Shown: positions 1 to 64,000 of the stretch, one piece after another | Position numbering within the stretch: position 1 is the first letter of the stretch | Layout of the letters: each line of letters opens with the position of its first letter | Source: an uncultured Verrucomicrobiae bacterium | GTDB lineage: Bacteria > Verrucomicrobiota > Verrucomicrobiia > Chthoniobacterales > UBA10450 | Assembly: GCA_963815455.1 (NCBI GenBank) | Contig: CAWFGO010000001.1 | Location: 1,472,001 to 1,536,000 of the forward strand | Direction: 5' to 3' | DNA: 64,000 nucleotides | Program-made: the position numbers and the translations under genes | Notes under the pieces: generated by a model | Seen by the model: only the letters and a program-made list of their open reading frames with translations | Databases searched by the model: none | Told to the model about the DNA's origin: nothing

Positions 1-1121
1 CTGTGGCTATCGCAAGCAGGATCGGCTATCCGGTGCTGGTTAGGCCCTCGTTCGTTCTCGGCGGCCGGGCCATGGAGCTGGTTTACGCCGAAGAAGATCT
101 CCGTCGCTACATGGCGAACGCGATTGAAGCCAGCCCGGAGCGGCCGGTGCTGGTCGATCGGTTCCTGGAAGACGCCTTCGAGGTCGATGTCGATTGTATT
201 TCCGATGGCGAAACGACCGTGATTGGCGCGATCATGGAGCACATCGAGCAGGCCGGGATTCATAGCGGCGACAGCGCCTGCGTGATCCCGACCTTTTCTC
301 TGGCCAAGAAAGTGATCGACGAGATTTCATCGGCGACCAAGGCAATGGCGCGCGAACTAAAAGTGCGTGGACTGATGAACGTGCAGTTCGCGGTGAAAGG
401 TGAGGATGTCTACGTGTTGGAAGTAAATCCCCGCGCGTCGCGCACAGTGCCGTTCGTGAGCAAGGCGATCGGCGTTCCGCTGGCCAAGCTCGCCGCCAAG
501 GTGATGGTCGGGAAATCTTTGCGCGAGCTCGGGTTTACCGCGGAAATTGTTCCCAAACATTTTTCGGTAAAAGAAGCCGTTTTCCCCTTTCTGCGCTATC
601 AAGGCATCGATATCTCACTCGGGCCGGAAATGAAATCGACCGGGGAAGTAATGGGGATCGATGTCGATCTTGGCCTGGCCTATGCCAAATCTCAGATGGC
701 CGCGCCGCCGCGCTTGCCCAAAGGCGGCAGTGTCTTCGTCAGCGTCAAGGATAGCGACAAGGAAGTGGTTATTCCGGTGGTGCGCGAATTTGTCGATCTC
801 GGCTTTGGCATCATCGCCACCAGCGGTACCGCCGCTGCGCTGGCCAAGGCGAAAATCCCGGTCCAAAACGTTTTCAAGGTTCGCGAAGGCCGGCCAAACG
901 TTCTTGATCGGGTCAAGAACGGCGACATCACGTTCATCCTCAATACGCCGAGCGGAAAAATTCCCCGCGAAGACGAAGTCCGGATTCGTAACGCCGCCCT
1001 GGCCCAAAAAATTCCGATCATGACGACCGTTCGCGCCGCCCAGGCCAGCGCCAACGGCATTCGCTCGCTGCAAAAGAGCAAGGTCGGCGTACGAAGCCTG
1101 CAGGAATACCATGGCAAATGA
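1..1121 (+). CDS. carB: Carbamoyl-phosphate synthase large subunit, C-terminal part (5' truncated by window)
   Basis: IGYPVLVRPSFVLGGRAM, EVNPRASRTVPF, LGPEMKSTGEVMG and a C-terminal MGS domain. Confidence 0.97.
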   Translation, partial: VAIASRIGYPVLVRPSFVLGGRAMELVYAEEDLRRYMANAIEASPERPVLVDRFLEDAFEVDVDCISDGETTVIGAIMEHIEQAGIHSGDSACVIPTFSLAKKVIDEISSATKAMARELKVRGLMNVQFAVKGEDVYVLEVNPRASRTVPFVSKAIGVPLAKLAAKVMVGKSLRELGFTAEIVPKHFSVKEAVFPFLRYQGIDISLGPEMKSTGEVMGIDVDLGLAYAKSQMAAPPRLPKGGSVFVSVKDSDKEVVIPVVREFVDLGFGIIATSGTAAALAKAKIPVQNVFKVREGRPNVLDRVKNGDITFILNTPSGKIPREDEVRIRNAALAQKIPIMTTVRAAQASANGIRSLQKSKVGVRSLQEYHGK

Positions 1122-1233
1122 CGAAATCCGAAATCCGAATAACGAATGTCGAAATAGCCCAAATCCTTTAGGCCGCTCTACGGGATGTCTCGACTTCGCT
1201 CGACATGACAGCGCGTTCATGCCACTTGTCAGA

Positions 1234-1839
1234 ATGAAATTGTCGATCTTGCTGGCTTTACTATTGGGTTCAGTGGTCTTCGCCGCCGAAGAAAAGAAAG
1301 AAGAGAAAAAACCAATAAATGCACCGAACGAGGTCGCGGTGATCAAAACCAGCGAAGGCGACATGGTCATCGAGTTCTGGACTGATGCCGCGCCAAAAAC
1401 GATCGAGAATTTCAAGAAACTCGCGCGAGAGGGGTTTTACAACGGCACGGCGTTCCATCGCATTGTTAAAGGTTTCATGATCCAGGGCGGCGATCCGCTG
1501 ACGAAAGATCCGTCAAAGGAAAGCAAATATGGAAGTGGCAACGCCGGTTACCAAATCAAGGCCGAGTTCAACGATCATGGCCACGACCGCGGGGTGATCT
1601 CGATGGCGCGCCAGCCCGATCCCGACTCGGCCAGTTGCCAGTTTTTCATCTGCCTCGCGCCAGTCCACCGTCTCGATCATGAATACACGACGTTCGGGAA
1701 GCTGATCAAAGGCGACGATGTCCTGGAAAAACTAGGCAACACTCCGACTGAAGCCGGCCCGGATGGCGCTCAGAGCAAACCGACCAAGCGCGCCGCGATC
1801 AACAAGATCGAAATCGTTCCGGCGAGTTCGGTGAAATAG
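1234..1839 (+). CDS. Exported cyclophilin-type peptidyl-prolyl isomerase
   Basis: FYNGTAFHRIVKGFMIQGGDP, SMAR, QFFI motifs; start placed at signal peptide MKLSILLALL. Confidence 0.93.
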   Translation: MKLSILLALLLGSVVFAAEEKKEEKKPINAPNEVAVIKTSEGDMVIEFWTDAAPKTIENFKKLAREGFYNGTAFHRIVKGFMIQGGDPLTKDPSKESKYGSGNAGYQIKAEFNDHGHDRGVISMARQPDPDSASCQFFICLAPVHRLDHEYTTFGKLIKGDDVLEKLGNTPTEAGPDGAQSKPTKRAAINKIEIVPASSVK

Positions 1840-1849
1840 AATGCCTCTT

Positions 1850-1931
1850 GTCATGTCGAGCGGAGTCGAGACATCCCGTTGTAGAGCCTTAAGATAATGC
1901 CGCGGGATTCCTCGACTTCGCTCGGAATGAC
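1850..1931. repeat. GTCAT...ATGAC palindromic repeat family; also ~1182-1209, 4023-4115, 27828-28035, 40142-40290, 41350-41497, 43280-43361
   Basis: Shared GTCATnnnGAGC...CTTCGCTCrGrATGAC units, usually as inverted pairs. Confidence 0.85.
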
Positions 1932-2799
1932 GGAAATTGCGCTCGTCCAGATGCGCTGCGGGCCAGACCCGGAAGCGAACTTCAAGCGCGCGGTTGAGTT
2001 CATCCGCGACGCCGCGAAGCAAGGCGCGCAGATTATCTGCCTGCCTGAGCTCTTTCGGTCGCAGTATTTTTGCCAGAGCCAGGAGCACAAGAATTTCGAG
2101 CTGGCTGAAGAGGTTCCGGGAAGATCGACATCGGCGCTGGAAAAAGTCGCGGGCGAGCTTGGCGTCGTGATTATCGCATCGCTCTTCGAGAAACGCAGCG
2201 CCGGCGTTTATCACAACACCGCCGCCATCATCGATGCCGATGGAAAATTTCTCGGCAAATATCGCAAAATGCACATCCCGGACGATCCGCTTTACCACGA
2301 GAAATTTTATTTTACTCCGGGCGATCTTGGTTTTCGCGCTTGGGAAACGACCCGCGGCAAGATTGGAGTCTGCATTTGCTGGGATCAATGGTACCCGGAA
2401 GCGGCCCGGCTCACCGCGCTCAACGGCGCGAAGATCATTTTTTATCCAACAGCAATTGGGTGGCATCCATCCGAGAAAAAGGAATTCGGCAAGGCGCAGC
2501 ATTCCGCCTGGGAAACGATTCAGCGCGGTCATGCCATCGCCAACGGTTGTTACGTCGCCGTGGCCAACCGTATCGGACACGAAACGCCCGTCGGCGGCGA
2601 CGGCATCGAGTTTTGGGGACAAAGTTTTGTTTGCGGCCCCGACGGCGAAATCATCGCCAAGGGTTCGGTGGATCAGGAAGAGATCGTTGTGGCCGACGTC
2701 GAATGGGACCGCGTAAACGAGCACCGGACGCACTGGCCGTTTTTGCGCGATCGCCGAGTTGATGCCTACGCCGGTCTCGAGAAAAGAATGATAGATTGA
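1927..2799 (+). CDS. aguB: Carbon-nitrogen hydrolase, N-carbamoylputrescine amidase-like
   Basis: E-K-C triad: LPELF, YRKMHIPDDPLYHEKFYF, ICWDQWYPE; WPFLRDRR tail. Confidence 0.85.
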   Translation: MTEIALVQMRCGPDPEANFKRAVEFIRDAAKQGAQIICLPELFRSQYFCQSQEHKNFELAEEVPGRSTSALEKVAGELGVVIIASLFEKRSAGVYHNTAAIIDADGKFLGKYRKMHIPDDPLYHEKFYFTPGDLGFRAWETTRGKIGVCICWDQWYPEAARLTALNGAKIIFYPTAIGWHPSEKKEFGKAQHSAWETIQRGHAIANGCYVAVANRIGHETPVGGDGIEFWGQSFVCGPDGEIIAKGSVDQEEIVVADVEWDRVNEHRTHWPFLRDRRVDAYAGLEKRMID

Positions 2800-2802
2800 G
2801 CC

Positions 2803-2911
2803 GTAGCACAGGCATCCTGCCTGTGGGGAAAGCGGGCGTCCCGCCTGCTGTCTCCCTCCCATTCCGCGGGCAAGATGCCCGCGTGCCCCACAGACAAGAT
2901 GTCTGTGCTAC
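2803..2911. repeat. GTAG...CTAC REP/REPIN-like doublets; also 4966-5069, 25398-25485, 26828-26893, 32295-32456, 35379-35514, 37398-37475, 44029-44115
   Basis: Hairpins bounded by GTAG/CTAC, mostly intergenic. Confidence 0.8.
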
Positions 2912-2942
2912 AGTCGCGATTGCGCTGTGATAGATTGAACCG

Positions 2943-4001
2943 ATGGACTTGATGACGCTCACTGAAATTCGCCGGGCGGCGCAGGACGATTTCGTGTCGG
3001 CGCGTGTGCACGTGCAAGTCGAAGGCGCGACGCCCAAGCTGACTCGTGAGCAAAAACCCTATTGCGAGCTGAGTCTGGCCGATGCGTGCGATCGCATGAC
3101 TCTGCGCGTCTGGAGCGATCATCCCTCCTACAAAGCGTGCAGCGAAATGACCGCGGAAAGTTTTGTCGAACTCACCGCTGAATTTCGCACGCATTCGCAA
3201 TTTGGACTTGAGGCGCAGAAATGGACGGTGCGCCCGCTGACCGAGCAGGAGAAGAGCGAACTGCTGCAGGGCCCTCCCGATTTGCGCGCCAAACAGAAAG
3301 CCGATTCGGATTTCATCGGGCAAACCGTGAAATCGATTGTCGATCCCCGGCTGCGAATGTTATGCGAAGCGTTCCTAAACGAATGGGGCGAGCGCTTTCG
3401 GCGCACGGCGGCGGCGCGAAATTATCATCACGCGCGCCGTGGCGGTCTGGTCGAGCACACCGCGCAGATGATGCGGGTCGCCAAAGGGATCGGGCCGCTC
3501 TATCCGGAGTTGAATGTCGATCTTCTGCTGGCCGGAATTCTGTTTCACGACTCGGGAAAACTTTGGGAGAATCAATTGCCCGAAAGCGGTTTTGTTATGG
3601 GCTACGACGAGCGGGGCGAATTGATCGGTCACATCTCCATCGGTCTCGAACTGGTGAATTCGCTCTGGCGAAAGTTGAGCGCGGAAAACGCCGACGCGTG
3701 GAAAAATCTCATGCCGCCCTCGGAAGATGTGCGGATGCATCTTCTGCATCTCATCGGCGCGCACCACGGCGAGATGCAATTTGGCTCTCCCGTTTTTCCC
3801 AAAACACCGGAGGCGATGACGCTCCATTACATCGACAATCTCGACGCCCGTCTGGAAATGTTCGCCGCCGGATACACCACCGCCAAATCCTTGGCCGATC
3901 GAATTTTCGATCGGGTCCGCCCATTGCCGGGGAATTTGGTAAAATCGTTGGATAAATTTCAGCCGCCCGGTTCTCCAAAGGAGGAAGATCGGTTACTGTA
4001 A
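2943..4001 (+). CDS. OB-fold plus HD-domain 3'-5' exonuclease (YhaM/Cbf1 family)
   Basis: AARNYHHARRGGLVEHT, LFHDSGK, HHGEMQFGSP, HYIDNLDA. Confidence 0.88.
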   Translation: MDLMTLTEIRRAAQDDFVSARVHVQVEGATPKLTREQKPYCELSLADACDRMTLRVWSDHPSYKACSEMTAESFVELTAEFRTHSQFGLEAQKWTVRPLTEQEKSELLQGPPDLRAKQKADSDFIGQTVKSIVDPRLRMLCEAFLNEWGERFRRTAAARNYHHARRGGLVEHTAQMMRVAKGIGPLYPELNVDLLLAGILFHDSGKLWENQLPESGFVMGYDERGELIGHISIGLELVNSLWRKLSAENADAWKNLMPPSEDVRMHLLHLIGAHHGEMQFGSPVFPKTPEAMTLHYIDNLDARLEMFAAGYTTAKSLADRIFDRVRPLPGNLVKSLDKFQPPGSPKEEDRLL

Positions 4002-4182
4002 TTTTCTCGCAATGCATGCACCGTCATCCCGAGCGACGTCGAGGAATCCCGTTGCGTCAGCTTTAAGGTTTCGCCACGGGGTCCTTCGACTCCGCTCCGC
4101 TGCGCTCGGGATGACAGAAGGGGATTGCGCTCTGCTCCCGCCACGGCGAGCAGGCAGAACGACACACTGCATTAGCAAGGTA

Positions 4183-4969
4183 ATGCGATCTTCGTTGCTG
4201 GTTCTGCTGGCGACAGTCACATCTCAAACTGCTTTCGCAGTTTCTTTCAAGGAATCGCCCGAGCTGGGAAAGATTTTCAAAGACAACGGCGTCGTCGGGA
4301 CATTCGTCCTGTTCGATGTGGGCGCGGACACAATGTTTGTCTGGAATCGAGACCGGGTCAGGCAGCGTTTTATCCCAGCGTCCACATTCAAGATCGCGAA
4401 CTCGCTCATCGGTCTCGACGCCGGCGCGGTGAAAAATGTCGATGAAGTGCTGCCTTACGGAGGCAAACCGCAATGGATCAAGGCCTGGGGAAAACGACAT
4501 GGGATTGCGCGAAGCGATCAAGATTTCCAACGTCGCGATTTATCAGGAACTGGCCCGCCGCATCGGCCTGGAACGAATGCGCGAAGGCGTAAAGAAGCTC
4601 GGCTACGGCAACATGGAAATCGGCAACGTGGTCGATCGTTTCTGGCTGGATGGGCCGCTAAAAATTTCTGCGATCGAACAAACGGAATTTCTGAATCGGT
4701 TGACCGCCGGGAAGCTGCCGGTCAAGCCGGGCGTTATCGAAGCGGTACGGGAAATCACGCTTCAGGAAAAAACTGCCGACTATGCGCTTCACGCCAAGAC
4801 TGGATGGTGTGCGTCAACCAATCCACAAATTGGCTGGTGGGTTGGCTGGGTGGAACGGGGCGACAAGATTTATCCATTCGCGCTCAACATCGACATGTTG
4901 ACCGACGAAGACGCCCCAAAGCGAATTTCCATCGGCCGGGAGTGTTTGAAGGCGCTGGGGAAACTGTAG
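4183..4969 (+). pseudogene. Class D (OXA-like) beta-lactamase with an apparent frameshift at ~4487-4490
   Basis: PASTFK in one frame; SNV, YGN, FWLDG, KTG, WWVGWVE in the next frame; switch at TGGGGAAAA. Confidence 0.85.
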
Positions 4970-5160
4970 CCGCTGGCGCCGCCCGCGGCCGCTGTAGAGT
5001 CCGCGTCCTCAGCAGACGGGCGCCTTGACTGGATCCTCGCGGGCAACCGCGGTCAGCGCCCGCGGCTACAACGGATTTCGTCATTGCGAAAAGATCGAAG
5101 ACGGGATTAGGTCCGGGTATAAGCGCCTTTCCCAAGAGCCCGAAGGAAGAGATACGCGGG

Positions 5161-5544
5161 ATGATCTATTTCCCGCGGATGCTGGACAAGATTCGCCGGC
5201 ACGCCGGCGGAGAGCTGCACGAGGATTATCACAAGAATCTCGGCATTCCGAGATCGGCCGATGGCGCCTGCTGTAATTTTTTGCGCATTCATTATCGCGA
5301 TCTGTGCGAGCGCGTGCGGCAAGGCGGAACGGACGAGGAGATCCTGGAATGGTGTTTTGAAAAAGGGAGAAAGCCGAATGAAGGCGACATCATGATGTGG
5401 AACTCGTTCGCCTCGAAGTTAGGCTGGCGCGATTTTATGACGCCGGTGCTGGAAGAGCAGAAGCGGAAAGCCGGGATCGCGGCTCGATCGGACATCCTGA
5501 CGATTCCGGACTTCATGGATTTCGAAGAGGGGAGAGCGAAGTAG
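5161..5544 (+). CDS. DUF5069-like protein
   Basis: YFPRMLDKIR motif; frame open upstream to ~5119 (FPKSPKEE) without an ATG. Confidence 0.7.
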   Translation: MIYFPRMLDKIRRHAGGELHEDYHKNLGIPRSADGACCNFLRIHYRDLCERVRQGGTDEEILEWCFEKGRKPNEGDIMMWNSFASKLGWRDFMTPVLEEQKRKAGIAARSDILTIPDFMDFEEGRAK

Positions 5545-5562
5545 GCCCACGAAAAACACGAA

Positions 5563-7014
5563 ATGAAGCGAATTCAGATACTCTTCTTGGTATGTTCATC
5601 AGTCGCTACTGTTTTTGGTGAAACCCCGACGCCCACGCCGACCGCAACGCCGATCGTTTTTTCCACGAAAACACTGGCCGACGGCAAACGGTTGCAACAG
5701 GCGGCGTTGAATAGCGATTACGCCTATCGGCAGGTGGCGCATCTGGGCAACAACATCGGACCGCGCTTGAGCGGTTCGGCTCAAGCCGCCAAAGCGGTCG
5801 AATACGTCGCGGGCGAATTGAAGGCGATCGGCTGCGAAGTGCAGCTCGAAAAAGCGATGGTGCCGCACTGGGTGCGTGGTGAAGAAACCGCTGCGCTCGT
5901 TCAGTTTCCCGGCATGGCTGAAGGCACCACGCAGAAGATTGTTCTATGCGCGCTTGGCGGAAGCGTCGCCACGCCTTCTGGCGGGATCGCGGCCGACGTA
6001 ATTGCGGTCAAGAATTTCGACGAATTGAAATCAATGTCGCGCGAGAAAGTCGCGGGCAAAATCGTGCTGTTCAATTATCCATTCGACAAACAAATGGCGG
6101 CGGAAGGCCGCGGCGGTGAAGCCTACGGCGAGGCGGTGGTTTATCGAAGCGATGGCCCGAGCGCGGCCGCCCGTCAGGGCGCGGTCGCGTGCCTGATTCG
6201 ATCGGTCGGTGGCTCGGAATATCGATTGCCCCACACCGGGGTGACCCAATATGCCGCCGACGCTTCGAAAATTCCTGCGGCGGCGGTCACGGCCGAGGAT
6301 GCGGACATGATCGTCGATCTTGTCCGACAAGGGCCGGTAAAGATGAAATTGATTCTGACACCGCAAACATTGCCGGACGCCGAGAGCGCGAATGTGATCG
6401 GCGACATCAAAGGCAGCGAACATCCGGAACAGATCGTCATTGTCTCGGGTCATCTCGATTCGTGGGACTTGGGAACCGGCGCGATTGATGACGGCGCGGG
6501 CGTGGCCGTGTCGATGGAGGTGGCGAACCTGATTCAGAAACTTCATCTCAAACCGAAGCGGACGATTCGAGTGATCGGGTGGATGAACGAAGAGAACGGA
6601 TCGGCCGGCTCGAAGCAATACGCGAAAGATCACGAGAAAGAATGGGCGAACCATTTCGCGGCAATGGAAACGGACGGCGGCGCGGGTCATCCTCTCGGCC
6701 TTAATATTCGGGCGAAATCGGAAGTGAAAAAAATGTTCGCACCGGTTGCGGCGCTCCTGCAGGAATCGGGCGCGGGCGCGCTGGCCTTGGTCGAGCATTG
6801 CGGGGCCGATATCGAGCCGATGGAAAATGCCGGGGTGCCGACGTTCGCGCCGATCCAGGACAGCCGGTTCTATTTCAATTATCATCACACCGCGGCGGAT
6901 ACGGTGGACAAAATCGTGCCGAAAGAGCTGGCCGAAAATGCGGCGGTGGTCGCGGTCGCGGCTTACGCGCTGGCCAACATGGAGCAGGCGATGCCGAGAC
7001 AGAAAGCCAATTAG
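5563..7014 (+). CDS. Secreted M28 family peptidase (carboxypeptidase Q-like)
   Basis: GHLDSWD, GAIDDGAG, NEENG, YHHTAADT; signal peptide. Confidence 0.92.
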   Translation: MKRIQILFLVCSSVATVFGETPTPTPTATPIVFSTKTLADGKRLQQAALNSDYAYRQVAHLGNNIGPRLSGSAQAAKAVEYVAGELKAIGCEVQLEKAMVPHWVRGEETAALVQFPGMAEGTTQKIVLCALGGSVATPSGGIAADVIAVKNFDELKSMSREKVAGKIVLFNYPFDKQMAAEGRGGEAYGEAVVYRSDGPSAAARQGAVACLIRSVGGSEYRLPHTGVTQYAADASKIPAAAVTAEDADMIVDLVRQGPVKMKLILTPQTLPDAESANVIGDIKGSEHPEQIVIVSGHLDSWDLGTGAIDDGAGVAVSMEVANLIQKLHLKPKRTIRVIGWMNEENGSAGSKQYAKDHEKEWANHFAAMETDGGAGHPLGLNIRAKSEVKKMFAPVAALLQESGAGALALVEHCGADIEPMENAGVPTFAPIQDSRFYFNYHHTAADTVDKIVPKELAENAAVVAVAAYALANMEQAMPRQKAN

Positions 7015-7123
7015 GAGAGCAGGAACGCAGGAAAGGGTGGTGGATCGGCCGCTCCGCGGGCGATGCTAAGCAATATCGGCGGAGCCGAGTATGACGAAAC
7101 CGCTACGAAGGTGATATTACCTT

Positions 7124-7783
7124 GTGCCTAAGACGTTCCCCAATCGCGCCGAAGCGGGGAAAATGCTGGCCCAGCAGCTGGAAAAATACGCCGGACGCGA
7201 TGATGTCATCGTGCTCGGGTTACCGCGCGGCGGCGTGCCGGTCGCTTATGAAGTGGCCCGGCGCCTGCGTGTGCCGCTGGATGTTTTCATTGTGCGCAAA
7301 CTGGGTATGCCCGGATTCGAGGAGCTGGCCGCCGGCGCGATTGCTTCCGGTGGTGTGCGTGTTTTAAATGAAGAGGTCTTTCGGGCATTGCCCAACGCCG
7401 ATGAGATCATCGAGTTGATCACGGAGCGAGAAAAGGAAGAGCTAAAACGCCGCGAAGACAGTTACCGCGGCGATCGGCCGGCGCCGGAATTGCGCGATCG
7501 TGTCGTGATACTGGTGGACGACGGCCTGGCCACCGGCGCGACGATGCACGCGGCGGTCAAAGCGTTGCGCCAGCGCGGCGCCGCCAGGATTGTCGTGGCC
7601 GTTCCGGTCGGTCCGGCCGAGACTTGCCGCGAATTCGAGGGCGAAGCGGACGAAATCATCTGCGCGATCGCGCCGCAATTTTTCCATGCGGTTGGTCAAT
7701 ATTACGAAGATTTCGCGCAGACCAGCGACGAGGAAGTGCGCGAACTTCTCGCCCGCGCAGCGGACGATCACGAATCGATCTAA
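7124..7783 (+). CDS. Phosphoribosyltransferase family protein
   Basis: LGLPRGGVPVA, VILVDDGLATGAT. Confidence 0.92.
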   Translation: MPKTFPNRAEAGKMLAQQLEKYAGRDDVIVLGLPRGGVPVAYEVARRLRVPLDVFIVRKLGMPGFEELAAGAIASGGVRVLNEEVFRALPNADEIIELITEREKEELKRREDSYRGDRPAPELRDRVVILVDDGLATGATMHAAVKALRQRGAARIVVAVPVGPAETCREFEGEADEIICAIAPQFFHAVGQYYEDFAQTSDEEVRELLARAADDHESI

Positions 7784-7902
7784 GTCACGACCAATCTTTC
7801 CGGTCGCGAGTGTACCGAAGGGTTATCGGGTGACCAATCGAATCCTCAAAGGATCCCTCGGAGGACCAATAATCGGCCCAAATATTCCGCACCCGTGCGG
7901 AC

Positions 7903-8473
7903 CCACGGGTAAGAGCAGCCCTGGTCGAATGCGCCTGGCGCATGGTCCGTTTCCAGCCGCAATATCCACCGGTCAAAAAGAGGCTGCCCGTTTTGGCCAA
8001 AGGGGCAAAGGCCACCGGAGGGCAACGCAAAAAAGCGATCGTGGCCGTGGCGCGCCGGCTGGCGATGGATTTGTGGCGAGTGCATACCGGACGGCTCACG
8101 GCGCAACAATTGGGTTTAAATATTAAATAAATGAGTTCGAGGGGAACAGGGATGAGCTAACTCGATTAACTCAAAGAGAACGCTTTGGAACGTGGCGTGT
8201 GTCCGGAGTCTAACCTGGTCCGATCCCCGAAAACGTTCGGGGCTCGCACCGTCGCTTTAGATTGGACCGCGCCCACGTTCCGCTTCAGTTGGACGGCATA
8301 AGTCACATTGCGCTGTCAGCAAAAGCATCGACATGCGCGGATAGGAGTATCAGCCGCTGAACAACTCAGTGCGCACCAGAGGCGGAAGCGTTCCAGACCA
8401 ACTCCAACCTCAAACCCCAACAAAACCATGTAATCGCCATCCCCAAAAACTCACCGTTGACACCCTTCATAGG
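7903..8473 (+). mobile_element. Remnant IS110/IS1111-family element: transposase C-terminus, 3' non-coding region and right end; inserted in an attC
   Basis: PRVRAALVECAWRMVRFQP...KKAIVAVARRLAMDLWR (7903-8130) parallels the C-terminus of the 17111 transposase; right end TTGACACCCTTCATAGG abuts attC R'' GGTTAGAC (8474-8481). Confidence 0.85.
8186..8395 (+). ncRNA. Putative bridge/seek RNA of the IS remnant
   Basis: Outer stem 8187-8204/8264-8281, inner hairpin 8225-8242; loop GTCTAACC (8208-8215) complementary to the insertion flank; ATAGGAG at 8341-8347. Confidence 0.65.
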
Positions 8474-8906
8474 GGTTAGACGTTGTGTTGCTCGTGAAAT
8501 CTCGTGCGACATCGGGATGCCTTAACATAAGCGCAAACCAGACTGGGATCGAAGTGGTTCCGAGCGCAAGGCCCAGGGTAGACATTGAAGCAAGCACCCC
8601 GCCCTGCACGTGCACGCCCGACACCCCGAGGAAGAAGATGTCGCTGCAAACGGAGAGCGCGATGCCGACAGCAAGACAAAGACAGAGTCCGATGAGTGCA
8701 AGCCGGGCCCAATTCCGCGCGCGAAAGAGGAAATAACTCAGAGCTGCCAGCAACGCAGAAGCGACGAGAACAAGAACACTGCCAAGCTCGTCAGCCCAAC
8801 CGCGGGACGACCAGATGCCGTAGATGTACAGGTGTGCGCCGACCGCGACAACCGAGCCGCTTCCAACTGACGCCACTGCTCCTCCAATAATCGTTGGCCA
8901 ACGCAT
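8451..8906 (-). CDS. Cassette 26: membrane protein (C-terminus runs into the IS end)
   Basis: Several hydrophobic segments; lies between the attC at 8917 and the truncated attC at 8474. Confidence 0.75.
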   Translation of the reverse strand: MRWPTIIGGAVASVGSGSVVAVGAHLYIYGIWSSRGWADELGSVLVLVASALLAALSYFLFRARNWARLALIGLCLCLAVGIALSVCSDIFFLGVSGVHVQGGVLASMSTLGLALGTTSIPVWFALMLRHPDVARDFTSNTTSNPYEGCQR

Positions 8907-8916
8907 TACGCTTTAC

Positions 8917-9012
8917 GTCTAACGAGACAGAGATAAGCCACGGCAGGGTGTCGTGGCAAACACACTGAACGCATTTCGAAATGAAGCCGTTGGCTTCATC
9001 GATTTGTTAGAT
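8917..9012 (-). repeat. attC
   Basis: Plus strand GTCTAAC...GTTAGAT, imperfect palindrome. Confidence 0.9.
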
Positions 9013-9454
9013 GGTCTGGTCTGAAGACGTGTCGGGTAAGAGAGCCGGTGAGACAAGTAGCACCGCCGACAAGTGCGGCTATGCCACAAAACTCCCAAGC
9101 ACCGTATGACCAAGAGCCATCGCCTGGATACGCTAGGAAAACGCCTGTCATGATGAGAAATCCTGCAGTCGCCCCGCAGGCGGTGCAAATGGGCCAGTGC
9201 CACAAAGAGGATGATGAGGGCACAAAGAGGTAAAGAGGAATCAGAACGAAAAGCCACACGGGAATGATAAAGTATGCCATGAACCAGCTCGTCGCTATCG
9301 TACTGCCGAACACTAAGCCCACATCCAGCGCGTGGCGCTGCCGAATCGCATCGACGAAGTAGGTGGACTCGAGAGCTACGAGCGTCACCACCCAGCCGGC
9401 AAGAACCGCAACAAGCGTTCCAACGAGCTGCTTGAAGATGGAGCGTGCGACCAT
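8996..9454 (-). CDS. Cassette 25: membrane protein (copy of 19241-19699)
   Basis: ATG overlaps the GTTAGAT core; about four hydrophobic segments. Confidence 0.8.
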   Translation of the reverse strand: MVARSIFKQLVGTLVAVLAGWVVTLVALESTYFVDAIRQRHALDVGLVFGSTIATSWFMAYFIIPVWLFVLIPLYLFVPSSSSLWHWPICTACGATAGFLIMTGVFLAYPGDGSWSYGAWEFCGIAALVGGATCLTGSLTRHVFRPDHLTNR

Positions 9455-9576
9455 CTAACGAGACCAAGCTCAGCGGCGGCTACCAGGAGCGCGGCTGAAA
9501 ATCTCTGGAACTGTTTTAATCATGACAAAATATGAACGCACAGCGGTCCGCCGTTCGCTCCATCGCATGGTTAGAT
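9453..9576 (-). repeat. attC
   Basis: ATCTAAC...GTTAGAT. Confidence 0.9.
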
Positions 9577-9579
9577 GAT

Positions 9580-10011
9580 TTAATGATTCTCACCATGAAT
9601 TTCTTTTCCAAGTTTTTCTCCCAACGCACGGCCTTGCGCTGCCGAATCGACGAGCTTCTGATGCGTCTCAGTATCTGTAGAAACCAAATCGTCGCTCGCC
9701 GTAATCCCAAACGAATCGATGACAAGATCCTTCCGCCGATCCTCGAATAACAAAACTGTAGTGTAGCTCGATGTCGGACTCTCGGTCAGCGTAACGGAAT
9801 ATGGAAACTCGGCGGACACATCGAGTGACGAAATCTTTGCGTCTTTGACGGCAACCAAGACGCGCTTGTGTGCTGCAGCTGATATGATGAACCACGCGGG
9901 ATGCCCTTCCATCCGATGGGCCGCTGTCAATTTGAGATCACTGCGCTGATCGCCAGCGAGTGCGAATTGGCCGGTGATGACGAAGAGGAAAACGAGAACG
10001 CGCGCTATCAT
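9580..10011 (-). CDS. Cassette 24: secreted hypothetical protein (copy of 19825-20256)
   Basis: Signal peptide ending ALA; ATG in the core site. Confidence 0.8.
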   Translation of the reverse strand: MIARVLVFLFVITGQFALAGDQRSDLKLTAAHRMEGHPAWFIISAAAHKRVLVAVKDAKISSLDVSAEFPYSVTLTESPTSSYTTVLLFEDRRKDLVIDSFGITASDDLVSTDTETHQKLVDSAAQGRALGEKLGKEIHGENH

Positions 10012-10133
10012 CTAACGAGCACAAGCTCAGCCACCGCTGGCGGGAGCGAGCTTTGCTGCGGATTTTAGTGTTGAAGTCGTCGAAAATCTACTCATCGGAA
10101 CGGCCAGCGGTTGGCTGGAGCGTTTGGTTAGAT
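10010..10133 (-). repeat. attC
   Basis: ATCTAAC...GTTAGAT. Confidence 0.9.
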
Positions 10134-10136
10134 CGG

Positions 10137-10442
10137 TTAGCGTCCTGGCTCTGCAATGACTTTCATGTTGTTGACCTCCACAATGACTTTCTTGTCGTTG
10201 ATCTGCCATTTCCCTTTGACGTGCTCTACCAGGTAGCCGTTCGGGCCACGAACGTCGACGTATATATAGTCGCTGGCCAATTGCTCATATGATAGGATTG
10301 CGGCCGAGGTCTTGGCGTGGATAACGCGGCTGATCTCGGCAATGTCAGTCGCTGAGATTCCGTGAAGTCGAGCCACTGTAGTCGCGCACGATGTGAGCAC
10401 CACTGATCCAATAATGGCCGCAACGCAGAGGGTGGTGTTCAC
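10137..10442 (-). CDS. Cassette 23: putative lipoprotein
   Basis: Lipobox LTSC after a hydrophobic leader. Confidence 0.75.
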   Translation of the reverse strand: MNTTLCVAAIIGSVVLTSCATTVARLHGISATDIAEISRVIHAKTSAAILSYEQLASDYIYVDVRGPNGYLVEHVKGKWQINDKKVIVEVNNMKVIAEPGR

Positions 10443-10443
10443 G

Positions 10444-10566
10444 ATCTAACGAGAACAAGATGAGCGACGGCGGACGAGGGCGCGCATCGCTCGGAGTGAG
10501 AGTGGGGAAGTCATCTTAAATGTGAACGCACAGCGGTCCGTCGTTCGCTCCATCGCATGGTTAGAT
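10444..10566 (-). repeat. attC
   Basis: ATCTAAC...GTTAGAT. Confidence 0.9.
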
Positions 10567-10845
10567 CTTACGAGATAATTGCTCCTTCTTGTCGAGTCGT
10601 TCGGCAAGTTTCTCTTCGCGCCTCAGCCCCTTCTCCATACGGGGGAGAAACACGTTCTTCACCCAGTCTTTGTGAGGCGGCAGTTCTTTGCCGTTCCTGA
10701 ATTTGCTATCAAACAGAGGCCGAAAGCCGACCCAATGTGCATGCTTGCCGGTCTCAAGATACTCCTTCGCTTTAGCAATGGCTTGTTCGATCAACTTGAT
10801 GCGTTCAACGGGAGCCATTTGCTTCGTGTTCAGTCTAAACGCCAT
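10561..10845 (-). CDS. Cassette 22: small basic cytoplasmic hypothetical protein
   Basis: ORF fills the cassette; stop lies in R''. Confidence 0.75.
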   Translation of the reverse strand: MAFRLNTKQMAPVERIKLIEQAIAKAKEYLETGKHAHWVGFRPLFDSKFRNGKELPPHKDWVKNVFLPRMEKGLRREEKLAERLDKKEQLSRKI

Positions 10846-10853
10846 AGCTTTGG

Positions 10854-10977
10854 ATCTAACGAGAACAAGATGAGCGACGGCGGACGAGACCGTCCGTCGC
10901 TCGCGGTGAAAGTGTAGAAGTCATTTCAAAAGTGGAGCATGCAGCGGTCCGCCGTTCGCTCGATCGGATGGTTAGAT
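10854..10977 (-). repeat. attC
   Basis: ATCTAAC...GTTAGAT. Confidence 0.9.
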
Positions 10978-11334
10978 CTAGTGGTGCTGCCGGTCGAACT
11001 CGTGAAACTGCTTCGTGATATCAAAATAGACTTTATATTGTTTGCCACGCATTCGGAATGTGAAGCAATCGTAATATCTGTCCTCTTTCTCGTGCGCAAT
11101 TAAGGCGTGATCCTCGCCGACATCACTCACAGGCTGGCCAAACGCAAAGTGCTCAGGGAAATGCTTCTCCAGATACTGGCGCTCCCAGTCGTGATAATGC
11201 GCGTAATCGACCGGAACCACGACTGCCCTTGCCTCACTTGAGCCGTCTCGTGCGGATTCGCCCGCATGCACGGAGGTGACGCAGATATGCGAGAGAAGAG
11301 CCAAAGCGATTAAAAGAGCTGGAGTCGTGCGCAT
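10978..11334 (-). CDS. Cassette 21: secreted hypothetical protein
   Basis: Signal peptide ending VHA; fills the cassette. Confidence 0.78.
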   Translation of the reverse strand: MRTTPALLIALALLSHICVTSVHAGESARDGSSEARAVVVPVDYAHYHDWERQYLEKHFPEHFAFGQPVSDVGEDHALIAHEKEDRYYDCFTFRMRGKQYKVYFDITKQFHEFDRQHH

Positions 11335-11337
11335 AAG

Positions 11338-11461
11338 ATCTAACGAGACAGAAGTGAGCTACCGCCACCGAGGGCGAGCGGTGCTCGAAGTGAAGATGTT
11401 CTGGTCATATCAAAAAGGGATCGCACAGCGGGTGGCGGTTAGCTCGACTGATTGGTTAGGT
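11338..11461 (-). repeat. attC
   Basis: ATCTAAC...GTTAGGT. Confidence 0.9.
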
Positions 11462-11998
11462 CTTCTTCGGTTTGTGCAACATGGCTACTGCGTCCTTCGG
11501 CATGAAAGTCCAACCAATCAGTTTGCCGCGGTGAAAAACTCGCACAGCGATGAAGTCATCTGGAACGTTCCAAGGGCGCTTCTCTGGACGACTGGGAAAG
11601 TAGTCTGATTTGTCTGGATGTGCGGCTGAGGAAATCTCGACTGCGTCCGGGGGCAGCTTGGGATTTGGAGTGAACGGGTCATCCATCTTCTTTGCAGGTT
11701 CCCCCCACTGAAGCGTGTCATAACCTTTGAATACGCCACGCTCGTATGTGCGCACGAGATGATGGGTAACAGCTTTATCTTTGTGTTCGTTTTCTCTCTT
11801 TATCTCCGCTTCTTTTGCGGCGTCGTAATGAGGATCGCCTGGCTTCGGTAACTGCCAAGGTGTGGATGTCGCTGGCGGATCATTTCGCTTCAACTCGATG
11901 CTGTCCGGCGGCAATCTGTCATCGCCCACGACGGTTTGGGCGCACGCGTACTTGAGCAGTGCTGCGATGATGAGGGTGACGAAGAGTGTTGCTTGCAT
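11456..11998 (-). CDS. Cassette 20: secreted Pro-rich hypothetical protein
   Basis: Start MQATLFV just after the core; stop in R''. Confidence 0.75.
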   Translation of the reverse strand: MQATLFVTLIIAALLKYACAQTVVGDDRLPPDSIELKRNDPPATSTPWQLPKPGDPHYDAAKEAEIKRENEHKDKAVTHHLVRTYERGVFKGYDTLQWGEPAKKMDDPFTPNPKLPPDAVEISSAAHPDKSDYFPSRPEKRPWNVPDDFIAVRVFHRGKLIGWTFMPKDAVAMLHKPKKT

Positions 11999-12000
11999 AG

Positions 12001-12109
12001 ACCTAACGAGAACAAGATGAGCCACCGCGCGAATTACGAGTGGCGTTCATAAGGATGGAAAATCTAGGCATACCGCTGGTCCGCGGTTGGCTCGATCGCT
12101 TGGTTAGAC
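12001..12109 (-). repeat. attC (short-loop variant)
   Basis: ACCTAAC...GTTAGAC. Confidence 0.88.
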
Positions 12110-12113
12110 GATT

Positions 12114-12557
12114 TCATTGTGCGAGTGCGGCGACCGCCTCTTTCCTGACTTTCATCGCACGCTTCTTAGCCTCTGCTTCGCCATATTTGTTGACGGAAAA
12201 GACCCTCACCTTTCTGTTGCCACGACGGTCCGTGAAGTTGGCGCGCCAGAAGTCGTATGGTTTGCCTTTTGAGATTGTAGTGATGCGTGCAACCCCCACG
12301 ATACCAGAGGGCGACTTACGCCGCTCGACCTCGCAAGAATCGCGACGGGACATGCGAGGGAAAGCTTCGCGAATCTCTCGCCAGCATTTTTTCGCCTCTG
12401 CCAGCGCAGCGGCTTCGCTAGCGTATTTTTTGAACGGGAAATACTCTTGAAACATTGCGCCCTGTCGCAGGAGCTTTACGCGGTAACATGCGACGCTCTG
12501 GTCTGGATAAAACATGCGCTGCAAACCGCGAAATCCAGCGACCGTTGTAGTGGGCAT
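12114..12557 (-). CDS. Cassette 19: AP2-domain-like DNA-binding protein
   Basis: SGIVGV...WRANF...VFSVNKYGEAEAKKRA, plus a similar N-terminal unit FPFKKYASEAAALAEA. Confidence 0.7.
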   Translation of the reverse strand: MPTTTVAGFRGLQRMFYPDQSVACYRVKLLRQGAMFQEYFPFKKYASEAAALAEAKKCWREIREAFPRMSRRDSCEVERRKSPSGIVGVARITTISKGKPYDFWRANFTDRRGNRKVRVFSVNKYGEAEAKKRAMKVRKEAVAALAQ

Positions 12558-12567
12558 ATGCGCAATC

Positions 12568-12691
12568 GTCTAACGAGACGGAGCTGAGCCACCGCTGGCG
12601 ATGGCGAGCATGGCAGACACGAGGAACTGTTTCATAAAATTATATGTGCGCATCGCGACGGCCGGCGGTTGGCTCGAGCGATTGGTTAGAT
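12568..12691 (-). repeat. attC
   Basis: GTCTAAC...GTTAGAT. Confidence 0.9.
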
Positions 12692-13032
12692 GATGTCGAT
12701 GCGTCAGCACCAGCTTTTCTTTTCGCTTTCCACTCTCGCAGGAAGGCGATGAGAAACCCGAGCCCAAGAAACGAAGCGATGCAAATGACGACGATGGTGA
12801 TGGCGAATCGTGTTGCGGGAAGATAGCGGCCAACCAGACGACTAAGGCCGGACAGGATGATAAAAATAGTGAAATAAGCGCCTGCATATCGAAATAGCAT
12901 CTGCGCAACGGACTCTTTCTTATCATGGATCTCCACGATAGGACCTTCTGGCGAGCCATAGAGATCTTCGCGCTGCTCTCGACGCCAAAGCTCGAATCTA
13001 TAGCGAAAGCGCTCGATGAGTTCGCTCTTCAT
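12640..13032 (-). CDS. Cassette 18: 2-TM membrane protein reading into its attC
   Basis: ATG in the core; stop inside the attC loop. Confidence 0.75.
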   Translation of the reverse strand: MKSELIERFRYRFELWRREQREDLYGSPEGPIVEIHDKKESVAQMLFRYAGAYFTIFIILSGLSRLVGRYLPATRFAITIVVICIASFLGLGFLIAFLREWKAKRKAGADASTSSNQSLEPTAGRRDAHI

Positions 13033-13154
13033 CTAACGAGAACAAGATGAGCTACCGCTGTCTACAGCCAGCTCCGCTCGAAGTGAACATAGTTTAGTCA
13101 TGCAAAAATGTAAGCCCGTACGGGACAGCGGTTAGCTCCATCGTCTGGTTAGAT
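13031..13154 (-). repeat. attC
   Basis: ATCTAAC...GTTAGAT. Confidence 0.9.
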
Positions 13155-13167
13155 GTCTTTGGTGTGC

Positions 13168-13491
13168 TCACACTTTGTCGCGGCGCAGACGATCCACTGC
13201 GGTGAAGCAACCGAAGTAGATAACACTGTAGAGTAAAGCAGGTGCTCCGAATGCGATAACTGTGCCTGCAGCGATAGACAAGGTACTCTCGCCTACCAGA
13301 TGAATGAATGCCGCGCCGGCGGAAAACCCCCAGTCGGAGAAAGGTGATAGTGCGCGACTGAGCGGTGTATCGGGGCCATTATGGTCGAAATTTCGCGCGG
13401 TCGTCCACGTGCCGACCATTAGCGCGGCGAGTGTGACGCAACCCAATACCACGCTCCACGCTACTCGACGAATTGGGAAACGCGCTGGCAT
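13168..13491 (-). CDS. Cassette 17: membrane protein
   Basis: ATG in the core; hydrophobic segments. Confidence 0.75.
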   Translation of the reverse strand: MPARFPIRRVAWSVVLGCVTLAALMVGTWTTARNFDHNGPDTPLSRALSPFSDWGFSAGAAFIHLVGESTLSIAAGTVIAFGAPALLYSVIYFGCFTAVDRLRRDKV

Positions 13492-13614
13492 CTAACGAGA
13501 ACAAGATGAGCGACGGCGGACGAGGGCGAGCGTCGCTCGGAGTGAAAGTGTAGAAGTCATCTCAAAAAGTGGAGCGTACAGCGGTCCGCCGTTCGCTCCA
13601 TCGCATGGTTAGGT
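13490..13614 (-). repeat. attC
   Basis: ATCTAAC...GTTAGGT. Confidence 0.9.
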
Positions 13615-13631
13615 CTGGTGTGAAGATAACA

Positions 13632-13958
13632 CTAGAACTCATAAGGCGGACCGGCGGCATGAACAAACGGCTTGCCGCGCGACTCCGGATCGTAGCCAGC
13701 AGTGATCGCCTGCTGAATGCACTCGACGAGTCGGCGATTGGGAAGGCGGAATCGCTGATGCTGCGGCATATCTCTATGGGATCGGTCGATGGAGAATTCT
13801 AGCAGTAATTGGCGTCGGCTTGCCTCTGTGGGCTCGACAAGAATTGCTAATCCACGTAAGCCGATTTGCTCGTGACGTGATGTGGCCCAAGTCGGTTGCC
13901 GGTGGACACGCCACCGATACTCATCATCTCCCACCGTGATTGTCCCCGACGATTTCAC
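13632..13958 (-). CDS. Cassette 16: cytoplasmic hypothetical protein
   Basis: ITVGDDEYRWRV...AITAGYDPESRGKPF; AGGAG upstream of the GTG. Confidence 0.78.
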   Translation of the reverse strand: MKSSGTITVGDDEYRWRVHRQPTWATSRHEQIGLRGLAILVEPTEASRRQLLLEFSIDRSHRDMPQHQRFRLPNRRLVECIQQAITAGYDPESRGKPFVHAAGPPYEF

Positions 13959-13972
13959 GAAGCGCTCCTAAG

Positions 13973-14095
13973 ACCTAACGAGAACAAGATGAGCGACGGC
14001 GGACGAGGCCGCGCGTCGCTTGGATTGAAAGTGTGGAAGTCATCTCCAATGTGAACCCACAGCGGTCCGGCGTTCGCTCCATCGCATGGTTAGAC
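13973..14095 (-). repeat. attC
   Basis: ACCTAAC...GTTAGAC. Confidence 0.9.
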
Positions 14096-14380
14096 CTGTC
14101 GTGTGTTCGCATGTGTCCGCCTCAGCCTGATCGCTCTGACTAAGCTGAGAATAGTAAACCAAACGGCTACTTGCGCGAGCAGCATCAACGCCGCCTGCGG
14201 TGGACTCTGCGCGGGAATCCCCTCGGGCGGCAGGTGTGGAAGTGCGAGCAATATGCCTGGCATGTTGATGGCGAACACGAGCGGCGAGAACGCCGATTGC
14301 CAAGGCGCTTCCAGCAGCGCCGGCGCGCCACAAAGGAGCGCAATCCCGGCAGCGAGAATGAATCTTCGGGAGCGTGTCAC
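14090..14380 (-). CDS. Cassette 15: small membrane protein
   Basis: Hydrophobic; stop in R''. Confidence 0.72.
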   Translation of the reverse strand: MTRSRRFILAAGIALLCGAPALLEAPWQSAFSPLVFAINMPGILLALPHLPPEGIPAQSPPQAALMLLAQVAVWFTILSLVRAIRLRRTHANTRQV

Positions 14381-14395
14381 AGCGTTCGGCTCGAG

Positions 14396-14519
14396 GTCTA
14401 ACGAGACGGAGCTCAGCCACCGCTGGCGGCAGCCAGCTTTGCTGCAAAGTTTAATGTTGAAGTCATGTGAAAGCTGGTCATCGGAACGGCCAGCGGTTGG
14501 CTGGAGCGATTGGTTAGAT
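14396..14519 (-). repeat. attC
   Basis: GTCTAAC...GTTAGAT. Confidence 0.9.
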
Positions 14520-14978
14520 GTCTCCTATCTCGTCGGCGTGCTCCATTAAAGTCTTCGATGGGACGTCACCTTTGGAAAACAAGACTTTATCTTTTCGGAC
14601 GAGCGCGACACCTACAAATCGATTGTTTCCCTTGTATTCGATGTCTGGTGTCAGATCGCCCGGACCAACTTTGCTGTGCTCCGGAGGCACATGAATATAC
14701 ATATACCAAACCTGCACACCGCCGCGGAGGCGAATCCTACCGCTGCAATGCTGGCTGCTACAAATCACTCTCAAATGATCTAGGTCGCTCTTGGTGCTGA
14801 GAAATGGCGTGAGTCGCGACCAGAGGTCATACTCCTTGGTTACCGGATAACCGATAGCCTGGCGGCAGATGCGCTTAATCTGCGCGACATCACTCGATGA
14901 CAACGCTCGATCTGCTGCGTGCGAGGAGTGCGTTGCTGACGCCGAAAGCAGGAACATCAGGATGAGGTGCCGAAACAT
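14514..14978 (-). CDS. Cassette 14: secreted hypothetical protein
   Basis: ATG in the core, signal peptide, stop in R''. Confidence 0.8.
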   Translation of the reverse strand: MFRHLILMFLLSASATHSSHAADRALSSSDVAQIKRICRQAIGYPVTKEYDLWSRLTPFLSTKSDLDHLRVICSSQHCSGRIRLRGGVQVWYMYIHVPPEHSKVGPGDLTPDIEYKGNNRFVGVALVRKDKVLFSKGDVPSKTLMEHADEIGDI

Positions 14979-15100
14979 CTAACGAGACAGAAGTGAGCTA
15001 CCGCCGCCGAGGGCGAGCGGTGCTCGAAGTGAAGAGGTTCTAGTCATGTAAAAATGTGAGCGCACGACGGGTGGCGGTTAGCTCGACTGATTGGTTAGAC
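14977..15100 (-). repeat. attC
   Basis: ATCTAAC...GTTAGAC. Confidence 0.9.
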
Positions 15101-15103
15101 GTC

Positions 15104-15502
15104 TCAGTCCGCGACATAGACTTTCTCAACAGGACCGTCCGGTGCCGCGAGAACACAATGGAGGAAATGTGGCCACGGACGGAAGCCAAGCTTCTTTCCC
15201 ATGTACACCTGGTAAGTAATATAGTACGCACCATGAAAATAAGGGTCCTTCGTGAAATCGGGAGGTCCAAGTAAAGCCGTGACCTCTGCTCGGCTGTGGC
15301 CGATCAGGATATGCTTATCGAGCAAGTCTGGAACCATAGTGCCGCGAAGCTTCGCATCGCCAGCGCGCCAAGCCTCCGCAGCAAACGGTTGACGCTTGTA
15401 AGAAAAATCAGTGACATAAACAAAGAGACCTCCGAGCAAAAGTCCAGCTCCGACCACAACAATTGCGATGACGATTGCAGGCGTCTTTAGGAGTTTGCGC
15501 AC
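15104..15502 (-). CDS. Cassette 13: membrane-anchored SmpA/BamE-like domain protein
   Basis: N-terminal TM; LIGHSRAEVTALLGPPD. Confidence 0.65.
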   Translation of the reverse strand: MRKLLKTPAIVIAIVVVGAGLLLGGLFVYVTDFSYKRQPFAAEAWRAGDAKLRGTMVPDLLDKHILIGHSRAEVTALLGPPDFTKDPYFHGAYYITYQVYMGKKLGFRPWPHFLHCVLAAPDGPVEKVYVAD

Positions 15503-15510
15503 GAGGTTAC

Positions 15511-15633
15511 GTCTAACGAGAACAAGATGAGCCACCACTGGCGAGAGCGCGCGTGGCGGCGGGATGTGAGGTTGGAGTCACGGAAAACTTGGGCGTACGC
15601 CGGCCAGTGGTTGGCTCCATCGCATGGTTAGGC
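15511..15633 (-). repeat. attC
   Basis: GTCTAAC...GTTAGGC. Confidence 0.9.
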
Positions 15634-15671
15634 GGTTCGCGTGGATGGCCCTGTGCATGCTAGTAAAATCT

Positions 15672-15908
15672 TCATCGGCGAAACTCCCACTTCCGGTGTG
15701 TAATAGTGATATCAGAAATGTCCTCGACTGAAAATGGAATGCTGTCAGAGCCGCGAACTTCTGTGATCGTGCCGCCCACGATGAGCACATCGTCGATGAT
15801 GCGGCCGTCGCGTAACGTGACCGCTGCTGTCTGATAACCCATGCCCGTCTCGCCCTGTTTGAGGAGAGATGGCGCCCACTTATCGGGCAGCTGTAGATGC
15901 GTGATCAT
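15672..15908 (-). CDS. Cassette 12: small hypothetical protein
   Basis: GETGMGYQTAAVTLRDGR; occupies the cassette. Confidence 0.75.
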   Translation of the reverse strand: MITHLQLPDKWAPSLLKQGETGMGYQTAAVTLRDGRIIDDVLIVGGTITEVRGSDSIPFSVEDISDITITHRKWEFRR

Positions 15909-15924
15909 GACTGGCGTGCTTACC

Positions 15925-16049
15925 GCCTAACGAGAAAGAGCTGAGCTACCGCCACCTAGGGCGAGCTCTGCCCGAAGTGAGAGTGATTTACTCATCTGAA
16001 AAATGTGGACGCACGGCGGGTGGCGGTTAGCTCCAGCGATTGGTTAGGC
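15925..16049 (-). repeat. attC
   Basis: GCCTAAC...GTTAGGC. Confidence 0.9.
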
Positions 16050-16439
16050 CTATTGGGTGCGATGGTTCTTCGGGAGTCTGGGATCTATGGTCTCCTGAGG
16101 TTCTTCTCCGCGCAAGCGACGCTCGTGCGGCGTGAGAAAATCTCCCACAGGTGGTGTCGGCTGCTGAACGCGGTAAAAGCGAGGCTGGCCGGGGACCTCT
16201 TCTGATCGAGGCGTCGATGGCAGCGAGAAAGGATTGTACCGCGTAAGCCGGGAATAGTCGGAAGGCTGTTCCAGAGGTGACTCGCCGGGCATCGTGAATT
16301 GTGCAGTTTTCGGCCGTGGGCTACAGGCAAGAGAAACCAAAACAAGCAAGCCGCAAACAGAAACTGCGTATGAAGCAAAGTAACGCTGTTGATTGCACGA
16401 GTGATGATTGACTGTCATTTGCAAGAGCGCGCCTCGCAT
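16050..16439 (-). CDS. Cassette 11: Pro-rich hypothetical protein, possible lipoprotein
   Basis: ATG 4 nt after the core TAG; SLAC motif. Confidence 0.6.
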   Translation of the reverse strand: MRGALLQMTVNHHSCNQQRYFASYAVSVCGLLVLVSLACSPRPKTAQFTMPGESPLEQPSDYSRLTRYNPFSLPSTPRSEEVPGQPRFYRVQQPTPPVGDFLTPHERRLRGEEPQETIDPRLPKNHRTQ

Positions 16440-16441
16440 GG

Positions 16442-16564
16442 GCCTAACGAGACGGAGCTGAGCGACCGCCACCGGCGGCGAGCTTTGCTTTCGCTGGAAG
16501 TGTTTTAGTCATTTGAAATATGGACGCACAACGGGTGGCGGTTCGCTCGAGCGATTGGTTAGGC
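16442..16564 (-). repeat. attC
   Basis: GCCTAAC...GTTAGGC. Confidence 0.9.
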
Positions 16565-16571
16565 CCCTTGG

Positions 16572-16955
16572 TCATTTTGGCAGGGATAATTCTGCGACCC
16601 ATTTTCCATCCTGCTGTTCCCACGCTCTCGTAAAATGCCAGCTGTCACGCCGCGTTTTCTTCTCAACGTTATAATAATACACAACGCTCTCGCCTTGCTT
16701 CTTTAACTGGACGAGAAACGAAACAGGATAGCGCACTGGTCCACGCTCATCGAACGGGACGCAGAAGACACTTACGGCGCCATGCTCGTCAGACCTGCAT
16801 TCGGGGATGCCATCTCTGTGCAGGATAGCCGTGAAGAACTCGCCAGCCGAAATCATCGCCTTATCCCGGGATGGGTCTGTGGGGTCTTTGCCTCGGGAAG
16901 TCGAGCCTGCTATAACGAGGCAGGTGATAAACGCGAGTAATCGCAAAGTTCGCAT
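16572..16955 (-). CDS. Cassette 10: secreted hypothetical protein
   Basis: Start MRTLRLLAF after the core. Confidence 0.78.
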   Translation of the reverse strand: MRTLRLLAFITCLVIAGSTSRGKDPTDPSRDKAMISAGEFFTAILHRDGIPECRSDEHGAVSVFCVPFDERGPVRYPVSFLVQLKKQGESVVYYYNVEKKTRRDSWHFTRAWEQQDGKWVAELSLPK

Positions 16956-17110
16956 AGGGCCTAACGAGAACAAGCTGAGCGACCGCCGCCGAGAGCGAGC
17001 GCGGCTTCAACTGAAACGGTTTTAATCATCTGAAATGTAAACACGCGCCGGGCGGCGGTTAGATGCCATGAAGGGTTGAAAAGCGTGGGCAAAACGGGCA
17101 CACGCGTTGT

Positions 17111-18439
17111 ATGAAAAACAAAACAACAACAACCCTTCATGGCGGAGAGAAGTTTAACAATTCAAGCGCCCCTGGCAATGGGGCAGTGAGGCGGGTGTGG
17201 AAGCTTGGGCTGGACGTGGACCTGCGTTTTATGGTGGTGGCGATCCAGTGTGGGCGGGGAACGATTGGGCCGGCGCGGAAGTATACTCGCGAGCAGTTGC
17301 TCGAGTGGGTGAAGCAAAAAGTGGGTGTAGGCGATGTGGTCTACGCGGTGTGGGAATGCTGCGGATTTGGTTATACGCTGCACGAGCAATTAACTCAAGC
17401 GGGAGCAAAGAGCGTCGGGACGACCCCGATGCGATTAAATTTGGAGCGGCGGCGGAAGAACGACCGGATGGATGCGCGCGAGTTGTGTGTGCGATTGAGC
17501 CGTTACCTGGATGGGCAGAGAGAGGAATTAAGACCAATCCGAATCCCGAGCCGGGGGGAGCAACAACGGCGGGAGCTGGGGCGGCAGCGGGAGTTTTGGA
17601 AACGCCAAGTGCGGCGGCTGGAGAATCACGGGCGAGCGCTGCGGATCGAGCACGAGCATGAGACGCTGGAGGCTGGGTGGGGCGGACCGCGGAAGTGGAA
17701 ACGAATCGGGCCGCAGTGCAGCGAGTTTGTGCGCGGGCAGCTTGAACCGGTCATGGAACAGATCCGAGCGGCCAAAGCGCAATTGGATCGGTTGACCCAG
17801 GAGATTGAAGCGCTGGTGAGGGAAGAAAAAATCCCGACGGGATTGGGTGCGCTAACGGTATCGCTGATCGACGGGGAGGTGTGCGATTGGCAACGCTTCA
17901 AGCATCGCAAAGCCGTGGGCAGTTACACTGGGTGTTGTCCTAGCGAATACAGTTCGGCCGGGATCCAGCGTTTTGGAAGCATCGACCGGCACGGCAACAA
18001 ACATTTGCGCACGCTCCTGGTCGAGGCGGTCTGGCGACTTCTTCGCTGGCAGCCTAACTGGCATGCTCGTCAGAAATATCTGGAGAAATTAAGGCACGGC
18101 GCCTCGCTGAAAAAGAAAATCGCAGTGGCCCTGGCCCGGCAACTGGCCATAGACATCTGGCGCTGGCGAACCGGCCGGGCCAGTGCCGCCGAACTGGGCT
18201 GGAGCCTGTCTAACATTCCAGGTGAAACCCTAACAAACAGATTTAACCCTCAGCTTTTACGAAACGGAACTTCCAAGCAAAGTTTGATTTGGCCGCAGGG
18301 TGGAACGCTGCTCGGCGCTGGAGCTGGTCCTTTGAAACGAAGGGATCATCGCTTAGATGGGGCGCGTTCCGCCCAAAGCGGCTTCCCAAAGTCAGGCACG
18401 ACATCATGGGCTCGCACAACAAAAGCGATGCTCGAATAG
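17111..18439 (+). CDS. IS110-family DEDD transposase/recombinase; last ~75 codons overlap the 3' non-coding region
   Basis: LGLDVD, WECCG, RKNDRMDA (DEDD); SYTGCCPSEYSSAG (catalytic Ser); GNKHLRTLLVEA; VALARQLA. Confidence 0.93.
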   Translation: MKNKTTTTLHGGEKFNNSSAPGNGAVRRVWKLGLDVDLRFMVVAIQCGRGTIGPARKYTREQLLEWVKQKVGVGDVVYAVWECCGFGYTLHEQLTQAGAKSVGTTPMRLNLERRRKNDRMDARELCVRLSRYLDGQREELRPIRIPSRGEQQRRELGRQREFWKRQVRRLENHGRALRIEHEHETLEAGWGGPRKWKRIGPQCSEFVRGQLEPVMEQIRAAKAQLDRLTQEIEALVREEKIPTGLGALTVSLIDGEVCDWQRFKHRKAVGSYTGCCPSEYSSAGIQRFGSIDRHGNKHLRTLLVEAVWRLLRWQPNWHARQKYLEKLRHGASLKKKIAVALARQLAIDIWRWRTGRASAAELGWSLSNIPGETLTNRFNPQLLRNGTSKQSLIWPQGGTLLGAGAGPLKRRDHRLDGARSAQSGFPKSGTTSWARTTKAMLE

Positions 18440-18495
18440 GAGCTGGTGACTCGCCCCGGCGAGACAACACGACAGAGGGAAGCTGCACCCTGCGG
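18293..18495 (+). ncRNA. Putative bridge/seek RNA
   Basis: Stems 18298-18308/18364-18374 and 18378-18387/18477-18486; loop GCGCTGGAGC (18315-18324) complementary to the target flank; ATAGGAG (18436-18442) matches the predicted circle junction. Confidence 0.7.
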
Positions 18496-18616
18496 ATCAA
18501 ACCACTAAAGATTGGAAAAACCGGGAAAGGAAAAAACTAAAGAAAAACAAACAATACCCGTTCCACGGTTGACAACCCTCATAGGCGCTCCAGCGCTTGG
18601 TTAGACCTATTCGTGA

Positions 18617-19159
18617 TCACGGGGTGTGCGCTGTCTTGGGCTTTACCGAGACGCTCTGAAACAAGCTTGAGCAAGGAGCGCCGCTCAGCGCCGCTTCCTT
18701 CGGGGAGAGATACATGACGACTCTCAAATCCGGCTTCATGAGAATGTAGTCGATCCGTTGAAACTGCGTCTTCAGAGCGACCACAAAAGAATGCGCTCGG
18801 CAATCACCGACCGAATAATCACGCTCCGAAATGAGCCTCGCGCCGGGCTCTCGTAACATATTGTCTTTGGCTTCGGCGAACGCACCGACAGCGCGAGTCT
18901 GCCACCATGCCTCTGGCATGACAGTGACTTTTGTTGAGATTGTGTCCGCTTTGCTCTGCCAGGCTTTCTCTTCGTAGGCGACGTTGCCCATCGGAGTCGG
19001 AAAATAGCCAGTGTTCGATGCTGTCTGCTTGAACGCGGGCGGTATCTTGAGCGTTAACTCGAACGGTGATTGCTGGAATGCTTCGGCTGGCGGCTTTTCA
19101 CCTGCCGCGAAAGCGGCAGCGGCAAAGGCGAGGAGTGTAATGGTGATGATCGATTTCAT
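18617..19159 (-). CDS. Cassette 9: secreted hypothetical protein
   Basis: Start MKSIITITLLAFAAAAFA. Confidence 0.8.
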   Translation of the reverse strand: MKSIITITLLAFAAAAFAAGEKPPAEAFQQSPFELTLKIPPAFKQTASNTGYFPTPMGNVAYEEKAWQSKADTISTKVTVMPEAWWQTRAVGAFAEAKDNMLREPGARLISERDYSVGDCRAHSFVVALKTQFQRIDYILMKPDLRVVMYLSPKEAALSGAPCSSLFQSVSVKPKTAHTP

Positions 19160-19161
19160 AG

Positions 19162-19257
19162 GTCTAACGAGACAGAGATAAGCCACGGCAGGGTGTCGTG
19201 GCAAACACACTGAACGCATTTCGAAATGGGGCCGTTGGCTTCATCGATTTGTTAGAT
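19162..19257 (-). repeat. attC
   Basis: Near-identical to 8917-9012. Confidence 0.9.
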
Positions 19258-19699
19258 GGTCTGGTCTGAAGACGTGTCGGGTAAGAGAGCCGGTGAGACA
19301 AGTAGCACCGCCGACAAGTGCGGCTATGCCACAAAACTCCCAAGCACCGTATGACCAAGAGCCATCGCCTGGATACGCTAGGAAAACGCCTGTCATGATG
19401 AGAAATCCTGCAGTCGCCCCGCAGGCGGTGCAAATGGGCCAGTGCCACAAAGAGGATGATGAGGGCACAAAGAGGTAAAGAGGAATCAGAACGAAAAGCC
19501 ACACGGGAATGATAAAGTATGCCATGAACCAGCTCGTCGCTATCGTACTGCCGAACACTAAGCCCACATCCAGCGCGTGGCGCTGCCGAATCGCATCGAC
19601 GAAGTAGGTGGACTCGAGAGCTACGAGCGTCACCACCCAGCCGGCAAGAACCGCAACAAGCGTTCCAACGAGCTGCTTGAAGATGGAGCGTGCGACCAT
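19241..19699 (-). CDS. Cassette 8: membrane protein
   Basis: Same protein as 8996-9454. Confidence 0.8.
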   Translation of the reverse strand: MVARSIFKQLVGTLVAVLAGWVVTLVALESTYFVDAIRQRHALDVGLVFGSTIATSWFMAYFIIPVWLFVLIPLYLFVPSSSSLWHWPICTACGATAGFLIMTGVFLAYPGDGSWSYGAWEFCGIAALVGGATCLTGSLTRHVFRPDHLTNR

Positions 19700-19821
19700 C
19701 TAACGAGACCAAGCTCAGCGGCGGCTACCAGGAGCGCGGCTGAAAATCTCTGGAACTGTTTTAATCATGACAAAATGTGAACGCACAGCGGTCCGCCGTT
19801 CGCTCCATCGCATGGTTAGAT
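19698..19821 (-). repeat. attC
   Basis: Near-identical to 9453-9576. Confidence 0.9.
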
Positions 19822-19824
19822 GAT

Positions 19825-20256
19825 TTAATGATTCTCACCATGAATTTCTTTTCCAAGTTTTTCTCCCAACGCACGGCCTTGCGCTGCCGAATCGACGAGC
19901 TTCTGATGCGTCTCAGTATCTGTAGAAACCAAATCGTCGCTCGCCGTAATCCCAAACGAATCGATGACAAGATCCTTCCGCCGATCCTCGAATAACAAAA
20001 CTGTAGTGTAGCTCGATGTCGGACTCTCGGTCAGCGTAACGGAATATGGAAACTCGGCGGACACATCGAGTGACGAAATCTTTGCGTCTTTGACGGCAAC
20101 CAAGACGCGCTTGTGTGCTGCAGCTGATATGATGAACCACGCGGGATGCCCTTCCATCCGATGGGCCGCTGTCAATTTGAGATCACTGCGCTGATCGCCA
20201 GCGAGTGCGAATTGGCCGGTGATGACGAAGAGGAAAACGAGAACGCGCGCTATCAT
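19825..20256 (-). CDS. Cassette 7: secreted hypothetical protein
   Basis: Same protein as 9580-10011. Confidence 0.8.
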   Translation of the reverse strand: MIARVLVFLFVITGQFALAGDQRSDLKLTAAHRMEGHPAWFIISAAAHKRVLVAVKDAKISSLDVSAEFPYSVTLTESPTSSYTTVLLFEDRRKDLVIDSFGITASDDLVSTDTETHQKLVDSAAQGRALGEKLGKEIHGENH

Positions 20257-20378
20257 CTAACGAGAAAGAGGTGAGCGATGGCGGCTGAGAGGGCGCGTGG
20301 CTTGCATGAGAAGGAGTCTAGCTACTCAAAGCGTGGGACACAAGGCCAGCCGCCATTCGCTCCACCGACTGGTTAGAT
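20255..20378 (-). repeat. attC
   Basis: ATCTAAC...GTTAGAT. Confidence 0.88.
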
Positions 20379-20420
20379 GGTTCGCGTGGCATTACGAAGG
20401 ATAATGATAACGGACTCTCA

Positions 20421-20631
20421 TTAGAATGCCCACTTCCCCCAGAACTTCGACACAGCAGAATAACCATCAGCCAAAGCATACGTGAAACGCTGCCGATGAC
20501 GAAGCACAGAAAAGCATGCATAGATGACGATCAGCGGCGTGACCAAAACAAGAAGGACCGGCCATAAAATGAACTTCCAAACGAGGGTGAACACTGCCTC
20601 GACTACCGAACTCAGAGAGTGCCTCGATCAT
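20421..20631 (-). pseudogene. Cassette 6: probably frameshifted small membrane protein
   Basis: MIEAL in one frame; VVEAVFTLVWKFILWPVLLVLVTPLIVIY...KWAF* in another. Confidence 0.55.
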
Positions 20632-20656
20632 GGGTTATCGCGATAACGCTCTCTAC

Positions 20657-20778
20657 ATCTAACGAGACGGAGATAAGCTACGGCCACTGAGGACGAGCGT
20701 CGATCGAAGTGGAAGTGATTTAGTCATTTAAGCGTAAACGCGTAGCGGGTGGCCGTTAGCTTCATCGATTGGTTAGGC
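20657..20778 (-). repeat. attC
   Basis: ATCTAAC...GTTAGGC. Confidence 0.9.
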
Positions 20779-21199
20779 GGTTAAGGTTATCGCGAGCCCA
20801 ATGTCCTGGATCGAGTTCCAACGCGCGGCGGTATGACGACGCGGCATTCTGCGAGTCTCCCAGCTCGTTCTGCGCGTTGCCGAGCGCCGCGAGCACATCG
20901 GCAGAAAGATCAGAGGTGAGCGCTCTCTCAAAGCACGCAATAGCAAGCCGAGGCTCTCCGCGCTGACTATGCTCGAGGCCAAACTGGTAATGGACCTCAC
21001 GGACGTCTTCGGCGGTGAGCCAATCAGGGAGCGGCAGGGCGTAGCACGAATCACACACCGTGATCTCACCCACTGAAGTGTCAATGACTGCACACGGGCT
21101 TGCCGTCTTATCGATGACAAGCGATTCGCCGTCGTCAGTGGTCCAACGCTCCGCTGGCGCCTCTGGAATTTCAGCGCGACAGAGAGAACACGTGTGCAT
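20762..21199 (-). CDS. Cassette 5: CxxC/CxxC Zn-ribbon plus TPR protein
   Basis: CSLC, CDSC; ALGNAQNELGDSQNAASSYRRALELDP. Confidence 0.8.
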   Translation of the reverse strand: MHTCSLCRAEIPEAPAERWTTDDGESLVIDKTASPCAVIDTSVGEITVCDSCYALPLPDWLTAEDVREVHYQFGLEHSQRGEPRLAIACFERALTSDLSADVLAALGNAQNELGDSQNAASSYRRALELDPGHWARDNLNRLTNR

Positions 21200-21202
21200 A
21201 TC

Positions 21203-21325
21203 GCCTAACGAGAATAAGCTGAGCGACCGCCACCGAGAGCGAGCGTGGCTTCGAGTGAAACTGTTTTGATCATCTGAAATGTGAACACGCGCCGGGTGGC
21301 GGTTAGCTCGAGCGATTGGTTAGAT
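21203..21325 (-). repeat. attC
   Basis: GCCTAAC...GTTAGAT. Confidence 0.9.
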
Positions 21326-21341
21326 GAAGTGCGTTGCAAAC

Positions 21342-21681
21342 TCATTGTTTTGTCTCGGCTTCGTAGTGTTCCTGGCAAACTGGACAGTAAACTGCGACCT
21401 CTTTGTCGTGATAATCTGCCGAGCGAGTTCGCTGCTGAAAGTAAACAAGGCTGTTTGGGTATTTCCACTGAGCGCGATAATCTGCTTCACCGGGATCAAT
21501 GGTGCCGCGATCAAAATGACTCCAAGCATAGACGACAGCGCGTTTCAGCGGGACGTGATGAATGGAGCAGACACCCGAAGCCAACGACGCTTTGCGAACG
21601 GAGTCGAAGTAAACTTGATGTTGTGCCTCCGTCGCACACGATGCCAGGAGTACCGGCGAAACAGGCGACCGGGAACTTCAT
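21342..21681 (-). pseudogene. Cassette 4: lipoprotein with CxxH/CxxC motifs, frameshifted in the signal peptide
   Basis: MKFPVACFA from the core ATG, then VLLASCATEAQ...CSIHH...YCPVC in another frame. Confidence 0.6.
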
Positions 21682-21802
21682 CTAACGAGACGGAGCTGAG
21701 CGACGGCCACCGAGGGCGAGCGTGGCTCGAAGGGAAAATGTTTTATCAACTCAAAAGATGAGCGCAGAGCGGGTGGCCGTTCGCTCGAGCGATTTGTTAG
21801 AC
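21680..21802 (-). repeat. attC
   Basis: ATCTAAC...GTTAGAC. Confidence 0.9.
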
Positions 21803-22017
21803 GATTGGCCGTCCATGTGAAATGTGGTAGGAGACCGCAGCCCGAAGACCCATGCACGCGATGACGAGAAATGTCTTCAAATAGCGAGAGTCGCCTAAGG
21901 AATTCGTAAATAGCCAGTGTACGCTCCACGCAGAGAGCCGTCACCAAGGGGTGCTCGGAAGAAGATCGGCAGTGGATGAACAAAATAGCGCCACAACGTA
22001 AAAGTGAATAATACACA

Positions 22018-22254
22018 TCAGTAATGCGGGCCAGGCACGACGGATGCGATAACGCAACAAAGCGATAAGGCGGCAGCAGCGAACAGAGCGATCTCAACGG
22101 AACTGGTGACGACGTATCGCCTCGCAAAGGAGCCGATGAGCGGACTGTAGGTGAATCGGGGCTGAACTGCGTGGGGTATCCACAACGCTTGCTGCACGAT
22201 GGCAATGAGCCAAAACGTGACTGTGAGAATTGTCGCGATGCGGATGATGCGCAT
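22018..22254 (-). pseudogene. Cassette 3: membrane protein, probably prematurely terminated
   Basis: ORF covers only about half of the cassette; hydrophobic coding-like sequence continues after the TGA. Confidence 0.5.
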
Positions 22255-22257
22255 AAG

Positions 22258-22383
22258 GTCTAACGAGACGGAGCTCAGCCGCCGCTCTGGGAGCGAGGCT
22301 GCGCTCCAGTTGAGAATAGACTAATCAAAATCGACATCGACGCGCAACGCCAAAGAGCGGTTGGCTGGAGCGAGTTGTTAGAC
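22258..22383 (-). repeat. attC
   Basis: GTCTAAC...GTTAGAC. Confidence 0.88.
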
Positions 22384-22384
22384 C

Positions 22385-22753
22385 TCATTTCAATATGCCG
22401 CGCTTTCTAAGGAACCAGCCGATGAAGAACATCAAGATCGCGCTCGCGAGTGAAGTGGGAACAATGAGCCTAAGTGGCATATGCTCTCCAAAATAACACA
22501 AGAGTCCGGAGATAAGGAGGCCGACAATGGCAATGGTCCCAAATAACGTCTTACTCACGGGTAAATGAAGAACTGCATGAAGGCAGTTATCGCTCCAACC
22601 AAGAAAGCCAACCCCAATGCACCAAACGAACTGCCTATAAGTCAGGCCGCGAATAAGCTCGGGCCGGTTGCGGGTCCAGAAGTAGGCAAAGGTGGTGCTG
22701 AGCATCAGCATCCCTCCAACGATAAGGTCCGAAATATTTAGCGGATGGCTCAT
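22385..22753 (-). CDS. Cassette 2: 4-TM membrane protein
   Basis: Fills the cassette. Confidence 0.8.
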   Translation of the reverse strand: MSHPLNISDLIVGGMLMLSTTFAYFWTRNRPELIRGLTYRQFVWCIGVGFLGWSDNCLHAVLHLPVSKTLFGTIAIVGLLISGLLCYFGEHMPLRLIVPTSLASAILMFFIGWFLRKRGILK

Positions 22754-22755
22754 GG

Positions 22756-22879
22756 GTCTAACGAGAACAAGATGAGCGACGGCGGACGAGAGCGCGCGTC
22801 GCTCGCAGTGGAAGGGTGGAAGTCATCTCAAAATGTGGATGTGGGGCGGTCCGCCGTTCGCTCCATCGCCTGGTTAGGC
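22756..22879 (-). repeat. attC
   Basis: GTCTAAC...GTTAGGC. Confidence 0.9.
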
Positions 22880-23142
22880 CTTCGGTGGCGAACCCGCTGC
22901 CCGTGTATGCAACCACCAAGATAAATGCACGCAATCACCGCGAACGCCGTCCCGAAAGAGTAGCGAGAGAGCAAGAAGCTCATAAGCGCAAGAGAGACAA
23001 ACAGCGCAATACTAAGAATCCAGAACTTGATCGAAAGCTCGTGGGTCTTCAGTGGAGGGCGTGGTCGGAGCGACTGGCCGCGGAGCCAGCGCAAAGAGAG
23101 AATCGCACCTGAGAGCACCAGCCCTGCGAGCAACCCGATCAC
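22828..23142 (-). CDS. Cassette 1: membrane protein reading into its attC
   Basis: Three hydrophobic segments; start uncertain (the ATG at 23177 is out of frame). Confidence 0.65.
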   Translation of the reverse strand: MIGLLAGLVLSGAILSLRWLRGQSLRPRPPLKTHELSIKFWILSIALFVSLALMSFLLSRYSFGTAFAVIACIYLGGCIHGQRVRHRRPNQAMERTADRPTSTF

Positions 23143-23179
23143 GGCGCATTTAATGAGGTCTGAGAAATCGGACGCATTG

Positions 23180-23236
23180 GCCTAACGAGAATTAGACGAA
23201 GGTTCGTAATTAAAGGCGAACATTTTTTCGTCTAAC
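23180..23236 (-). other. attI site
   Basis: Minus strand GTCTAAT-TCTC-GTTAGGC (L and R boxes), plus an upstream direct-repeat GTTAGAC that overlaps the intI stop. Confidence 0.8.
23182..23223 (-). CDS. attI leader mini-ORF MFAFNYEPSSNSR*
   Basis: Starts 8 nt after the intI stop and ends on the TAG of the attI core. Confidence 0.55.
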   Translation of the reverse strand: MFAFNYEPSSNSR

Positions 23237-24248
23237 TAGGTTGAGGGTTCGAAGGGGGGCGGCAGTCGACAGGGCTGCGTACCCCCAGGCCGGGTTTATC
23301 CAATACATGAGTGTAAATCATTGTGGTTGAGACATCTTTGTGTCCAAGCAGTGCCTGAACGGTGCGAATATCGGAGCCGGCCTGGAGCAAATGGGTGGCA
23401 AAACTGTGTCGAAAGGTATGACAACTGGCCGGTTTGGCAATCCCGGCCCGTTGAATCGCCAGTTTTACCGCGTTTTGGAGGTTTTTTTCCTGAACGTGAT
23501 GCCTGCGAATCTCTCCCGAGCGCGGGTCGAGCGAGAGCTTGGCGGCCGGGAACACATATTGCCACGCCCAAGAGCGATCGGCGTTGCGATATTTGCGGGC
23601 CAAGGCGAAAGGCAGGTAGACTCTGCCCCGGCCTGCGGCGAGGTCCTGCCGGTGCAGCGCTCGCACCCGGCCAAGGTGCAGGTGCAATTCTTCGCGTCCT
23701 GCTTCCGGCAGAAGGGTAACTCGATCGCGCTGGCCTTTCCCGTCGCGAACAATAATCCGGTTGAGCCCCAAATCCACATCCTTGACGCGCAAGCGCACGC
23801 ACTCCATCAGACGCAGTCCGCTGCCGTAGAGTAAAAGGGCCATGAGATGGTATTCGGCTCTGAGTTGCGCGAGCACTGCGTGCGCCTCCTCCGGGGTGAA
23901 GACGACTGGAATTTTGGCTGGCCGTTTGACCCGCTCCGCATCGATGAAGTCGAGTTTTGTATTCAGTACCTCCTGATAAAGGAACAACAGAGCGGACAGA
24001 GCCTGGTTCTGAGTGGACGCAGCCACATGTTTGTTTACGGCCAGATGAGTGAGGAAACGGGTAATCTCCTCTTCGCCCATTTCGTTGGGGTGGCGTTTGC
24101 GATGAAAGAGGATGTAACGCCGGATCCAATCTAGGTAGGCCTGCTCGGTGCGGATGCTGTAGTGTTTTACTCGCAATTGCCAGCGAACGCGGTCGAGCAA
24201 CTTGGGCGACGAAGCGACGGTGGCGGTGGAGGGCGGCACGGTCGCCAT
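23232..24248 (-). CDS. intI: Integron integrase
   Basis: [33 protein letters not shown], IntI-specific patch [11 protein letters not shown]...[28 protein letters not shown]. Confidence 0.97.
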
Positions 24249-24375
24249 TTATCCCAAATCCGTTACCGGAAGGCAAGAATTTCGAGGAAGTTCGCGAAGG
24301 CGAGGGCGCGAGCGGGGTGACTTTTTACAGAAGGCAACGAAGGAAACTAAGGGACGAACCGGGAAACACGCGGTC

Positions 24376-24697
24376 ATCCGCCCTCGTGGCGACTACGGCG
24401 CGACAGGCAGGGCCGTGGCTACAGAAGAGAGGATCATTGCGGGCGACACCCGCCACGGCGGGCAGGCTCGCGCAACTAGACTAGGGAAAGGACACGGCGA
24501 CGCAGCGCCCCGCACACGGCGGGCAGGCTGTGGCTACAACAGATCGACGGTCGTAGACCGCCGCTACAGGAGAGGAAAACGATTGCGGGCGACACGCCCG
24601 CCTCTACACCGAGAGAAGGCACGGCGGCGGTGCGCCCCGCACACGGCGGGCAGGCTGTGGCTACAACAGATCGACGGTCGTAGACCGCCGCTACAGG
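24376..24697. repeat. Cluster of nested REP-like palindromes, including a 66-bp direct repeat (24505-24570 = 24632-24697)
   Basis: Several hairpins ending in CTAC on the plus strand. Confidence 0.8.
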
Positions 24698-24773
24698 GGG
24701 AAGTGGGATTCCGCGAGCTGGGGAGCGGATACGAGTTTGATCTGCGTCAATCCGCGTAATCGGCGGTTTTTTC

Positions 24774-25331
24774 TTACTTCGTCTTAGCGATGCCGATTAC
24801 GCCGCAGGCGATTCGGGCTCCGGCGTCCCCGGATGGCTGCGATTTGAGGTCGTCCGGCTTGGCGTGAATGATCACGGAGCGGCCAATGACGGATTCCTTG
24901 TCGTGCGCGGGCGAGATCGAGATATGATGATCCAGATAGTCCAGGGTCGCCTTGCCGGAGGCGTCGGCTTCAATGTTGCCCATGTCGCCCTCGTGACGCT
25001 CGCTGGCATCGGGGCCGGCGTGGGGACTGTTCGTCGGATTGAAATGGCCGCCGGCCGAGCTCAAATCGGCCGCGCTGCAATCGCCAAACTCATGGATATG
25101 AAATCCGTGTTTGCCTGGAGCCAGCCCGGTGAGTTCGGCGTGGACACGGACGCCGTCGGCTTCTTCCTTCAAGGTGACGGTCCCCGCCACCTTGTTGCCT
25201 TCGGTGGCATGAAGCACGGCGATGGCGTTGGACGGGTCCGACGATTTTTCGTCCGTTCCCTGGGCCAGAGCGGTGACGCTCGAAAGGGACAGACACAACA
25301 GTGCGATTAACGATGGCGACGATGGGTTCAT
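24774..25331 (-). CDS. sodC: Periplasmic Cu/Zn superoxide dismutase
   Basis: HGFHIHEFGDC, GGHFNP, HEGDMGNI, GARIACG. Confidence 0.96.
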   Translation of the reverse strand: MNPSSPSLIALLCLSLSSVTALAQGTDEKSSDPSNAIAVLHATEGNKVAGTVTLKEEADGVRVHAELTGLAPGKHGFHIHEFGDCSAADLSSAGGHFNPTNSPHAGPDASERHEGDMGNIEADASGKATLDYLDHHISISPAHDKESVIGRSVIIHAKPDDLKSQPSGDAGARIACGVIGIAKTK

Positions 25332-25610
25332 GGACCTCTTATATTCAAGTTTGTTCGGTTAGTCCATCTCAGACGCAGGGGGCTTCTTCTCCAGGCCGTA
25401 GTGTCCGCTGTCTGAGCGGAAAAGGGCAATGCGCTGGGGACAGCGCATGCTACAGAAATCGCGGCGTCTGACACAGACGCCCTACAATTCCTGGCTTTTG
25501 CGCCAAAGCATTTCGTCCGATTCTATCCGCGTTATCCGCGTAATCCGCGGTTGTCGAACCAATCGACAAGCGCTCCGAATCGAAATATCGTGCCCTGTTC
25601 CTTTTATAAG

Positions 25611-26261
25611 ATGGCTACGCTGCACGACTCCGACGCTTCTCGTTACGAACACGCGGCTCACGGCCTGCGCCGCCGCGATCTCGATCCCGACCCGATCAAG
25701 CAGTTCGGGAATTGGTTTACGGCGGCGATTGAAGCCGGCATCCGTGATGTCAATGCAATGAGTCTCGCCACCGCCGGGCGCGACGCCAAGCCCTCGGTGC
25801 GGATCGTCCTCCTAAAAGGATTCGATCAGGACGGGTTCGTTTTCTTTACCAATTATGGCAGCGAGAAAGGCCGGCAGCTTGACGGAAACCCGTACGCGGC
25901 GCTCGATTTTTATTGGATTGAATTGGACCGGCAAATTCGGATCAGCGGCCGTGTCGAGAGAACTTCGCGGGAGGAATCCGACCATTATTTTCGTTCCCGG
26001 CCGGTGGGCAGCCAGCTTGGCGCCTGGGTTTCGCGTCAAAGCGAAGTGATCGATGGCCGCCGTGTGCTCGACGCGCGCCTGGCCGAAATGACCGAGCGTT
26101 TCGGCGATAAGCCGATTCCATTGCCGCCGCACTGGGGCGGTTACCGAGTTAAGCCGGACACCATCGAATTTTGGCAGGGCCGCCCGAATCGTTTGCACGA
26201 CCGATTTCGCTACACGCGACAGGCGGATGGCAGGTGGCTGATTGACCGGCTGGCGCCGTGA
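25611..26261 (+). CDS. pdxH: Pyridoxamine 5'-phosphate oxidase
   Basis: RIVLLK, FFTNY, EFWQGRPNRLHDR, RLAP. Confidence 0.96.
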   Translation: MATLHDSDASRYEHAAHGLRRRDLDPDPIKQFGNWFTAAIEAGIRDVNAMSLATAGRDAKPSVRIVLLKGFDQDGFVFFTNYGSEKGRQLDGNPYAALDFYWIELDRQIRISGRVERTSREESDHYFRSRPVGSQLGAWVSRQSEVIDGRRVLDARLAEMTERFGDKPIPLPPHWGGYRVKPDTIEFWQGRPNRLHDRFRYTRQADGRWLIDRLAP

Positions 26262-26315
26262 GTGTTCCAGCGAACTAATGACGAAGCTCGATTCGTCATT
26301 TTTTGGGCGGCATCC

Positions 26316-26831
26316 ATGAAGAAGAATATCGATACCATCGACATCGTCCGCGGCGATATTACCAGGCTCGATGTCGATGCCATTGTAAACGCGGCCAACA
26401 GCATGCTGCTCGGTGGCGGCGGCGTGGATGGCGCAATTCATCGCGCTGCCGGTCCCGATTTAGTAGCCGAATGCCGCACGCTCGGTGGTTGCCGGCCGGG
26501 CGAAGCGAAATTGACTCGCGGTTATCGTTTGCCGGCGCGTTTCGTCATTCACACGGTCGGACCGGTTTGGAAAGGCGGAAATAATGGCGAGCCCGATGTG
26601 CTGGTCAATTGTTACCGCAATTCGTTGCAGTTGGCCGCCGACAACGGAATCAAAACCGTGGCTTTTCCGGCAATCAGCTGCGGTGCCTATGGTTATCCGG
26701 TTGCGGAAGCGTCACGTGTTGCCATTGAAACGACTCGAGATTTCCTGACGGCGAACAATAAGATCGACAAGGTGATTTTTGCCCTCTTCGACGAAGATAT
26801 CTACGAAGCGTACCGACAGTTGCTGCTGTAG
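26316..26831 (+). CDS. Macro-domain O-acetyl-ADP-ribose deacetylase (YmdB-like)
   Basis: GDITR, AIVNAAN, GGGVDGAIH, FPAISCGAYGYP. Confidence 0.93.
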   Translation: MKKNIDTIDIVRGDITRLDVDAIVNAANSMLLGGGGVDGAIHRAAGPDLVAECRTLGGCRPGEAKLTRGYRLPARFVIHTVGPVWKGGNNGEPDVLVNCYRNSLQLAADNGIKTVAFPAISCGAYGYPVAEASRVAIETTRDFLTANNKIDKVIFALFDEDIYEAYRQLLL

Positions 26832-26905
26832 CGGCGCTCTCTGACCGCCGTAATTCTCTCCAAATATATGCGACGGTCAGAGACCGCCGCCACATCTGCG
26901 ACGAA

Positions 26906-27214
26906 TCAAAAACCGCTGCGGATTCCCCGGTCCGGATCGCGGGGCCCGATGTCGTTGCTCAACTTGGCCCAGGCCGCGTGGACGGCATGCCGGGCATGAT
27001 CCCACGGAAGGGCCGAGCCTGGGCTACTCCGCTCATAATTGAGCTCAAGATCGTTCTCGATCTCATGGTAAGCCTTGCCCGGATACTCGTGGAACCCCTC
27101 ATAACCGGTGCGATAGGCTGCGGCATATTGCTCGTAACTTTTCCCCGGTTTCGCGAACGGCTGTTTCTGATGATGTTCGCGCCAATGGGCTTCTTCCTTG
27201 ATTAGATCTGCCAT
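26906..27214 (-). CDS. Small hypothetical protein
   Basis: MADLIKEEAHWREHH...YRTGY...AVHAAW; AGGAAG upstream. Confidence 0.7.
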   Translation of the reverse strand: MADLIKEEAHWREHHQKQPFAKPGKSYEQYAAAYRTGYEGFHEYPGKAYHEIENDLELNYERSSPGSALPWDHARHAVHAAWAKLSNDIGPRDPDRGIRSGF

Positions 27215-27320
27215 TGTTCTTCCTTTCTTCTTGGTGTCTATTGTTTGGACAATCCAACTGCCCGGATGTTTGAGGAAATGCGATTGGGCGCCGGGCGTGA
27301 ATTTAACTGGAGGAATAGAT

Positions 27321-27809
27321 ATGAGTTTTCCTGATAACGACGATTTTGTTGAAGACCAACCCATGGCCGCGCCGTTGCGACGTTCCCGAGAAGCGAAATC
27401 TGTCCGAGGCCGGCTCCGCACCGCGAGTCGGAAGGTTTCGGCCGGGGCCGGCGACAAGTGGAAGCAAACCACCGCAAAAGCGGGTGCTGCTCGCGAACGT
27501 ACGGAACTTTTCCTGCGCCAGAACCCGGTGCCGACCATCCTCGGCGCGCTTGCCGTCGGCCTGGCGATTGGCCTGGCTATCCGTTACGCCGCGACATCGG
27601 ATGAGCGGGAAGACCGGCGGTCTGCGCTCGGCAACGCGAACTGGGGCTTTCTCTCGTTGCCGTTTCTCCTGCCGCTGTTCAAGTCGCTTAGAGAAAGATA
27701 CGAAGATTCCGCCGATGCCGTCCGGGGCGGCGTCGATCGATTGAAAAAGATCGACATCGACGATTACGCCAAGCCGATCCGCAAACGCTGGAATTCCTGG
27801 ACGCACTGA
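27321..27809 (+). CDS. ElaB/DUF883-like membrane-anchored protein
   Basis: GGAGG RBS; FLRQNPVPTILGALAVGLAIG. Confidence 0.65.
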   Translation: MSFPDNDDFVEDQPMAAPLRRSREAKSVRGRLRTASRKVSAGAGDKWKQTTAKAGAARERTELFLRQNPVPTILGALAVGLAIGLAIRYAATSDEREDRRSALGNANWGFLSLPFLLPLFKSLRERYEDSADAVRGGVDRLKKIDIDDYAKPIRKRWNSWTH

Positions 27810-28202
27810 GCGTCTACAACGCGCTCCGTCATCCCGAGTCTCGCAGACGACGAGGGACCTCACAGTTGATCGGTAACGTGCAAACGTCCAGAACGTGTGA
27901 GCCGGCACCAATTGCGTTACGAAATACAAGAAGCGGGAACGCAAGCGTTCGCAATATCAACGCAGCGGCAAGGAGCATCGGACCATTCGAGCGCAAGACG
28001 CTCTCGCGGGGTCCTTCGCTTCGCTCAGGATGACAGCAAATCTTGCGAAGGCGTTCTTACCCACTAAACACACGAAAAGCTCGAAAGTCGGGAATTCTCC
28101 ATTTCGTTTGTTTGGCATGTTTCGTGGGCCACAAAAATCCGCGCCCATCCGCCAAACTTTTTGGCGTGGAGTTCGAACGCTTCTCGATGCTAATCTCGCC
28201 GC

Positions 28203-29363
28203 GTGCTGTCGTTCAGAACATGCGCGGTTGCCTTGATTTTCCTTTGCGCCGCAACTGTTTCGGCCCAGGAAATTAAGCAGACCCGCGAAAATAGCGGGGA
28301 ATTCGTCGGCGCGATCGGTTGCAAATCATCCAGTTGTCACGGTGGCGCCGGACCGAAACGCGAGCAGTACACCATCTGGTCCCGCCAGGATTTTCACGCC
28401 AAAGCCTTCGCCATTTTGACTTCCGCGCGCTCGGCCCGAATCGCCGAAGGCCTTAAAATATCGGAAGCACAATCGAACGCGCGTTGCACAGTTTGTCATT
28501 CGCCTTTTCAAACTGTCGCGCAGACTCGCCTCGCTTCGACCGCGCATCCGGACGAAGGCGTCTCGTGCGAGAGTTGCCATAGCGCGGCCGGATCGTGGTT
28601 GCGCGGTCATACCCGGCCCGATTGGACCTACGCCATGCGCGTTTCCGCCGGAATGCGCGATCTGCGCAGTCTTTATGTGCGAGCAAATACTTGCGTGGCC
28701 TGCCACCAGAACATCGACAACGCGATTCTAAAGGCGGGTCATCCCGCGATGGCGTTCGAGCTCGACAGTCAGTCGATCGATCAACCGAAACATTGGCGCG
28801 ACGAAGATCCCTGGATCGGTCCGCGGACGTGGCTCACCGGTCAGGCAGTGGCGTTGCGCGAAGCGGCCTGGGGTTCGCGCACCGAGACCGATCTCGCCAC
28901 GGCGAGTCCGTCCACCGGCGGACCGGCGCCGGACATGCAGGAGACTTCTCTCGCGCTGGCCTGGCTGCTGGCAAAAGTGACGGCTGCGGATTCTGCTTTG
29001 CCGAAAATCGTCGAGCCGGCTTCGTCCGATCTCGAACCTTTGCAAAAACAAGCTGACGATTTGGCGCGTCGAGCGGCGCAATGGAATCCGAACATGGAGA
29101 CGACGATGTCGATGTTGCGCGCGCTGGCCGCAACCGATGGCGAGTTTGCGGCGCGCACTCGGTCTGGCGAATTTCCGTTTTATCGGGCCCGGCGCGTTGT
29201 TTTGGCGCTCGAGCGTCTGAGCGCCGCCATTAATCAGAATCGGGCCGAACCGCTCAAGATCGACAAGGAGCTGCAAATCCTTCGCGAGGATGTGCGCACG
29301 CCCGAGAATTTCGCGCCGGCCCGTTTCGCCGAACATTTGCGCGCCGTTCGGGCGAAGCTGTAG
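28203..29363 (+). CDS. Multiheme cytochrome c (c554/c552-like)
   Basis: CKSSSCH, CTVCH, CESCH, CVACH; signal peptide; start approximate. Confidence 0.85.
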   Translation: MLSFRTCAVALIFLCAATVSAQEIKQTRENSGEFVGAIGCKSSSCHGGAGPKREQYTIWSRQDFHAKAFAILTSARSARIAEGLKISEAQSNARCTVCHSPFQTVAQTRLASTAHPDEGVSCESCHSAAGSWLRGHTRPDWTYAMRVSAGMRDLRSLYVRANTCVACHQNIDNAILKAGHPAMAFELDSQSIDQPKHWRDEDPWIGPRTWLTGQAVALREAAWGSRTETDLATASPSTGGPAPDMQETSLALAWLLAKVTAADSALPKIVEPASSDLEPLQKQADDLARRAAQWNPNMETTMSMLRALAATDGEFAARTRSGEFPFYRARRVVLALERLSAAINQNRAEPLKIDKELQILREDVRTPENFAPARFAEHLRAVRAKL

Positions 29364-29497
29364 GCGGGGACATGCGGAAGCCTGTACTTCCGGAGTTGGA
29401 CGAACTTCTGCGCGTCCTTTTGCATTGACTCGGCAAACTGCGCTCGAATTGGATATTTGAACGCGTCCCCATCCTCGCGGAAAGTGTCGATCTTCGC

Positions 29498-31528
29498 ATG
29501 GCGGCAACGAACACATCATCCTCGCGCCCATCCTGGCAGCGCAATCCAGTCTTCAAATTTTTTGCCTCGGTCAAGCTCGCGGTCGTTCTCCTCGCGGTCC
29601 TGATCGTCGCCGCGATTGCCGGCACGATTTACGAATCGAGCTTCGATGCGAAAGTCGCCCGCGCTTACATTTACGGCGCCCCCTGGTTTAATCTTTGGTT
29701 AATCTTGCTGGGCGCGAATCTCACGGTGTCGGCGTTGTCGCGCTGGCCATGGCGCAAACATCATGTCGCGTTTCTCATCACGCATCTCGGCATCATTACC
29801 TTGCTCGTCGGATCGCTCATCGGCCGGATTTGGGGCACCGAAGGCACGATCACGCTTTTCAAAGGCGAACCGCCTACTAACCGGCTCCTTGTCGATGAAC
29901 ATCAACTGCGCGTCCGTGACATCGACGGCATCGTCAAAGGTTACCCGGCGGAGTTTTTGCATCATCCGCCCAGCCCGGACCGTCCGCGCAACCTTGGGAC
30001 GCTGGCCAGCGGCGCGCGCCTGAGCATCATCGATTACGCGCCGGCAATTGAAGGGAAATTGAATCCGCGCCCGTTGCGCGAAGGTGGCGCACCGGCGCTG
30101 CATTTCACAATCTCGACCGCGATGATGGGCCAGCGGCTCGAGAGCTGGCTGCTGGCCGGCAATCCACAGCACGCAACTTTTTCGATGGGCCTGGCTAATA
30201 TCGAATTGAAACGCGGCAGTGCGCCGACAGCGGCTACCCAATCAGGTAGGGACGGCTCTCCGAGCCGTCCGACGACGAATGAATCAGATTCGAGCAAGGG
30301 CATGAGCATGAGCAAGAGTGAGGCGACAGATCTCGAGGAATCGATCTTTGCCTTCAGCAAGGCGCCGGAAGAACAAATCGGCCGCGTTGCCAAGGGCGGC
30401 AGCACCGGCGCCAAAGTGCGGCTCGAGCAGCAGGGAGATAAAGGCCGCGTGATAGTTTCGTTAGGCGGGAAGGACGCGAGCTTCGAGGTGAAAGAAAATC
30501 TCGGCCGCGATGTGCCGATCGAGGGCACGCCGTTCACGCTCAAGATCGACAATTACTGGCCCGATTTCCGGATTGCGGATGGAAAGCCGAGCTCGATCAG
30601 CGATCAGCCGAATAATCCTGCGGTTCTCGTGACTATTCGCGGAAAGGGTGTTCCGGCTGCGCCCCCGCCTGCCGTATCAAATCCGCACGGAACCGGTCAG
30701 GATCTTCCCACCACCGGCGGCCCGCCCACGATGCCTGCGCCCGGCCAGGAAGCGCCGAATCATCTCACGCTTTTTATCGCCGGCGACGGCGGAATTACTT
30801 ACGAATTGATTTCGCGCAAAGCCGGCAATTCCAGAGGCAAGATCGACATCGGCGCGCCGCTCGCCACCGGTTGGGCCGATTGGGCGCTGACCATCGACAA
30901 GACCATTCCGCACGCGGAGCAATGGATGGATTTTCTTCCGCCGGCCTCCACCGCGGTCACGGATAACCTCCCCGACGGCGTCCGAGTTGGCCTCGAGCAG
31001 AACGGAGAAAAATTCGAGCAATGGGTCCCGGCCGGCTGGCAGGTCACCATGCCCACTTCGCCTGACGAGACGCAAATCACCTATGGCTATAAAACCATCC
31101 CGCTGCCGATCGGACTGGAGCTTCTCGATTTCGAAGTGAAACGAAACGAAGGCAGCGACAGCCCCGCGGGATTCAAAAGCACGGTGCGCGTTTCCACCGC
31201 CGACGGCGAAACCGCCACCGGGTCATGCTGGATGAACAATCCATTCAGTTTCCCCGGCCAATGGTGGCGGACCTGGACCGGTTTCACCTACAAACTTTCC
31301 CAAGCATCGTGGAATCCGGAAAATCTTGGACAAAGCACGGTGCAAATTCTGCGCGATCCGGGCTGGCTCTTTAAATGGATCGGCTCGCTCCTCATCGTCA
31401 CCGGCGTTTTCATGATGTTCTATCTCAAGCCGTACCGGAAACAAACAATCGGCAAACCGATTACACCAACCGCTTCAGTACCACCGAAGCGCAAGCGAGA
31501 GCAAGCGTTGGCCTCGGTCGAACATTGA
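29498..31528 (+). CDS. ResB/Ccs1-like cytochrome c biogenesis protein
   Basis: FASVKLAVVLL, THLGII, large periplasmic region, MNNP, C-terminal DPG plus TM. Confidence 0.8.
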   Translation: MAATNTSSSRPSWQRNPVFKFFASVKLAVVLLAVLIVAAIAGTIYESSFDAKVARAYIYGAPWFNLWLILLGANLTVSALSRWPWRKHHVAFLITHLGIITLLVGSLIGRIWGTEGTITLFKGEPPTNRLLVDEHQLRVRDIDGIVKGYPAEFLHHPPSPDRPRNLGTLASGARLSIIDYAPAIEGKLNPRPLREGGAPALHFTISTAMMGQRLESWLLAGNPQHATFSMGLANIELKRGSAPTAATQSGRDGSPSRPTTNESDSSKGMSMSKSEATDLEESIFAFSKAPEEQIGRVAKGGSTGAKVRLEQQGDKGRVIVSLGGKDASFEVKENLGRDVPIEGTPFTLKIDNYWPDFRIADGKPSSISDQPNNPAVLVTIRGKGVPAAPPPAVSNPHGTGQDLPTTGGPPTMPAPGQEAPNHLTLFIAGDGGITYELISRKAGNSRGKIDIGAPLATGWADWALTIDKTIPHAEQWMDFLPPASTAVTDNLPDGVRVGLEQNGEKFEQWVPAGWQVTMPTSPDETQITYGYKTIPLPIGLELLDFEVKRNEGSDSPAGFKSTVRVSTADGETATGSCWMNNPFSFPGQWWRTWTGFTYKLSQASWNPENLGQSTVQILRDPGWLFKWIGSLLIVTGVFMMFYLKPYRKQTIGKPITPTASVPPKRKREQALASVEH

Positions 31529-31587
31529 CGCGCAGAGGAATGACGAAGCACGAATACCGAATGTCGAAGGAATTCCGAATGATTCTC

Positions 31588-32244
31588 ATGAAGCCGAAAC
31601 GGTTGCCAAACACATCCGTGTTGTTCATTGCCATGTTCTTGATCGCAGCCTGCGGCTCGACGAAAAAGCCGGCCTGGCTTTTAGCTGCGGAGCGCGGACC
31701 GAACAAATGGGGTTACTACAGCGGTTACGTCGAAGCGCGCTGGGAAATGGACGGGCGCACCATGACTTTGTTGCGCGATCTCAGTTACACCGATCCGCAG
31801 GGGATGGTCTGGACCGCGCCGGCCGGATCGAAGGTCGATGGCGCGTCCATTCCCAAATCGCTCTGGTCGATCATGGGTGGACCGTTCGAGGGCAAATACC
31901 GCAACGCATCGGTTCTACACGATGTCGCTTACGACCAACAAAAACTCCCTTGGCAGGATTGCGACCGGATGTTTTACAACGCCATGCGTTGCAGCGGCGT
32001 CAGCGCCGTTGAAGCCGGGACGATGTATTATTCGCTCTACAAATTTGGGCGGCACTGGAAATTTCCCATTAAACGGGCCAAGCCTGTGAAGGTTGAAGGC
32101 AAACTGGTAGCGAGAGGCGAAGAAATCCCGCGTGCAATTCCGGTGAACGCCGGGCAAATCAACGAAGCCCGCGATTGGATTCGCAGCGCCAACCCCAGCC
32201 TCGAACAGATCGAAGAGCGGGTCGAGAGCGAAGGCTGGCGCTGA
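31588..32244 (+). CDS. DUF1353-like lipoprotein
   Basis: APAGSKVDGASIP, ASVLHD; IAAC lipobox. Confidence 0.75.
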   Translation: MKPKRLPNTSVLFIAMFLIAACGSTKKPAWLLAAERGPNKWGYYSGYVEARWEMDGRTMTLLRDLSYTDPQGMVWTAPAGSKVDGASIPKSLWSIMGGPFEGKYRNASVLHDVAYDQQKLPWQDCDRMFYNAMRCSGVSAVEAGTMYYSLYKFGRHWKFPIKRAKPVKVEGKLVARGEEIPRAIPVNAGQINEARDWIRSANPSLEQIEERVESEGWR

Positions 32245-32467
32245 GTTTTCGGTTTCGGGGGCGCGCTCGCCGATTATCCCCAGGAATTCCCAAAGTAATC
32301 CGCTGAGACAGCGGACGCTACAGCTGTAGGGCGTTTGACTCGTTCGCTCCCGCGCCCTCGCCCTAATGGGCTGCCCGTCTATGTCGCTCGCATCCCTGCG
32401 GCTCCATTCTGTGAAACGCCGTTCAATCCAGCCGGCGTCTGACACAGACGCCCTACAATCCGGATAA

Positions 32468-34924
32468 TCAGGATTTGTCGTTCTTCTTTCGCGAAGAAGC
32501 CGTTTCTTTTTTCTCCAGCGCGGCTTTCAACACTTCATCCACGTTTTCGACCGGGATAAACTTGAGTTTTTGTTTCGCTTCCTCGGGAACATCGACAAGA
32601 TCTTTCTCGTTCAGTTTGGGAATGATCACGGTGGAAATTCCGGCCCGCATCGCGGCCAGGCTTTTCTCTTTCAATCCGCCAATCGGGAGAACGAGTCCGC
32701 GCAACGTGACTTCGCCGGTCATGGCCACATCGGACCGGACTGACCTGTTGCTGAACAGCGACGCGAGCGCGGTGAACATGGCGATCCCAGCCGACGGGCC
32801 GTCCTTCGGCACCGCACCGGCCGGGACGTGAACATGAATATCCATCTCGCGAAAATCTTCCGACTTTATTCCGAGCTGGCCGTCACGACTCCGGACGAGG
32901 CTGAGCGCGGCTTGCACCGATTCCTTCATGACATTTCCGATCTGGCCGGTGAGTGTGATATTGCCTTTGCCCGGGTAACGAGTCGCTTCGATGTGCAACA
33001 CCTCGCCGCCGTACGGTGTATAAGCCAGCCCCGTGACCACGCCCGGCTGGCTCGTTTTGAGTTTGCTCTCACGCACGTAACGCGCCGGGCCCAGCGTTTC
33101 GGCAATGAATTCCGGCGTGACCACCACGTTCTTGCATTCGCCGCGGGCGCATTTGGCCGCCACCGATCGGCAAATCGCGCCGATCTGACGCTCGAGCTCG
33201 CGGACGCCGGCTTCGTGCGTGTAATCGTTGATGATACCGCGGATTCCTTCCTCCTGGAATTCACATTGATCGGGTCTAAGCCCGTTTTCCTCGAGCTGCC
33301 GCCTAACGAGATAGCGCTGGGCGATCTGGACTTTTTCCCGCTCGGTGTAACCGGGTAGCGAGATCACTTCAATCCGGTCCCGCAACGGCTCGGGCACGCC
33401 TTCGATGTAATTCGCAGTACCGATGAAGATCACCTGTGACAGATCGAACGGCACATCGAGGTAACGATCGACAAAGACATTGTTCTGCCGCGGATCGAGC
33501 ACTTCCAGCATTGCGCTGGCCGGATCGCCTCGAAAATCGGCGCCGAGTTTGTCGATCTCGTCCAGCATGAATACCGGGTTGCGCGTGCCGGCCCGACGCA
33601 ATTCCTGAATGATCCGCCCCGGCATCGAGCCGATGTAAGTGCGGCGATGCCCGCGTATCTCCGCTTCGTCGCGCATCCCGCCCAGACTGATCCGAACAAA
33701 TTTTCTACCGAGGGCATCGGCGATCGATTGACCGAGACTGGTCTTGCCAACTCCAGGCGGCCCCAGGAAACACAAGATCGGGCCGTGCCCTTTCGGATTG
33801 AGTTTGCGCACGGCCAGAAACTCAATCAGCCGCTTTTTGACCTTTTCGAGATCGTAATGATCGCGGTCGAGAATTTTCTGGGCTTGATCGAGATCGAGAT
33901 TGTCGTCGCTGAATTTATTCCAGGGCAAATCGGCGATGATCTCGATGTAACTGACAATTACGGAAAATTCCGGGCTGGCTGAGGGAATAAAGTCGAGCCG
34001 CTTCAGTTCGCGCTCGGCCTGTTTCATCATTTCCTCCGGCGGATTCGCTTCTTCGAGGCGGTTGCGCAGTTCCTTTACCTGTTCCTCGCTTCCGGCCTCG
34101 GATTCGCCCAGCTCATGCTGGATCGCCTTGATCTGCGAATGCAAATACGCCCGGCGTTGGGCGTCGGTAAATTGCGACGCCACATCTTTTTGCAGCTTTT
34201 GTTGAATCTCAGCGATCTCGAGCTGGGCCGAGATGTGTTTCTGCACTGCGCGCACTCGCTTCTCGACATCGAGTTCCTCCAGCATCGCCTGCTTCTCGGC
34301 GACGTCGATGTTCAGGTTCGGTGCCAGGAAATCGGCCAGCTGCTCGGCCTTGTCGATGTTAAGGATCATCATCCTCGCCTGTTCCGGCGCTTCCGGAGTG
34401 AGCTCGAATAGTTTCGCCGCCGAATCGCGCAAATTTCTGAACGCCGCTTCGTGTTCCTTGCCCTCCGCTGGCGGCACCGATTCGAGCAGGTCAACCTCCG
34501 CGCGAACAAACGGATCGGTCGCCACGATCTTGCGGAGCGAAAAACGGCGAAGACCCTGCACAATGACCAGGACGTGATCTTCCGTTTGCCGCACAAACCT
34601 GAGCACGAGCGCCGCCGTGCCGACATGGTAAAGATCGCCCGGCTCCGGATCTTCTTTCTTCTCATCGCGCTGAGTCAGTAGCCCGATCACTTTTGTGCGG
34701 GGCAACGTGTCATCGAGAAGCTTGAGCGACGCCGGCCGCTGGACGTTGAGCGGAATAATCGTTCCCGGGAAAACAGTGAAACCGCGCACCGGGAGGATCG
34801 ACAATTCTTCAGGAATTTTCGGGAGCCGGCTTTGATCGATGGTTTCGGCCGCGATCGTGCTGTCGGCGCTCGGCTTCGATTCCGGTCCCGGTTGCAACAC
34901 AGTGATTTGTCGATCGTCGCTCAT
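32468..34924 (-). CDS. lon: Lon protease
   Basis: GPPGVGKT, LDEIDK, PKDGPSAG, GGLKEK. Confidence 0.97.
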   Translation of the reverse strand: MSDDRQITVLQPGPESKPSADSTIAAETIDQSRLPKIPEELSILPVRGFTVFPGTIIPLNVQRPASLKLLDDTLPRTKVIGLLTQRDEKKEDPEPGDLYHVGTAALVLRFVRQTEDHVLVIVQGLRRFSLRKIVATDPFVRAEVDLLESVPPAEGKEHEAAFRNLRDSAAKLFELTPEAPEQARMMILNIDKAEQLADFLAPNLNIDVAEKQAMLEELDVEKRVRAVQKHISAQLEIAEIQQKLQKDVASQFTDAQRRAYLHSQIKAIQHELGESEAGSEEQVKELRNRLEEANPPEEMMKQAERELKRLDFIPSASPEFSVIVSYIEIIADLPWNKFSDDNLDLDQAQKILDRDHYDLEKVKKRLIEFLAVRKLNPKGHGPILCFLGPPGVGKTSLGQSIADALGRKFVRISLGGMRDEAEIRGHRRTYIGSMPGRIIQELRRAGTRNPVFMLDEIDKLGADFRGDPASAMLEVLDPRQNNVFVDRYLDVPFDLSQVIFIGTANYIEGVPEPLRDRIEVISLPGYTEREKVQIAQRYLVRRQLEENGLRPDQCEFQEEGIRGIINDYTHEAGVRELERQIGAICRSVAAKCARGECKNVVVTPEFIAETLGPARYVRESKLKTSQPGVVTGLAYTPYGGEVLHIEATRYPGKGNITLTGQIGNVMKESVQAALSLVRSRDGQLGIKSEDFREMDIHVHVPAGAVPKDGPSAGIAMFTALASLFSNRSVRSDVAMTGEVTLRGLVLPIGGLKEKSLAAMRAGISTVIIPKLNEKDLVDVPEEAKQKLKFIPVENVDEVLKAALEKKETASSRKKNDKS

Positions 34925-35331
34925 GATTGTTTTAGCGGCAGCGAGATCCAGAGCAGGCCGTTGCGCTGTTCGGCGGTGGCTTTGTCGATTTCGACATCGG
35001 CCGGCAAGGCAATCTCCCGCTCGAATGGTCCGTAATCGATCTCCATCGCCAGCAACTGGATCGTGCGATCCTCCGCGCTTTCCGGTTCCGGAAGGTCTCG
35101 TGTCCCACGAATCACCACTCGTCTCGGTTCGACCGTTAGATCGATCATCGAACGTTCCACCCCGGCCAGATCGACGCAGATACGCACGCCCTTCTCGCAG
35201 CGGTAAGCATTGATCGATGGCTGCCAGCAATGCCGCGCAAATTGCGAAAATCCCGAGCGCGACAACTCGTGGGTCACGTCGTGCAACGCGCCCTGCAGCC
35301 AGCGCAACTTGATTCGGCTAATCGGATCCAT
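34921..35331 (-). CDS. Hsp20/alpha-crystallin family protein
   Basis: VDLAGV, EIDYGPFEREI, NGLLWISLP; ATGA overlap with lon. Confidence 0.9.
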   Translation of the reverse strand: MDPISRIKLRWLQGALHDVTHELSRSGFSQFARHCWQPSINAYRCEKGVRICVDLAGVERSMIDLTVEPRRVVIRGTRDLPEPESAEDRTIQLLAMEIDYGPFEREIALPADVEIDKATAEQRNGLLWISLPLKQS

Positions 35332-35685
35332 CGGGAATAGAACCTCGCCCCCGCGATGTTCTATTTCAACCGGCCGGTGTAGAGGCGCCCGTGTCGGGCG
35401 CAATCCCGTAGCACAGCAATCTTGGCTGTGGGGCCGGCGGGCATCTTGCCTGCCAAGAAAAACAGAAACCAGCCGAGACGCCCGGTTGTCCCACAGGCGA
35501 GACGCCTGTGCTACTTTCCAGGCCGAACCACCACCAGCGCACAAATAGCGAGCACCGGCAAAATGATAACGGACAGAACCGCAGGCGCATGAAGTATCGC
35601 CGATGCCAGAATCGCCGCCGCCCAAAGAATCGCGTTCCCGATGAAGCATCTATTATTCATAAGATTGTCAAAGCTTTCGTCTTCG

Positions 35686-37356
35686 TCACTTCGTTTTCCC
35701 CGGCCCCCACAAAGCCCGTCCGGGTTTGGCGCCGGTGTGTTCGCCGTCCTTGATAACTTGCGCGCCGTTTACGAAAACGTGTTTCATGCCGACTGCGTAC
35801 TGGTGCGGTTTCTCGAACGTGGCGCGATCGGCGATCGTGGCCGGGTCGAACACGACGACATCGGCGAACATCCCTTCTTTCAAGAAACCGCGATGATCGA
35901 GACCCAGGTTCGTCGCCGGTAACCCGCTCAGTTTCCGGATCGCTTCCTGGAGCGGGATCACTTTTTCGTCGCGCACATACTTGCCTAGCACCCGGGCGAA
36001 ATTTCCGTAGGCGCGCGGATGCGGATTCGATTTCAGGAAAACGCCCTCGGGCGCCTGCGAAGATTCATCCGAGCCGAACGAAATCCACGGCTTGGCCAGT
36101 TCCTTTTTAACATTCTCTTCCGACATCAAAAAATAAATGGTGCCGATCCGTGATTCGTCTTCGGCGATCAAGTCCATCGCCGTGTCGATCGGGTCTTTCC
36201 CGCGCATCTTGGCCACTTCGGCCAGCGATTTACCGGTAAGCGGTTTCAGTTTGTCCGATTTAAAGCCAACCAACAGAATTTTGTCGGGCGAACCCGCGGC
36301 CAGATAAAGATTCTCCCATTTGTCGCTGTCGATCTTCACTTCGGCTTTGATCTTTTCCCGCATGGCTGGATCGCGCAGACGTTTGAACAATGCCGGGTAC
36401 CCGCCATCCTGGGTCCACGGCGGAAGACAGGCATCGAGTCCGGTGCCGGCCGCGGTGTAGGCGTACATGTCCGCGGTGATCTTCAGTCCTTCCTTTTGGG
36501 CCGCCTCAATTCGCGATAGAAGCGTGTCGAGCTTTGGCCAATTTTTCTGGCCAGCTGCTTTGATATGATAAACTTCAGCTGGAATTTTCGCTTCCCGGCT
36601 GATTCGCAATAACTCGTCGAATGCTTCCAGGAGCTGGTTTCCTTCGCTCCGCATATGCGAGATGTATTTGCCCTGATATTTCGCGGCCACTTTGCACAGC
36701 TCGATCAGCTCTTCCGTCTTGGCGTAAAACGCCGGCGGGTAAATGAGCGATGTGCCGATCCCGAGCGCGCCCGCTTCCATTTCCTTGCGCACCAGTTCGC
36801 GCATCCGTTGGAGCTGCTCCGGAGTAGGCTGTTTGTCGTCCAGCCCGATCACGTAATCGCGAATCGTGGTCGCGCCAACGAACGACGCGACGTTGCAAGA
36901 GATCCCGCGCTTCTCCAGATACTGCAGATATTCAGCCAACGAGCTCCATTTGATCTCGTATTTGATGTCGCCCTGCTCTTCCCGAATTCGTTTCTTCATT
37001 CGGTCGTTGAGCGGTCCCATCGACCAGCCTTCGCCCATGATCTCGGTGGTGACGCCCTGCCGTATTTCGCTCTGGGACCGGCCGTCCTGGATCAACGATT
37101 CATTTGACCACGACAGCATATTGATAAATCCGGGCGCGATAGCCAGGCCCTTGGCATCGACAATTGTCTTCGCTTTCGCCGTTTTGAAATCACCCAGCCC
37201 TGCGATTCGATCGCCGCGAATCCCAACATCGACATGTTGCGGTTCGCCGCCGGTGCCGTCGTAGACGGCGCCGTTCTTGATAAGAACGTCGAACTCCTGC
37301 GCGAAAACGGGAATGGTAACAGTCGACGCTAACAAAACAATCAGGGCGCGCTTCAT
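35686..37356 (-). CDS. N-acyl-D-amino-acid deacylase
   Basis: APGFIN, SHMRSEG, HPRAYGNF. Confidence 0.9.
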   Translation of the reverse strand: MKRALIVLLASTVTIPVFAQEFDVLIKNGAVYDGTGGEPQHVDVGIRGDRIAGLGDFKTAKAKTIVDAKGLAIAPGFINMLSWSNESLIQDGRSQSEIRQGVTTEIMGEGWSMGPLNDRMKKRIREEQGDIKYEIKWSSLAEYLQYLEKRGISCNVASFVGATTIRDYVIGLDDKQPTPEQLQRMRELVRKEMEAGALGIGTSLIYPPAFYAKTEELIELCKVAAKYQGKYISHMRSEGNQLLEAFDELLRISREAKIPAEVYHIKAAGQKNWPKLDTLLSRIEAAQKEGLKITADMYAYTAAGTGLDACLPPWTQDGGYPALFKRLRDPAMREKIKAEVKIDSDKWENLYLAAGSPDKILLVGFKSDKLKPLTGKSLAEVAKMRGKDPIDTAMDLIAEDESRIGTIYFLMSEENVKKELAKPWISFGSDESSQAPEGVFLKSNPHPRAYGNFARVLGKYVRDEKVIPLQEAIRKLSGLPATNLGLDHRGFLKEGMFADVVVFDPATIADRATFEKPHQYAVGMKHVFVNGAQVIKDGEHTGAKPGRALWGPGKTK

Positions 37357-37476
37357 GATGTCATTGAAAGAGCCGCAACAGACGATGTCGATCCTAAAGC
37401 GCGGTCAGCGCCCGCGGCTACAGCATTGCAGGGCGGCTGTGTCAGACGCCTGCCATCTCACAGAGACGGCCTGCAG

Positions 37477-38790
37477 TTACTTTACGAACTGCGGCTCCCC
37501 CGTGCTCCAGGGATCGTAGGTCCGGGCGAATTGGATACGCTTGTTCAGCGGGGGATGGTTGTAGAGCCAGAGCTCGATGAGCCGCGACGGGTTCGGATCG
37601 GATAAATTAGTTTCGCCCAGGATTTGGAACGCGGGAACAGCTGCGTCGGCCGGTCGAGGCACGATTCCATGGATGACCTCCAGGCCATAGATATCGGCCT
37701 GATGCTCGACGTGGCGGCTCAAGGCGTTGCCGATCGGGTCGGCCAGAAAACTCAGGATGCCGAGAAACAGCAGCAGCACCGGAAACGATGCCCAATCATC
37801 CGCGCCCCGGATGTTCCAGCGCGTGCCCCAGCGTTGGAGGACCCAGCGCATCCCGCGGTAGCCGACGTAGAGAAAAACAAATAACAGCATCGACACAAAA
37901 GCGATCAGCTTCGGAATATGCCCGAGAACGTAGTGACCCATCTCGTGACCGAAGACGAACAACGTTTGATCGTTGGTTAGGCGGGCGGTGGTGTTGTCCC
38001 ACACCACTACCCGCTTGGAAGCGCCGATGCCGGCGACATAAGCATTCAACGATTTCAACTTTTCACTGGCCTTCATCTCAAACATTCGTTCGGGCGGAAT
38101 GGTCAGGCCGCCGCGCGCGACAACCTTTGAAATCTGCGCGACCAGATCCGGATGCTTGTTCTGGAGCGGTTCGAACTTGAAGAACAATGGCTCGATGACG
38201 ACCGGCGCGATGAAGACCAGGAACACGATGATGGGAATGCTGACCAGCCAGAAGTAAAACCACCAGCGGCGCGCGCTGCGGCGAATAATCCCGTAGAGAA
38301 TCCAGAGGACGAGCGCGCCGATGATCATCCCTATCAACTGACCTTTCGCCCAGTCCAAGCTCCACGAGCCCCAGCCCTGAATAGATTGCTCGTATTTAAG
38401 CGATAGCCATTGCCGATAAATTTCCGTGGGCAGGCCGAGCACGGCGACGGTCAAAAGAAAAAGTGGCGCGAACACCCACGCCTGCACAAATCGGAAACGG
38501 GAAACTCGCTCCGCCCAGTCGCGATATTTCGGGGCCACTCGCCAGTTGAGCAACAACAGGAGAATGACAACGCCGTAAGCAGCATCGACAAAGTAAAGAC
38601 GATATTTGGCGCGGGAAAAGGCCACCGCTTTCTCGTACTTGTCCGGCGGCAGAGTATAAGCGGGGGTTTGAGAATCCGCGGTTTGTGCCTGGACCGATTG
38701 CGGTTGAACTGTCGGCGTTGGCGTTTCCGTTTGGGCCGAAACGATCGAACTAAAGCCGCAAACGATTGCGGTCAGGATGAGCTTGCGCAT
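37477..38790 (-). CDS. M48 (Ste24-like) membrane metallopeptidase
   Basis: HEMGH, EHQAD, HPP. Confidence 0.92.
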   Translation of the reverse strand: MRKLILTAIVCGFSSIVSAQTETPTPTVQPQSVQAQTADSQTPAYTLPPDKYEKAVAFSRAKYRLYFVDAAYGVVILLLLLNWRVAPKYRDWAERVSRFRFVQAWVFAPLFLLTVAVLGLPTEIYRQWLSLKYEQSIQGWGSWSLDWAKGQLIGMIIGALVLWILYGIIRRSARRWWFYFWLVSIPIIVFLVFIAPVVIEPLFFKFEPLQNKHPDLVAQISKVVARGGLTIPPERMFEMKASEKLKSLNAYVAGIGASKRVVVWDNTTARLTNDQTLFVFGHEMGHYVLGHIPKLIAFVSMLLFVFLYVGYRGMRWVLQRWGTRWNIRGADDWASFPVLLLFLGILSFLADPIGNALSRHVEHQADIYGLEVIHGIVPRPADAAVPAFQILGETNLSDPNPSRLIELWLYNHPPLNKRIQFARTYDPWSTGEPQFVK

Positions 38791-38858
38791 CTCGCCTTGC
38801 TAGGGTTTCGCGGCGATGGTGTCAAGTCACCGCAAAGTGACTTGAACGGCCAATCGCG

Positions 38859-39932
38859 TCATTTCTGCGTTTCACTCAATAACTTGACCAACTCATTCTT
38901 CCACAACGCCGCGATAGTGTGGCTGCCGTGACCGCGCGTCTTGTCGCTCATCGGGATCACGATCGCCCGGCCATGCGGGACGCGCTTGATCTCGCGCTCC
39001 AGAATGCCAAGCTCAGGCGGATTGATCAGATCGTCGGCAAAGTTGATTGCCAATAGCGGCGCGCGGATTTTTTCCAGATTCGGGCCGGGATCGTAATCGC
39101 GCGAAGCCTCGACGGCGTAAAGGACATCGTTGGCGTCGTCTGCTTTGATAATTTGCTCAACGAACTTGTCCAGGACCTCGTCCGTTTTTGCCAGCGTAGG
39201 CGCTTCTTTCTGACGCAACACGGGGTTGCTGCTCATGAGCCAGAGCATTTCCGCGGCGGTGCGCAGGCTGGGCGGTTGTATCTTGTAATCGCCGCCGTTC
39301 CAGGCCGGATCGTTCCGGATGGCATCGATGATCATCCGCCGCCAGACGCGGTTCCGTCCCGAGATCTGTGTCGGCAAACTGGCCAGTGGCATCAACGCGT
39401 CCATGAAATCGGGATGCAATTCGCCCCACAGCCATGTATGCATCCCGCCCATTGAAGTGCCCATGACGAGACGCGCGTGATTCACGCCGAGCCCGTCGGT
39501 GAGCAACCGATACTGCGCTTCGACCATGTCGATGTAACCGTAGCGCGGGAACTTCGCGTGGAGACCGTCGCTCGGCTTGCTCGATTTGCCGTGACCGATT
39601 CCATCCGGAAGCACGACGAAAAATTTCGTCACATCAAGTGGCTGATCCTTCCCGAAAAGCTCGCCGGCAAATTCCGGGCGAATGAACTGCCCGCCGCTTC
39701 CAGTCGTACCGTGGGTGACGAGAACGGCATTAGTCGTCTTGCCCGCGGCGTTCCTCTCCGGTTTGCCGAGCGTGCGATAATGAATACGCAGCTCTGGCAG
39801 CGTTTCGCCGGAAGCGAACTTGAAATCGTGGATTGTGTAGTTGGCTTCGGTCGGCGCTGGATAATCTGCGGCAGAAACTGAGAGAGCAGTACCAATGAGG
39901 ACGACTCCGATTCGCAACGCCCGATTTATCAT
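38859..39932 (-). CDS. Alpha/beta hydrolase, homoserine O-acetyltransferase-like
   Basis: GTSMGG nucleophile motif; FASGETL; GHGSH. Confidence 0.88.
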   Translation of the reverse strand: MINRALRIGVVLIGTALSVSAADYPAPTEANYTIHDFKFASGETLPELRIHYRTLGKPERNAAGKTTNAVLVTHGTTGSGGQFIRPEFAGELFGKDQPLDVTKFFVVLPDGIGHGKSSKPSDGLHAKFPRYGYIDMVEAQYRLLTDGLGVNHARLVMGTSMGGMHTWLWGELHPDFMDALMPLASLPTQISGRNRVWRRMIIDAIRNDPAWNGGDYKIQPPSLRTAAEMLWLMSSNPVLRQKEAPTLAKTDEVLDKFVEQIIKADDANDVLYAVEASRDYDPGPNLEKIRAPLLAINFADDLINPPELGILEREIKRVPHGRAIVIPMSDKTRGHGSHTIAALWKNELVKLLSETQK

Positions 39933-40297
39933 ATCGACGAAATTGAGGTTACGTCTTTTTCATGTTCGCTGCCAAACCACTCTGCGTATTGTTTTTCACT
40001 AATTGCATTTGCAGCGAGCCCCAATGTTTGTTCGACAACTTCGAGTTCCGTAGCGATGGTAGCTACACTTGTAATAACATTTTGGCCGGCATCAAGCTGA
40101 TATCTCAATCCCAAGCGAAGCGATCCGGCGGCGACAACTCCGTCATCCTGAGCGCAGCGAAGGACCCCGCGGAAAAAGAGGAAACCATGACGTTTCTTGC
40201 CAAACCGTTCGTTTCGATCACGCCTGATGCACGCTTGCATGCCTTCCATCTACTGCGAGATCCCTCGTCGTCTTCGCGACTCAGGATGACAGAGCTT

Positions 40298-41284
40298 CTA
40301 TCCGCCGAGCAATTCGCTCACCAGCGATTTTTCTTCCTTCAGCTCGGCGATCGATTTGTCGATCTTGTCCCGGCTGAATTCGTTGAGTGGAACTTTTTGC
40401 ACAATTTCCCATTTGCCGCCGCGCACGCGGACTGGGAATGACGATATCAAACCCTTATCGGCGCTGTAACTGCCGTCTGAGCAAACCGCGACACTATGCC
40501 AGTCGTCGCCGGGCGTATCATTGGTTAGGAACCGAACAGAATCGACAATCGCGTTTGCCGCCGAGCCGGCCGAAGAGAATCCGCGGGCTTTGATAATGGC
40601 CGCGCCGCGCTGCTGGACCGTGGCGATGAAATCCTCCTTTAACCATTTCTCATCGCCGATCACTTCGTTGGCTGGGCGATTGTCGATCTTCGCGTTGTAA
40701 AAATCTGGATACTGGGTCGAGGAATGATTTCCCCAGATCGTCATGTTCGTCACCCGCGTAATCTCAACCCCGGCCTTGTGCGCCAGCTGGGCCCGAGCGC
40801 GGTTCTCATCGAGCCGGGTCATGGCAAACCAGCGATCGTGCGGGATTTTTTTCGCGTTGTTCATCGCGATCAGGCAATTTGTGTTGCACGGATTTCCTAT
40901 TACCAGCACGCGGACATCGGCGGCGGCATTTTTTTCGATCGCTTTGCCCTGCCCGATAAAAATCTTGCCGTTGATCCCGAGCAGGTCCTTGCGCTCCATG
41001 CCGGCTTTGCGGGGCACGCTTCCGACCAGCAAGGCCCAGTTCACGTCGCGAAATCCTTCGTCGAGATCGGCCGTCGGCACAATCGATTGTAGAAGAGGAA
41101 AGGCGCAGTCGTGCAATTCCATCACCACGCCTTCGAGCGCACCGAGCGCAGGCGGGATTTCGATCAAGTTGAGAGAAACGGGCTGATCTTTGCCGAACAT
41201 TTCGCCCGAGGCGATCCGGAACAAAAGCGAGTAACCGATCTGCCCGGCTGCGCCGGTGACAGCGACTTTGATGGGTGACTTCAT
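40298..41284 (-). CDS. mdh: Malate dehydrogenase
   Basis: [24 protein letters not shown]. Confidence 0.97.
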
Positions 41285-41505
41285 GGATTCAAATTAGCCA
41301 CGGATGGACGCGGATGAAACCCGGATTTTTTTGGCTACGCCCCGAATTTGTCATCCCGAGCCGCGAAGACGGTGAGGGATCTCACACGCGGTCAATGAGT
41401 AGGCAAGCGTCCATCATGCGTGATCGAAAGTGAGCGCTTTGCGACGAACTCTCATGCTCTTGTTTCTCGCGAGGTCCTTCGCTTCGCTCAGGATGACCGG
41501 CGTTC

Positions 41506-43260
41506 TTATGCGCGCCCGCTTTTTTCCAGCAACTCGCGAATCAATTTCATTCGTGCCCGTTCCTTTGGGCTGTGCCTCAGCTGGGCAATCGAGCGTTGCA
41601 TCCGCCGGGTCCAATTTGCGGGGCCGGCGGTGCCCGGAATATTGAAACGATATTTGCGCGCCAGCAGATCGGTAATCATTACCGACGCGATCCAGGATTC
41701 GCTTTTGAACAGCGCCGCCATGATGGCCGGATAAAAATCCTTTTCGAAATCGATCGAGACGCTGCCCGGTTGAAACTGCGCGAACTCGGCGATTCTGTTC
41801 AGCGTTTCCATAGCCTGGTTCGATGTCGATCCGGTCGCGGCGGTGGCTTCCGCGGAGGGCGCTGCCGTTTGTTCGAGCGCTTCCTCCCATAATTTGCGAA
41901 GCGGCTTGTGATCGTGGGTTGCGTAAGTGGCGATGGAAAGACGATCGTATTCCGAGCCGGGAGTGACCCGCCCGCCATGAACTTCCCATTGCGGAATTTT
42001 GAACCCGGCAATGCCGAGCGTATGCAGGCTCGGTCGCACATAATCGGGAACCGTGCCCAAGTCTTCGCCGCCGACGCGCGTAGCTTTGCATTCTTCCAGG
42101 ACCATTCCCAAATACTCTTCGCCTTCGCGCCGGCTTGCTTCGCAGTCGTGGGGATTCGAATCGCCTCGCGGCGAAAAGTGCGGCGCGCGACCGCCGGTTC
42201 TTTTGAGCATCTCATTCCATTCGAGCGATAGAAACTCCTTGTTTCGCGATGGCCGCCACGGGAAGGCATAGATTCGATAAAACCCAAGCACGTGATCGAT
42301 GCGGAAGAGGTGGAATATTCGCCGGACTCCGCGCACCCGATGTCGCCACCAATCGAAATTACGGGACCGCATCGTGTCCCAGCGATAAAGCGGGAAGCCC
42401 CAATTTTGTCCCCACTTTTGGGTGAACCTGTCGTCCTTGAAATATTGCTCAGGCGGCGCACCGCCCGACCAGTCGAGCGCAAATTCCTCCGGGCGCGCAA
42501 ACACATCTGCGCTGTAATAACTCACCCCGAATGGGATATCGCCCATAAGCCCTACACCACGCTCCTCGGCGTACGCTTTGACCTCCTGCCATTGCCGGTG
42601 GGCAATCCATTGCACGTAGCGGAAGAAGTTCTGTCGTTGCGCGAAGGCCGCTTGTAAATCAGGCGGGAGCTGGGCAAACCAACTTCGCGCGGCGGCCAGG
42701 GATTGATATGGCCATTCATCCCACCTTTCACGCTCGCCGTTTTTTTCCATCAGCGCGCGGAAAAACGCGTAGTCATTCAGCCAGACGACTTCCTCGTCGC
42801 AAAATTTCATAAAGTGCGCTTGCCTGTCGCGCCGTAGCCCAGCTGAGGCGGATCGATCTTCGCTTGCCTGTTCGCAAAACCGTTGAAACGCTTTCTCCAG
42901 CAAACGCCGTTTCAATTTTTTTACTCGCGCATACTTCACCGGACCACGCCGCAACTCGACAGGATCGACATCGGCCATCACCGCCGAAAAATCTTCCGCG
43001 CTCAACTCTTCCGGGCTGCCCGGCGCAAGATGCAAAGTCGTGGGCTCGATCGCCATCGCGCTGATCGCGTTATACGGGCTGTTGTCCCCGCCGATCTCAT
43101 TGATCGGCAACAACTGCACCAACCTAAATCCGGTGTCGGCAAGCCAATCGATGAACTGTCGCAGCGCCGCCACCTCGCCGATCCCGAGATCGTCTTCGCA
43201 GCGCAGAGCGAACAACGGCGCCAGAACACCCGCGATTTTCTTTTCCGGTGAGAGATTCAC
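41506..43260 (-). CDS. malQ: 4-alpha-glucanotransferase (GH77)
   Basis: QLLPI, SPY, GDIP, GQNWGFP, RIDHVLGF, EDLG, THD. Confidence 0.92.
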   Translation of the reverse strand: MNLSPEKKIAGVLAPLFALRCEDDLGIGEVAALRQFIDWLADTGFRLVQLLPINEIGGDNSPYNAISAMAIEPTTLHLAPGSPEELSAEDFSAVMADVDPVELRRGPVKYARVKKLKRRLLEKAFQRFCEQASEDRSASAGLRRDRQAHFMKFCDEEVVWLNDYAFFRALMEKNGERERWDEWPYQSLAAARSWFAQLPPDLQAAFAQRQNFFRYVQWIAHRQWQEVKAYAEERGVGLMGDIPFGVSYYSADVFARPEEFALDWSGGAPPEQYFKDDRFTQKWGQNWGFPLYRWDTMRSRNFDWWRHRVRGVRRIFHLFRIDHVLGFYRIYAFPWRPSRNKEFLSLEWNEMLKRTGGRAPHFSPRGDSNPHDCEASRREGEEYLGMVLEECKATRVGGEDLGTVPDYVRPSLHTLGIAGFKIPQWEVHGGRVTPGSEYDRLSIATYATHDHKPLRKLWEEALEQTAAPSAEATAATGSTSNQAMETLNRIAEFAQFQPGSVSIDFEKDFYPAIMAALFKSESWIASVMITDLLARKYRFNIPGTAGPANWTRRMQRSIAQLRHSPKERARMKLIRELLEKSGRA

Positions 43261-43410
43261 AGTGCTAGCGTCTCTACTTTCATGTCGAGCAAAGTCGAGA
43301 CATCCCGTTGCGATAGGTTTCACGTAACATTGCGGGATTCCTCGACTTCGCTCGGAATGACGGGACTATTTCTTCGGTATTCGACATTCGTGCTTCGTCA
43401 TTTCGGAGCG

Positions 43411-45477
43411 TTAGCTCCGTGTCACCTGCCAGTCTTCGACGAGCTTGTTGGGAATTTCCTTCAGAAATCGCGACGGCCGTTGGAAAACATCGCCGTAGCC
43501 GGCGTTCAAACGCATCTGGGCATACGCAAGATAAAGCTCGTCCTTCGCCCGCGTGACCGCGACGTAGAACAGGCGCCGCTCTTCCTCGAGCGCTTCGCGG
43601 GTGTCGAGCGATCGGCTGCTCGGGAACATTCCGTCCGTTAACCAAATAACGAAAACGCTGTGGAATTCCAGGCCCTTGGCCTGATGTACCGTGGAAAGAT
43701 TCACCGCTTCCTTGTCCGCAGATTGCGCCGGCGCGGCTTCAGCATCGACATTGCTGATGAGCGCCAGCTGGGCCAGGAATTCGTTAATATCTTTGAACTG
43801 GCGTGAAAATGCGGCGAGCTGGTTTAGATCTTCCCGGCGCAACTCGTAGTTCGTGAAATTCACTTTCGCGTAATCGTCGTAAATCGCCCCCACGATCGAC
43901 GTAATCATTTCCGATGGCGGATTCGGTTGTCCGCCCGGCGCGATTTCATCGAGCGTGTGGGCAAGCTGATCCCACGATTTCTTCGAGCGGGCCGGCGCAT
44001 TCATCGCACGGAGCATCGACCCAAAATTGTAGCCGGGGGCGCTACTGTAGCCGGGGTCGCTGACCCCGGTAGGCGTGGGCGTCGCTTCAGAACCGGGGTC
44101 AGCGACCCCGGCTACAACAGACTTCTCCCAGGAATTCCACAGATTTTCCGCGCTTCGATTACCGATGCCGGGAAGCAGTTTCACCATCCGTTTAAACGCG
44201 ACTTCGTCGCGCGGGTTCGCCACAAACCGGATGAACGCGGTCACATCTTTAATATGGGCCTGCTCGAAAAAGCGGATGCCGCTGGTGATTTGGTACGGAA
44301 TCCCGCGGCGGGAAAGCTCGAGTTGCAATTCGATCGCGTGATAATGCGCACGATAAAGCACCGCGATCTCACTTAGATCGACATTCTCATCGCGCAGCTC
44401 GAGAATTCGCTGGGCAACGAACCGCGCCTGCTCACTGCCGTCGTTCAACGCGACAACGGCCGGCTTGACCGCGTTCGATTCACGGGTCGGCGCGAGATTC
44501 TTTCGAAACTGCTCCACGTTTGCCGTGATGGCGGCGTTGGCCACGTCCAGAACTTCCGGCACGCTCCGGTAATTCATCTCGATCTTAAAAACCTGCGCGC
44601 CCGGGTAGCGTTTCGGAAATTCGAGGATGTTTTTGAAATTCGCACCCCGCCAGGAGTAGATCGACTGGGCGTCGTCGCCCACCACCATCACGTTCTTATG
44701 ATCGGCCGCCAGGGTATCGATCAAATCCGCCTGGATCTTGTTCGTGTCCTGATATTCATCAACCAAAATAAATTGAAACTGCTGTCGATAGAAGGCCGCG
44801 ATGTTTTCGTGTTGTTTCAACATCGACAACGTCTTCTCCAGCAAATCGTCGAAATCGACCGAGTTCGTCGCCTTCTTCTTCTTCTCGTAGCGTTGGTGGA
44901 CGTCCTTGATCCGGTCGAGCAGCGGCAGGAAATAGGGAAATTTTCCGGCGAGCAATTCTTCCATCGGCGTTTCTGTGTTGACGACGAAACTAAAAATCTC
45001 CGCCAGCACATCGCCTTTCGGGAACCGAATTTCCTTCGGATCAATGCCGGCGCCGGCCACGACGGTGTTGATCAAATCCTTCTGATCTTCCCGGTCCATG
45101 ATGGAGAACCCGCTGGAATAACCGAGGGCGCTTCCATGCCGGCGAAGCATCCGATTGCCGATTGAATGAAAAGTGCCGCCCCAAATTCCGCTGGCATCCA
45201 CCGGCAACAGATTGGCCACCCGATCGAGCATCTGCCGCGCGGCTTTGTTGGTAAAGGTAAGCAGCAAAATGTTTCGTGGATCGATCCCGTTCTCGAGCAG
45301 GTAAGCCACGCGATAGGTAAGCGTCCGCGTCTTCCCCGAGCCCGCACCCGCGATGACGAGCAACGGTCCCGGCGGCGCGGTCACCGCCGCCAGCTGCTGC
45401 GGGTTCAACTCCGCCGCGTAATCGATATGGATCGACGTCGAAGACGGGGTGCGTTCCAGAGTGTATTGGCGTGACAT
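43411..45477 (-). CDS. uvrD: UvrD/PcrA-family DNA helicase
   Basis: AGAGSGKT, DEYQD, VGDDAQSIY, HQAKGLE, EERRLFYVAVTRAK. Confidence 0.93.
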   Translation of the reverse strand: MSRQYTLERTPSSTSIHIDYAAELNPQQLAAVTAPPGPLLVIAGAGSGKTRTLTYRVAYLLENGIDPRNILLLTFTNKAARQMLDRVANLLPVDASGIWGGTFHSIGNRMLRRHGSALGYSSGFSIMDREDQKDLINTVVAGAGIDPKEIRFPKGDVLAEIFSFVVNTETPMEELLAGKFPYFLPLLDRIKDVHQRYEKKKKATNSVDFDDLLEKTLSMLKQHENIAAFYRQQFQFILVDEYQDTNKIQADLIDTLAADHKNVMVVGDDAQSIYSWRGANFKNILEFPKRYPGAQVFKIEMNYRSVPEVLDVANAAITANVEQFRKNLAPTRESNAVKPAVVALNDGSEQARFVAQRILELRDENVDLSEIAVLYRAHYHAIELQLELSRRGIPYQITSGIRFFEQAHIKDVTAFIRFVANPRDEVAFKRMVKLLPGIGNRSAENLWNSWEKSVVAGVADPGSEATPTPTGVSDPGYSSAPGYNFGSMLRAMNAPARSKKSWDQLAHTLDEIAPGGQPNPPSEMITSIVGAIYDDYAKVNFTNYELRREDLNQLAAFSRQFKDINEFLAQLALISNVDAEAAPAQSADKEAVNLSTVHQAKGLEFHSVFVIWLTDGMFPSSRSLDTREALEEERRLFYVAVTRAKDELYLAYAQMRLNAGYGDVFQRPSRFLKEIPNKLVEDWQVTRS

Positions 45478-45598
45478 TTGATAATGCGAATTGCAAAGAA
45501 CCGCAGCAAACGATTCGACGCAAACTGGCAGATCGAAAATTGATTGAAAATCCCGGTGCGCATCGTGATGATTCCGCATCCCGGCACGTCTTTTCATA

Positions 45599-46954
45599 TT
45601 GGGCTTGGTAGCATGGCTGAGCGCCAGCAGTCTCTTGCGCGGCGCGGATGTTGGCCAGTTACGCGCGCAAATGGCGGCGGCGGAAGAAGCGGACGACAAG
45701 GCAGCCGTCATTGAAATAGGCCGGCGGCTGGTGGCCATTGCGCCCAAGGAAACCGGCGTGTGGAATACGATTGCCCGGGCACAAATCGACACCAAAGATT
45801 TCGAGCGGTGCGCCCAAACGCTGGATGCGTGGGAGAAAGCGGTGAAACCGCCACCGGCGGCGATTGAAGATTTTCGCGGCGATCTCGCAGCCAACAACAA
45901 GGATTACGAAAATGCCGAACGCCACTGGTTGGCATTTCTGGCCAAGAAGCCGTCGCGCGCGAATACCGCAGCCATGTACGACAAACTGGCCGACATGTGT
46001 GCCGATCAATCGCGGTGGATCGATAACGAAAAATATCGGGGCAAAGCAGTCGCGACCGAAGATTCAGCCGAGCGTCGTGTGGCGCATGCCACCGCGTTGT
46101 TACGCCTGCATCAATGGGATGGGGCCTATGCCGAAATGGCCAGGGCGAACAAGATCGCCAGCGCCGACGCGCAGGTGAAGGAATGGCTCCCGCAATTCGA
46201 GCGATTGGAGAGATTTCTTCCGCGAATCAAGGCGCTCGACACACAGCTGGCCACGGCGCCGGATAATGTCGATTTGCTGCTCGAACGCGCTCGTTTGTTT
46301 ACGCTGGCGGACCGGCCGTTGCTGGCCCTCGATGATTGCGAGCGGGCGATGAAGCTGCGGCCGGAATCGATGCGCGTCCGGATTCAAACAGGGGAGGCGC
46401 TGCTCGATACGCAGCGATCGGAAGACGCCGCGAAAATGCAGGTGAGCTCCCAGCTCGCTCGCGAGAAGGACGGGCATGTAAGCGAGCAGAAATTGCGGGA
46501 GCTGGCGGACGAAGACGCGCAGATCGCGCAAAATCCGAAGGAAGCCGCGCCGCTCGTGGCCCGGGCGAAGACCTTGCGCGATCTAAAGCAGATCGCATTG
46601 GCGCTGGCCGATGCCAAAGCGGCACTCGGTCTCGATGATAAATCGGCGGCGGCGCATTTCGAGGTTGCGCATGCTCTCGACGAGTTGGAGCAGAAAAAAG
46701 AGGCGCTTACGCATGTGCGGACCGCGACCGAATTGGATCCGAACGATTGGAAGAAATGGTGTTTCCAAGGGATGCTTGAAAAAGAGCGCGCCGATTTTCC
46801 CGCCGCCATCGAATCCCTAAGCCGCTCTCTAAAAGTTCACGAGAATCTGCTCGCGCTCACCGAACGCGAGCAATGCGAACGCCGGACCGGCCAGATCGAC
46901 AAGGCCGATGCGGACCTGAAGCGTGTTCGAGAATTGGATCCGACGAAGGAATGA
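45599..46954 (+). CDS. TPR-repeat protein
   Basis: Repeated TPR-like helices; start uncertain. Confidence 0.8.
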   Translation: MGLVAWLSASSLLRGADVGQLRAQMAAAEEADDKAAVIEIGRRLVAIAPKETGVWNTIARAQIDTKDFERCAQTLDAWEKAVKPPPAAIEDFRGDLAANNKDYENAERHWLAFLAKKPSRANTAAMYDKLADMCADQSRWIDNEKYRGKAVATEDSAERRVAHATALLRLHQWDGAYAEMARANKIASADAQVKEWLPQFERLERFLPRIKALDTQLATAPDNVDLLLERARLFTLADRPLLALDDCERAMKLRPESMRVRIQTGEALLDTQRSEDAAKMQVSSQLAREKDGHVSEQKLRELADEDAQIAQNPKEAAPLVARAKTLRDLKQIALALADAKAALGLDDKSAAAHFEVAHALDELEQKKEALTHVRTATELDPNDWKKWCFQGMLEKERADFPAAIESLSRSLKVHENLLALTEREQCERRTGQIDKADADLKRVRELDPTKE

Positions 46955-49900
46955 ACCGCGCGCTCTTAACAGTGATGTGGCTGCTCGTTAGTGCCAGCGT
47001 TCTTGTTTCGGCCGAACGGGAAAAGCCGGATACGAAACCGGACGCCGGCGGGATTGTGATCGAGCCAAGCGAAGGCGAGATCGCGCCGGGCTCCGAGCTC
47101 ACGATCACATTCCCGAACGCGATGGTGAGCCCCGACAAGATCGACATGAGCGGCCAGCCGTCGCCATTGACGAGCACACCGAAAATCGAGGGCGATTTCT
47201 TGTGGAAAAGCCAAACTGAGGGCGTGTTGACGGTGAAGGGCGTCGTCGCCGGCGCCAACCATCGCCTGACCCTGGTGCGCGATCTCAAGGACGCGAGCGG
47301 AAAACGGGTGGAAGCGCCGGGCTGGAGCGCGGAATTCACAACCCGCGAGTTTAACATCACGACGGATTTTACCGAGCGCGACCATCTCGAAACCCAGCCG
47401 CAGATCTCGCTCGATTCCACCTACGACGTGCGTCTGAGCGAAGCGCCGGATCATATTTATTTCCAGGACCGCGATTCGCGGGAGCGTTTTCCTGTCGATG
47501 TTATTCTATGGAGCGAAGAGGGTTCGCCTGAACTGGAAGTGAAAGAATTCCGGGTCTCGCCCCGGGCGCCGCTGCCGCCCGGGCACACCTTTGACCTGAT
47601 CGTGAACGGTCTGGTGGAAGCGAAGAGCCACAAGGCGTTGCCGTATTTGAAGGTTATCCCCGCGGGCACGACTGCGTCGCTGGAGATTGCGTGGGTGGGC
47701 GCGTTCAATTCCGCTCTGGAAGAGCCGTCGATCCGAATCAAATTCAATGACGAGATCGATCCGGGCGAAGCGACACCGGGGAAGATCGACATCCAACCGC
47801 CGGTCAAAGACGCGAAGCTGCTGGCGAGCCGCGACGAAGTAACGGTCACCGGCACGTTCGATCTCAATCAGCATTACCGGGTAACGATTTCGACTGCGCT
47901 CAAAGGCAGTCGCGGCTTTGGTCTGGCCAAAGAATCACGCTGGGGCGCGACATTTCATCCGAAACCGCCCACGATTCTATTCCCGGCGTCGCAGGTATTT
48001 CTGCGCGCGCGACAAGAGTTGCGCTTTTCTTTTTTTCAAATCAACACGCCGGCGGTGACTTGGAAATTTGCCCGCATCCCGCTGGAAAAACTGCCGGCGG
48101 TGACCGCGCGTGTGCGCGATTTCGAGAAAGACGCGCGCGATCCTGTAACCGGCCAGCCAGTTGTCGATCCTCGCACCGGGTTCAACAAACAATTCCAAAC
48201 GGAATTGCTCGTTGACGCATTCAAATTGCCGGTCATCGCAACCGGCACAGCAGAGGCGGCGTCGGGCGATGCCAGTGTGAAACGCGATATTCGCTGGGCC
48301 GCGCCGAAGGGCGAAGCGTTGAGCGGTGCGTACTTAGTCGAGGCGAGCGCGGCGTTGAGCGACGGCCGCATTGCCGGGAACCGTTCGATCATTTGTACGA
48401 GCGATTTCATTTTGACCGAAAAACGAACGCCCACCCTGGTGATCGTTCGACTGGCAAAAATGTCCGACGCGCAACCGGTCGCGGGCGTGAACGTGCGCGC
48501 GGTCACCAGCGAGAACATCGAGCTCGGTCACGCCGTCACGGACAAGAACGGGATGTCGACTTTCTCGCGAGCGGCTGTTTTTCCGGAGAAGAAACCGGGC
48601 GCGCATCTGTTTATCGCCGATACAACAAGCGGGCCCGCGCTTCAATTTGCCGAGGGCGCGAGTTATTCATCCGGTTATTGGCAGATCAGCCGGCGGGACC
48701 AAAAAGGACACGCCGAGATCATTACCGACCGAAACCTGTATCGGCCGGGACAAGTCGTAAAAATGAAAGGGCTCATGCGCGAGATAACCGGTGCCGGCCT
48801 GGCGATCCCGAGTACGCCGGATGTGCGCTGGCGGGTGACGGAAAGCTATGGCGAGCGCGTGGTGGGCGAAGGAACAGCGGTGCTTTCTCGTGATGGCGGT
48901 TGGGAGTCGGAGTGGATCGTGCCGGAAAAATCGAAGCTCGGGAGATTCGATATTCGATGCAAGATCGGCAACCAGGATTACGACGGCACCACCGCGATCA
49001 GCATCGAAGAATATCGCGTTCCACTTTTCTCAACCATTGTCGAAGCGACGCCGGAAGTCGGCGACACCGCGCACGCGAAAGTTTCGTCCGCGTATTTTCA
49101 CGGCGCGCCAAACGCGGGCGCTCGGGTGCATTGGAAAGCAAGCTGGAGTCCTGCGACCGATTTTGGAAACGACGCGAATGATTACAAACGGCGTTATAAC
49201 AGTTTCTCCGAAGTCGGCCCAAGTCTCGATCCGAACAGCGAGCTGATCAAAACGATCGAGGGCGACACGCAATTGGACCAACACGGGTTCGCGACACTTT
49301 CGTGCGAATCGCCGTTCAAAAACGATGCGGCTGTGGCAAAATCGGATGTCGTGTGGCGCGCCGATGTGACTTCGGTCGATGGTCAAACCATCGCCGGCGG
49401 CGACACCGGTGCGCTCTTCGCTAATGCCGTCATGCTCGGCGTGCGGGCAACGGAAAGACCGGGCGAGAATGGCGGTGTCGATGTGAGCATCGACGCGGTC
49501 GATCAAGAAAGCGCGAAGGTCACCGGAGTGGCCGTGCATGCCGATCTCATTCATATCACGACCAAGACAGCGAAAGAGCAGATCGCGCCGTTCGTGTATC
49601 GCTATCGCAACGTCGATGAATATGCGAAAATCGCGTCGCAGGAATTAAAGACGCCGGCTGAATCTTTTTTCCCGGCGAAAGAGACCGGACGTTACGTCGT
49701 TGCGGTCAGCGCAACCGGTCGAAAAGCCGCGCTGGTGAGCGATGAAACCACCGTGACAGGCGAAATGCGAGCGGAGCTGCCGGTTGAAAACGAAACCAGC
49801 TTTAAGATAGAACATGAGACCAAATCGTTTGTTCCCGGAGAGAAAGCGACATTGTCGATCCAATCGCCATTCGGCGGCGTGGCGTGGGTGTCGGTCGAGA

Positions 49901-52458
49901 CGGATGAGATTTTAGACACTCTGCTCATTCCCGTTGCCGGCAACGCCGGCCGGATCGAGTTGCCGATCAAGAAGGAATACGCGCCGAACGCCGCCGTCTC
50001 GATCTATCTGGTGAAGCCGGGCGGGGAAAAAGAATTGCCGCGCGAGCGATTCGCCTACTCGACCATCGAGGTTCGCCGGCCCGATCACGAACTCAAGATT
50101 GAACCAAAGCTGGCCGCCAATTCGGTGAAGCCGGGTGAAAAAGTTCACGGCGAATTGCGTGTCACTTCGGAGAACAAGCCGGTGGACGATGTCGATCTTG
50201 CCGTGTTCGCCGTGGACGACGCGGTGTTGAAACTTGGAAGCTGGCGATTACCGGAGGTCCTGGCCGGCTTTTACGAGCGCAATCCGTTCGGTGTCCGCAG
50301 TTATCAATCGCTCGAGAACTATATCGAAGAGATCAAGCTGCCGAGCCTCACTCAAAAAGGTTTTATTATTGGCGGCGGTGGCGAAGAAGCGGTGGCAAAC
50401 GTCACCAACATCCGCAAAGAATTTAAGACGCTTGCGTTTTGGCAGGGCAGTTTGAAGACCGGGAACGGCGGCAAGGCCGCGTTCGATTTCGTCGCGCCGG
50501 ACAATCTCACTACGTATCGCATTGTCGCGGTCGGACAAACCAGAGCGAATCAATTTGGCGGCGATGCCAGCGCGACGTTGCAGGTTTCCAAACCGTTGCT
50601 CATCAATCCAGCCCTGCCGCGGTTCCTGCGGCACGGCGATGAAGTCGAACTGCGCGCCTCGGTCCAACAAAACTTTGCTGACTCCCAGGAGGTCACTGTG
50701 CAGTGCGTGACCGATGAACATTGCAAGCTCGTCGCCGATGGCAGTGCGACGCACACCGCCGTACGGGATGCGCCTACCGTGTTTCGATTCAGAGCCAAAG
50801 TGGACGATGTCGATCTTGCGCCGGTAAAAGTTCGCTTCGAAGCCGTGGCGAAATCGAACCCCCAAATGTCCGACGGCATCGAGCTGACTCTGCCGGTGCA
50901 GCCGCCGACGATTGTGCGCAAGGAAAGCGTGGCCGGCAGTTTCACCGGACCGAAGTTCGACGCCCGGGCCAAAATGCCTAACGATTGGAAGCGCGGTCAC
51001 GGAAAATTCGACGCGATTGTTTCCAGCTCGCCCTGGTTGCCGAAAATCGCCGGGATTCCGGTTATTCTGGAATATCCGCACGGCTGCTTCGATCAAATTT
51101 CGACCAAGCTTCTCGGCTACAGCCTGGTCGCGAACTTGCTCGCCTATCTGCCCGACGTCGCGGCGCATGACGCCGAATACCGAGCCGTGCTCGAGCGGGG
51201 GATGAAGCAATTTAACGATTCGCTGTTGGACGACGGCATGCTGCCTTACTGGCCGGGCGGGACCGCGTCGAACCCGTTTGTGACCTGTGAGGCTTTTTGG
51301 GCCGTGAACGAATCGGCTACCGCCGGCTTCGAGGCGCCGGAAGGCTTGCGCGACAAACTCGGAGGCGGCCTCAAGAAAATCGTGAATGGGGAAAGATCGA
51401 CATCGGCCTTTGAAAGATGTTTCGCCCTCTTCGTGCTGACGCAATACCAAACCGACGACGATTTCGCAACGGTCGCTCAGGATTTGTATTTGCGGCGCAA
51501 CAGTATGGAAGACGAAGGCCGCGCGCTGCTCGCGATTGCGTTGCAGCGGCTGAACATTATGCCGCGCGAAAAGGACCAGTTGCTCAAGGAAATCGACGCG
51601 CCGATCAAGGAGCGCGCGTTCGATCCGAAAACGTTGGGATCGATGACCCGCGCGGAAGCGATCTGCGCTCTCGCGTTCGATACTATCGCGCCGCGGATTT
51701 ACACCGCACAAAAGAAACAACGGGTGCGCGAGCGCATGCTGACGTTGATGGATTCGTCGGCGTCGCTTTCGACTCAGGAAAATCTTTGGATGCTTCTTGC
51801 GTTCAAGTCGATGGTCGGCGCGGAAAAGCCCGCCTCGCTCGGAAAGCCGGAACCGCCCGGACTGATTTCGAAAAATCAGCTGTCCGAAGCGTGGCTGGAT
51901 CGCCAGATCGACAATCCTCTCTTAATAGATGGCTTGAACAAGGCCGCGCTCACTTTTTTGATGAAAGCAGAGTTTTCCACCGATGAAGTCGAGACGGATC
52001 GCGTCGATCGCGGTTTTCGCGTCGAACGGGTGGTGAAAAACATGACCGATGCCAAGCGCACCGGCGAAATGAACGCGCCGTTCAAGCTCGGCGATCAAAT
52101 CCTGATCACATACCGGATCAACACGCGCAAAAAGCAAAGTTACGTCGCGCTCGAGGATTCACTGCCGGCCGGTTTGGAAGTTGTGAACCCGAACCTCGCC
52201 ATGATCGGGAAATTTTTCGAGCTGCCCGCCGGCGATCAAAGTAATCAAGCGCTTTGGCTTTCCTATTCGGAAATGCGCGACCGATCGACACTGCTCTACT
52301 TCGACGACTTCTCGCCCGGTACCGGGACCTACTCGGTGCTGGCGCGAGCCACTGCGGCCGGTTCATTCCGCTGGCCGGCCACCCAAGTCGTCCCGATGTA
52401 CGACAGCCGGTTCTCCGGGCTTTCACCTTCGAGTTTATGCGTCGTTTCCGGCGATTGA
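46951..52458 (+). CDS. Bacterial alpha-2-macroglobulin (YfhM family)
   Basis: TDRNLYRPGQ, PDNLTTYR, LPRFLR, YPHGCFDQ; adjacent to pbpC. Confidence 0.92.
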   Translation: MNRALLTVMWLLVSASVLVSAEREKPDTKPDAGGIVIEPSEGEIAPGSELTITFPNAMVSPDKIDMSGQPSPLTSTPKIEGDFLWKSQTEGVLTVKGVVAGANHRLTLVRDLKDASGKRVEAPGWSAEFTTREFNITTDFTERDHLETQPQISLDSTYDVRLSEAPDHIYFQDRDSRERFPVDVILWSEEGSPELEVKEFRVSPRAPLPPGHTFDLIVNGLVEAKSHKALPYLKVIPAGTTASLEIAWVGAFNSALEEPSIRIKFNDEIDPGEATPGKIDIQPPVKDAKLLASRDEVTVTGTFDLNQHYRVTISTALKGSRGFGLAKESRWGATFHPKPPTILFPASQVFLRARQELRFSFFQINTPAVTWKFARIPLEKLPAVTARVRDFEKDARDPVTGQPVVDPRTGFNKQFQTELLVDAFKLPVIATGTAEAASGDASVKRDIRWAAPKGEALSGAYLVEASAALSDGRIAGNRSIICTSDFILTEKRTPTLVIVRLAKMSDAQPVAGVNVRAVTSENIELGHAVTDKNGMSTFSRAAVFPEKKPGAHLFIADTTSGPALQFAEGASYSSGYWQISRRDQKGHAEIITDRNLYRPGQVVKMKGLMREITGAGLAIPSTPDVRWRVTESYGERVVGEGTAVLSRDGGWESEWIVPEKSKLGRFDIRCKIGNQDYDGTTAISIEEYRVPLFSTIVEATPEVGDTAHAKVSSAYFHGAPNAGARVHWKASWSPATDFGNDANDYKRRYNSFSEVGPSLDPNSELIKTIEGDTQLDQHGFATLSCESPFKNDAAVAKSDVVWRADVTSVDGQTIAGGDTGALFANAVMLGVRATERPGENGGVDVSIDAVDQESAKVTGVAVHADLIHITTKTAKEQIAPFVYRYRNVDEYAKIASQELKTPAESFFPAKETGRYVVAVSATGRKAALVSDETTVTGEMRAELPVENETSFKIEHETKSFVPGEKATLSIQSPFGGVAWVSVETDEILDTLLIPVAGNAGRIELPIKKEYAPNAAVSIYLVKPGGEKELPRERFAYSTIEVRRPDHELKIEPKLAANSVKPGEKVHGELRVTSENKPVDDVDLAVFAVDDAVLKLGSWRLPEVLAGFYERNPFGVRSYQSLENYIEEIKLPSLTQKGFIIGGGGEEAVANVTNIRKEFKTLAFWQGSLKTGNGGKAAFDFVAPDNLTTYRIVAVGQTRANQFGGDASATLQVSKPLLINPALPRFLRHGDEVELRASVQQNFADSQEVTVQCVTDEHCKLVADGSATHTAVRDAPTVFRFRAKVDDVDLAPVKVRFEAVAKSNPQMSDGIELTLPVQPPTIVRKESVAGSFTGPKFDARAKMPNDWKRGHGKFDAIVSSSPWLPKIAGIPVILEYPHGCFDQISTKLLGYSLVANLLAYLPDVAAHDAEYRAVLERGMKQFNDSLLDDGMLPYWPGGTASNPFVTCEAFWAVNESATAGFEAPEGLRDKLGGGLKKIVNGERSTSAFERCFALFVLTQYQTDDDFATVAQDLYLRRNSMEDEGRALLAIALQRLNIMPREKDQLLKEIDAPIKERAFDPKTLGSMTRAEAICALAFDTIAPRIYTAQKKQRVRERMLTLMDSSASLSTQENLWMLLAFKSMVGAEKPASLGKPEPPGLISKNQLSEAWLDRQIDNPLLIDGLNKAALTFLMKAEFSTDEVETDRVDRGFRVERVVKNMTDAKRTGEMNAPFKLGDQILITYRINTRKKQSYVALEDSLPAGLEVVNPNLAMIGKFFELPAGDQSNQALWLSYSEMRDRSTLLYFDDFSPGTGTYSVLARATAAGSFRWPATQVVPMYDSRFSGLSPSSLCVVSGD

Positions 52459-54635
52459 TTCTGGTCTCCGCTCTCGTCGCGGCGGCGGTGCCGATGTCGA
52501 TCCTGTGGGTGCCGTTGCCGCGCGCTTTGGAAAAGTCATTGCCTGGAACGTTAGTGTTACTCGACGATCGCGGACGCGAAATCGCCGTGCGCGCTTCGCC
52601 GGATGCGCGCGTTCAGATTCCGAAGAAGATCGACGAGATGGGCAAATGGTTGCCGCGCGTCACGGTTGCGCTGGAAGATCATCGTTTTTATGAACATGGC
52701 GCGATCGATTGGCGTGCGACCACGGCGGCATCAGTCCGAAATCTAAAAGCGCGACGCATTGTTTCCGGTGGATCGACAATTACTCAACAATTGGCCAAAC
52801 TCGCGTCCGGCCGGTGCGGTCGCAGTTGGTTCGGCAAAATACGCGACGTGATCGTCGCCTGGAAAATCGAGCGACGCTGGGACAAGGAACAGATCCTGGC
52901 CGGGTATTTGAATCGCAGCAGCTACGGCAATCGACGGCTTGGGCCGGAGGCGGCGGCGCGGGCCTATTTTGGAAAACCGGCGCACGATCTCACTTTGGCG
53001 GAATCGGTTTTTCTCGCCGGTTTGCCGCAGGCGCCGACGCGATTCAATCCGTGGACCCATCCCGAAGAAGCGAAGCGCAAGTATAAGCGTTCGCTGGCGC
53101 GCCTGGCCCAATTGGGCGTGATCGCAAACGAGGAAGAAAAGTTGCTGGCAAACTCGCCGCCGATCGCTCGCCGGTTCGATCCTCCGCGTTTTGCGCCGCA
53201 TTTCGTGGATGCATTGATCGCGGAAAACCCGAATCTGCGCGGCACAGTGCGAACAACGCTCGATCTCGATCTGCAAACCTCCGTGCAGCAAATGGTTCGC
53301 TCGCATATCGACGGACTCAACCGTTACGATATTACCCAGGCCGCGATGGTGATTCTCGATAACGAAACCGGCGCGGTGCGGGCGATGGTCGGCTCGAGCG
53401 ATTACGCGACGAATCAGGTCAATGGAGCGATGCGTCCCCGCAGCTCCGGCTCGACATTAAAACCGTTCGTTTACTTGGCCGCGCTGGATCGACATCTTTT
53501 CACCGCCGCGAGTTTGTTGCCCGACACTGCCGAGGCGATTCGCGACGAGTACGCCGATTACGATCCGCAAAACTACAATCGCCGTTACCTCGGACCGGTC
53601 CGGTTGCGCGAAGCGCTCGGCTGTTCGCTGAATGTGCCGGCCGTTTTTGCGCTCAGCCAGCTCGGCGCGCGTCAGACGTTTTTTGATCTGCAAAAGTGGG
53701 GCTTCCAGTTTCGCCGCAACTTGGGCGATTACGGCGCCGGATTCGTTTTGGGAAATGCCGAGATTCGTCTGATCGATCTTGCGGCGGCCTATTCGGGTCT
53801 GGCCCGGAGCGGCGTTGCCATGCCCGCGAAATTCCTCGCGACGGAACATCATCCGCTCAATCGTCTCGCTTCGCCCGAAGCGACGGCGATCATCACCGAT
53901 ATTCTGTGCGACAATCGCGCCCGGGAGAAAACGTTTGGGGCGCATTCGCCGCTGGCGTTCGATAAACGGATCGCGGCCAAGACCGGCACCAGTAGCGGCT
54001 TTCGAGACGCTTGGACCGTTGGATTTAACAAGGAACACACGGTTGCCGTATGGGCCGGCAATTTTCACGGCGGCCCGATGCGCGACACGTTGTCGGTGCG
54101 CGCGGCCACGCCATTATGGGCGGCCATGATGCGCGAACTATTGCGGCGGGATCAGCCGGTCGATCCACCGATGGAAAACGAAAATCTCATTCGCCGCGAA
54201 ATCTGCGCCGAGACCGGATTACGTCCGTCGCGTTTTACAAAATCGACAGTTCAGGAGTGGTTTCTCAAAGGCACGGAACCGTCGGAGGACTCGACGGCGT
54301 GGTATTCAGCGGACGGGAAAATGCTTTTGCCGGACGAGTACGCCGAATGGTGTGCCAGTAGTAACAACACGCGCGGCGCGCGGGTTCGATCGCAGGCTCG
54401 GATTACCAATCCGGCGGCAAACGCACATTACGCAATCGATTCGGCGCTGCCTTCCTCTCAACAAATGATTGAGCTGACGTCCACGCTCGGTAACGACGTC
54501 CAATGGTTCGTGAACGACGCGCGTCAAGCCCCGCGAAACGACGGCCGTGTTTTCTGGCAACTCGCGCCGGGTGATTGGAAAGTGCGCGCAATCAGCCATG
54601 CCGGCAGCAGCGAGGAAACGATATCCGTCGAGTAG
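52437..54635 (+). CDS. pbpC: Penicillin-binding protein 1C
   Basis: EDHRF, GGSTITQQL, STLK, SLN, KTGTS. Confidence 0.92.
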   Translation: MRRFRRLILVSALVAAAVPMSILWVPLPRALEKSLPGTLVLLDDRGREIAVRASPDARVQIPKKIDEMGKWLPRVTVALEDHRFYEHGAIDWRATTAASVRNLKARRIVSGGSTITQQLAKLASGRCGRSWFGKIRDVIVAWKIERRWDKEQILAGYLNRSSYGNRRLGPEAAARAYFGKPAHDLTLAESVFLAGLPQAPTRFNPWTHPEEAKRKYKRSLARLAQLGVIANEEEKLLANSPPIARRFDPPRFAPHFVDALIAENPNLRGTVRTTLDLDLQTSVQQMVRSHIDGLNRYDITQAAMVILDNETGAVRAMVGSSDYATNQVNGAMRPRSSGSTLKPFVYLAALDRHLFTAASLLPDTAEAIRDEYADYDPQNYNRRYLGPVRLREALGCSLNVPAVFALSQLGARQTFFDLQKWGFQFRRNLGDYGAGFVLGNAEIRLIDLAAAYSGLARSGVAMPAKFLATEHHPLNRLASPEATAIITDILCDNRAREKTFGAHSPLAFDKRIAAKTGTSSGFRDAWTVGFNKEHTVAVWAGNFHGGPMRDTLSVRAATPLWAAMMRELLRRDQPVDPPMENENLIRREICAETGLRPSRFTKSTVQEWFLKGTEPSEDSTAWYSADGKMLLPDEYAEWCASSNNTRGARVRSQARITNPAANAHYAIDSALPSSQQMIELTSTLGNDVQWFVNDARQAPRNDGRVFWQLAPGDWKVRAISHAGSSEETISVE

Positions 54636-54657
54636 TTTCCCGCGCGGAGGATCGAGA

Positions 54658-55233
54658 GTGGAACGAGACCAGGGCCAGCCTTTCACTCATGCCGAACTTC
54701 CCGCTGAAGTGGGGCGCAGCGTTCGCGTCGCCGGCGAGCCCATCGACTACCGAATCGAGCCAAACAAATACGCCGATCGCATCGATCATCTTTTTATCAC
54801 GCTACGCGCCGGAACTGCCGGCATGATTGAGATCGCGCTCAATACCTATTCGATCCGCAATCTGCGGCGCGGCTTGGATCCGCGCGTCCGAGTGGCGGTC
54901 CTCTCATCGACTTGGAGCGCATTACCAGCGCCCGGGATTTTTCCGAGTACTGGTCTTAGCTACGGGAAAATCGGATCTGAAAAGGGCGTCATCTATCGCG
55001 AATACGAGCGTTCTGCACTGGAAGAATTGCTCATCGCGAAAATAAGAGCGGCCATCTTCGTGGAAGGCTGGGGCGATCTCTATGTGCGTTCGCGACCGGG
55101 GATCCATCAAGTTCACAGCCGCAGCAAGAACACGGCTGTTTCAAACGAACCCGACCACGATGGGGCGGTGCGATTTTATTTTCAGGAGAAGTCCGCCAGC
55201 GAGCTTTTGCTGCTTAAATACTTTGGACAATAG
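54658..55233 (+). CDS. Hypothetical protein
   Basis: Open frame containing GIHQVH...DGA; start uncertain. Confidence 0.6.
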   Translation: MERDQGQPFTHAELPAEVGRSVRVAGEPIDYRIEPNKYADRIDHLFITLRAGTAGMIEIALNTYSIRNLRRGLDPRVRVAVLSSTWSALPAPGIFPSTGLSYGKIGSEKGVIYREYERSALEELLIAKIRAAIFVEGWGDLYVRSRPGIHQVHSRSKNTAVSNEPDHDGAVRFYFQEKSASELLLLKYFGQ

Positions 55234-55241
55234 GCGTTTTC

Positions 55242-55736
55242 TTATCCGCGACCGCGAGCCGGTGTGAAACTGAACACGAGGATTTCGGCGTGGCGTGGTT
55301 GCCAATGATGAAAATCAACCCAGAATCGGCCGAGCCTCTTTCTTCGGACATCGCTGGTCGAATTAATCAGATCGAAAAGCTTTTCGGTTTCAGCGCGAGC
55401 GAAAAATGGAGCGTCGAGAAATTCGGTGACCCAATTCATCTCGTGAGCGTCCGTAAGATAAAACGTGACTTGAACATCTTCATCGGAGTTTTCCACGATG
55501 ATGAGGCAGTAATCGTAAACCTCGGTGTTCTTCCACTCTCCCTCGAAAAAGATGGTGCAGCGTTTCTGCACGTCGGTGGCGTGAAAGCGGGCTTTCTTGA
55601 AATGTGAAATCACATTTGCATAGGTTAGCGGCTGCACCGCCGCCGGTTTCGGTTTTGATCTCGACGCCGGCGCTGCAAGTCCGCCGATTGACAGCATGAT
55701 TGCCGCGAATGTGATGGCTAGATATCTTGTCTTCAT
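55242..55736 (-). CDS. Secreted hypothetical protein
   Basis: Signal peptide; ATGA overlap with the upstream USP gene. Confidence 0.7.
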   Translation of the reverse strand: MKTRYLAITFAAIMLSIGGLAAPASRSKPKPAAVQPLTYANVISHFKKARFHATDVQKRCTIFFEGEWKNTEVYDYCLIIVENSDEDVQVTFYLTDAHEMNWVTEFLDAPFFARAETEKLFDLINSTSDVRRKRLGRFWVDFHHWQPRHAEILVFSFTPARGRG

Positions 55737-56752
55737 GTCTTGGTTGAAGTGATCGATGGACGCTGATAGCTGGGGACGACGAGCACAGGACAGTTCGCGT
55801 GCCGGACGACAAACTCAGCGGTGCTACCTAGGAACACATGCTTTAAACCGGTGTTTCCATGCGTCGCCGTGACGATGAGACTGGCATGCCGATCTTTCGA
55901 TTCGTCGCAAATCTCCTGCCCGGCATGGCCGATCGAGAGAGATGATTCTACTTTGATCCCTTCCCAATCGATTTTCTCGGCCAGCTCCCGCAATTGCCGG
56001 CGCGCAGCTTTCTCCGTTTGTTCCATGAGCAAAGGAAAGTCATATCGGGCGTATTCATCGTTTGAGACGTAGTAATGGGGGTAGACGCAGTGAAGCAGAA
56101 CCAGTGTCGATCCGAATTCCCGGGCTAGTGCTTTGGCGTAAGCGAGTCCGTTTATCGAGCAAGCTGAAAAGTCGATCGGTACAACAATCTTGCGGAAGGA
56201 TAAGACGGCGCTTGCCGAATTCCCGTTGCCGCCGGTCTCAGTGGGCCTAACGATGAGTACCGGACAAGGCGCATGTTGCACGACGCGTTCGGCCGTGCTG
56301 CCGAGAACGAGGTGCTTTAGGCCGGTATTTCCGCGAGTGGGGACGACGATGAGATCGATGCCAATTTTGTGCGCGAGCCGGCAGATTTCCTCAAAGGGGC
56401 GGCCTTTGATCGCATAAATGTTTTCCGGTCGCATGGACACGCTATGGTTGCGCGCCAAGTCGCGCAGGTGCCGGTGGACGCGCGGTCCCACTTCAGAATC
56501 GGGAATGAAAAGCGGGTTCCCGGCCAATCCGACAAGCGGATATTGTGGTTCGAATATGTGGACAAGATTTAACCCGGCGCCGAAACGTTTGCTGAGCGAA
56601 TGCGCGTAATCAATCGCTTTGCCTGACGACTCCGAAAAATCTATCGGCACCAGGATTTTGCTGATGCCGACTTTCTTGCGCGAGATCTTGTCGATCTTAA
56701 CGCGTGGCGAGACAGTGCGACCCAGTGGTTTGGTGAGGACCTCTGTTTTCAT
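55733..56752 (-). CDS. Tandem universal stress protein
   Basis: Two VPIDFS...GSTAE..V..A.CPVL units. Confidence 0.93.
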   Translation of the reverse strand: MKTEVLTKPLGRTVSPRVKIDKISRKKVGISKILVPIDFSESSGKAIDYAHSLSKRFGAGLNLVHIFEPQYPLVGLAGNPLFIPDSEVGPRVHRHLRDLARNHSVSMRPENIYAIKGRPFEEICRLAHKIGIDLIVVPTRGNTGLKHLVLGSTAERVVQHAPCPVLIVRPTETGGNGNSASAVLSFRKIVVPIDFSACSINGLAYAKALAREFGSTLVLLHCVYPHYYVSNDEYARYDFPLLMEQTEKAARRQLRELAEKIDWEGIKVESSLSIGHAGQEICDESKDRHASLIVTATHGNTGLKHVFLGSTAEFVVRHANCPVLVVPSYQRPSITSTKT

Positions 56753-56809
56753 GCATTCAATCTGGCAAAGCCGCGATCATTTGGCTTTTCGTTGCTTGCT
56801 AAACACCGG

Positions 56810-57820
56810 CTATTTCTTGTCGCTCGCGGCGCGATCGGCTATTTCGTTGCCCGAACGCCGGCCTTCTTCGAAATCGGTGATGTTCTTGATTGTGGTCACG
56901 GCGATATTTTCAAGGGCATCGCGCGTAAAGAAGGCTTGATGGCCGGTGATGATCACATTCGGAAATGTCAGCAGCCGGCTGAATACATCGTCGCTGATGA
57001 TCAAACCGGAGCGATCTTCGAAAAAGATTTCTTCCTCCTCCTCGTAAACATCGAGCCCCAGATAACCAATCCTGCCGCTTTTTAGCTCTTCAATCACCGC
57101 GGCCGTATCGATCAATGCGCCGCGACTGGTATTGATGAGCATGACGCCGGTCTTCATTTTCTGAATCGCCCGGGCGTCGATCATGTGGCGGTTGTCCGGG
57201 GTGAGCGGGCAATGCAACGTGATAATGTCCGACTGGGCGAGCAATTCATCCGCCGTCACGTAACGCACACCAGAGGATCGACATCCTTCATTTGGAACCG
57301 GATCGAACGCCAAGACGTCACAACCAAGTCCGATGAGAATATGCGCAGCTACCGATCCGATTTTCCCGGTCCCGATAACGCCGGCCGTCTTCCCGTGAAC
57401 ATCGAATCCGAGCAGACCGTCGAGGGCAAAGTTCCCCTCGCGAACGCGATTGTAGGCACGATGCAACTTCCGATTTAGCGCAAGCATCAAGCCGATCGTG
57501 TGTTCGGCCACGGCGTAAGGTGAATAGCCTGGAACGCGAAGCACGGTAATGCCGAGTTTCTTCGCGGCGGCCAGGTCGACATTGTTGTAGCCGGCACAGC
57601 GGAGTGCGATCAGGCCAACCCCTAACGAAGCAAGCCTGTTAACAACGATTGCATCGACATGATCGTTTACAAAAACACAGACTGCCTTAAATCCGGTCGC
57701 GAGCGATGCCGTTTGGATACTCAACTGCGGCTCGAAGAAGTGAAGTTCGTGGGATGAAGCATTTGCCTCTCCCAGGAATTCGCGATCGTACTTCCTTGCG
57801 CTAAAGACGGCAATTTTCAC
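56810..57820 (-). CDS. ldhA: D-lactate dehydrogenase
   Basis: LRCAGYNNVD, YSPYAVAE, GTGKIG, LDVYEEE, TGHQAF. Confidence 0.9.
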   Translation of the reverse strand: MKIAVFSARKYDREFLGEANASSHELHFFEPQLSIQTASLATGFKAVCVFVNDHVDAIVVNRLASLGVGLIALRCAGYNNVDLAAAKKLGITVLRVPGYSPYAVAEHTIGLMLALNRKLHRAYNRVREGNFALDGLLGFDVHGKTAGVIGTGKIGSVAAHILIGLGCDVLAFDPVPNEGCRSSGVRYVTADELLAQSDIITLHCPLTPDNRHMIDARAIQKMKTGVMLINTSRGALIDTAAVIEELKSGRIGYLGLDVYEEEEEIFFEDRSGLIISDDVFSRLLTFPNVIITGHQAFFTRDALENIAVTTIKNITDFEEGRRSGNEIADRAASDKK

Positions 57821-57875
57821 AGGTTCTTCGTGACGTTCCCGGCGAATTTACGGCGGATGATTCGGCGCAGCTTCT

Positions 57876-58238
57876 TCAATCGCTGTTCAACCAGTTTCGC
57901 GCTTCATCGATATTGTTCTTCTCAAAATAGCGAACCTTCGCCCGGGTGAACGGCCGGCAAAATACCGCCATCCATTCCTGCCACTTCTTGTCGCCAACCA
58001 TGGCGATGCGCTCGATATCCGAGAAGTGTTTGATCCCCAGCTTCAGATCGTCCCAGGCTGCTTGCAATTCCCAACCGTGGAACTCCACCATGTCGAACAG
58101 CAGACGGATCTTGCCGTGCCGCTTTACCAGCCGATCAAGGTCGGGAACAAAACGCTCATAATCCTGGTGCACAAGTTTTCCGGTGACCCGAATGTCCAGC
58201 ACCTTGCCTCCGTTTTTTTCTTCCAGTTCTATCGGCAT
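57876..58238 (-). CDS. SpoIIAA-like (STAS/SEC14) protein
   Basis: GKLVHQDY, AAWDDLK, IERIAMVG, EARNWL. Confidence 0.85.
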   Translation of the reverse strand: MPIELEEKNGGKVLDIRVTGKLVHQDYERFVPDLDRLVKRHGKIRLLFDMVEFHGWELQAAWDDLKLGIKHFSDIERIAMVGDKKWQEWMAVFCRPFTRAKVRYFEKNNIDEARNWLNSD

Positions 58239-58251
58239 ATTTTCCTCCCTT

Positions 58252-59265
58252 TCATTTGCTAGGTCTCGATTTGCATGGAACGACAATAAGAGGGCATGTG
58301 GCGTAACGAACAACGTGTTCGGCCACACTGCCAATGAGAGCGTGCGCGAGTCCGCTCTGGCCATGCGTCGAAAGAACAACCAAATCGACATCGGCAGCGC
58401 TCGCCACGGCGCAAATTCCGTCAACATCAGAACCGACGCGAATATCTGCTTCCCATGAGATCTCCCGCAAAATTGCCGAGCGCGTCATCCGTTCCATTTG
58501 TTGCCGGGCGACAGTTCGTGCCGCCTGCATCAGAGAGTTGGTTTCACCGGGAATTCGCTCTCCCCCAATCTTCTTGGCGTAGGGATTGATGGCGTGGAAA
58601 AGACGAAGTGCGGCGCGAAACCGAGCAGCCAGCAGCACGGCATATTTCAGCCCGACCAGAGAACACTTCGAAAAATCGACCGGCACGAGGATTTTCTTGA
58701 TCGAAATCATCTCATGCTCGCCCGGTGCGCGACCGTTCCCCCGCAGGAACTCGCGCTCCCGCTTCCGCACGATCAAAACGGGACACCGGGAATGTTGGAC
58801 CACCCGCTCAGCAACGCTTCCGTGAATCAAATGTTTGATCCCGGTATAGGCGCGCGTTGCCAGCACGATCAAATCCGCTTTTCCTTCCGGAGCGGTGGCG
58901 ACAATCGTTTTGAAGGGCTTGCCCTGTCGCACAACGCAGGTCTCCGCCGAGATCGGTATCTGAAATTTTGCGGCCTGACTTCGGAGAAGTTTTTCCGCCA
59001 TCTTGACCACTGTTTCCGGCTGAGTGACCAGCGGCAGGCGGATGATCGCCGGCGAAGGTTCACCTTCCGGATCGACCACGTGCAGAAGGCGCACTTCGGC
59101 GCCGAATTCCGCGGCCAGGCTCAATGCGTACCGCAACGCCTTAACTGATTCACGGGAGAAATCGGTCGGGACGAGAAGACGGCGCAATTGCAGCTTTTTA
59201 GTAATTGCTCTTTTGTGCGAACGCGCCCGAGAAGTTGCGAGGCGACGATTACCGGCTGGTTTCAT
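58252..59265 (-). CDS. Tandem universal stress protein
   Basis: Two USP domains. Confidence 0.92.
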   Translation of the reverse strand: MKPAGNRRLATSRARSHKRAITKKLQLRRLLVPTDFSRESVKALRYALSLAAEFGAEVRLLHVVDPEGEPSPAIIRLPLVTQPETVVKMAEKLLRSQAAKFQIPISAETCVVRQGKPFKTIVATAPEGKADLIVLATRAYTGIKHLIHGSVAERVVQHSRCPVLIVRKREREFLRGNGRAPGEHEMISIKKILVPVDFSKCSLVGLKYAVLLAARFRAALRLFHAINPYAKKIGGERIPGETNSLMQAARTVARQQMERMTRSAILREISWEADIRVGSDVDGICAVASAADVDLVVLSTHGQSGLAHALIGSVAEHVVRYATCPLIVVPCKSRPSK

Positions 59266-59395
59266 TCTATTCTAATATGATCGTTGGCAGCTTAACAGCT
59301 CTTCATCGTTTGGGAACAGCCGGTCTTATTTTGACCCAAGACCCTCCGCGCTTCGGTTTCTGGTTAGGCGGAGAGCCCAATTATCCTGGTTCTGA

Positions 59396-62155
59396 TCACC
59401 GAAACATGCGCGTCCGCTTGCTCCGATCGGCGGGAATGCCTGAATAGGGTGCGCCAACTTTTCGACGCACCCATTTCTCGAATTCGACCACGCAGTAAGC
59501 GGCCAGACCCACCGCAGTGATGTAGAGCCACGAAGCGCTGTCCAGCGGCGCGGTGTGAAAGAGCCGATTCATCAGAGGGGTGTGCGTGAAGGCGACCTGG
59601 GCGCCGACCATCGCTACGATGCCGGCGTAGACCCAACGATTGCTCCACAGACCCAGGCGGAACATCGAGTCCAGAAGCGAGCGGCAATTGAGCAGGTAAA
59701 AGATTTCCACCATCACAATGACGTTGATCACCGTTGTGCGCGCTTCGACCACGTTCTTACCACGCATTTGCTGCTCCCAAAGAAACGCGCCGAACGCGCC
59801 GACCAGCAAAAGCAGCATGACCAGCCCGGTGCGCATGATGATTGGGAAAGTAAGAATCGGTTGCCCCGGATCGCGCGGCCGCCGGCGCATCAAGTCGTGT
59901 TCCTTGGGCTCGAACACCAGCGTCAAACCCAGAAGAACGGTTGTGGTCATGTTGACCCAAAGCAGTTGCACGGGCAACGCGGGCAGTGCGGTCCCTAGAA
60001 AAATGGCGGTCAGGAGGATGAGTCCCTCGCCGCCATTGGTCGGCAGTGTCCAGACGATGAACTTGGTCAGGTTGTCGAATACGCCGCGGCCTTCCTCCAC
60101 CGCGGCTTCGATGCTGGCAAAATTGTCGTCCGTCAGCAGCATGTCGGCGGCTCCCTTGGCCACGTCAGTTCCAGTAATGCCCATCGCCACACCGATGTCG
60201 GCCTGTTTGAGCGCGGGTGCGTCATTCACCCCATCGCCGGTCATGGCCACGATATGGCCGCGCGCTTGCAGCGCGCGCACAAGTTTGAGCTTCTGCTCAG
60301 GCGCGACCCGGGCAAAGACGGCGGCACGTTCGGCGAGTTCGGGCAGGTCAGTTCCGGAGACCCTTTCCAGCTCCCAACCGGTTACAGCAACCAGGCTGTC
60401 AGCATCGCCGCCACCCAGACCGAGTTGCTGCGCGATGCTGCGGGCGGTGAGAGCATGGTCGCCAGTGATCATCTTCACCTGGATGCCCGCCTCGCGGCAC
60501 TTGCGGACCGAGACTATGGCTTCGGCCCGGGGCGGATCGATCATGCCTTGCAGTCCGAGAAAGGCGAAGCCTTCCCGCACTTGACCGTGCTGAAGCTCCT
60601 GATGGTCGTGCGCGACTTCGCGCCGCGCGAAGGCGAGCACCCGCAGTCCTTTCGCCGCCATTTGCGCAGCGGCGGCGTGGACGGCGTCGGCATCCAGCGG
60701 CACCAGTTCGCCATCGTCACGTAGCGCATGCGAACACCGCTCCAGGAGGCGTTCCACGGACCCTTTTTTGTAAATTAGGCGCGGCTTGCCTTCGCCGCGG
60801 CTGTGCAGCGTAGCCATGAACTGATGCTCGGACTCGAAGGGAATCACGTCGAGCCTCGGATAGGCCGAGTGCGTTTCCGCCGCGGCCAATCCCGCTTTTT
60901 GCGCGGCGACGATGAGCGCGGCTTCCGTCGGGTCGCCTTCGACCTTGAGGCGATCGCCCTCGCGCACAAGCTGCGAATCGTTATTGAGCAAACCGGCCAG
61001 GAGCGTTTCGCGCAAGGCCGCGTGATGATCGAGCGCGGCCCGCCGGCCGTGCGTCAGCACTTCACCACCCGGATCGTAGCCACTGCCAGTTACGTCGTAG
61101 AATTCTCCGCCCGCGAAAATCCGCTGCACCGTCATCTGGTTTTCGGTGAGCGTACCGGTTTTGTCCGAACAGATCACGGTCGTGCTTCCGAGCGCTTCGA
61201 CCGCCGGGAGCTTGCGGATGATGGCGCGGCGTTTCACCATCCGCGCGACGCCGATGGCCAGTGTGATGGTGACGGCGGCTGGCAGGCCTTCGGGAATCGC
61301 GCCGACCGCCATGGCTATAGCGGCCATAAACATCTCATCCGCTTTCTCACCGCGCACCACGCCCATCCCAAAGGTTAGTACCGCCAGTCCGAGGATGATC
61401 CAGAGCAACAGCCTGCTAAATTGAGCGATCTTGCGCGTAAGTGGCGTGGACAGGTCCGCCGCCTCATGAATGAGGCGGGCGATGCGACCGGTCTCGGTCT
61501 GGTTGCCAATGGCCCAGACCACGCCCTCTGCCTGACCGTAAGTGACGAGCGTGCCGGCAAACGCCAGATTTTTTCGCTCGGCCAGAATGGTGCCTAACGG
61601 GAGAGCGCGGGCGTGTTTCTCAACCGGCACCGATTCGCCGGTGAGCGCGGACTCGTCCACCTGCAAGTTGCGCACACGAACCAGGCGCACATCGGCCGGC
61701 ACTTTGTCGCCGGATTGGAGCAGGACCACGTCGCCCGGAACAAGTTCCCCGCAGTTTACTCGCTGCTTGCATCCGTCGCGCCGCACCGTGGCCTCCGTGC
61801 GGACCATCTTCGACAGCGCGTCGATCGCCTTTTCTGCTTTGCTCTCCTGAAGGAAGCCGACAATGGCATTGAAGATCGTCACGCCAAAAATGACGGCCGA
61901 ATCCACAAAATGGCCGAGTAAGGCCGTCACGCCAGCCGCAATGAGCAGGATATACATTAGCGGCTGCGCGAACTGGAGAAAGAAGCGCATCCATTCGCTG
62001 GTACGCTTCGGTGCCGTCAACTCGTTCCGGCCAAACTGCCGGCGTCGCGCCTCGACCTCGGCTTGCCTCAACCCGCTGGCCGGATCGCTGTCCAGCAGTC
62101 CGGCAACGTCTTCAATGCGGAGTTGATGCCATGGAGTGTTGGCGACCAAGTGCAT
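59396..62155 (-). CDS. Cation-transporting P-type ATPase (type II, PacL/CtpF-like)
   Basis: TGES, PEGL, DKTGTLT, GDGVNDAPAL. Confidence 0.95.
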   Translation of the reverse strand: MHLVANTPWHQLRIEDVAGLLDSDPASGLRQAEVEARRRQFGRNELTAPKRTSEWMRFFLQFAQPLMYILLIAAGVTALLGHFVDSAVIFGVTIFNAIVGFLQESKAEKAIDALSKMVRTEATVRRDGCKQRVNCGELVPGDVVLLQSGDKVPADVRLVRVRNLQVDESALTGESVPVEKHARALPLGTILAERKNLAFAGTLVTYGQAEGVVWAIGNQTETGRIARLIHEAADLSTPLTRKIAQFSRLLLWIILGLAVLTFGMGVVRGEKADEMFMAAIAMAVGAIPEGLPAAVTITLAIGVARMVKRRAIIRKLPAVEALGSTTVICSDKTGTLTENQMTVQRIFAGGEFYDVTGSGYDPGGEVLTHGRRAALDHHAALRETLLAGLLNNDSQLVREGDRLKVEGDPTEAALIVAAQKAGLAAAETHSAYPRLDVIPFESEHQFMATLHSRGEGKPRLIYKKGSVERLLERCSHALRDDGELVPLDADAVHAAAAQMAAKGLRVLAFARREVAHDHQELQHGQVREGFAFLGLQGMIDPPRAEAIVSVRKCREAGIQVKMITGDHALTARSIAQQLGLGGGDADSLVAVTGWELERVSGTDLPELAERAAVFARVAPEQKLKLVRALQARGHIVAMTGDGVNDAPALKQADIGVAMGITGTDVAKGAADMLLTDDNFASIEAAVEEGRGVFDNLTKFIVWTLPTNGGEGLILLTAIFLGTALPALPVQLLWVNMTTTVLLGLTLVFEPKEHDLMRRRPRDPGQPILTFPIIMRTGLVMLLLLVGAFGAFLWEQQMRGKNVVEARTTVINVIVMVEIFYLLNCRSLLDSMFRLGLWSNRWVYAGIVAMVGAQVAFTHTPLMNRLFHTAPLDSASWLYITAVGLAAYCVVEFEKWVRRKVGAPYSGIPADRSKRTRMFR

Positions 62156-62176
62156 CCTTGCAGCCCGCCACGGCGC

Positions 62177-62722
62177 TCAGTGGCTCCGTTTGTTCCTGTG
62201 CTTGAAGCGAAAGATGGCCGGACGCTTTTCTTCCCGCGAAACCGAGCGCTTGGCCGAAGGTATCAAAAATATGGGACAGGACGCGAGCCGCGCGACCCGA
62301 TCGGCGACACTCCCAATCAGGTAACGGTCGAGTCCGCTGAGACCGTGGGTGGAGAGAACAATCGCATCGCATTTCGATTCCCTCGCGGCCGCGACAATTT
62401 GGTCCGCCGGTTGGCCGATCCGGATCTCGATATCCACCGGGACATTCTGGCGAACGTGAGCGTCAGCCAGCGCACCCAAACGCTCCGCCGCTTGCCGCTG
62501 CAACGTCTTATCCAAATCCCGTGATTCTTCGCGGCCGATTCCCAACCATCCGTAATCAACTGGAACAACGTGCAGGATAATCAGCGAACCGCCCGATTGC
62601 CCGGCCAGTTCGGCGGCGTAGCGCAACGCATTCTCAGCAGGAGTCGAAAAATCGACCGGCACCAATAAACGCTGCGGTTTTACGGCGAAACGGTGGTCCT
62701 GTTTGGTGGATTTCTTTTTCAT
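62177..62722 (-). CDS. Universal stress protein
   Basis: LVPVDFS...GSVADRV. Confidence 0.9.
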   Translation of the reverse strand: MKKKSTKQDHRFAVKPQRLLVPVDFSTPAENALRYAAELAGQSGGSLIILHVVPVDYGWLGIGREESRDLDKTLQRQAAERLGALADAHVRQNVPVDIEIRIGQPADQIVAAARESKCDAIVLSTHGLSGLDRYLIGSVADRVARLASCPIFLIPSAKRSVSREEKRPAIFRFKHRNKRSH

Positions 62723-63651
62723 TGTTTCGACGTCTCATTATCAGCGGGCGGGACAACAACCACTGGCACGGTGGCGTGACGCAACACATCGCGGGATACC
62801 GATCCAAATCGCAACCGGTCGAGCCCGCGGCGACCATGGGTGCCCACTACAACAAGATCGACATGGTGACGGCTGGCCATCTCGTACAAGTAACCTTCCG
62901 TGCGTCCCCACCCCGGCTCAACCGTAATCGTGACCTTGTCCGGAGGTAGAAATATGGCAACGCGTTCCGCTACATCCCGTTCGAGAGACTTCTGGATCTC
63001 TTGTGGATTCTCAGTCAAAGGCAGAGCGCCCTGATATTTCAGCCGATGCGCTTCTTCCGGCGGCCAATCGACATGCACCACCTCGATCTCGCACGCGCCG
63101 ACTTCCTGGATCTCCTGTAGCCAGCGCAAGGCAGTGTCGGCGGCGCTTGAGAAATCGTAGCCGACAAGAATCTTCAACGAATGTTCGCCCCGGAGCCAGG
63201 AGTTGAGCCTCGACTTGGGCCGCACCACCAGGGTTGGGATGGACGAAGTCTCGGCCGTGCGCTCGGCCACACTGCCCACCAGCAACCGTTTCGCCAGCCC
63301 GTGTCCAACCGCCCCAACGACAACGAGCCGCCCATTAGATTTGATCGCCACACCAACCAATTCATCAAAGGCCGATCCGGTCAGAAGGTTTTCTTCAACT
63401 GATGTTCCCGCTTTGCGCAACCGCTCGGCTTCGCGTTCAAGTTCGACTCGCTTTTGCGAAAACGTTGCCTCGAACAATTTCGGATCGACCGCCGCCATTC
63501 CTCGAAACTCATCCACATGGACGAGAACCAGTGTTGTTCCGAGCTTCCGGGCGATCGCTGCCGCAATATCCACCGCTTCCACCGCCGCCGCGGAGAAATC
63601 GATCCCGCAGATGATTGGGCGTTCATCTTTGGTTTGCGTTACTCTAGCCAT
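62719..63651 (-). CDS. Tandem universal stress protein
   Basis: Two USP domains. Confidence 0.9.
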   Translation of the reverse strand: MARVTQTKDERPIICGIDFSAAAVEAVDIAAAIARKLGTTLVLVHVDEFRGMAAVDPKLFEATFSQKRVELEREAERLRKAGTSVEENLLTGSAFDELVGVAIKSNGRLVVVGAVGHGLAKRLLVGSVAERTAETSSIPTLVVRPKSRLNSWLRGEHSLKILVGYDFSSAADTALRWLQEIQEVGACEIEVVHVDWPPEEAHRLKYQGALPLTENPQEIQKSLERDVAERVAIFLPPDKVTITVEPGWGRTEGYLYEMASRHHVDLVVVGTHGRRGLDRLRFGSVSRDVLRHATVPVVVVPPADNETSKQ

Positions 63652-63701
63652 TGGTTTCCTTTCATTTGGACCGCGTCAGTTTTCTAGCGGCTTCTTGTGG
63701 T

Positions 63702-64000
63702 TTACTTCTGCGCTCTTTCCTTGTCTAAAATTGCCAGCGTCGTCTTGATAACCGTGTCGGGGTTTAGCGAGATACTGTCGATCTTTTGTTCCACCAGAAA
63801 TTGCGCGAACTCGGGATAATCGCTCGGGGCCTGGCCGCAAATGCCGATCTTGCGCTTTTTTGACCGCGCGGCTGCGATCACTTGCGCAATCATCTTTTTC
63901 ACCGCCGCGTTTCGTTCGTCGAAAATCCCGGCCACAATCTCGCTGTCCCGATCGACGCCCAGAATGAGTTGTGTCAGATCATTCGATCCGATACTGAACC
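63702..64000 (-). CDS. ppsA: Phosphoenolpyruvate synthase, C-terminal end (5' truncated by window)
   Basis: [32 protein letters not shown]. Confidence 0.92.

What the first reader, a model, noticed from the sequence alone, without database searches (positions are those of the whole stretch)
7903..8481. Second IS110 relative with a different guide hitting a different position of the attC: natural reprogramming
Seen: the remnant has a similar right end (TTGACACCCTTCATAGG versus TTGACAACCCTCATAGG) and the same RNA layout (GGAACG stem, guide, TGGTCC, inner hairpin, TCGCT(T)TAGAT, later ATAGGAG). Its guide slot reads GTCTAACC (8208-8215), exactly complementary to its own flank GGTTAGAC (8474-8481, the R'' box), whereas the other element targets the L'' region. 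Guide and target therefore change together within one array. The element is 5'-truncated and marks the distal end of the array, which suggests a deletion removed further cassettes.
Basis: partly seen in the sequence, partly recalled or inferred. Interest (0 to 1): 0.78.

Follow-up and report, generated by a model that had tools for sequence, protein, structure and literature searches.

The report
RNA-guided jumping-gene remnant in integron
This is the broken tail of an RNA-guided jumping gene whose guide points at one end of the integron's cassette-recombination sites, while its distant cousin in the same array is guided to a spot 13 bases away; the mechanism is known, and these two aiming points in this bacterial lineage were not found in the papers searched.

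Summary
Confirmed. Window 7901-8473 is the 3' 573 bp of an IS110-family element with IS1111-type layout. Its RNA slot (8206-8215) is a target guide: among 181 de-duplicated relatives, 59 of 64 with an R''-type slot sit directly before GGTTAG, and none of 105 elements inserted next to L'' has that slot. The slot is unpaired in the consensus fold, though paired in the single-sequence fold. It also predicted the flank of a 33%-identical relative outside attC. But the switch is ancient: the two elements belong to clades of about 40% protein identity, with one change on the tree, so this is co-residence, not retargeting within the array. Both cut sites (1 and 14 nt before GTTAG) differ from the known IS1111-attC site (6 nt), whose transposase is 24-26% identical. 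The truncation is real; loss of further cassettes is not shown. Natural reprogramming and attC targeting are published, and this scan noted attC-targeting elements in other genomes. Verdict: new variant of a known kind, moderate interest.

The parts
7901..8473 (+). Remnant of an R''-type ('B') IS110-family element, 573 bp; full-length relatives are 1375-1642 bp, median 1483
   Evidence: blastn to full-length relatives starts at 7901; lengths of 55 full-length relatives
7903..8130 (+). C-terminal 74 codons and stop of the transposase; RuvC domain and catalytic serine loop absent
   Evidence: 93-94% aa identity to G061 copies and L182, 45% to the array's full element; alignment A1
8187..8281 (+). 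Target-binding loop of the predicted seek/bridge RNA: outer stem, guide, inner hairpin, second guide, outer stem
   Evidence: fold z = -4.99; consensus stems with compensatory changes; RNA itself inferred, not observed
8206..8215 (+). 10-nt guide slot; last 8 nt GTCTAACC complement the right flank (R'' box plus 1 nt)
8250..8258 (+). Candidate second (bottom-strand) guide resembling the attC bases left of the insertion point
   Evidence: covaries with the left flank in the L''-type clade; not significant within the R''-type clade
8259..8262 (+). AGAT, same as the first 4 nt of the left end of full-length relatives; possible pairing with the left junction
   Evidence: left ends tabulated; conserved on both sides, so no covariation test; inference
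8341..8347 (+). ATAGGAG, candidate donor guide matching the joined right and left ends of the circular form
   Evidence: changes with the element end in two distant relatives, L280 and L284; three sequence types only
8457..8473 (+). Right end: TTGACA box, subterminal inverted repeat ending in CAT, 3-bp extension AGG
8474..8481 (-). R'' box (plus 1 nt) of the last cassette's attC; the rest of this attC is missing
   Evidence: sequence; intact attCs of the array
8476..8906 (-). Distal cassette ORF (143 aa as translated; no NCBIfam family)
17061..18585 (+). Full-length L''-type ('A') element for comparison; 5 copies in the genome
   Evidence: NF033542 over cut-off
18315..18324 (+). Guide slot of element A, complementing 18587-18596 (the L'' box region)
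23232..24248 (-). Integron integrase, same strand as the cassettes; attI-like site near 23181-23240
   Evidence: TIGR02249 over cut-off; sequence

Best explanation
The stretch is a dead 3' fragment of an RNA-guided, IS1111-style insertion sequence from a mainly Verrucomicrobial lineage of the IS110 family. When intact, the element makes an RNA from its 3' non-coding region. A 10-nt slot on the 5' side of an internal loop pairs with the target strand right of the insertion point, a short stretch on the 3' side pairs with the other strand left of it, and a later motif reads the element's own joined ends; the DEDD transposase then inserts the element without target duplication. This element's clade is programmed for the R'' box of attC (cut 1 nt before GTTAG), the sister clade for the L'' box (cut 14 nt before GTTAG). 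The guides diverged once, long ago, and both clades colonised this integron. A later deletion removed the element's 5' part and the rest of the attC. Shown here: guide-flank covariation, insertion positions, clade structure, truncation. Inferred from Siddiquee 2024 and Durrant 2024: that the RNA is made, binds the transposase and pairs with DNA. Inferred only: loss of attC function, and the deletion mechanism.
For: 59 of 64 elements with an R''-type slot are followed by GGTTAG and 3 more by a one-mismatch variant; 0 of 105 L''-site elements have that slot. Slots match their own flank at about 7.3-7.6 of 8 and the other clade's flank at 3.5-3.7. Within clades, at 90%-identity representatives, own-flank match exceeds shuffles: 7.63 vs 6.61 (n = 57) and 7.54 vs 6.99 (n = 26), 0 of 10000 each. 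Consensus fold of 56 RNAs leaves the slot unpaired between two covarying stems. Out-of-sample: in a 33%-identical Paraburkholderia element the same slot matches its non-attC flank at 9 of 10. Left ends of 7 bp + ATG and right ends of CAT + 3 bp fit the IS1111 rule. L109 and L181 carry both types in one attC.
Against: No RNA or transposition data for this lineage. The remnant's own fold pairs 6 guide bases with UUAGAU (about 6 expected pairs). The second guide does not covary significantly within the R''-type clade (811 of 10000 shuffles as high). Two of 64 R''-slot elements have a non-matching immediate flank (L192, L213). No full-length copy of this element is in the genome, so its own left flank is unknown. 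Shuffles ignore relatedness and overstate significance.
Confidence: 0.88

Rival explanations
1. Recent retargeting inside this array or genome: the remnant derives from the resident L''-type element by a guide change.
For: Both sit in one array, with similar right ends and RNA layout.
Against: The remnant's C-terminus is 45% identical to the resident element but 93-94% identical to R''-type elements of other genomes; the two types fall on opposite sides of a long branch supported at 97.
Confidence: 0.03
2. Target choice is set by the transposase (or the folded attC hairpin); the slot only follows the clade, or forms a stem with UUAGAU.
For: Guide type and protein clade are confounded between the two clades; the single-sequence fold pairs the slot.
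Against: Covariation holds within each clade; two R''-clade elements, L175 and L176, changed slot and moved to a repeat outside attC; the slot-UUAGAU helix is 66.8% paired with one compensatory cell, against 97.3% and 90.6% for the flanking stems.
Confidence: 0.06
3. The remnant marks a deletion that removed further cassettes; R''-type elements seed deletions that trim arrays and neighbouring genes.
For: The remnant is at the distal end and lacks its 5' part and the attC's other arm. A second R''-type right end in this genome is fused to the first 46 of 414 profile positions of a prolyl oligopeptidase N-domain, with no remainder found. Truncated R''-type ends recur in relatives.
Against: No ancestral state is available: genes after the phosphoribosyltransferase vary among 13 relatives and none showed an array there. 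Other arrays end in half attCs without an IS. The genome is 90% complete. The element may simply have entered the last attC.
Confidence: 0.4
4. The orphan guide RNA is still used in trans and redirects the resident L''-type transposase to R''.
For: The loop looks intact; a seekRNA shared across 46%-identical transposases is reported (PMC11187229).
Against: All 4 copies of element A with a right end and the one copy of element C in this genome are at the L'' position; the junction promoter cannot form without a left end (inference).
Confidence: 0.04

Closest known systems
IS1111-attC group (ISKpn4, ISPst6, ISPa21; also ISPa25) and their seekRNAs (PMC11187229: passages, one part of Results and supplement search; PMC13604230: passages incl. 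Table 1; Tetu & Holmes 2008 and Post & Hall 2009 seen only as citations)
   Same: Insert into attC antisense to the cassettes (PMC3001079 passage); 3' non-coding region; top-strand guide before bottom-strand guide; 7-bp and 3-bp end extensions; stem-guide-hairpin-guide-stem layout also visible in the ISPa21-like element L284.
   Different: Cut 6 nt before GTTAG versus 1 nt (this element) and 14 nt (its sister clade). Transposases 24-26% identical. Known members are reported at one shared position; this lineage uses two main positions plus a 13-nt variant.
Natural reprogramming pair ISEc11 / ISXne4 (PMC11187229)
   Same: Related elements with conserved stems, changed guides and matching changed targets.
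   Different: That pair is 72% identical with unrelated targets; here the clades are about 40% identical and the targets are two parts of the same kind of site, sometimes the same attC.
IS110 bridge RNA of IS621 (PMC11208160, passages)
   Same: Target and donor read by RNA loops; guide-target covariation across orthologues.
   Different: IS621's RNA is upstream of the gene with the opposite guide order; here it is downstream, IS1111-style.
Group IIC-attC introns (PMC3001079, passages)
   Same: Mobile elements that home to attC on the bottom strand, mostly in the last cassettes of an array.
   Different: Retroelements with a different chemistry; no DEDD transposase.

Membership tests
IS110 family (broad) | DEDD transposase matching the family model | tested here: met
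   Full-length relative L003 scores 183.9 and element A 161 bits against NF033542 (cut-off 140); the remnant itself holds only 74 codons and has no Pfam hit.
IS1111 type | Long non-coding region downstream of tnp | tested here: met
   343 bp from stop (8130) to end (8473); about 225-590 bp in R''-type relatives.
IS1111 type | 7-bp left and 3-bp right terminal extensions, no target duplication | tested here: met
   Left ends of 7 bp + ATG in 54 of 55 R''-type relatives with a left end found, right ends CAT + 3 bp; flanks rejoin to a normal attC. Not testable on the remnant's own left end, which is lost.
IS1111 type | Subterminal inverted repeats of 11-13 bp, perfect or nearly so | tested here: inconclusive
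   Present but imperfect: 5-10 of 11 ungapped matches in 55 R''-type elements, mostly 7 of 11 in 80 L''-type.
IS1111 type | Transposase clustering with classical IS1111 proteins | tested here: inconclusive
   24-27% identity to two classical IS1111-like proteins of pME-1a, 27-37% to Rhodococcus and Paraburkholderia IS110-family proteins; only 5 long-branch outgroups.
IS1111 type | Guide order: top-strand complement 5' of bottom-strand match | tested here: met
   Slot precedes the second guide; significant for both guides in the L''-type clade, only for the first in the R''-type clade.
IS1111 type | RNA is expressed, binds the transposase and is needed for transposition | not testable with these tools
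   No RNA holder listed; needs bench work.
IS1111-attC group (ISKpn4/ISPst6/ISPa21) | Inserts into attC, antisense to cassettes | tested here: met
IS1111-attC group (ISKpn4/ISPst6/ISPa21) | Same insertion position in attC | tested here: not met
   1 nt before GTTAG in 63 of 63 R''-site elements (class defined by flank) versus 6 nt in L284 and in Table 1 of PMC13604230.
IS1111-attC group (ISKpn4/ISPst6/ISPa21) | Closely related transposase (86-89% among ISPst6, ISKpn4, ISPa21) | tested here: not met
   24-26% identity to the ISPa21-like protein of L284.

The most novel reading that the evidence does not exclude
An independent IS110-family lineage has divided the attC site among sister clades by guide change, one reading R'' and one reading L'', so that both can occupy the same array and even the same attC without competing; the R''-type elements then seed deletions that cap arrays and clip neighbouring genes. 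This would be niche partitioning of one target by RNA-guided parasites, and a ready-made natural set for testing how guide register fixes the cut position.
Probability: 0.25. Interest if true: 0.62.

Novelty: new variant of a known kind. Interest (0 to 1): 0.4.

Why it matters
It extends RNA-guided attC targeting to a lineage only a quarter identical to the known group, so attC was probably adopted as a target more than once, and at different positions. The set of 181 element ends with two main cut sites, a 1-nt register variant, doubly occupied attCs and retargeting off attC gives natural guide-target pairs for IS1111-type RNAs, whose donor recognition is less well worked out than that of IS621. 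For integron biology, such insertions may fix cassettes in place and erode array ends. The principle itself is published.

Tried and rejected
Synteny after the phosphoribosyltransferase gene in 13 relatives: neighbours vary, no array found within about 1.5 kb, so the extent of the deletion stays open. Sequencing runs: no RNA holder listed and no run held more than 6% of the words, so no reads were laid and neither expression nor the breakpoint could be checked. Single-sequence folding did not separate the clades: the slot pairs with UUAGAU in both (mean 2.5 and 3.2 pairs). A first flank-blind loop locator misplaced many loops and was replaced by a tighter one written after seeing the sequences; it missed L091 and L173 and misplaced L021 and L092. 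Rooting with 5 distant outgroups gave an unreliable root from a quick tree, so the direction of the switch is not claimed. The test for an attC left arm upstream of full-length elements used a loose pattern (39 of 55 R''-type positive) and is weak. Tetu & Holmes 2008 is not held; my recollection that it reports degenerate IS footprints at array ends is recalled, not checked, and if right makes the terminal position ordinary. Literature searches found no report of attC-targeting IS at the R'' or L''-distal positions or in Verrucomicrobia; subscription papers, ISfinder and bioRxiv supplements were not searchable, and one supplement of PMC11187229 was unreadable. Trans use of the orphan guide: no support.

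Full report
Observation. GTCTAACC occurs 6 times in the window against 0.54 expected; 8208-8215 is the only + strand match and the others lie at attC R'' ends, one being the remnant's flank at 8474-8481. Similarity to full-length relatives begins at 7901 (86% over 586 bp to L182), so the remnant is 7901-8473: 74 C-terminal codons, a 343-bp non-coding region and a right end. The integrase (TIGR02249) and an attI-like site lie at 23181-24248 on the cassettes' strand, so the remnant does sit at the distal end. A strict scan found 21 attC-like sites in the window.

The genome. It holds 5 copies of the full element A, all entering at the same point beside L'' (4 with a right end on their contig), one copy of a third element C (37% identical to A) at that same point, and 3 right ends of the remnant's type, all followed by GGTTAG. 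No left end of the remnant's type was found at an attC.

Relatives. DNA searches matched 16 of 61 and 22 of 401 genomes (counts include this genome); a protein profile matched 59 of 301 genomes of the family. Collection scans kept the best 80 of 330 and 80 of 512 hits, ranked by likeness to A, so A-type elements are over-sampled; named hosts are mostly Verrucomicrobiota. Of 263 sequences examined, 243 had a transposase C-terminus (248 ends); 193 distinct ends had a right end and flank; the loop was located without using the flank in 191; 181 remained after de-duplication. I relabelled L065 and L176 by hand; L021 and L092 are misplaced by the locator. L213 comes from unpublished genome G225 (one of the exceptions below); G008 and G015 contributed only. 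No conclusion depends on them.

Guide test. Of 64 elements whose slot ends CTAACC or CTAACA, 59 are followed by GGTTAG, 3 by a one-mismatch variant and 2 by something else (L192, L213). Of the other 117, only L021 is followed by GGTTAG, and by eye its slot is R''-type. None of 105 L''-site elements has the R''-type slot. Own-flank matches average 7.3-7.6 of 8; cross-clade matches 3.5-3.7. Within clades, at 90%-identity representatives, observed matches exceed all 10000 shuffles (7.63 vs 6.61, n = 57, L092 left out; 7.54 vs 6.99, n = 26); these shuffles ignore relatedness. The exact 8-mer is not required: the last two R'' bases match the guide in 37 of 58 cases. The second guide covaries with the left flank in the L''-type clade (4.02 vs 3.61, 0 of 10000, n = 43) but not significantly in the R''-type clade (n = 25; 811 and 2628 of 10000). 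As an out-of-sample check, a Paraburkholderia element about 33% identical has the same layout, and its slot matches its non-attC flank at 9 of 10.

Structure. The consensus of 56 RNAs leaves the slot open between two stems, 4 of 8 pairs with compensatory changes. The competing helix is 66.8% paired with one compensatory cell, against 97.3% and 90.6% for the stems. The criterion, stated for the consensus, is not met. ATAGGAG matches the element's joined ends and changes with them in L280 (ATAGAAG) and, less fully, in L284 (ATATACG): a likely donor guide, on three sequence types only.

History. The remnant's C-terminus is 93-94% identical to R''-type elements elsewhere and 45% to A. Full proteins of the two types are 32-48% identical. 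A quick tree of 94 representatives plus 5 outgroups needs one change of site; A and C group at 97, the R''-type side at 76, and the root is unreliable. The switch is therefore old, and its direction unknown. Further changes: a 1-nt shift in 6 elements of the L''-type clade, and L175/L176 inside the R''-type clade moved to a repeat outside attC with a changed slot (7-8 of 10 matches by eye). L109 and L181 have both types in one attC, 13 nt apart.

Deletion. About 900 bp of element and the attC's other arm are missing. What else was lost cannot be told: neighbours of the upstream gene vary in 13 relatives, and other arrays here end in half attCs without an IS. A second remnant is fused to the start of a prolyl oligopeptidase gene whose remainder was not found in this 90%-complete genome, which fits deletions reaching out from such elements.

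Comparison. ISKpn4, ISPst6 and ISPa25 target one attC position with a seekRNA, and ISEc11/ISXne4 already shows natural reprogramming (PMC11187229, part of Results and passages). Their cut lies 6 nt before GTTAG (PMC13604230 Table 1). I confirmed this on the element in pME-1a (L284), taken to be ISPa21 from PMC7232449 (passages); its transposase is 24-26% identical to this lineage. So the element works like IS1111-attC members but fails both group tests. The best plasmid hits listed were at most 37% identical (top 40 of at least 5000). Searches found no description of these positions. Earlier notes of this scan describe attC-targeting elements in other genomes, one at the R'' side; no look-alike by sequence was returned.

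Verdict. Observation confirmed; guide interpretation supported; 'within one array' corrected to co-residence of old clades; cassette loss unproven. New variant of a known kind, interest 0.40.

Noticed in passing
window 23181-24248: Integrase on the same strand as its cassettes with the attI-like site at its 3' end: the known inverted-integrase layout (PMC13323075 passage).
   Followed up: partly
G000 C1:294176, C1:1718268, C2:421873, C2:708451, C3:579912, C3:785769, C1:196706: Several other cassette arrays open with attI-like sites; the one at C2:421873 matches the window's over the 30 nt shown. Integrase genes near them were not searched for. Suggests a dispersed multi-array integron system.
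   Followed up: partly
G000 C1:1256365-1256760 (L017, L310): Second R''-type right end fused, at a short shared stretch, to the 5' part of a prolyl oligopeptidase gene; the rest of the gene was not found.
   Followed up: partly
G000 C1:196700-196900: Third, very short R''-type right end before a roughly 130-bp cassette-like stretch that starts at an attI-like site.
   Followed up: no
G000 C1:1713597-1715198 (L026): Element C: deep-branching relative with a 6-bp left extension that uses the same L''-side point as A.
   Followed up: partly
window about 8919-10011 and 19164-20256: Two adjacent cassettes occur twice in the array, nearly identical.
   Followed up: no
window about 18210: The window's copy of element A differs by a frameshift near codon 368 from the other copies, lengthening its ORF to 442 aa; real change or assembly error.
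   Followed up: no
L175, L176: R''-clade elements retargeted to a GC-rich palindromic repeat outside attC.
   Followed up: partly
L027, L019, L006, L004: Internally deleted derivatives: L027 keeps both ends and the guide RNA without a transposase; others join an attC left arm to the element's 3' part.
   Followed up: no
L280 (Paraburkholderia plasmid NZ_LR699557): Distant relative with the same RNA layout and a non-attC target, so the RNA family extends beyond Verrucomicrobiota.
   Followed up: partly

What the first reader, a model, noticed from the sequence alone, without database searches (positions are those of the whole stretch)
8917..23223. Recombination sites encode leader mini-ORFs: a possible translational relay through the whole cassette array
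Seen: on the cassette strand, 19 of 25 attC sites contain an ATG/GTG, usually in the loop after a T-rich run, that opens a 15-26 aa ORF ending exactly on the TAG of TCT CGT TAG (the R' core). Examples: 22826-22758 MTSTLPLRATRALVRRRSSCSR*, 13560-13492, 10514-10446. Five more are in the same frame but stop at a TGA five codons earlier. The last (21680-21802) is shifted and ends in an ATGA overlap with the next gene. Frame is preserved in attCs of different length (12050-12003, 15 aa; 12635-12570, 21 aa; 20307-20257, 16 aa from a different ATG), while the peptide sequence varies freely. Eight cassette genes start immediately after that TAG (GTTAG-ATG at 9454, 10011, 13032, 13491, 14978, 19699, 20256, 21681), leaving no room for their own RBS. 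Known: ORF11 in class 1 attI1 couples translation to RBS-less first cassettes. Inference: here every attC carries an equivalent device that unfolds the hairpin and delivers ribosomes to whichever cassette is shuffled next. I do not know of this being described as a systematic attC feature. Caveat: the attCs are homologous, so the observations are not fully independent.
Basis: partly seen in the sequence, partly recalled or inferred. Interest (0 to 1): 0.88.

Follow-up and report, generated by a model that had tools for sequence, protein, structure and literature searches.

The report
Selected mini-ORFs inside integron recombination sites
In a family of soil bacteria, the DNA hairpins used to shuffle gene cassettes also carry a short reading frame that evolution keeps free of stop codons while its peptide drifts, most likely so that ribosomes run through each hairpin and let the next gene be expressed.

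Summary
Observation confirmed: 19 of 25 attC sites carry an ATG/GTG frame ending on the core TAG, 5 end at a TGA 15 nt earlier, and 1 is shifted. It is more than shared ancestry. In 720 attC from this genome and relatives, 660 have such a frame, against 58 and 94 in the other frames. In 144 disjoint cross-locus pairs, stop gains were 3 against 27.9±5.0 expected; control frames matched the null and amino-acid change was neutral. The attI sites do the same: 0 of 13 divergent attI have an in-frame stop in the last 60 nt. So the frame is selected and the peptide is not. Best mechanism (inferred; no expression data): initiation without Shine-Dalgarno in the open loop, unwinding of the hairpin, coupling to the next cassette. 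Shielding from Rho or RNases is the main rival. Corrections: raw indels are mostly 1 nt, 'no room for RBS' is weak because the genome barely uses SD, and a continuous relay is not shown. Known anecdotally (ORF-11; Jacquier 2009). This scan noted the same on another genome (e1-7670039). New variant of a known kind.

The parts
23232..24248 (-). Integron integrase, 338 aa, on the same strand as the cassettes, with attI at its 3' end; its stop TAG (23234-23232) lies inside attI
   Evidence: PF00589, PF13495; TIGR02249 454 bits, cut-off 265
23180..23239 (-). attI site (upstream GTTAGAC at the integrase stop; crossover core GTTAGGC, G at 23186)
   Evidence: same layout next to other integrases of the family; identity as attI inferred from position, not tested
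23182..23223 (-). attI mini-ORF, 13 aa, ATG to core TAG (ORF-11 analogue)
22758..22826 (-). attC mini-ORF 22 aa, ATG to core TAG (attC 22756-22879)
22275..22337 (-). attC mini-ORF 20 aa, ends at L' TGA
21678..21749 (-). Shifted attC frame, TTG start, 23 aa, ends in ATGA overlap with ATG 21681
21205..21273 (-). attC mini-ORF 22 aa to core TAG
20659..20727 (-). attC mini-ORF 22 aa to core TAG
20257..20307 (-). attC mini-ORF 16 aa (second ATG position) to core TAG, abutting ATG 20256
19715..19768 (-). attC mini-ORF 17 aa, ends at L' TGA
19164..19244 (-). 96-nt attC, frame from left-arm ATG, 26 aa to core TAG
17111..18439 (+). IS110-family transposase; the element interrupts the left arm of the attC whose core G is at 16965
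   Evidence: PF02371, PF01548 weak; junctions
16961..17029 (-). attC mini-ORF 22 aa to core TAG (intact despite the IS upstream)
16444..16512 (-). attC mini-ORF 22 aa to core TAG
15927..15995 (-). attC mini-ORF 22 aa to core TAG
15513..15581 (-). attC mini-ORF 22 aa, GTG start, to core TAG
14979..15047 (-). attC mini-ORF 22 aa to core TAG, abutting ATG 14978
14413..14466 (-). attC mini-ORF 17 aa, ends at L' TGA
13975..14043 (-). attC mini-ORF 22 aa to core TAG
13492..13560 (-). attC mini-ORF 22 aa to core TAG, abutting ATG 13491
13033..13101 (-). attC mini-ORF 22 aa to core TAG, abutting ATG 13032
12570..12635 (-). attC mini-ORF 21 aa to core TAG
12003..12071 (-). 109-nt attC, in-frame ATGs at 12071 (22 aa) and 12050 (15 aa), to core TAG
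11340..11408 (-). attC mini-ORF 22 aa to core TAG
10856..10924 (-). attC mini-ORF 22 aa to core TAG
10446..10514 (-). attC mini-ORF 22 aa to core TAG
10027..10095 (-). attC mini-ORF 22 aa from an upstream ATG (the usual position reads ACG), ends at L' TGA
9470..9523 (-). attC mini-ORF 17 aa, ends at L' TGA
8919..8999 (-). 96-nt attC, frame from left-arm ATG, 26 aa to core TAG

Best explanation
The attC and attI sites of Chthoniobacterales integrons double as translated spacers. Shown by comparative sequence analysis: a start codon, usually ATG/GTG 63-66 nt before the core, opens a frame that is kept free of stops down to the L' box or the core TAG (supplied by the next cassette), while its amino acids drift neutrally. 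Inferred: on the array mRNA each attC folds into a hairpin of about -43 kcal/mol whose right arm ends at the next cassette's start codon. This organism initiates mostly without Shine-Dalgarno, so start sites must be unstructured. Ribosomes load de novo on the open, G-poor loop ATG, translate through the right arm, melt the hairpin and terminate 0-20 nt from the next start, which is then used by re-initiation or by a new 30S. Because every cassette begins with TTAG, the coupling survives any shuffling. That the frame is translated and selected: about 0.9. That its main job is opening the hairpin and coupling to the next gene: the confidence given here.
For: 660 of 720 attC have an ATG/GTG ORF in the TAG frame reaching the L' box, against 58 and 94 in the other frames; this repeats in each of 16 loci or contigs with 8 or more sites. 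Loop ATGs by frame: 663/65/81, with peaks at 66, 63, 48, 81, 78, 39, 75, 60 and 69 nt. Stop-making changes on spanning-tree edges: 3 vs 36 expected; 3 vs 64.6 with same-column, same-base control; 3 vs 27.9±5.0 in 144 disjoint cross-locus pairs, minimum of 500 simulations 15, control frames 11 vs 15 and 25 vs 31. Depletion holds in 123-, 124- and 96-nt classes, with or without a left-arm ATG. Amino-acid change 0.747 vs 0.754 in the null, P=0.30. ATG66 exchanges mostly with GTG (23 of 41 changes). Length left of the ATG varies freely (52 nt 152 sites, 53 nt 114), while right of it 432 sites are in frame and 33 off, with 41 in-off and only 3 off-off edges. Internal controls: in-frame stops 9 nt before the TAG occur in 7 of 195 sites that have already stopped at TGA and in 0 of 473 others (p=1.7e-4); a 1-nt longer spacer occurs in 42 of 239 GCTGA sites and 2 of 478 others, and 36 of those 42 have an ORF to the TAG. 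attI: 19 of 21 have a start in frame with the core TAG within 120 nt, against 2 and 2; 0 of 13 divergent attI have an in-frame stop in the last 60 nt, against 11 and 11, shuffle mean 8.6. Opening energy ±15 nt: loop ATG 8.5, genome starts 11.1, next-gene ATG 13.1 (10.6 without the left arm) kcal/mol. 136 of 309 cassette genes have their ATG within 6 nt of the TAG, 194 within 20 nt. Precedent in class 1 integrons.
Against: No transcript, ribosome or reporter data. 27% of sites stop 15 nt early and 71 of 720 have no qualifying start. Net indels inside the ORF are mostly 1 nt (3 of 52 are multiples of 3), and off-frame sites are not significantly more often tips (61% vs 52%, p=0.37). The same-column test also falls below expectation in control frames (35 vs 64, 45 vs 77), so its baseline is about 0.55. 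Compensation for a lost main start by another in-frame start is only borderline (p=0.05). The G-poor loop is expected anyway from the known bottom-strand purine skew of attC. Selection on an open frame does not say which benefit is selected. Deleting attC had mostly mild effects on downstream GFP in E. coli class 1 tests. Spanning-tree edges are only an approximation of a phylogeny, and some indels in metagenome-assembled sequences may be sequencing errors.
Confidence: 0.63

Rival explanations
1. The mini-ORF is translated, but mainly to keep ribosomes on an otherwise naked, C-rich, G-poor stretch of about 60 nt, so that Rho cannot terminate and RNases cannot cut. It prevents polarity along the array rather than starting the next gene. 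Not exclusive with the best explanation.
For: All frame-selection evidence applies equally. The loop is C>G (C 0.32, G 0.13), like a rut site (own knowledge). The genome has two Rho-like genes (500 and 456 bits, just under the 509 cut-off). Carvalho 2024 links cassette translation to downstream mRNA level and found that extending translation through a 3' UTR up to attC doubled downstream output (passages). It explains why a stop 15 nt early is tolerated.
Against: It does not by itself explain why the frame is tied to the TAG/L' box rather than any frame (36 of 42 longer-spacer sites still reach the TAG), why short attI frames end on the same TAG, or why gene starts cluster at 0, 4 and 5 nt after the TAG.
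Confidence: 0.2
2. The frame is open because many cassette genes lack their own stop and read through the attC to the core TAG; the loop ATG is incidental.
For: 71 of 309 cassette genes read into their attC, 42 of them in this frame, 39 ending at TAG or the L' TGA; stops are also depleted upstream of the loop ATG (5 vs 27).
Against: 238 of 309 genes stop at or before the R'' TAA. ATG66 is conserved as a start codon. 13 divergent attI sites have no co-oriented gene directly upstream yet keep the frame. Some read-through calls are an artefact of the open frame itself.
Confidence: 0.06
3. Each attC holds a promoter, and the loop ATG begins a leaderless transcript, so the left arm is never in the mRNA.
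For: A T-rich run precedes the ATG; long arrays need internal expression (own knowledge).
Against: TAnnnT lies 4-8 nt before only 14% of loop ATGs; the sigma-70 scan gave 6 sites vs 7.4 by chance, none in an attC loop; no strong leaderless -10 signal before genome starts. Other sigma factors were not tested.
Confidence: 0.05
4. The peptides themselves have a function.
For: dN/dS in this frame is 0.77-0.88, against 0.93-1.31 in the other two forward frames; acidic and aromatic residues are rare.
Against: With a stop-free null, amino-acid change is neutral (P=0.30); lengths run from 13 to 35 aa; no Pfam match above cut-off for 6 of 6 peptides tested; the composition follows the DNA skew.
Confidence: 0.03
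5. Shared ancestry and hairpin constraints alone give the pattern; nothing is translated.
For: All attC are homologous, the TAG is fixed by the core and by my search patterns, and the GC-rich stem has few stops.
Against: Depletion is frame- and strand-specific among new substitutions in the unpaired loop, spread over at least 7 columns, relaxes after an earlier stop, and recurs in attI, which shares only the last ~10 nt with attC.
Confidence: 0.03

Closest known systems
ORF-11 (also ORF-17, ORF-18) in attI1 of class 1 integrons (Hanau-Bercot 2002, seen only as described in PMC8876359, passages)
   Same: A short ORF crosses the crossover point, takes its stop (TAG at positions 3-5 of the core) from the incoming cassette, and its amino acids matter little. 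The window's attI ORF 23223-23182 is a direct analogue.
   Different: ORF-11 has a canonical SD and serves only the first cassette. Here there is no SD (0.7% of loop ATGs) and the device is in attI and in about 90% of attC, so it serves every position. The sequences are unrelated by inspection; homology was not tested.
Short ORFs inside class 1 attC sites (Jacquier et al. 2009; paper not held; seen through section 3.2 of PMC8876359, and passages of PMC11511950)
   Same: The attC hairpin blocks ribosomes; a translated ORF inside attC relieves the block and raises translation of the 3' cassette by termination-reinitiation.
   Different: Described for a few cassettes and called 'anecdotal'; the review has the ribosome passing from the upstream gene's stop to the attC ORF. 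Here it is a family-wide feature with measured purifying selection, in an SD-poor host, with the start in the loop about 50 nt from the upstream stop, which suggests de novo loading.
Translational coupling by RNA unfolding or ribosome scanning (review PMC12548453, passages)
   Same: Upstream translation melts a hairpin that hides the downstream start; coupling was reported at spacings up to +25 nt.
   Different: The upstream ORF is built into a mobile recombination site, not a fixed operon; the review has no occurrence of 'integron'.
Sedentary chromosomal integrons
   Same: IntI (TIGR02249 over cut-off), attI, array of homogeneous attC (mostly 123-124 nt) with GTTRRRY/RYYYAAC boxes.
   Different: In this window intI is co-oriented with the cassettes and attI sits at its 3' end; 8 of 21 platforms found are of this type and 13 divergent.

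Membership tests
Integron / attC array | Integron integrase | tested here: met
   TIGR02249 454 bits vs cut-off 265; PF00589 + PF13495
Integron / attC array | attC with RYYYAAC...GTTRRRY ends, L boxes with an extra-helical base, hairpin | tested here: met
   L boxes paired in the bottom-strand MFE in 625 of 771 candidates; for the one site folded singly, the centroid shows the long stem but the MFE does not
Integron / attC array | One promoterless ORF per cassette, same orientation | tested here: met
   309 of 374 cassettes have a dominant ORF on the cassette strand; promoter scan at chance level
Integron / attC array | Integrase-catalysed excision and insertion | not testable with these tools
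   The two-cassette duplication is indirect evidence only
ORF-11-type translational coupler | Short ORF ending on the TAG of the core supplied by the next cassette | tested here: met
   19 of 25 attC and the attI in the window; 439 of 612 in-frame loop ORFs end on TAG and 171 on the L' TGA
ORF-11-type translational coupler | Peptide sequence dispensable, open frame required | tested here: met
   (evolutionary evidence, not mutagenesis)
ORF-11-type translational coupler | Canonical SD before the short ORF | tested here: not met
   SD-like motif before 0.7% of 299 loop ATGs; host is SD-poor
ORF-11-type translational coupler | Located in attI1 of a class 1 integron | tested here: not met
   The integrase is about 52% identical to IntI1; the ORFs lie in attC as well as attI
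ORF-11-type translational coupler | Translation of the ORF raises expression of the next cassette | not testable with these tools
   needs reporter or Ribo-seq
Leader-peptide attenuators | Conserved control codons or arrest motif in the peptide | tested here: not met
   neutral amino-acid divergence; no invariant residue in the loop part

The most novel reading that the evidence does not exclude
A second, translational code is a general design rule of integron recombination sites, not a quirk of one family: attI and attC across phyla are selected to carry an open frame ending at or just before the core, so that any shuffled order stays translationally coupled. Hints: an unrelated attC family from the phylum of a Pirellulaceae bin has an ATG ORF ending just before the core in 29 of 42 sites (1 and 4 in the other frames), using the left-arm ATG in 93-nt sites and a loop ATG in 92-nt sites; and 2 of 3 distinct class 1 attC seen are open from end to end in the TAG frame. 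Stop depletion was not shown in that second family (6 vs 5.6), and several other short attC had no ATG.
Probability: 0.25. Interest if true: 0.87.

Novelty: new variant of a known kind. Interest (0 to 1): 0.7.

Why it matters
How promoterless cassettes far from Pc, behind strong attC hairpins, get expressed is an open question, and ORFs in attC have been treated as anecdotes. Here one of the abundant soil lineages appears to hard-wire a coupling ORF into both kinds of recombination site, with a clear selection signature. That makes attC a dual-use sequence (DNA substrate on the bottom strand, translated mRNA on the top), predicts that deep cassettes in these arrays are not silent, and gives a precise mutational test. 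It also suggests an order-independent coupler for synthetic cassette arrays and warns annotators that cassette start and stop calls run into attC.

Tried and rejected
RNA runs: no RNA holder listed; no evidence either way, and no reads were laid. Loop promoter / leaderless start: not supported. TAG read-through fusion: rejected because gene starts lie at +4 (51) and +5 (25) as often as at 0 (50). Left-arm ATG as relay entry: no frame preference. Peptide families: no Pfam match above cut-off. Cassette cargo: 3 of 23 proteins had a Pfam hit, uninformative. Viral contigs: 0 matches to the family pattern; 12 integrase loci gave no array in my detector. Five non-Verrucomicrobia bins carrying the attC pattern had no integron integrase over cut-off: mis-binning or transfer, unresolved. 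Class 1 comparison: only 3 distinct attC recovered from 3 plasmid regions, too few to test. Jacquier 2009 was not held. The sORFdb paper mentions DUF3265 but never integrons. No supplements were read.

Full report
What the locus is. The window holds an integron: IntI at 24248-23232 on the minus strand (Pfam; TIGR02249 454 bits), attI at its 3' end, and 25 attC sites down to 8917 on the same strand. Named records that share the attC pattern are mostly labelled Chthoniobacterales, Spartobacteria, Udaeobacter or Verrucomicrobiae. A strict pattern matched 5 of 5 family genomes tested, 24-74 times each with 0 control matches, and 3 of 301 genomes across the phylum, all in the same family. It was not found in the others searched.

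The observation. 19 of 25 attC have an ATG/GTG frame that ends on the core TAG, 5 end at the TGA of a GCTGA L' box 15 nt earlier, and one is shifted. The TAG belongs to the next cassette, because crossover falls between G and TT of the core (review passage). Two cassettes are duplicated (99.7%), and 18 of the 24 starts chosen lie at the same offset, so the window alone is weak evidence.

The larger set. I extracted attC from the genome and about 350 fetched loci: 771 candidates, 726 after requiring 60-140 nt and the YTYGTTAG end, 720 after removing identical inner sequences. Loci of three unpublished genomes and one duplicate locus were left out. The patterns fixed the boxes and the TAG but nothing in the loop. 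Loop ATGs fall 663/65/81 by frame, with peaks at nine different multiples of 3. 660 of 720 sites have an ATG/GTG ORF in the TAG frame that reaches the L' box, against 58 and 94, and every one of 16 loci or contigs with 8 or more sites shows the excess. In the 620 sites of 117-133 nt, that frame is open from R'' to the TAG in 338 and to the L' TGA in 157.

Selection, not just descent. On spanning-tree edges (483 ungapped pairs), substitutions creating or removing a stop in the loop were 3 vs 36 expected in the TAG frame, against 35 vs 21 and 49 vs 49 in the other forward frames. With same-column, same-base controls: 3 vs 64.6, against 35 vs 64 and 45 vs 77, so this test has a baseline near 0.55. 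In 144 disjoint pairs from different loci, with the observed substitutions re-dealt among same-base positions: 3 vs 27.9±5.0 (minimum 15 in 500 runs), controls 11 vs 15.2 and 25 vs 30.6. Amino-acid divergence equals the stop-free null (0.747 vs 0.754, P=0.30). The start codon behaves like one: T and G change at 0.05 and 0.04 per edge against 0.09-0.24 in the loop behind it, and ATG exchanges with GTG 23 times, ACG 8, ATA once. Two internal controls agree. In-frame stops 9 nt before the TAG occur in 7 of 195 sites already terminated at the L' TGA and in 0 of 473 others. A 1-nt longer spacer is found in 42 of 239 GCTGA sites (12 clusters, about 14 tree edges) but 2 of 478 others, and 36 of the 42 have an ORF that reaches the TAG.

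Results against. Net indels inside the ORF are mostly 1 nt: 3 of 52 are multiples of 3 at 80% identity. They are about three times rarer per base than left of the ATG, but that side has a slippage-prone T run. Frameshifted sites exist (33 vs 432 in frame); they rarely neighbour each other (3 off-off vs 41 in-off edges) but are not significantly more terminal (p=0.37). 71 of 720 sites have no qualifying start, and compensation by other starts is borderline (p=0.05). 195 of 720 stop 15 nt early. The G-poor loop is expected from attC strand skew (PMC5027507, passages), so its composition is not evidence for initiation.

attI does the same. The window's attI carries a 13-codon ORF from 23223 to the core TAG, 9 nt after the integrase stop. 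Of 21 attI next to family integrases, 19 have an in-frame ATG/GTG within 120 nt, one has the integrase itself ending on the core TAG, and one is open for 264 nt without a near start; the other frames have 2 and 2. In the last 60 nt, 0 of 13 divergent attI have an in-frame stop, against 11 and 11; shuffles give 8.6 and none of 1000 gave 0. For 8 co-oriented attI (27 nt) it is 0 against 5 and 2, P=0.014. These attI are related to each other (median 43% ungapped identity), so they are not 21 independent trials, but they share only the last few bases with attC.

Mechanism. Only 13% of 267 confident genome starts have an SD-like motif (control 7%), although the 16S anti-SD is intact; 3 of 75 cassette leaders of 10-40 nt have one. 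So missing RBSs are normal here and structure should matter more (own knowledge). The top-strand attC RNA folds at a median -43 kcal/mol (199 sites). Opening ±15 nt costs 8.5 kcal/mol at the loop ATG and 13.1 at the next gene's ATG (first 120 eligible sites; 10.6 without the left arm), against 11.1 at up to 120 of the 267 genome starts and 14.6 inside genes. Among 309 of 374 cassettes with a dominant ORF, the ATG lies 0, 4 or 5 nt after the TAG in 50, 51 and 25. I infer de novo loading in the loop, unwinding of the right arm, and restart at the next cassette. A continuous relay from the upstream gene is not shown: 238 of 309 genes stop at or before R'', about 50 nt and one stem arm away from the loop ATG, and left-arm ATGs are in frame in 136 123-nt sites and out of frame in 105 124-nt sites. 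The two off frames do mostly terminate around the loop ATG (280 and 389 of 620 within 58-72 nt), which would allow hand-over, but the TGA of ATGA partly forces this. A real read-through route exists for 39 of 309 genes. The main rival is shielding from Rho or RNases: two Rho-like genes are present and translation up to attC raised downstream output in E. coli (PMC11511950, passages).

Beyond this family. Among integrase-flanking regions from other Verrucomicrobiota and from the phylum of a Pirellulaceae bin (Planctomycetota, own knowledge), few arrays were detected. One 88-94-nt family (42 sites, mostly genome G351, also G504 and two viral-collection contigs) has an ATG ORF ending just before its GTTGGGC core in 29 of 42, against 1 and 4. 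Sites use either an in-frame left-arm ATG (18) or an in-frame loop ATG (15), both in only 1. Stop depletion was not shown there (6 vs 5.6), and the pattern rests on two main subtypes. Short attC from two other genomes had no ATG. This is a lead, not a result.

What is known. PMC8876359 (passages; section 3.2 in full) describes ORF-11 in attI1 and, citing Jacquier 2009, relief of the attC block by a short ORF within attC. PMC11511950 (passages) calls such cases anecdotal. Jacquier 2009 and Hanau-Bercot 2002 were not read. Searches (listings and abstract starts only) showed no paper reporting a systematic, selected attC ORF or describing these integrons; the library lacks most subscription papers and no supplements were read. 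This scan's notes hold the same reading for another soil-bacterium genome (e1-7670039) and a similar bridging ORF in a phage repeat (e1-6298623); both were seen after my tests had given the result and are not counted as support.

Verdict. Real, selected and family-wide; it works like ORF-11 but is not a member, having no SD and lying in attC as well as attI. New variant of a known kind; function inferred. Interest 0.7.

Noticed in passing
window 17066-18584: An IS110-family element sits inside the left arm of an attC, leaving the mini-ORF intact; IS1111-type elements that target attC are in print (listing only). Its non-coding ends were not examined for a guide RNA.
   Followed up: partly
window about 8100-8470: The array ends at an attC left end followed by a sequence resembling the end of the IS at 18584; probably a second IS insertion or remnant that truncates the last attC.
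   Followed up: no
window 8919-10011 and 19164-20256: Two adjacent cassettes are duplicated at 99.7% identity, 10,245 nt apart, suggesting recent integrase activity.
   Followed up: partly
window 23180-24248; L334, L341, L340, L101, L066; G000 C2 and C3: A group of integrases co-oriented with the array, attI at the 3' end; in L066 the integrase stop is the core TAG and the first cassette's ATG follows directly. Where Pc lies and whether cassettes are co-transcribed with intI is open.
   Followed up: partly
G000 genome: 66 attC-like sites by my pattern, in at least 10 clusters on four contigs, with 3 TIGR02249 matches; many clusters lack a neighbouring integrase.
   Followed up: no
window 21342-21681: ATG 21681 opens 56 aa while an 80-aa ORF lies in another frame of the same cassette; possibly a frameshifted gene.
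   Followed up: partly
window 20653-20658: GTTAG is followed by ATG-TAG, a start-stop minigene, before the cassette's ORF.
   Followed up: no
L536-L538 (class 1 integrons): The three distinct attC recovered are 72, 60 and 57 nt (all multiples of 3) and two are open end to end in the TAG frame; n is too small.
   Followed up: no
G000:C1:648413-649642 and 1665898-1667001: Two Rho-like genes, both just under the TIGR00767 cut-off.
   Followed up: no
window 24486-24697: Two 85-nt direct repeats with hairpins upstream of intI, probably intergenic REP-like repeats.
   Followed up: no
L092, L040, L072, L103, L068: Chthoniobacterales-type attC on contigs of bins labelled Acidobacteria, Pyrinomonadales, Terriglobales or Pirellulaceae that lack an integron integrase over cut-off: mis-binning or cross-phylum transfer.
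   Followed up: partly

Follow-up and report, generated by a model that had tools for sequence, protein, structure and literature searches.

The window, by which we mean the whole 64-kb stretch of DNA analysed here, carries a chromosomal integron in which short ORFs alternate with attC sites of about 123 bp, from the integrase gene to about position 8474. One of these attCs is split by an insertion sequence (IS) that lies antisense in it, near its 5' end, as is the case in the IS1111-attC (ISKpn4) group, and a truncated sister element occupies the distal end of the same array (Table 1). Degenerate IS footprints may mark the ends of cassette arrays. A scan of the source genome returned 70 attC candidates, nine of which were set aside as not attC, leaving 61 true empty sites; the base equivalent to position 18586 varies among the 70 hits (G 26, C 25, A 13) and is unpaired in the fold of the sibling attC at 15926-16050. 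The insertion splits the L box beside this extrahelical base and would be expected to inactivate the attC. At least four different IS110/IS1111 types in this genome are aimed at the same attC end.

Table 1. Features of the interrupted attC, the element within it and the remainder of the integron (a slash marks an insertion junction).
Feature	Position	Strand	Support
Integron integrase of the host array	23232..24248	-	TIGR02249, 454.5 bits (cut-off 265)
Distal part of the interrupted attC (R' box, L' box, central region)	16960..17060	-	Pattern shared with sibling attCs
Proximal attC part; 18586-18587 target core, 18586 variable extrahelical base	18586..18606	-	
IS110-family insertion sequence of 1525 bp with IS1111-type architecture, running antisense to the cassette array	17061..18585	+	Five copies and 70 both-end homologue sites
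7-nt left extension AGATGCC: donor core AG (17061-17062) and five donor bases	17061..17067	+	
Left sub-terminal inverted repeat ATGAAGGGTTG	17068..17078	+	
DEDD recombinase/transposase ORF, 442 aa here; D35, E82, D118, D121, S282	17111..18439	+	NF033542, PF02371
Predicted bridge/seek RNA, closed by CGCAGGG (18294-18300) with CCCTGCG (18488-18494)	18294..18494	+	
Target-binding domain, with a 12x12 internal loop (18314-18325, 18348-18359) flanked by two covarying stems	18302..18370	+	
5' target guide CGCTGGAG and core bases CT; complements core and right flank	18316..18325	+	Covariation, 71 sites
3' target guide CGCTT with core AG and handshake AT(G)	18350..18359	+	Covariation, 71 left flanks
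Donor-binding domain: 13x13 internal loop (18395-18407, 18434-18446), closed by GTCA with TGAC and GGGC with GCTC	18391..18450	+	
Tentative 5' donor guide GACATCA against GGCATCT, 5/7	18400..18406	+	Placed by loop symmetry
3' donor guide ATAGG with core AG and handshake CT (in the sense of target +3, +4)	18436..18444	+	
Right end: -35-like TTGACA (18569-18574), right inverted repeat CAACCCTCAT (18573-18582), 3-nt extension AGG	18569..18585	+	
Truncated sister element of the site B clade, at the array's distal end	7897..8473	+	Ends CATAGG/GGTTAG
Sister element guides GTCTAA-CC (8208-8215), GCTTT-AG (8254-8260), ATAGG-AG-TA (8341-8349)		+	

The first-pass annotation had described an element of 1525 bp, with inverted repeats offset by 7 and 3 nt and no target duplication. 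Its two junctions are present, as GGCGGTT/AGATGCC (17060/17061) and CATAGG/CGCTCC (18585/18586), and comparison of copies bore out the offsets and the lack of duplication, although the boundary is ambiguous by one base when judged from the window copy alone. The genome holds five copies of the element, four of them 98.6-100% identical in DNA sequence and one, on a short contig, 96%. All five start with AGATGCC, preceded by GTT, and every one lies within an attC at GTT/NGCT. In the four copies with a readable right end, the base after CATAGG is C, G, A and C, followed by GCTCCA; because this base varies while the AGATGCC start is constant, the ends are right and no target bases are duplicated, and a boundary one base further right is ruled out. 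The two inverted repeats share 10 matches with a one-base bulge, slightly shorter than the 11-13 usual in the IS1111 group, whose 7-nt left and 3-nt right extensions without duplication the element has. Among 84 left ends collected without presupposing their sequence, 83 read AGATGCC or AGATGGC. The promoter predicted to form when the two ends abut has a conserved -35 box and a poor -10 box (CATGAA, 17 bp spacing). The pattern of such a circle junction occurred in none of 140 loci and in no viral contig, and four soil sequencing runs (DNA) contained relatives and empty attCs and no end-to-start joint.

The transposase is recognized by NF033542 (160.1 bits, cut-off 140) and by PF02371, the domain carrying the catalytic Ser/Thr (57.3 bits), while the Pfam model DEDD_Tnp_IS110 scores only 16.8 bits, under its cut-off of 29. 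Both protein hallmarks of the IS110 family are present: the RuvC-like DEDD tetrad, which is kept in 31-32 of 32 aligned relatives that use the same insertion site and aligns to four named IS proteins, and the PF02371 domain with its catalytic Ser, which is followed here by A where G is usual. Identity to the four named IS110/IS1111 proteins compared (IS4321, IS5708, ISEc45, ISSso6) is 24-28%; the values for IS4321 and IS5708 (24-25%) are below that for ISEc45, which places the protein outside the tight IS1111 cluster. A PDB sequence search gave no match to solved structures. In the window copy, an extra A near 18212, absent from the four other copies, has removed the normal stop, so that a frame of 442 aa runs across the RNA region, an extension that the first-pass annotation leaves unmentioned. 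The copies designated C2 and C3 encode 373 aa, the two remaining copies bear different frameshifts, and homologues measure 367-387 aa.

We gathered 136 relative loci, one search contributing the best 80 of 115. At E <= 1e-20 the transposase had matches in 52 genomes out of 301 from the family of the host and in 9 out of 401 from the phylum (source genome counted), and the ten genome records with close relatives are titled Verrucomicrobiota, which makes a host from that phylum likely. Relatives of at least 55% identity use the same insertion point (site A, GTT/NGCT; 100 distinct loci). A sister clade of 36-44% identity (22 loci) uses another (site B, CGNNT/GGTTAG); one of the 20-22 rows in the site-B tallies, L126, comes from a genome flagged unpublished (G553), and no conclusion rests on it. 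Another 12 loci, from more distant genomes, show other targets wherever their flanks are readable. A quick tree puts A (33 rows) and B (22 rows) each on one side of a branch, and all of them apart from IS4321, IS5708, ISEc45 and ISSso6, a deep placement that four references and long branches make unsure. An R box follows the element in 60 of 78 right flanks and a nested sister element in two more; the 16 others include three that adjoin another IS, one at a tRNA-Asn gene and several on possibly chimeric contigs. Some metagenome contigs (L080, L087, L088, L091) look chimeric, with a shared right flank and differing left flanks. A 1369-base contig with apparent internal skips was considered as a mini-element and dropped, its length being equal to its span, which identifies it as a diverged full relative.

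A two-domain structured region had been noticed downstream of the conserved transposase domain, and a fold of about 200 nt with compensatory stems in 29 homologues bears this out. The alignment joined the window to 28 representatives out of 32 clusters; the cluster to which the window belongs was left out, as were three rows that were short or truncated. None of 100 shuffles folds as well as the RNA region (z = -3.0), and RNAalifold recovered the target domain from the 29 sequences unaided, with its 12x12 loop and both guides unpaired. A six-helix model, in which helices 2 and 3 are the stems of the target domain and helices 5 and 6 those of the donor domain, pairs 95.9% of cells with two-sided changes at 18 of 41 pairs, a compensatory level reached by 0 of 500 shuffles; slid controls gave at most 51%, a comparison that favours the model, as it was built from the same 29 sequences. 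For the donor domain RNAalifold kept the inner helix alone, paired the outer part differently and paired the 3' donor guide with an upstream stretch, and single-sequence folds partly close the target loop as well as the donor loop. An Rfam scan of the window gave no match, and a promoter scan gave no plus-strand sigma-70 site upstream of the RNA. The two internal loops in a conserved fold are those expected of a bridge RNA, and the long non-coding region downstream of the transposase gene, with the top-strand match 5' of the bottom-strand match, is that of the IS1111 group.

The 10-mer GCGCTGGAGC at 18315-18324, which the first-pass annotation had proposed as a guide, is the reverse complement of 18587-18596 and occurs nowhere else in the 64 kb. 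As a guide it holds in so far as it covaries with the right flank across 71 sites, but its limits do not: G18315 is not a guide position (its partner at +11 matches in 25 of 70 sites), and T18325 extends the guide over the core. Covariation was scored on 88 rows minus four aberrant (L002, L005, L059, L084) and five duplicate ones. From +3 to +9 the 5' target guide matches the right flank in 71, 71, 68, 71, 70, 62 and 68 of 71 sites, and at +10 in 65 of 70. Where the guide changes, the flank changes with it: at +5, guide C, G or T goes with the corresponding flank base in 44 of 44, 11 of 12 and 13 of 15 cases, at +7 A in 67 of 68 and G in 3 of 3, and at +8 T in 20 of 20 and G in 42 of 51. The guide variants CTGCAG, CTTCAT, CTCCAT and CTCCGG each match flank variants. 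The second target guide, previously unassigned, is CGCTT-AG at 18350-18356. The stretch 18350-18359 has the same sense as the left flank CGGTT (one mismatch) followed by the first five bases of the element, matching at 9 of 10 positions, and in homologues the guide reads CGGTT, CCGTT, CTGTT or CGGTC with matching flanks. Its five positions agree with the left flank in 56, 59, 41, 70 and 69 of 71 sites; at -3, where G is constant in the target, the guide carries C in 30 of 71 cases, among them the window copy.

When guides were permuted among transposase clusters, the observed match was reached in 0 of 5000 trials both for the 5' target guide (6.69 of 7 against 5.89+/-0.11; 29 clusters) and for the 3' target guide (4.20 of 5 against 3.80+/-0.08; 30 clusters); such permutations remove kinship in part only, as kin have guides and hosts in common. 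When the 330-nt non-coding region was shuffled 3000 times, the 11/11 match of the 5' target guide never arose and the 9/10 match of the 3' target guide arose in 0.6%. Within this genome, the exact 7-mer is found at three of four readable occupied sites and at three of the 61 empty attCs (Fisher p = 0.002), and a second element, whose guide is CTGCAG, occupies an attC that reads CTGCAGC. Loop and flank thus do covary among homologues, a point on which the first-pass annotation had made its reading depend; the covariation shows co-adaptation, not pairing.

In the donor domain, the ATAGGAG motif reported earlier is present at 18436-18442. The 3' donor guide matches at 9 of 9 positions, equalled in 0.13% of 3000 shuffles, and 17 nt around it are invariant in 29 of 29 aligned homologues. 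It equals the last five bases of the element in 28 of 28 distant relatives, as ATAGG in 20 of 20 and as ATAGC in 8 of 8 (five of the ATAGC loci are copies of one element). The 5' donor guide, also unassigned before, is at chance level in this element (its 5/7 match was found in 97% of 3000 shuffles) and rises to 6/7 in one basal lineage, so that the data support three guides. The handshake bases suit positions 6-7 of the other DNA, as expected of a bridge RNA. That of the target loop reads ATG in 82 of 84 aligned rows; in the donor loop, the first handshake base tracks target +3, being C, T or G depending on the clade, and equals it in 27 of 28 distant relatives, covariation that draws on three clades and IS4321, and the second misfits in the sister clade (TA against TT).

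We conclude, with a probability of roughly 0.85, that the element is an IS110-family IS with IS1111-type ends whose downstream region makes a bridge RNA of about 200 nt that guides the DEDD recombinase to one attC position by base pairing. The earlier proposal of an RNA-guided recombinase from an attC-specialized lineage is supported by the covariation of loop and flank and by the compensatory stems, and further by the donor guide tracking the element end and by the choice of matching attC variants within a genome.

From work on IS621 and IS1111 elements, we would expect the element to be copied out as a circle with the junction CATAGG/AGATGCC, TTGACA upstream acting as a junction promoter. 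The target loop would open the attC duplex, its two guides taking one strand each and overlapping at a 2-nt core, and the donor loop would act likewise on the circle junction; the core is shared by all four loop strands, as AG or as its complement CT. On the attC top strand, which lies opposite the transposase gene, the target is GCTGGAG-CN-AACCG and the donor ATGGCAT-CT-CCTAT, the 7+2+5 layout of IS621 with its CT core. On this opposite-strand reading, the 5' guide would be the left guide of IS621 and the 3' guide its right guide, with handshake bases after each 3' guide, a reading that would account for the 'reversed' order in which IS1111 elements have their guides. IS621 cuts the top strands 3' of the core, and its handshake guides pair likewise (in the parts of PMC11208158 consulted). 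The same cut here, made on the strand that lies opposite the transposase gene, would leave the donor core on the left and the target core on the right, exactly the junctions seen: at 70 distinct both-end sites, the left core is AG in all, the right core is not AG in 65 and none is reversed. A bridge RNA is expected to see identical cores in target and donor, and in those 65 sites the cores differ. At site B, 17 of 20 junctions fit, two have GG on both sides and one has swapped cores (L125). A core left of the junction (TT against GG) was ruled out, since no guide covers that position. When the attC bottom strand is folded, the free core base is the one that stays unpaired. The product fixed in genomes would most simply come from exchange of one strand, completed by replication or directed repair; the junction asymmetry fits one-strand integration as reported for CazIS110-1 (in a preprint consulted in part, bioRxiv 10.1101/2025.10.25.684509), though not uniquely, and as natural IS621 junctions, as drawn, show the same one-sided outcome, it is not special to this element.

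The same RNA guidance could instead proceed with exchange of both strands, through an aligned cut or a stagger whose repair is biased to one strand, and the asymmetry would then be uninformative on one-strand integration; we give this a chance somewhat short of even. Structures of IS621 show second-strand cleavage, and their authors suggest mismatch repair (PMC11208158, parts consulted); the ends of IS1111 elements are described as abutted, without duplication, and sequence cannot by itself separate these chemistries. On the other side, with a four-base stagger, as the numbering of IS621 would imply, the second-strand product would begin with target bases, and unbiased resolution predicts them at about half of left junctions; they occur at one of 84 left ends, imperfectly (L002). 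The CazIS110-1 preprint, in the portion we consulted, also favours one-strand integration over the other strand more than 1,300-fold. If the first domain alone guided, as a target-only seekRNA, the protein would read the ends by way of their long inverted repeats, leaving the second domain as a precursor, scaffold or vestige. Target-only RNAs of 70-100 nt dominate and suffice for ISEc11 in what we consulted of PMC11187229, and the weak 5' donor guide and the RNAalifold fold that closes the donor guide point the same way. The invariance around the 3' donor guide and its agreement with both the element end and target +3 make this improbable, and CazIS110-1 required full-length RNA for circles and full integration, as far as the consulted part of the preprint goes.

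Recognition of the folded single-stranded attC hairpin by the protein, the loop matches being captured attC fragments with no guiding role, would accord with the position of the cut beside an extrahelical base, with the frequency of R boxes in the right flanks and with 14 non-attC sites in this genome that have 11/12 matches and are all empty. We consider it very improbable nonetheless: the guides track single-base attC variants and move with the insertion point, relatives with other guides occupy other targets, and insertions lie beside linear matches outside attCs, such as the homologue that adjoins a tRNA-Asn gene at a linear guide match and for which a hairpin target is unnecessary. The sister clade, with the guide CTAACC, inserts 13 nt off the site A point, ahead of GGTTAG. 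The window copy itself may be crippled by its 69-residue tail and by translation over the RNA, and so mobile only with the C2 or C3 protein, or its extra base may be a sequencing error. The confinement of that base to the window copy, the frameshifts in two other copies and the length of homologues (367-387 aa) lend this some colour, but the change sits past the conserved domain (residue 368), the catalytic residues are intact and the ends and guides are unaltered, and we regard the idea as possible but rather doubtful.

Beyond the bridge RNA itself, we see an even chance that a broader reading holds in all its parts: that the 'reversed' order of IS1111 elements is the IS621 architecture on the opposite strand (core and handshake, with the 7-nt and 3-nt extensions being core plus donor arms), and that this clade evolved attC targeting independently of ISKpn4, was redirected to two attC positions that are new, follows host attC variants one base at a time, accepts a free core base where the attC has its extrahelical base and records natural one-strand integration in its junctions. 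The opposite-strand reading yields concrete predictions for the dispute between seekRNA and bridge RNA, namely on the strand and position of the cut and on the need for the second loop. The predicted RNA would be an IS1111-type bridge RNA mapped in full, for which nature supplies a large reprogramming series, in which guide variants are matched to landing sites; the series tells engineers which positions matter or are tolerated, and a free core base would widen the choice of targets. In soil Verrucomicrobiota, IS110/IS1111 elements likely freeze or break cassette arrays.

A literature search, mostly over titles and the openings of abstracts, turned up nothing on an attC-targeting clade in Verrucomicrobiota or on handshake guides in IS1111 elements. 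Papers by Tetu and Holmes (2008) and by Post and Hall (2009) may describe other attC positions. What is already known is that IS1111 elements target attCs with a sequenced guide RNA: PMC11187229 defines the IS1111 features, gives seekRNAs for the attC-targeting ISKpn4 and ISPst6, and reports the reversed match order, leaving it unexplained in the parts consulted. As this basic phenomenon is published, interest in attC-seeking IS1111 elements and their RNAs as such is limited. The curated transposase file of that study contains no member of this clade by motif (GCCP, DLWR and VEAVW in none, CGFG only in ISEc45). From the sections consulted, PMC11208160 predicts bridge RNAs for 93% of IS1111 elements and draws three with their cores, and its Extended Data Fig. 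10c could already hold the opposite-strand reading; PMC13604230 lists the targets and cut site of the ISKpn4 group in its Table 1; PMC3001079, PMC11616780 and PMC3589745 confirm the IS1111-attC group; and PMC13626964, PMC11322120 and PMC12444791 add little further on these systems. The present element comes from a separate soil lineage aimed at a different attC position, and likely works like known bridge-RNA recombinases.

The closest known systems are compared here from the parts of the cited papers that we consulted. The IS1111-attC group (ISKpn4, ISPst6, ISPa21, ISPa25) shares IS1111-type ends, a downstream guide RNA and the top-before-bottom match order (PMC11187229), as well as antisense insertion near the same attC end (PMC3001079). 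ISKpn4, ISPst6 and ISPa25 cut at TTGA[AG]/CG...GTTAG, which, aligned on the GTTAG box, is 8 nt right of the site A point and 5 nt left of that of site B. ISKpn4 is 76-90% identical to eight of the nearest kin listed and 35% and 30% to IS5708 and IS4321, against 24% and 25% for the present transposase; the best 40 plasmid hits listed for the latter do not exceed 29.3%, which may point, indirectly, to a distance from the ISKpn4 protein, and the hosts of this clade are Verrucomicrobiota by record titles. The ISEc45/ISSso6/ISCARN28 branch provides the best named protein matches (28% and 27%) and also has a downstream non-coding region, but lies outside the clade in the tree and does not target attC in the two records read. 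IS4321/IS5075, IS1111-family elements that target Tn21 inverted repeats, share the 7-nt and 3-nt extensions and the four-guide reading: in the plasmid record of IS4321, the guides of the opposite-strand layout match at 9/9, 6/7, 6/7 and 8/8 positions, the left junction having the donor core TA and the right junction the target core TT, whereas its protein is 25% identical and its target another. With IS621 (PMC11208160, PMC11208158), the element has in common two internal loops whose guides overlap at a 2-nt core and, on the opposite-strand reading, the 7+2+5 layout, CT core, handshake bases and short natural pairing on the 5-nt side; it differs in the RNA lying downstream of the gene, in its long sub-terminal repeats and in a free second core base of the target, where T9 of IS621 is almost invariant. 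The element thus unites IS621-type working with IS1111 architecture, outside both the core IS1111 protein cluster and the ISKpn4 insertion point.

In the right flanks of two loci homologous to the IS1111-type element (L071 and L101), elements of both types occupy the same attC, the one using site B (CGNNT|GGTTAG, the site of the sister clade) starting 13 nt past the one using site A (GTT|NGCT), and in three further right flanks (L055, L068 and L111) a different IS, with ends like GGCTGTGTGAAAA and a protein whose start we take to be IS1182-like, lies ∼11 nt further along the same attC. Truncated sister elements of site B occur in the window and elsewhere in the host genome; the window copy, which lies at the distal end of the cassette array, retains its entire predicted RNA. 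The same array carries one cassette pair twice (8918-10011 and 19163-20256, with 3 mismatches in 1094 bases), and the window also contains a transpeptidase-domain gene that, judging by its motifs, is presumably class D β-lactamase-like.

Features of the window and of host sequence C1
Feature	Location	Strand	Remarks
Truncated sister element	window 7897-8473	+	right end CATAGG|GGTTAG
Truncated sister element	C1, near 1256385	-	right end CATAGG|GGTTAG
Truncated sister element	C1, near 196839	-	right end CATAGG|GGTTAG
Transpeptidase-domain gene	window, about 4183-4969	+	split across two frames near 4490
Second element	C1, about 1713595-1715197		in CTGCAGC attC, site A; 37.5% protein identity
IS110-family element	C1, about 1708905-1710600		within attC, between GCTGCATC and GGTTAG

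The second element of the host genome has CTCTGCAG-CT as its predicted guide and a left extension (bases outside the inverted repeats) of 6 nt, with GG at both sides. The remaining IS110-family element, with a long non-coding region on its upstream side, is a fourth attC-seeking type in this genome.

Two loci have peculiar junctions: at L002 the left extension is gone and target bases are kept in its place, and L125 is the sole pair showing swapped cores (the 2-nt guide overlap). These may be rare second-strand products or else assembly errors. At the left junction of the main element, window 17058-17065 reads GTTAGATG, letter-identical to the end of a normal attC R box, which may be chance or may serve a function.

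Targets also lie outside attC. A tRNA-Asn gene (L054, 1991-2064) adjoins the right end of an element at a linear guide match, and distant relatives (L013-L017, L021, L023, L025 and L027) combine the right end CATAGC and a matching guide, ATAGC-AG, with non-attC targets; among these CATAGC-ended relatives, the five copies in one genome (G054) share the target AGGGGCTTT.
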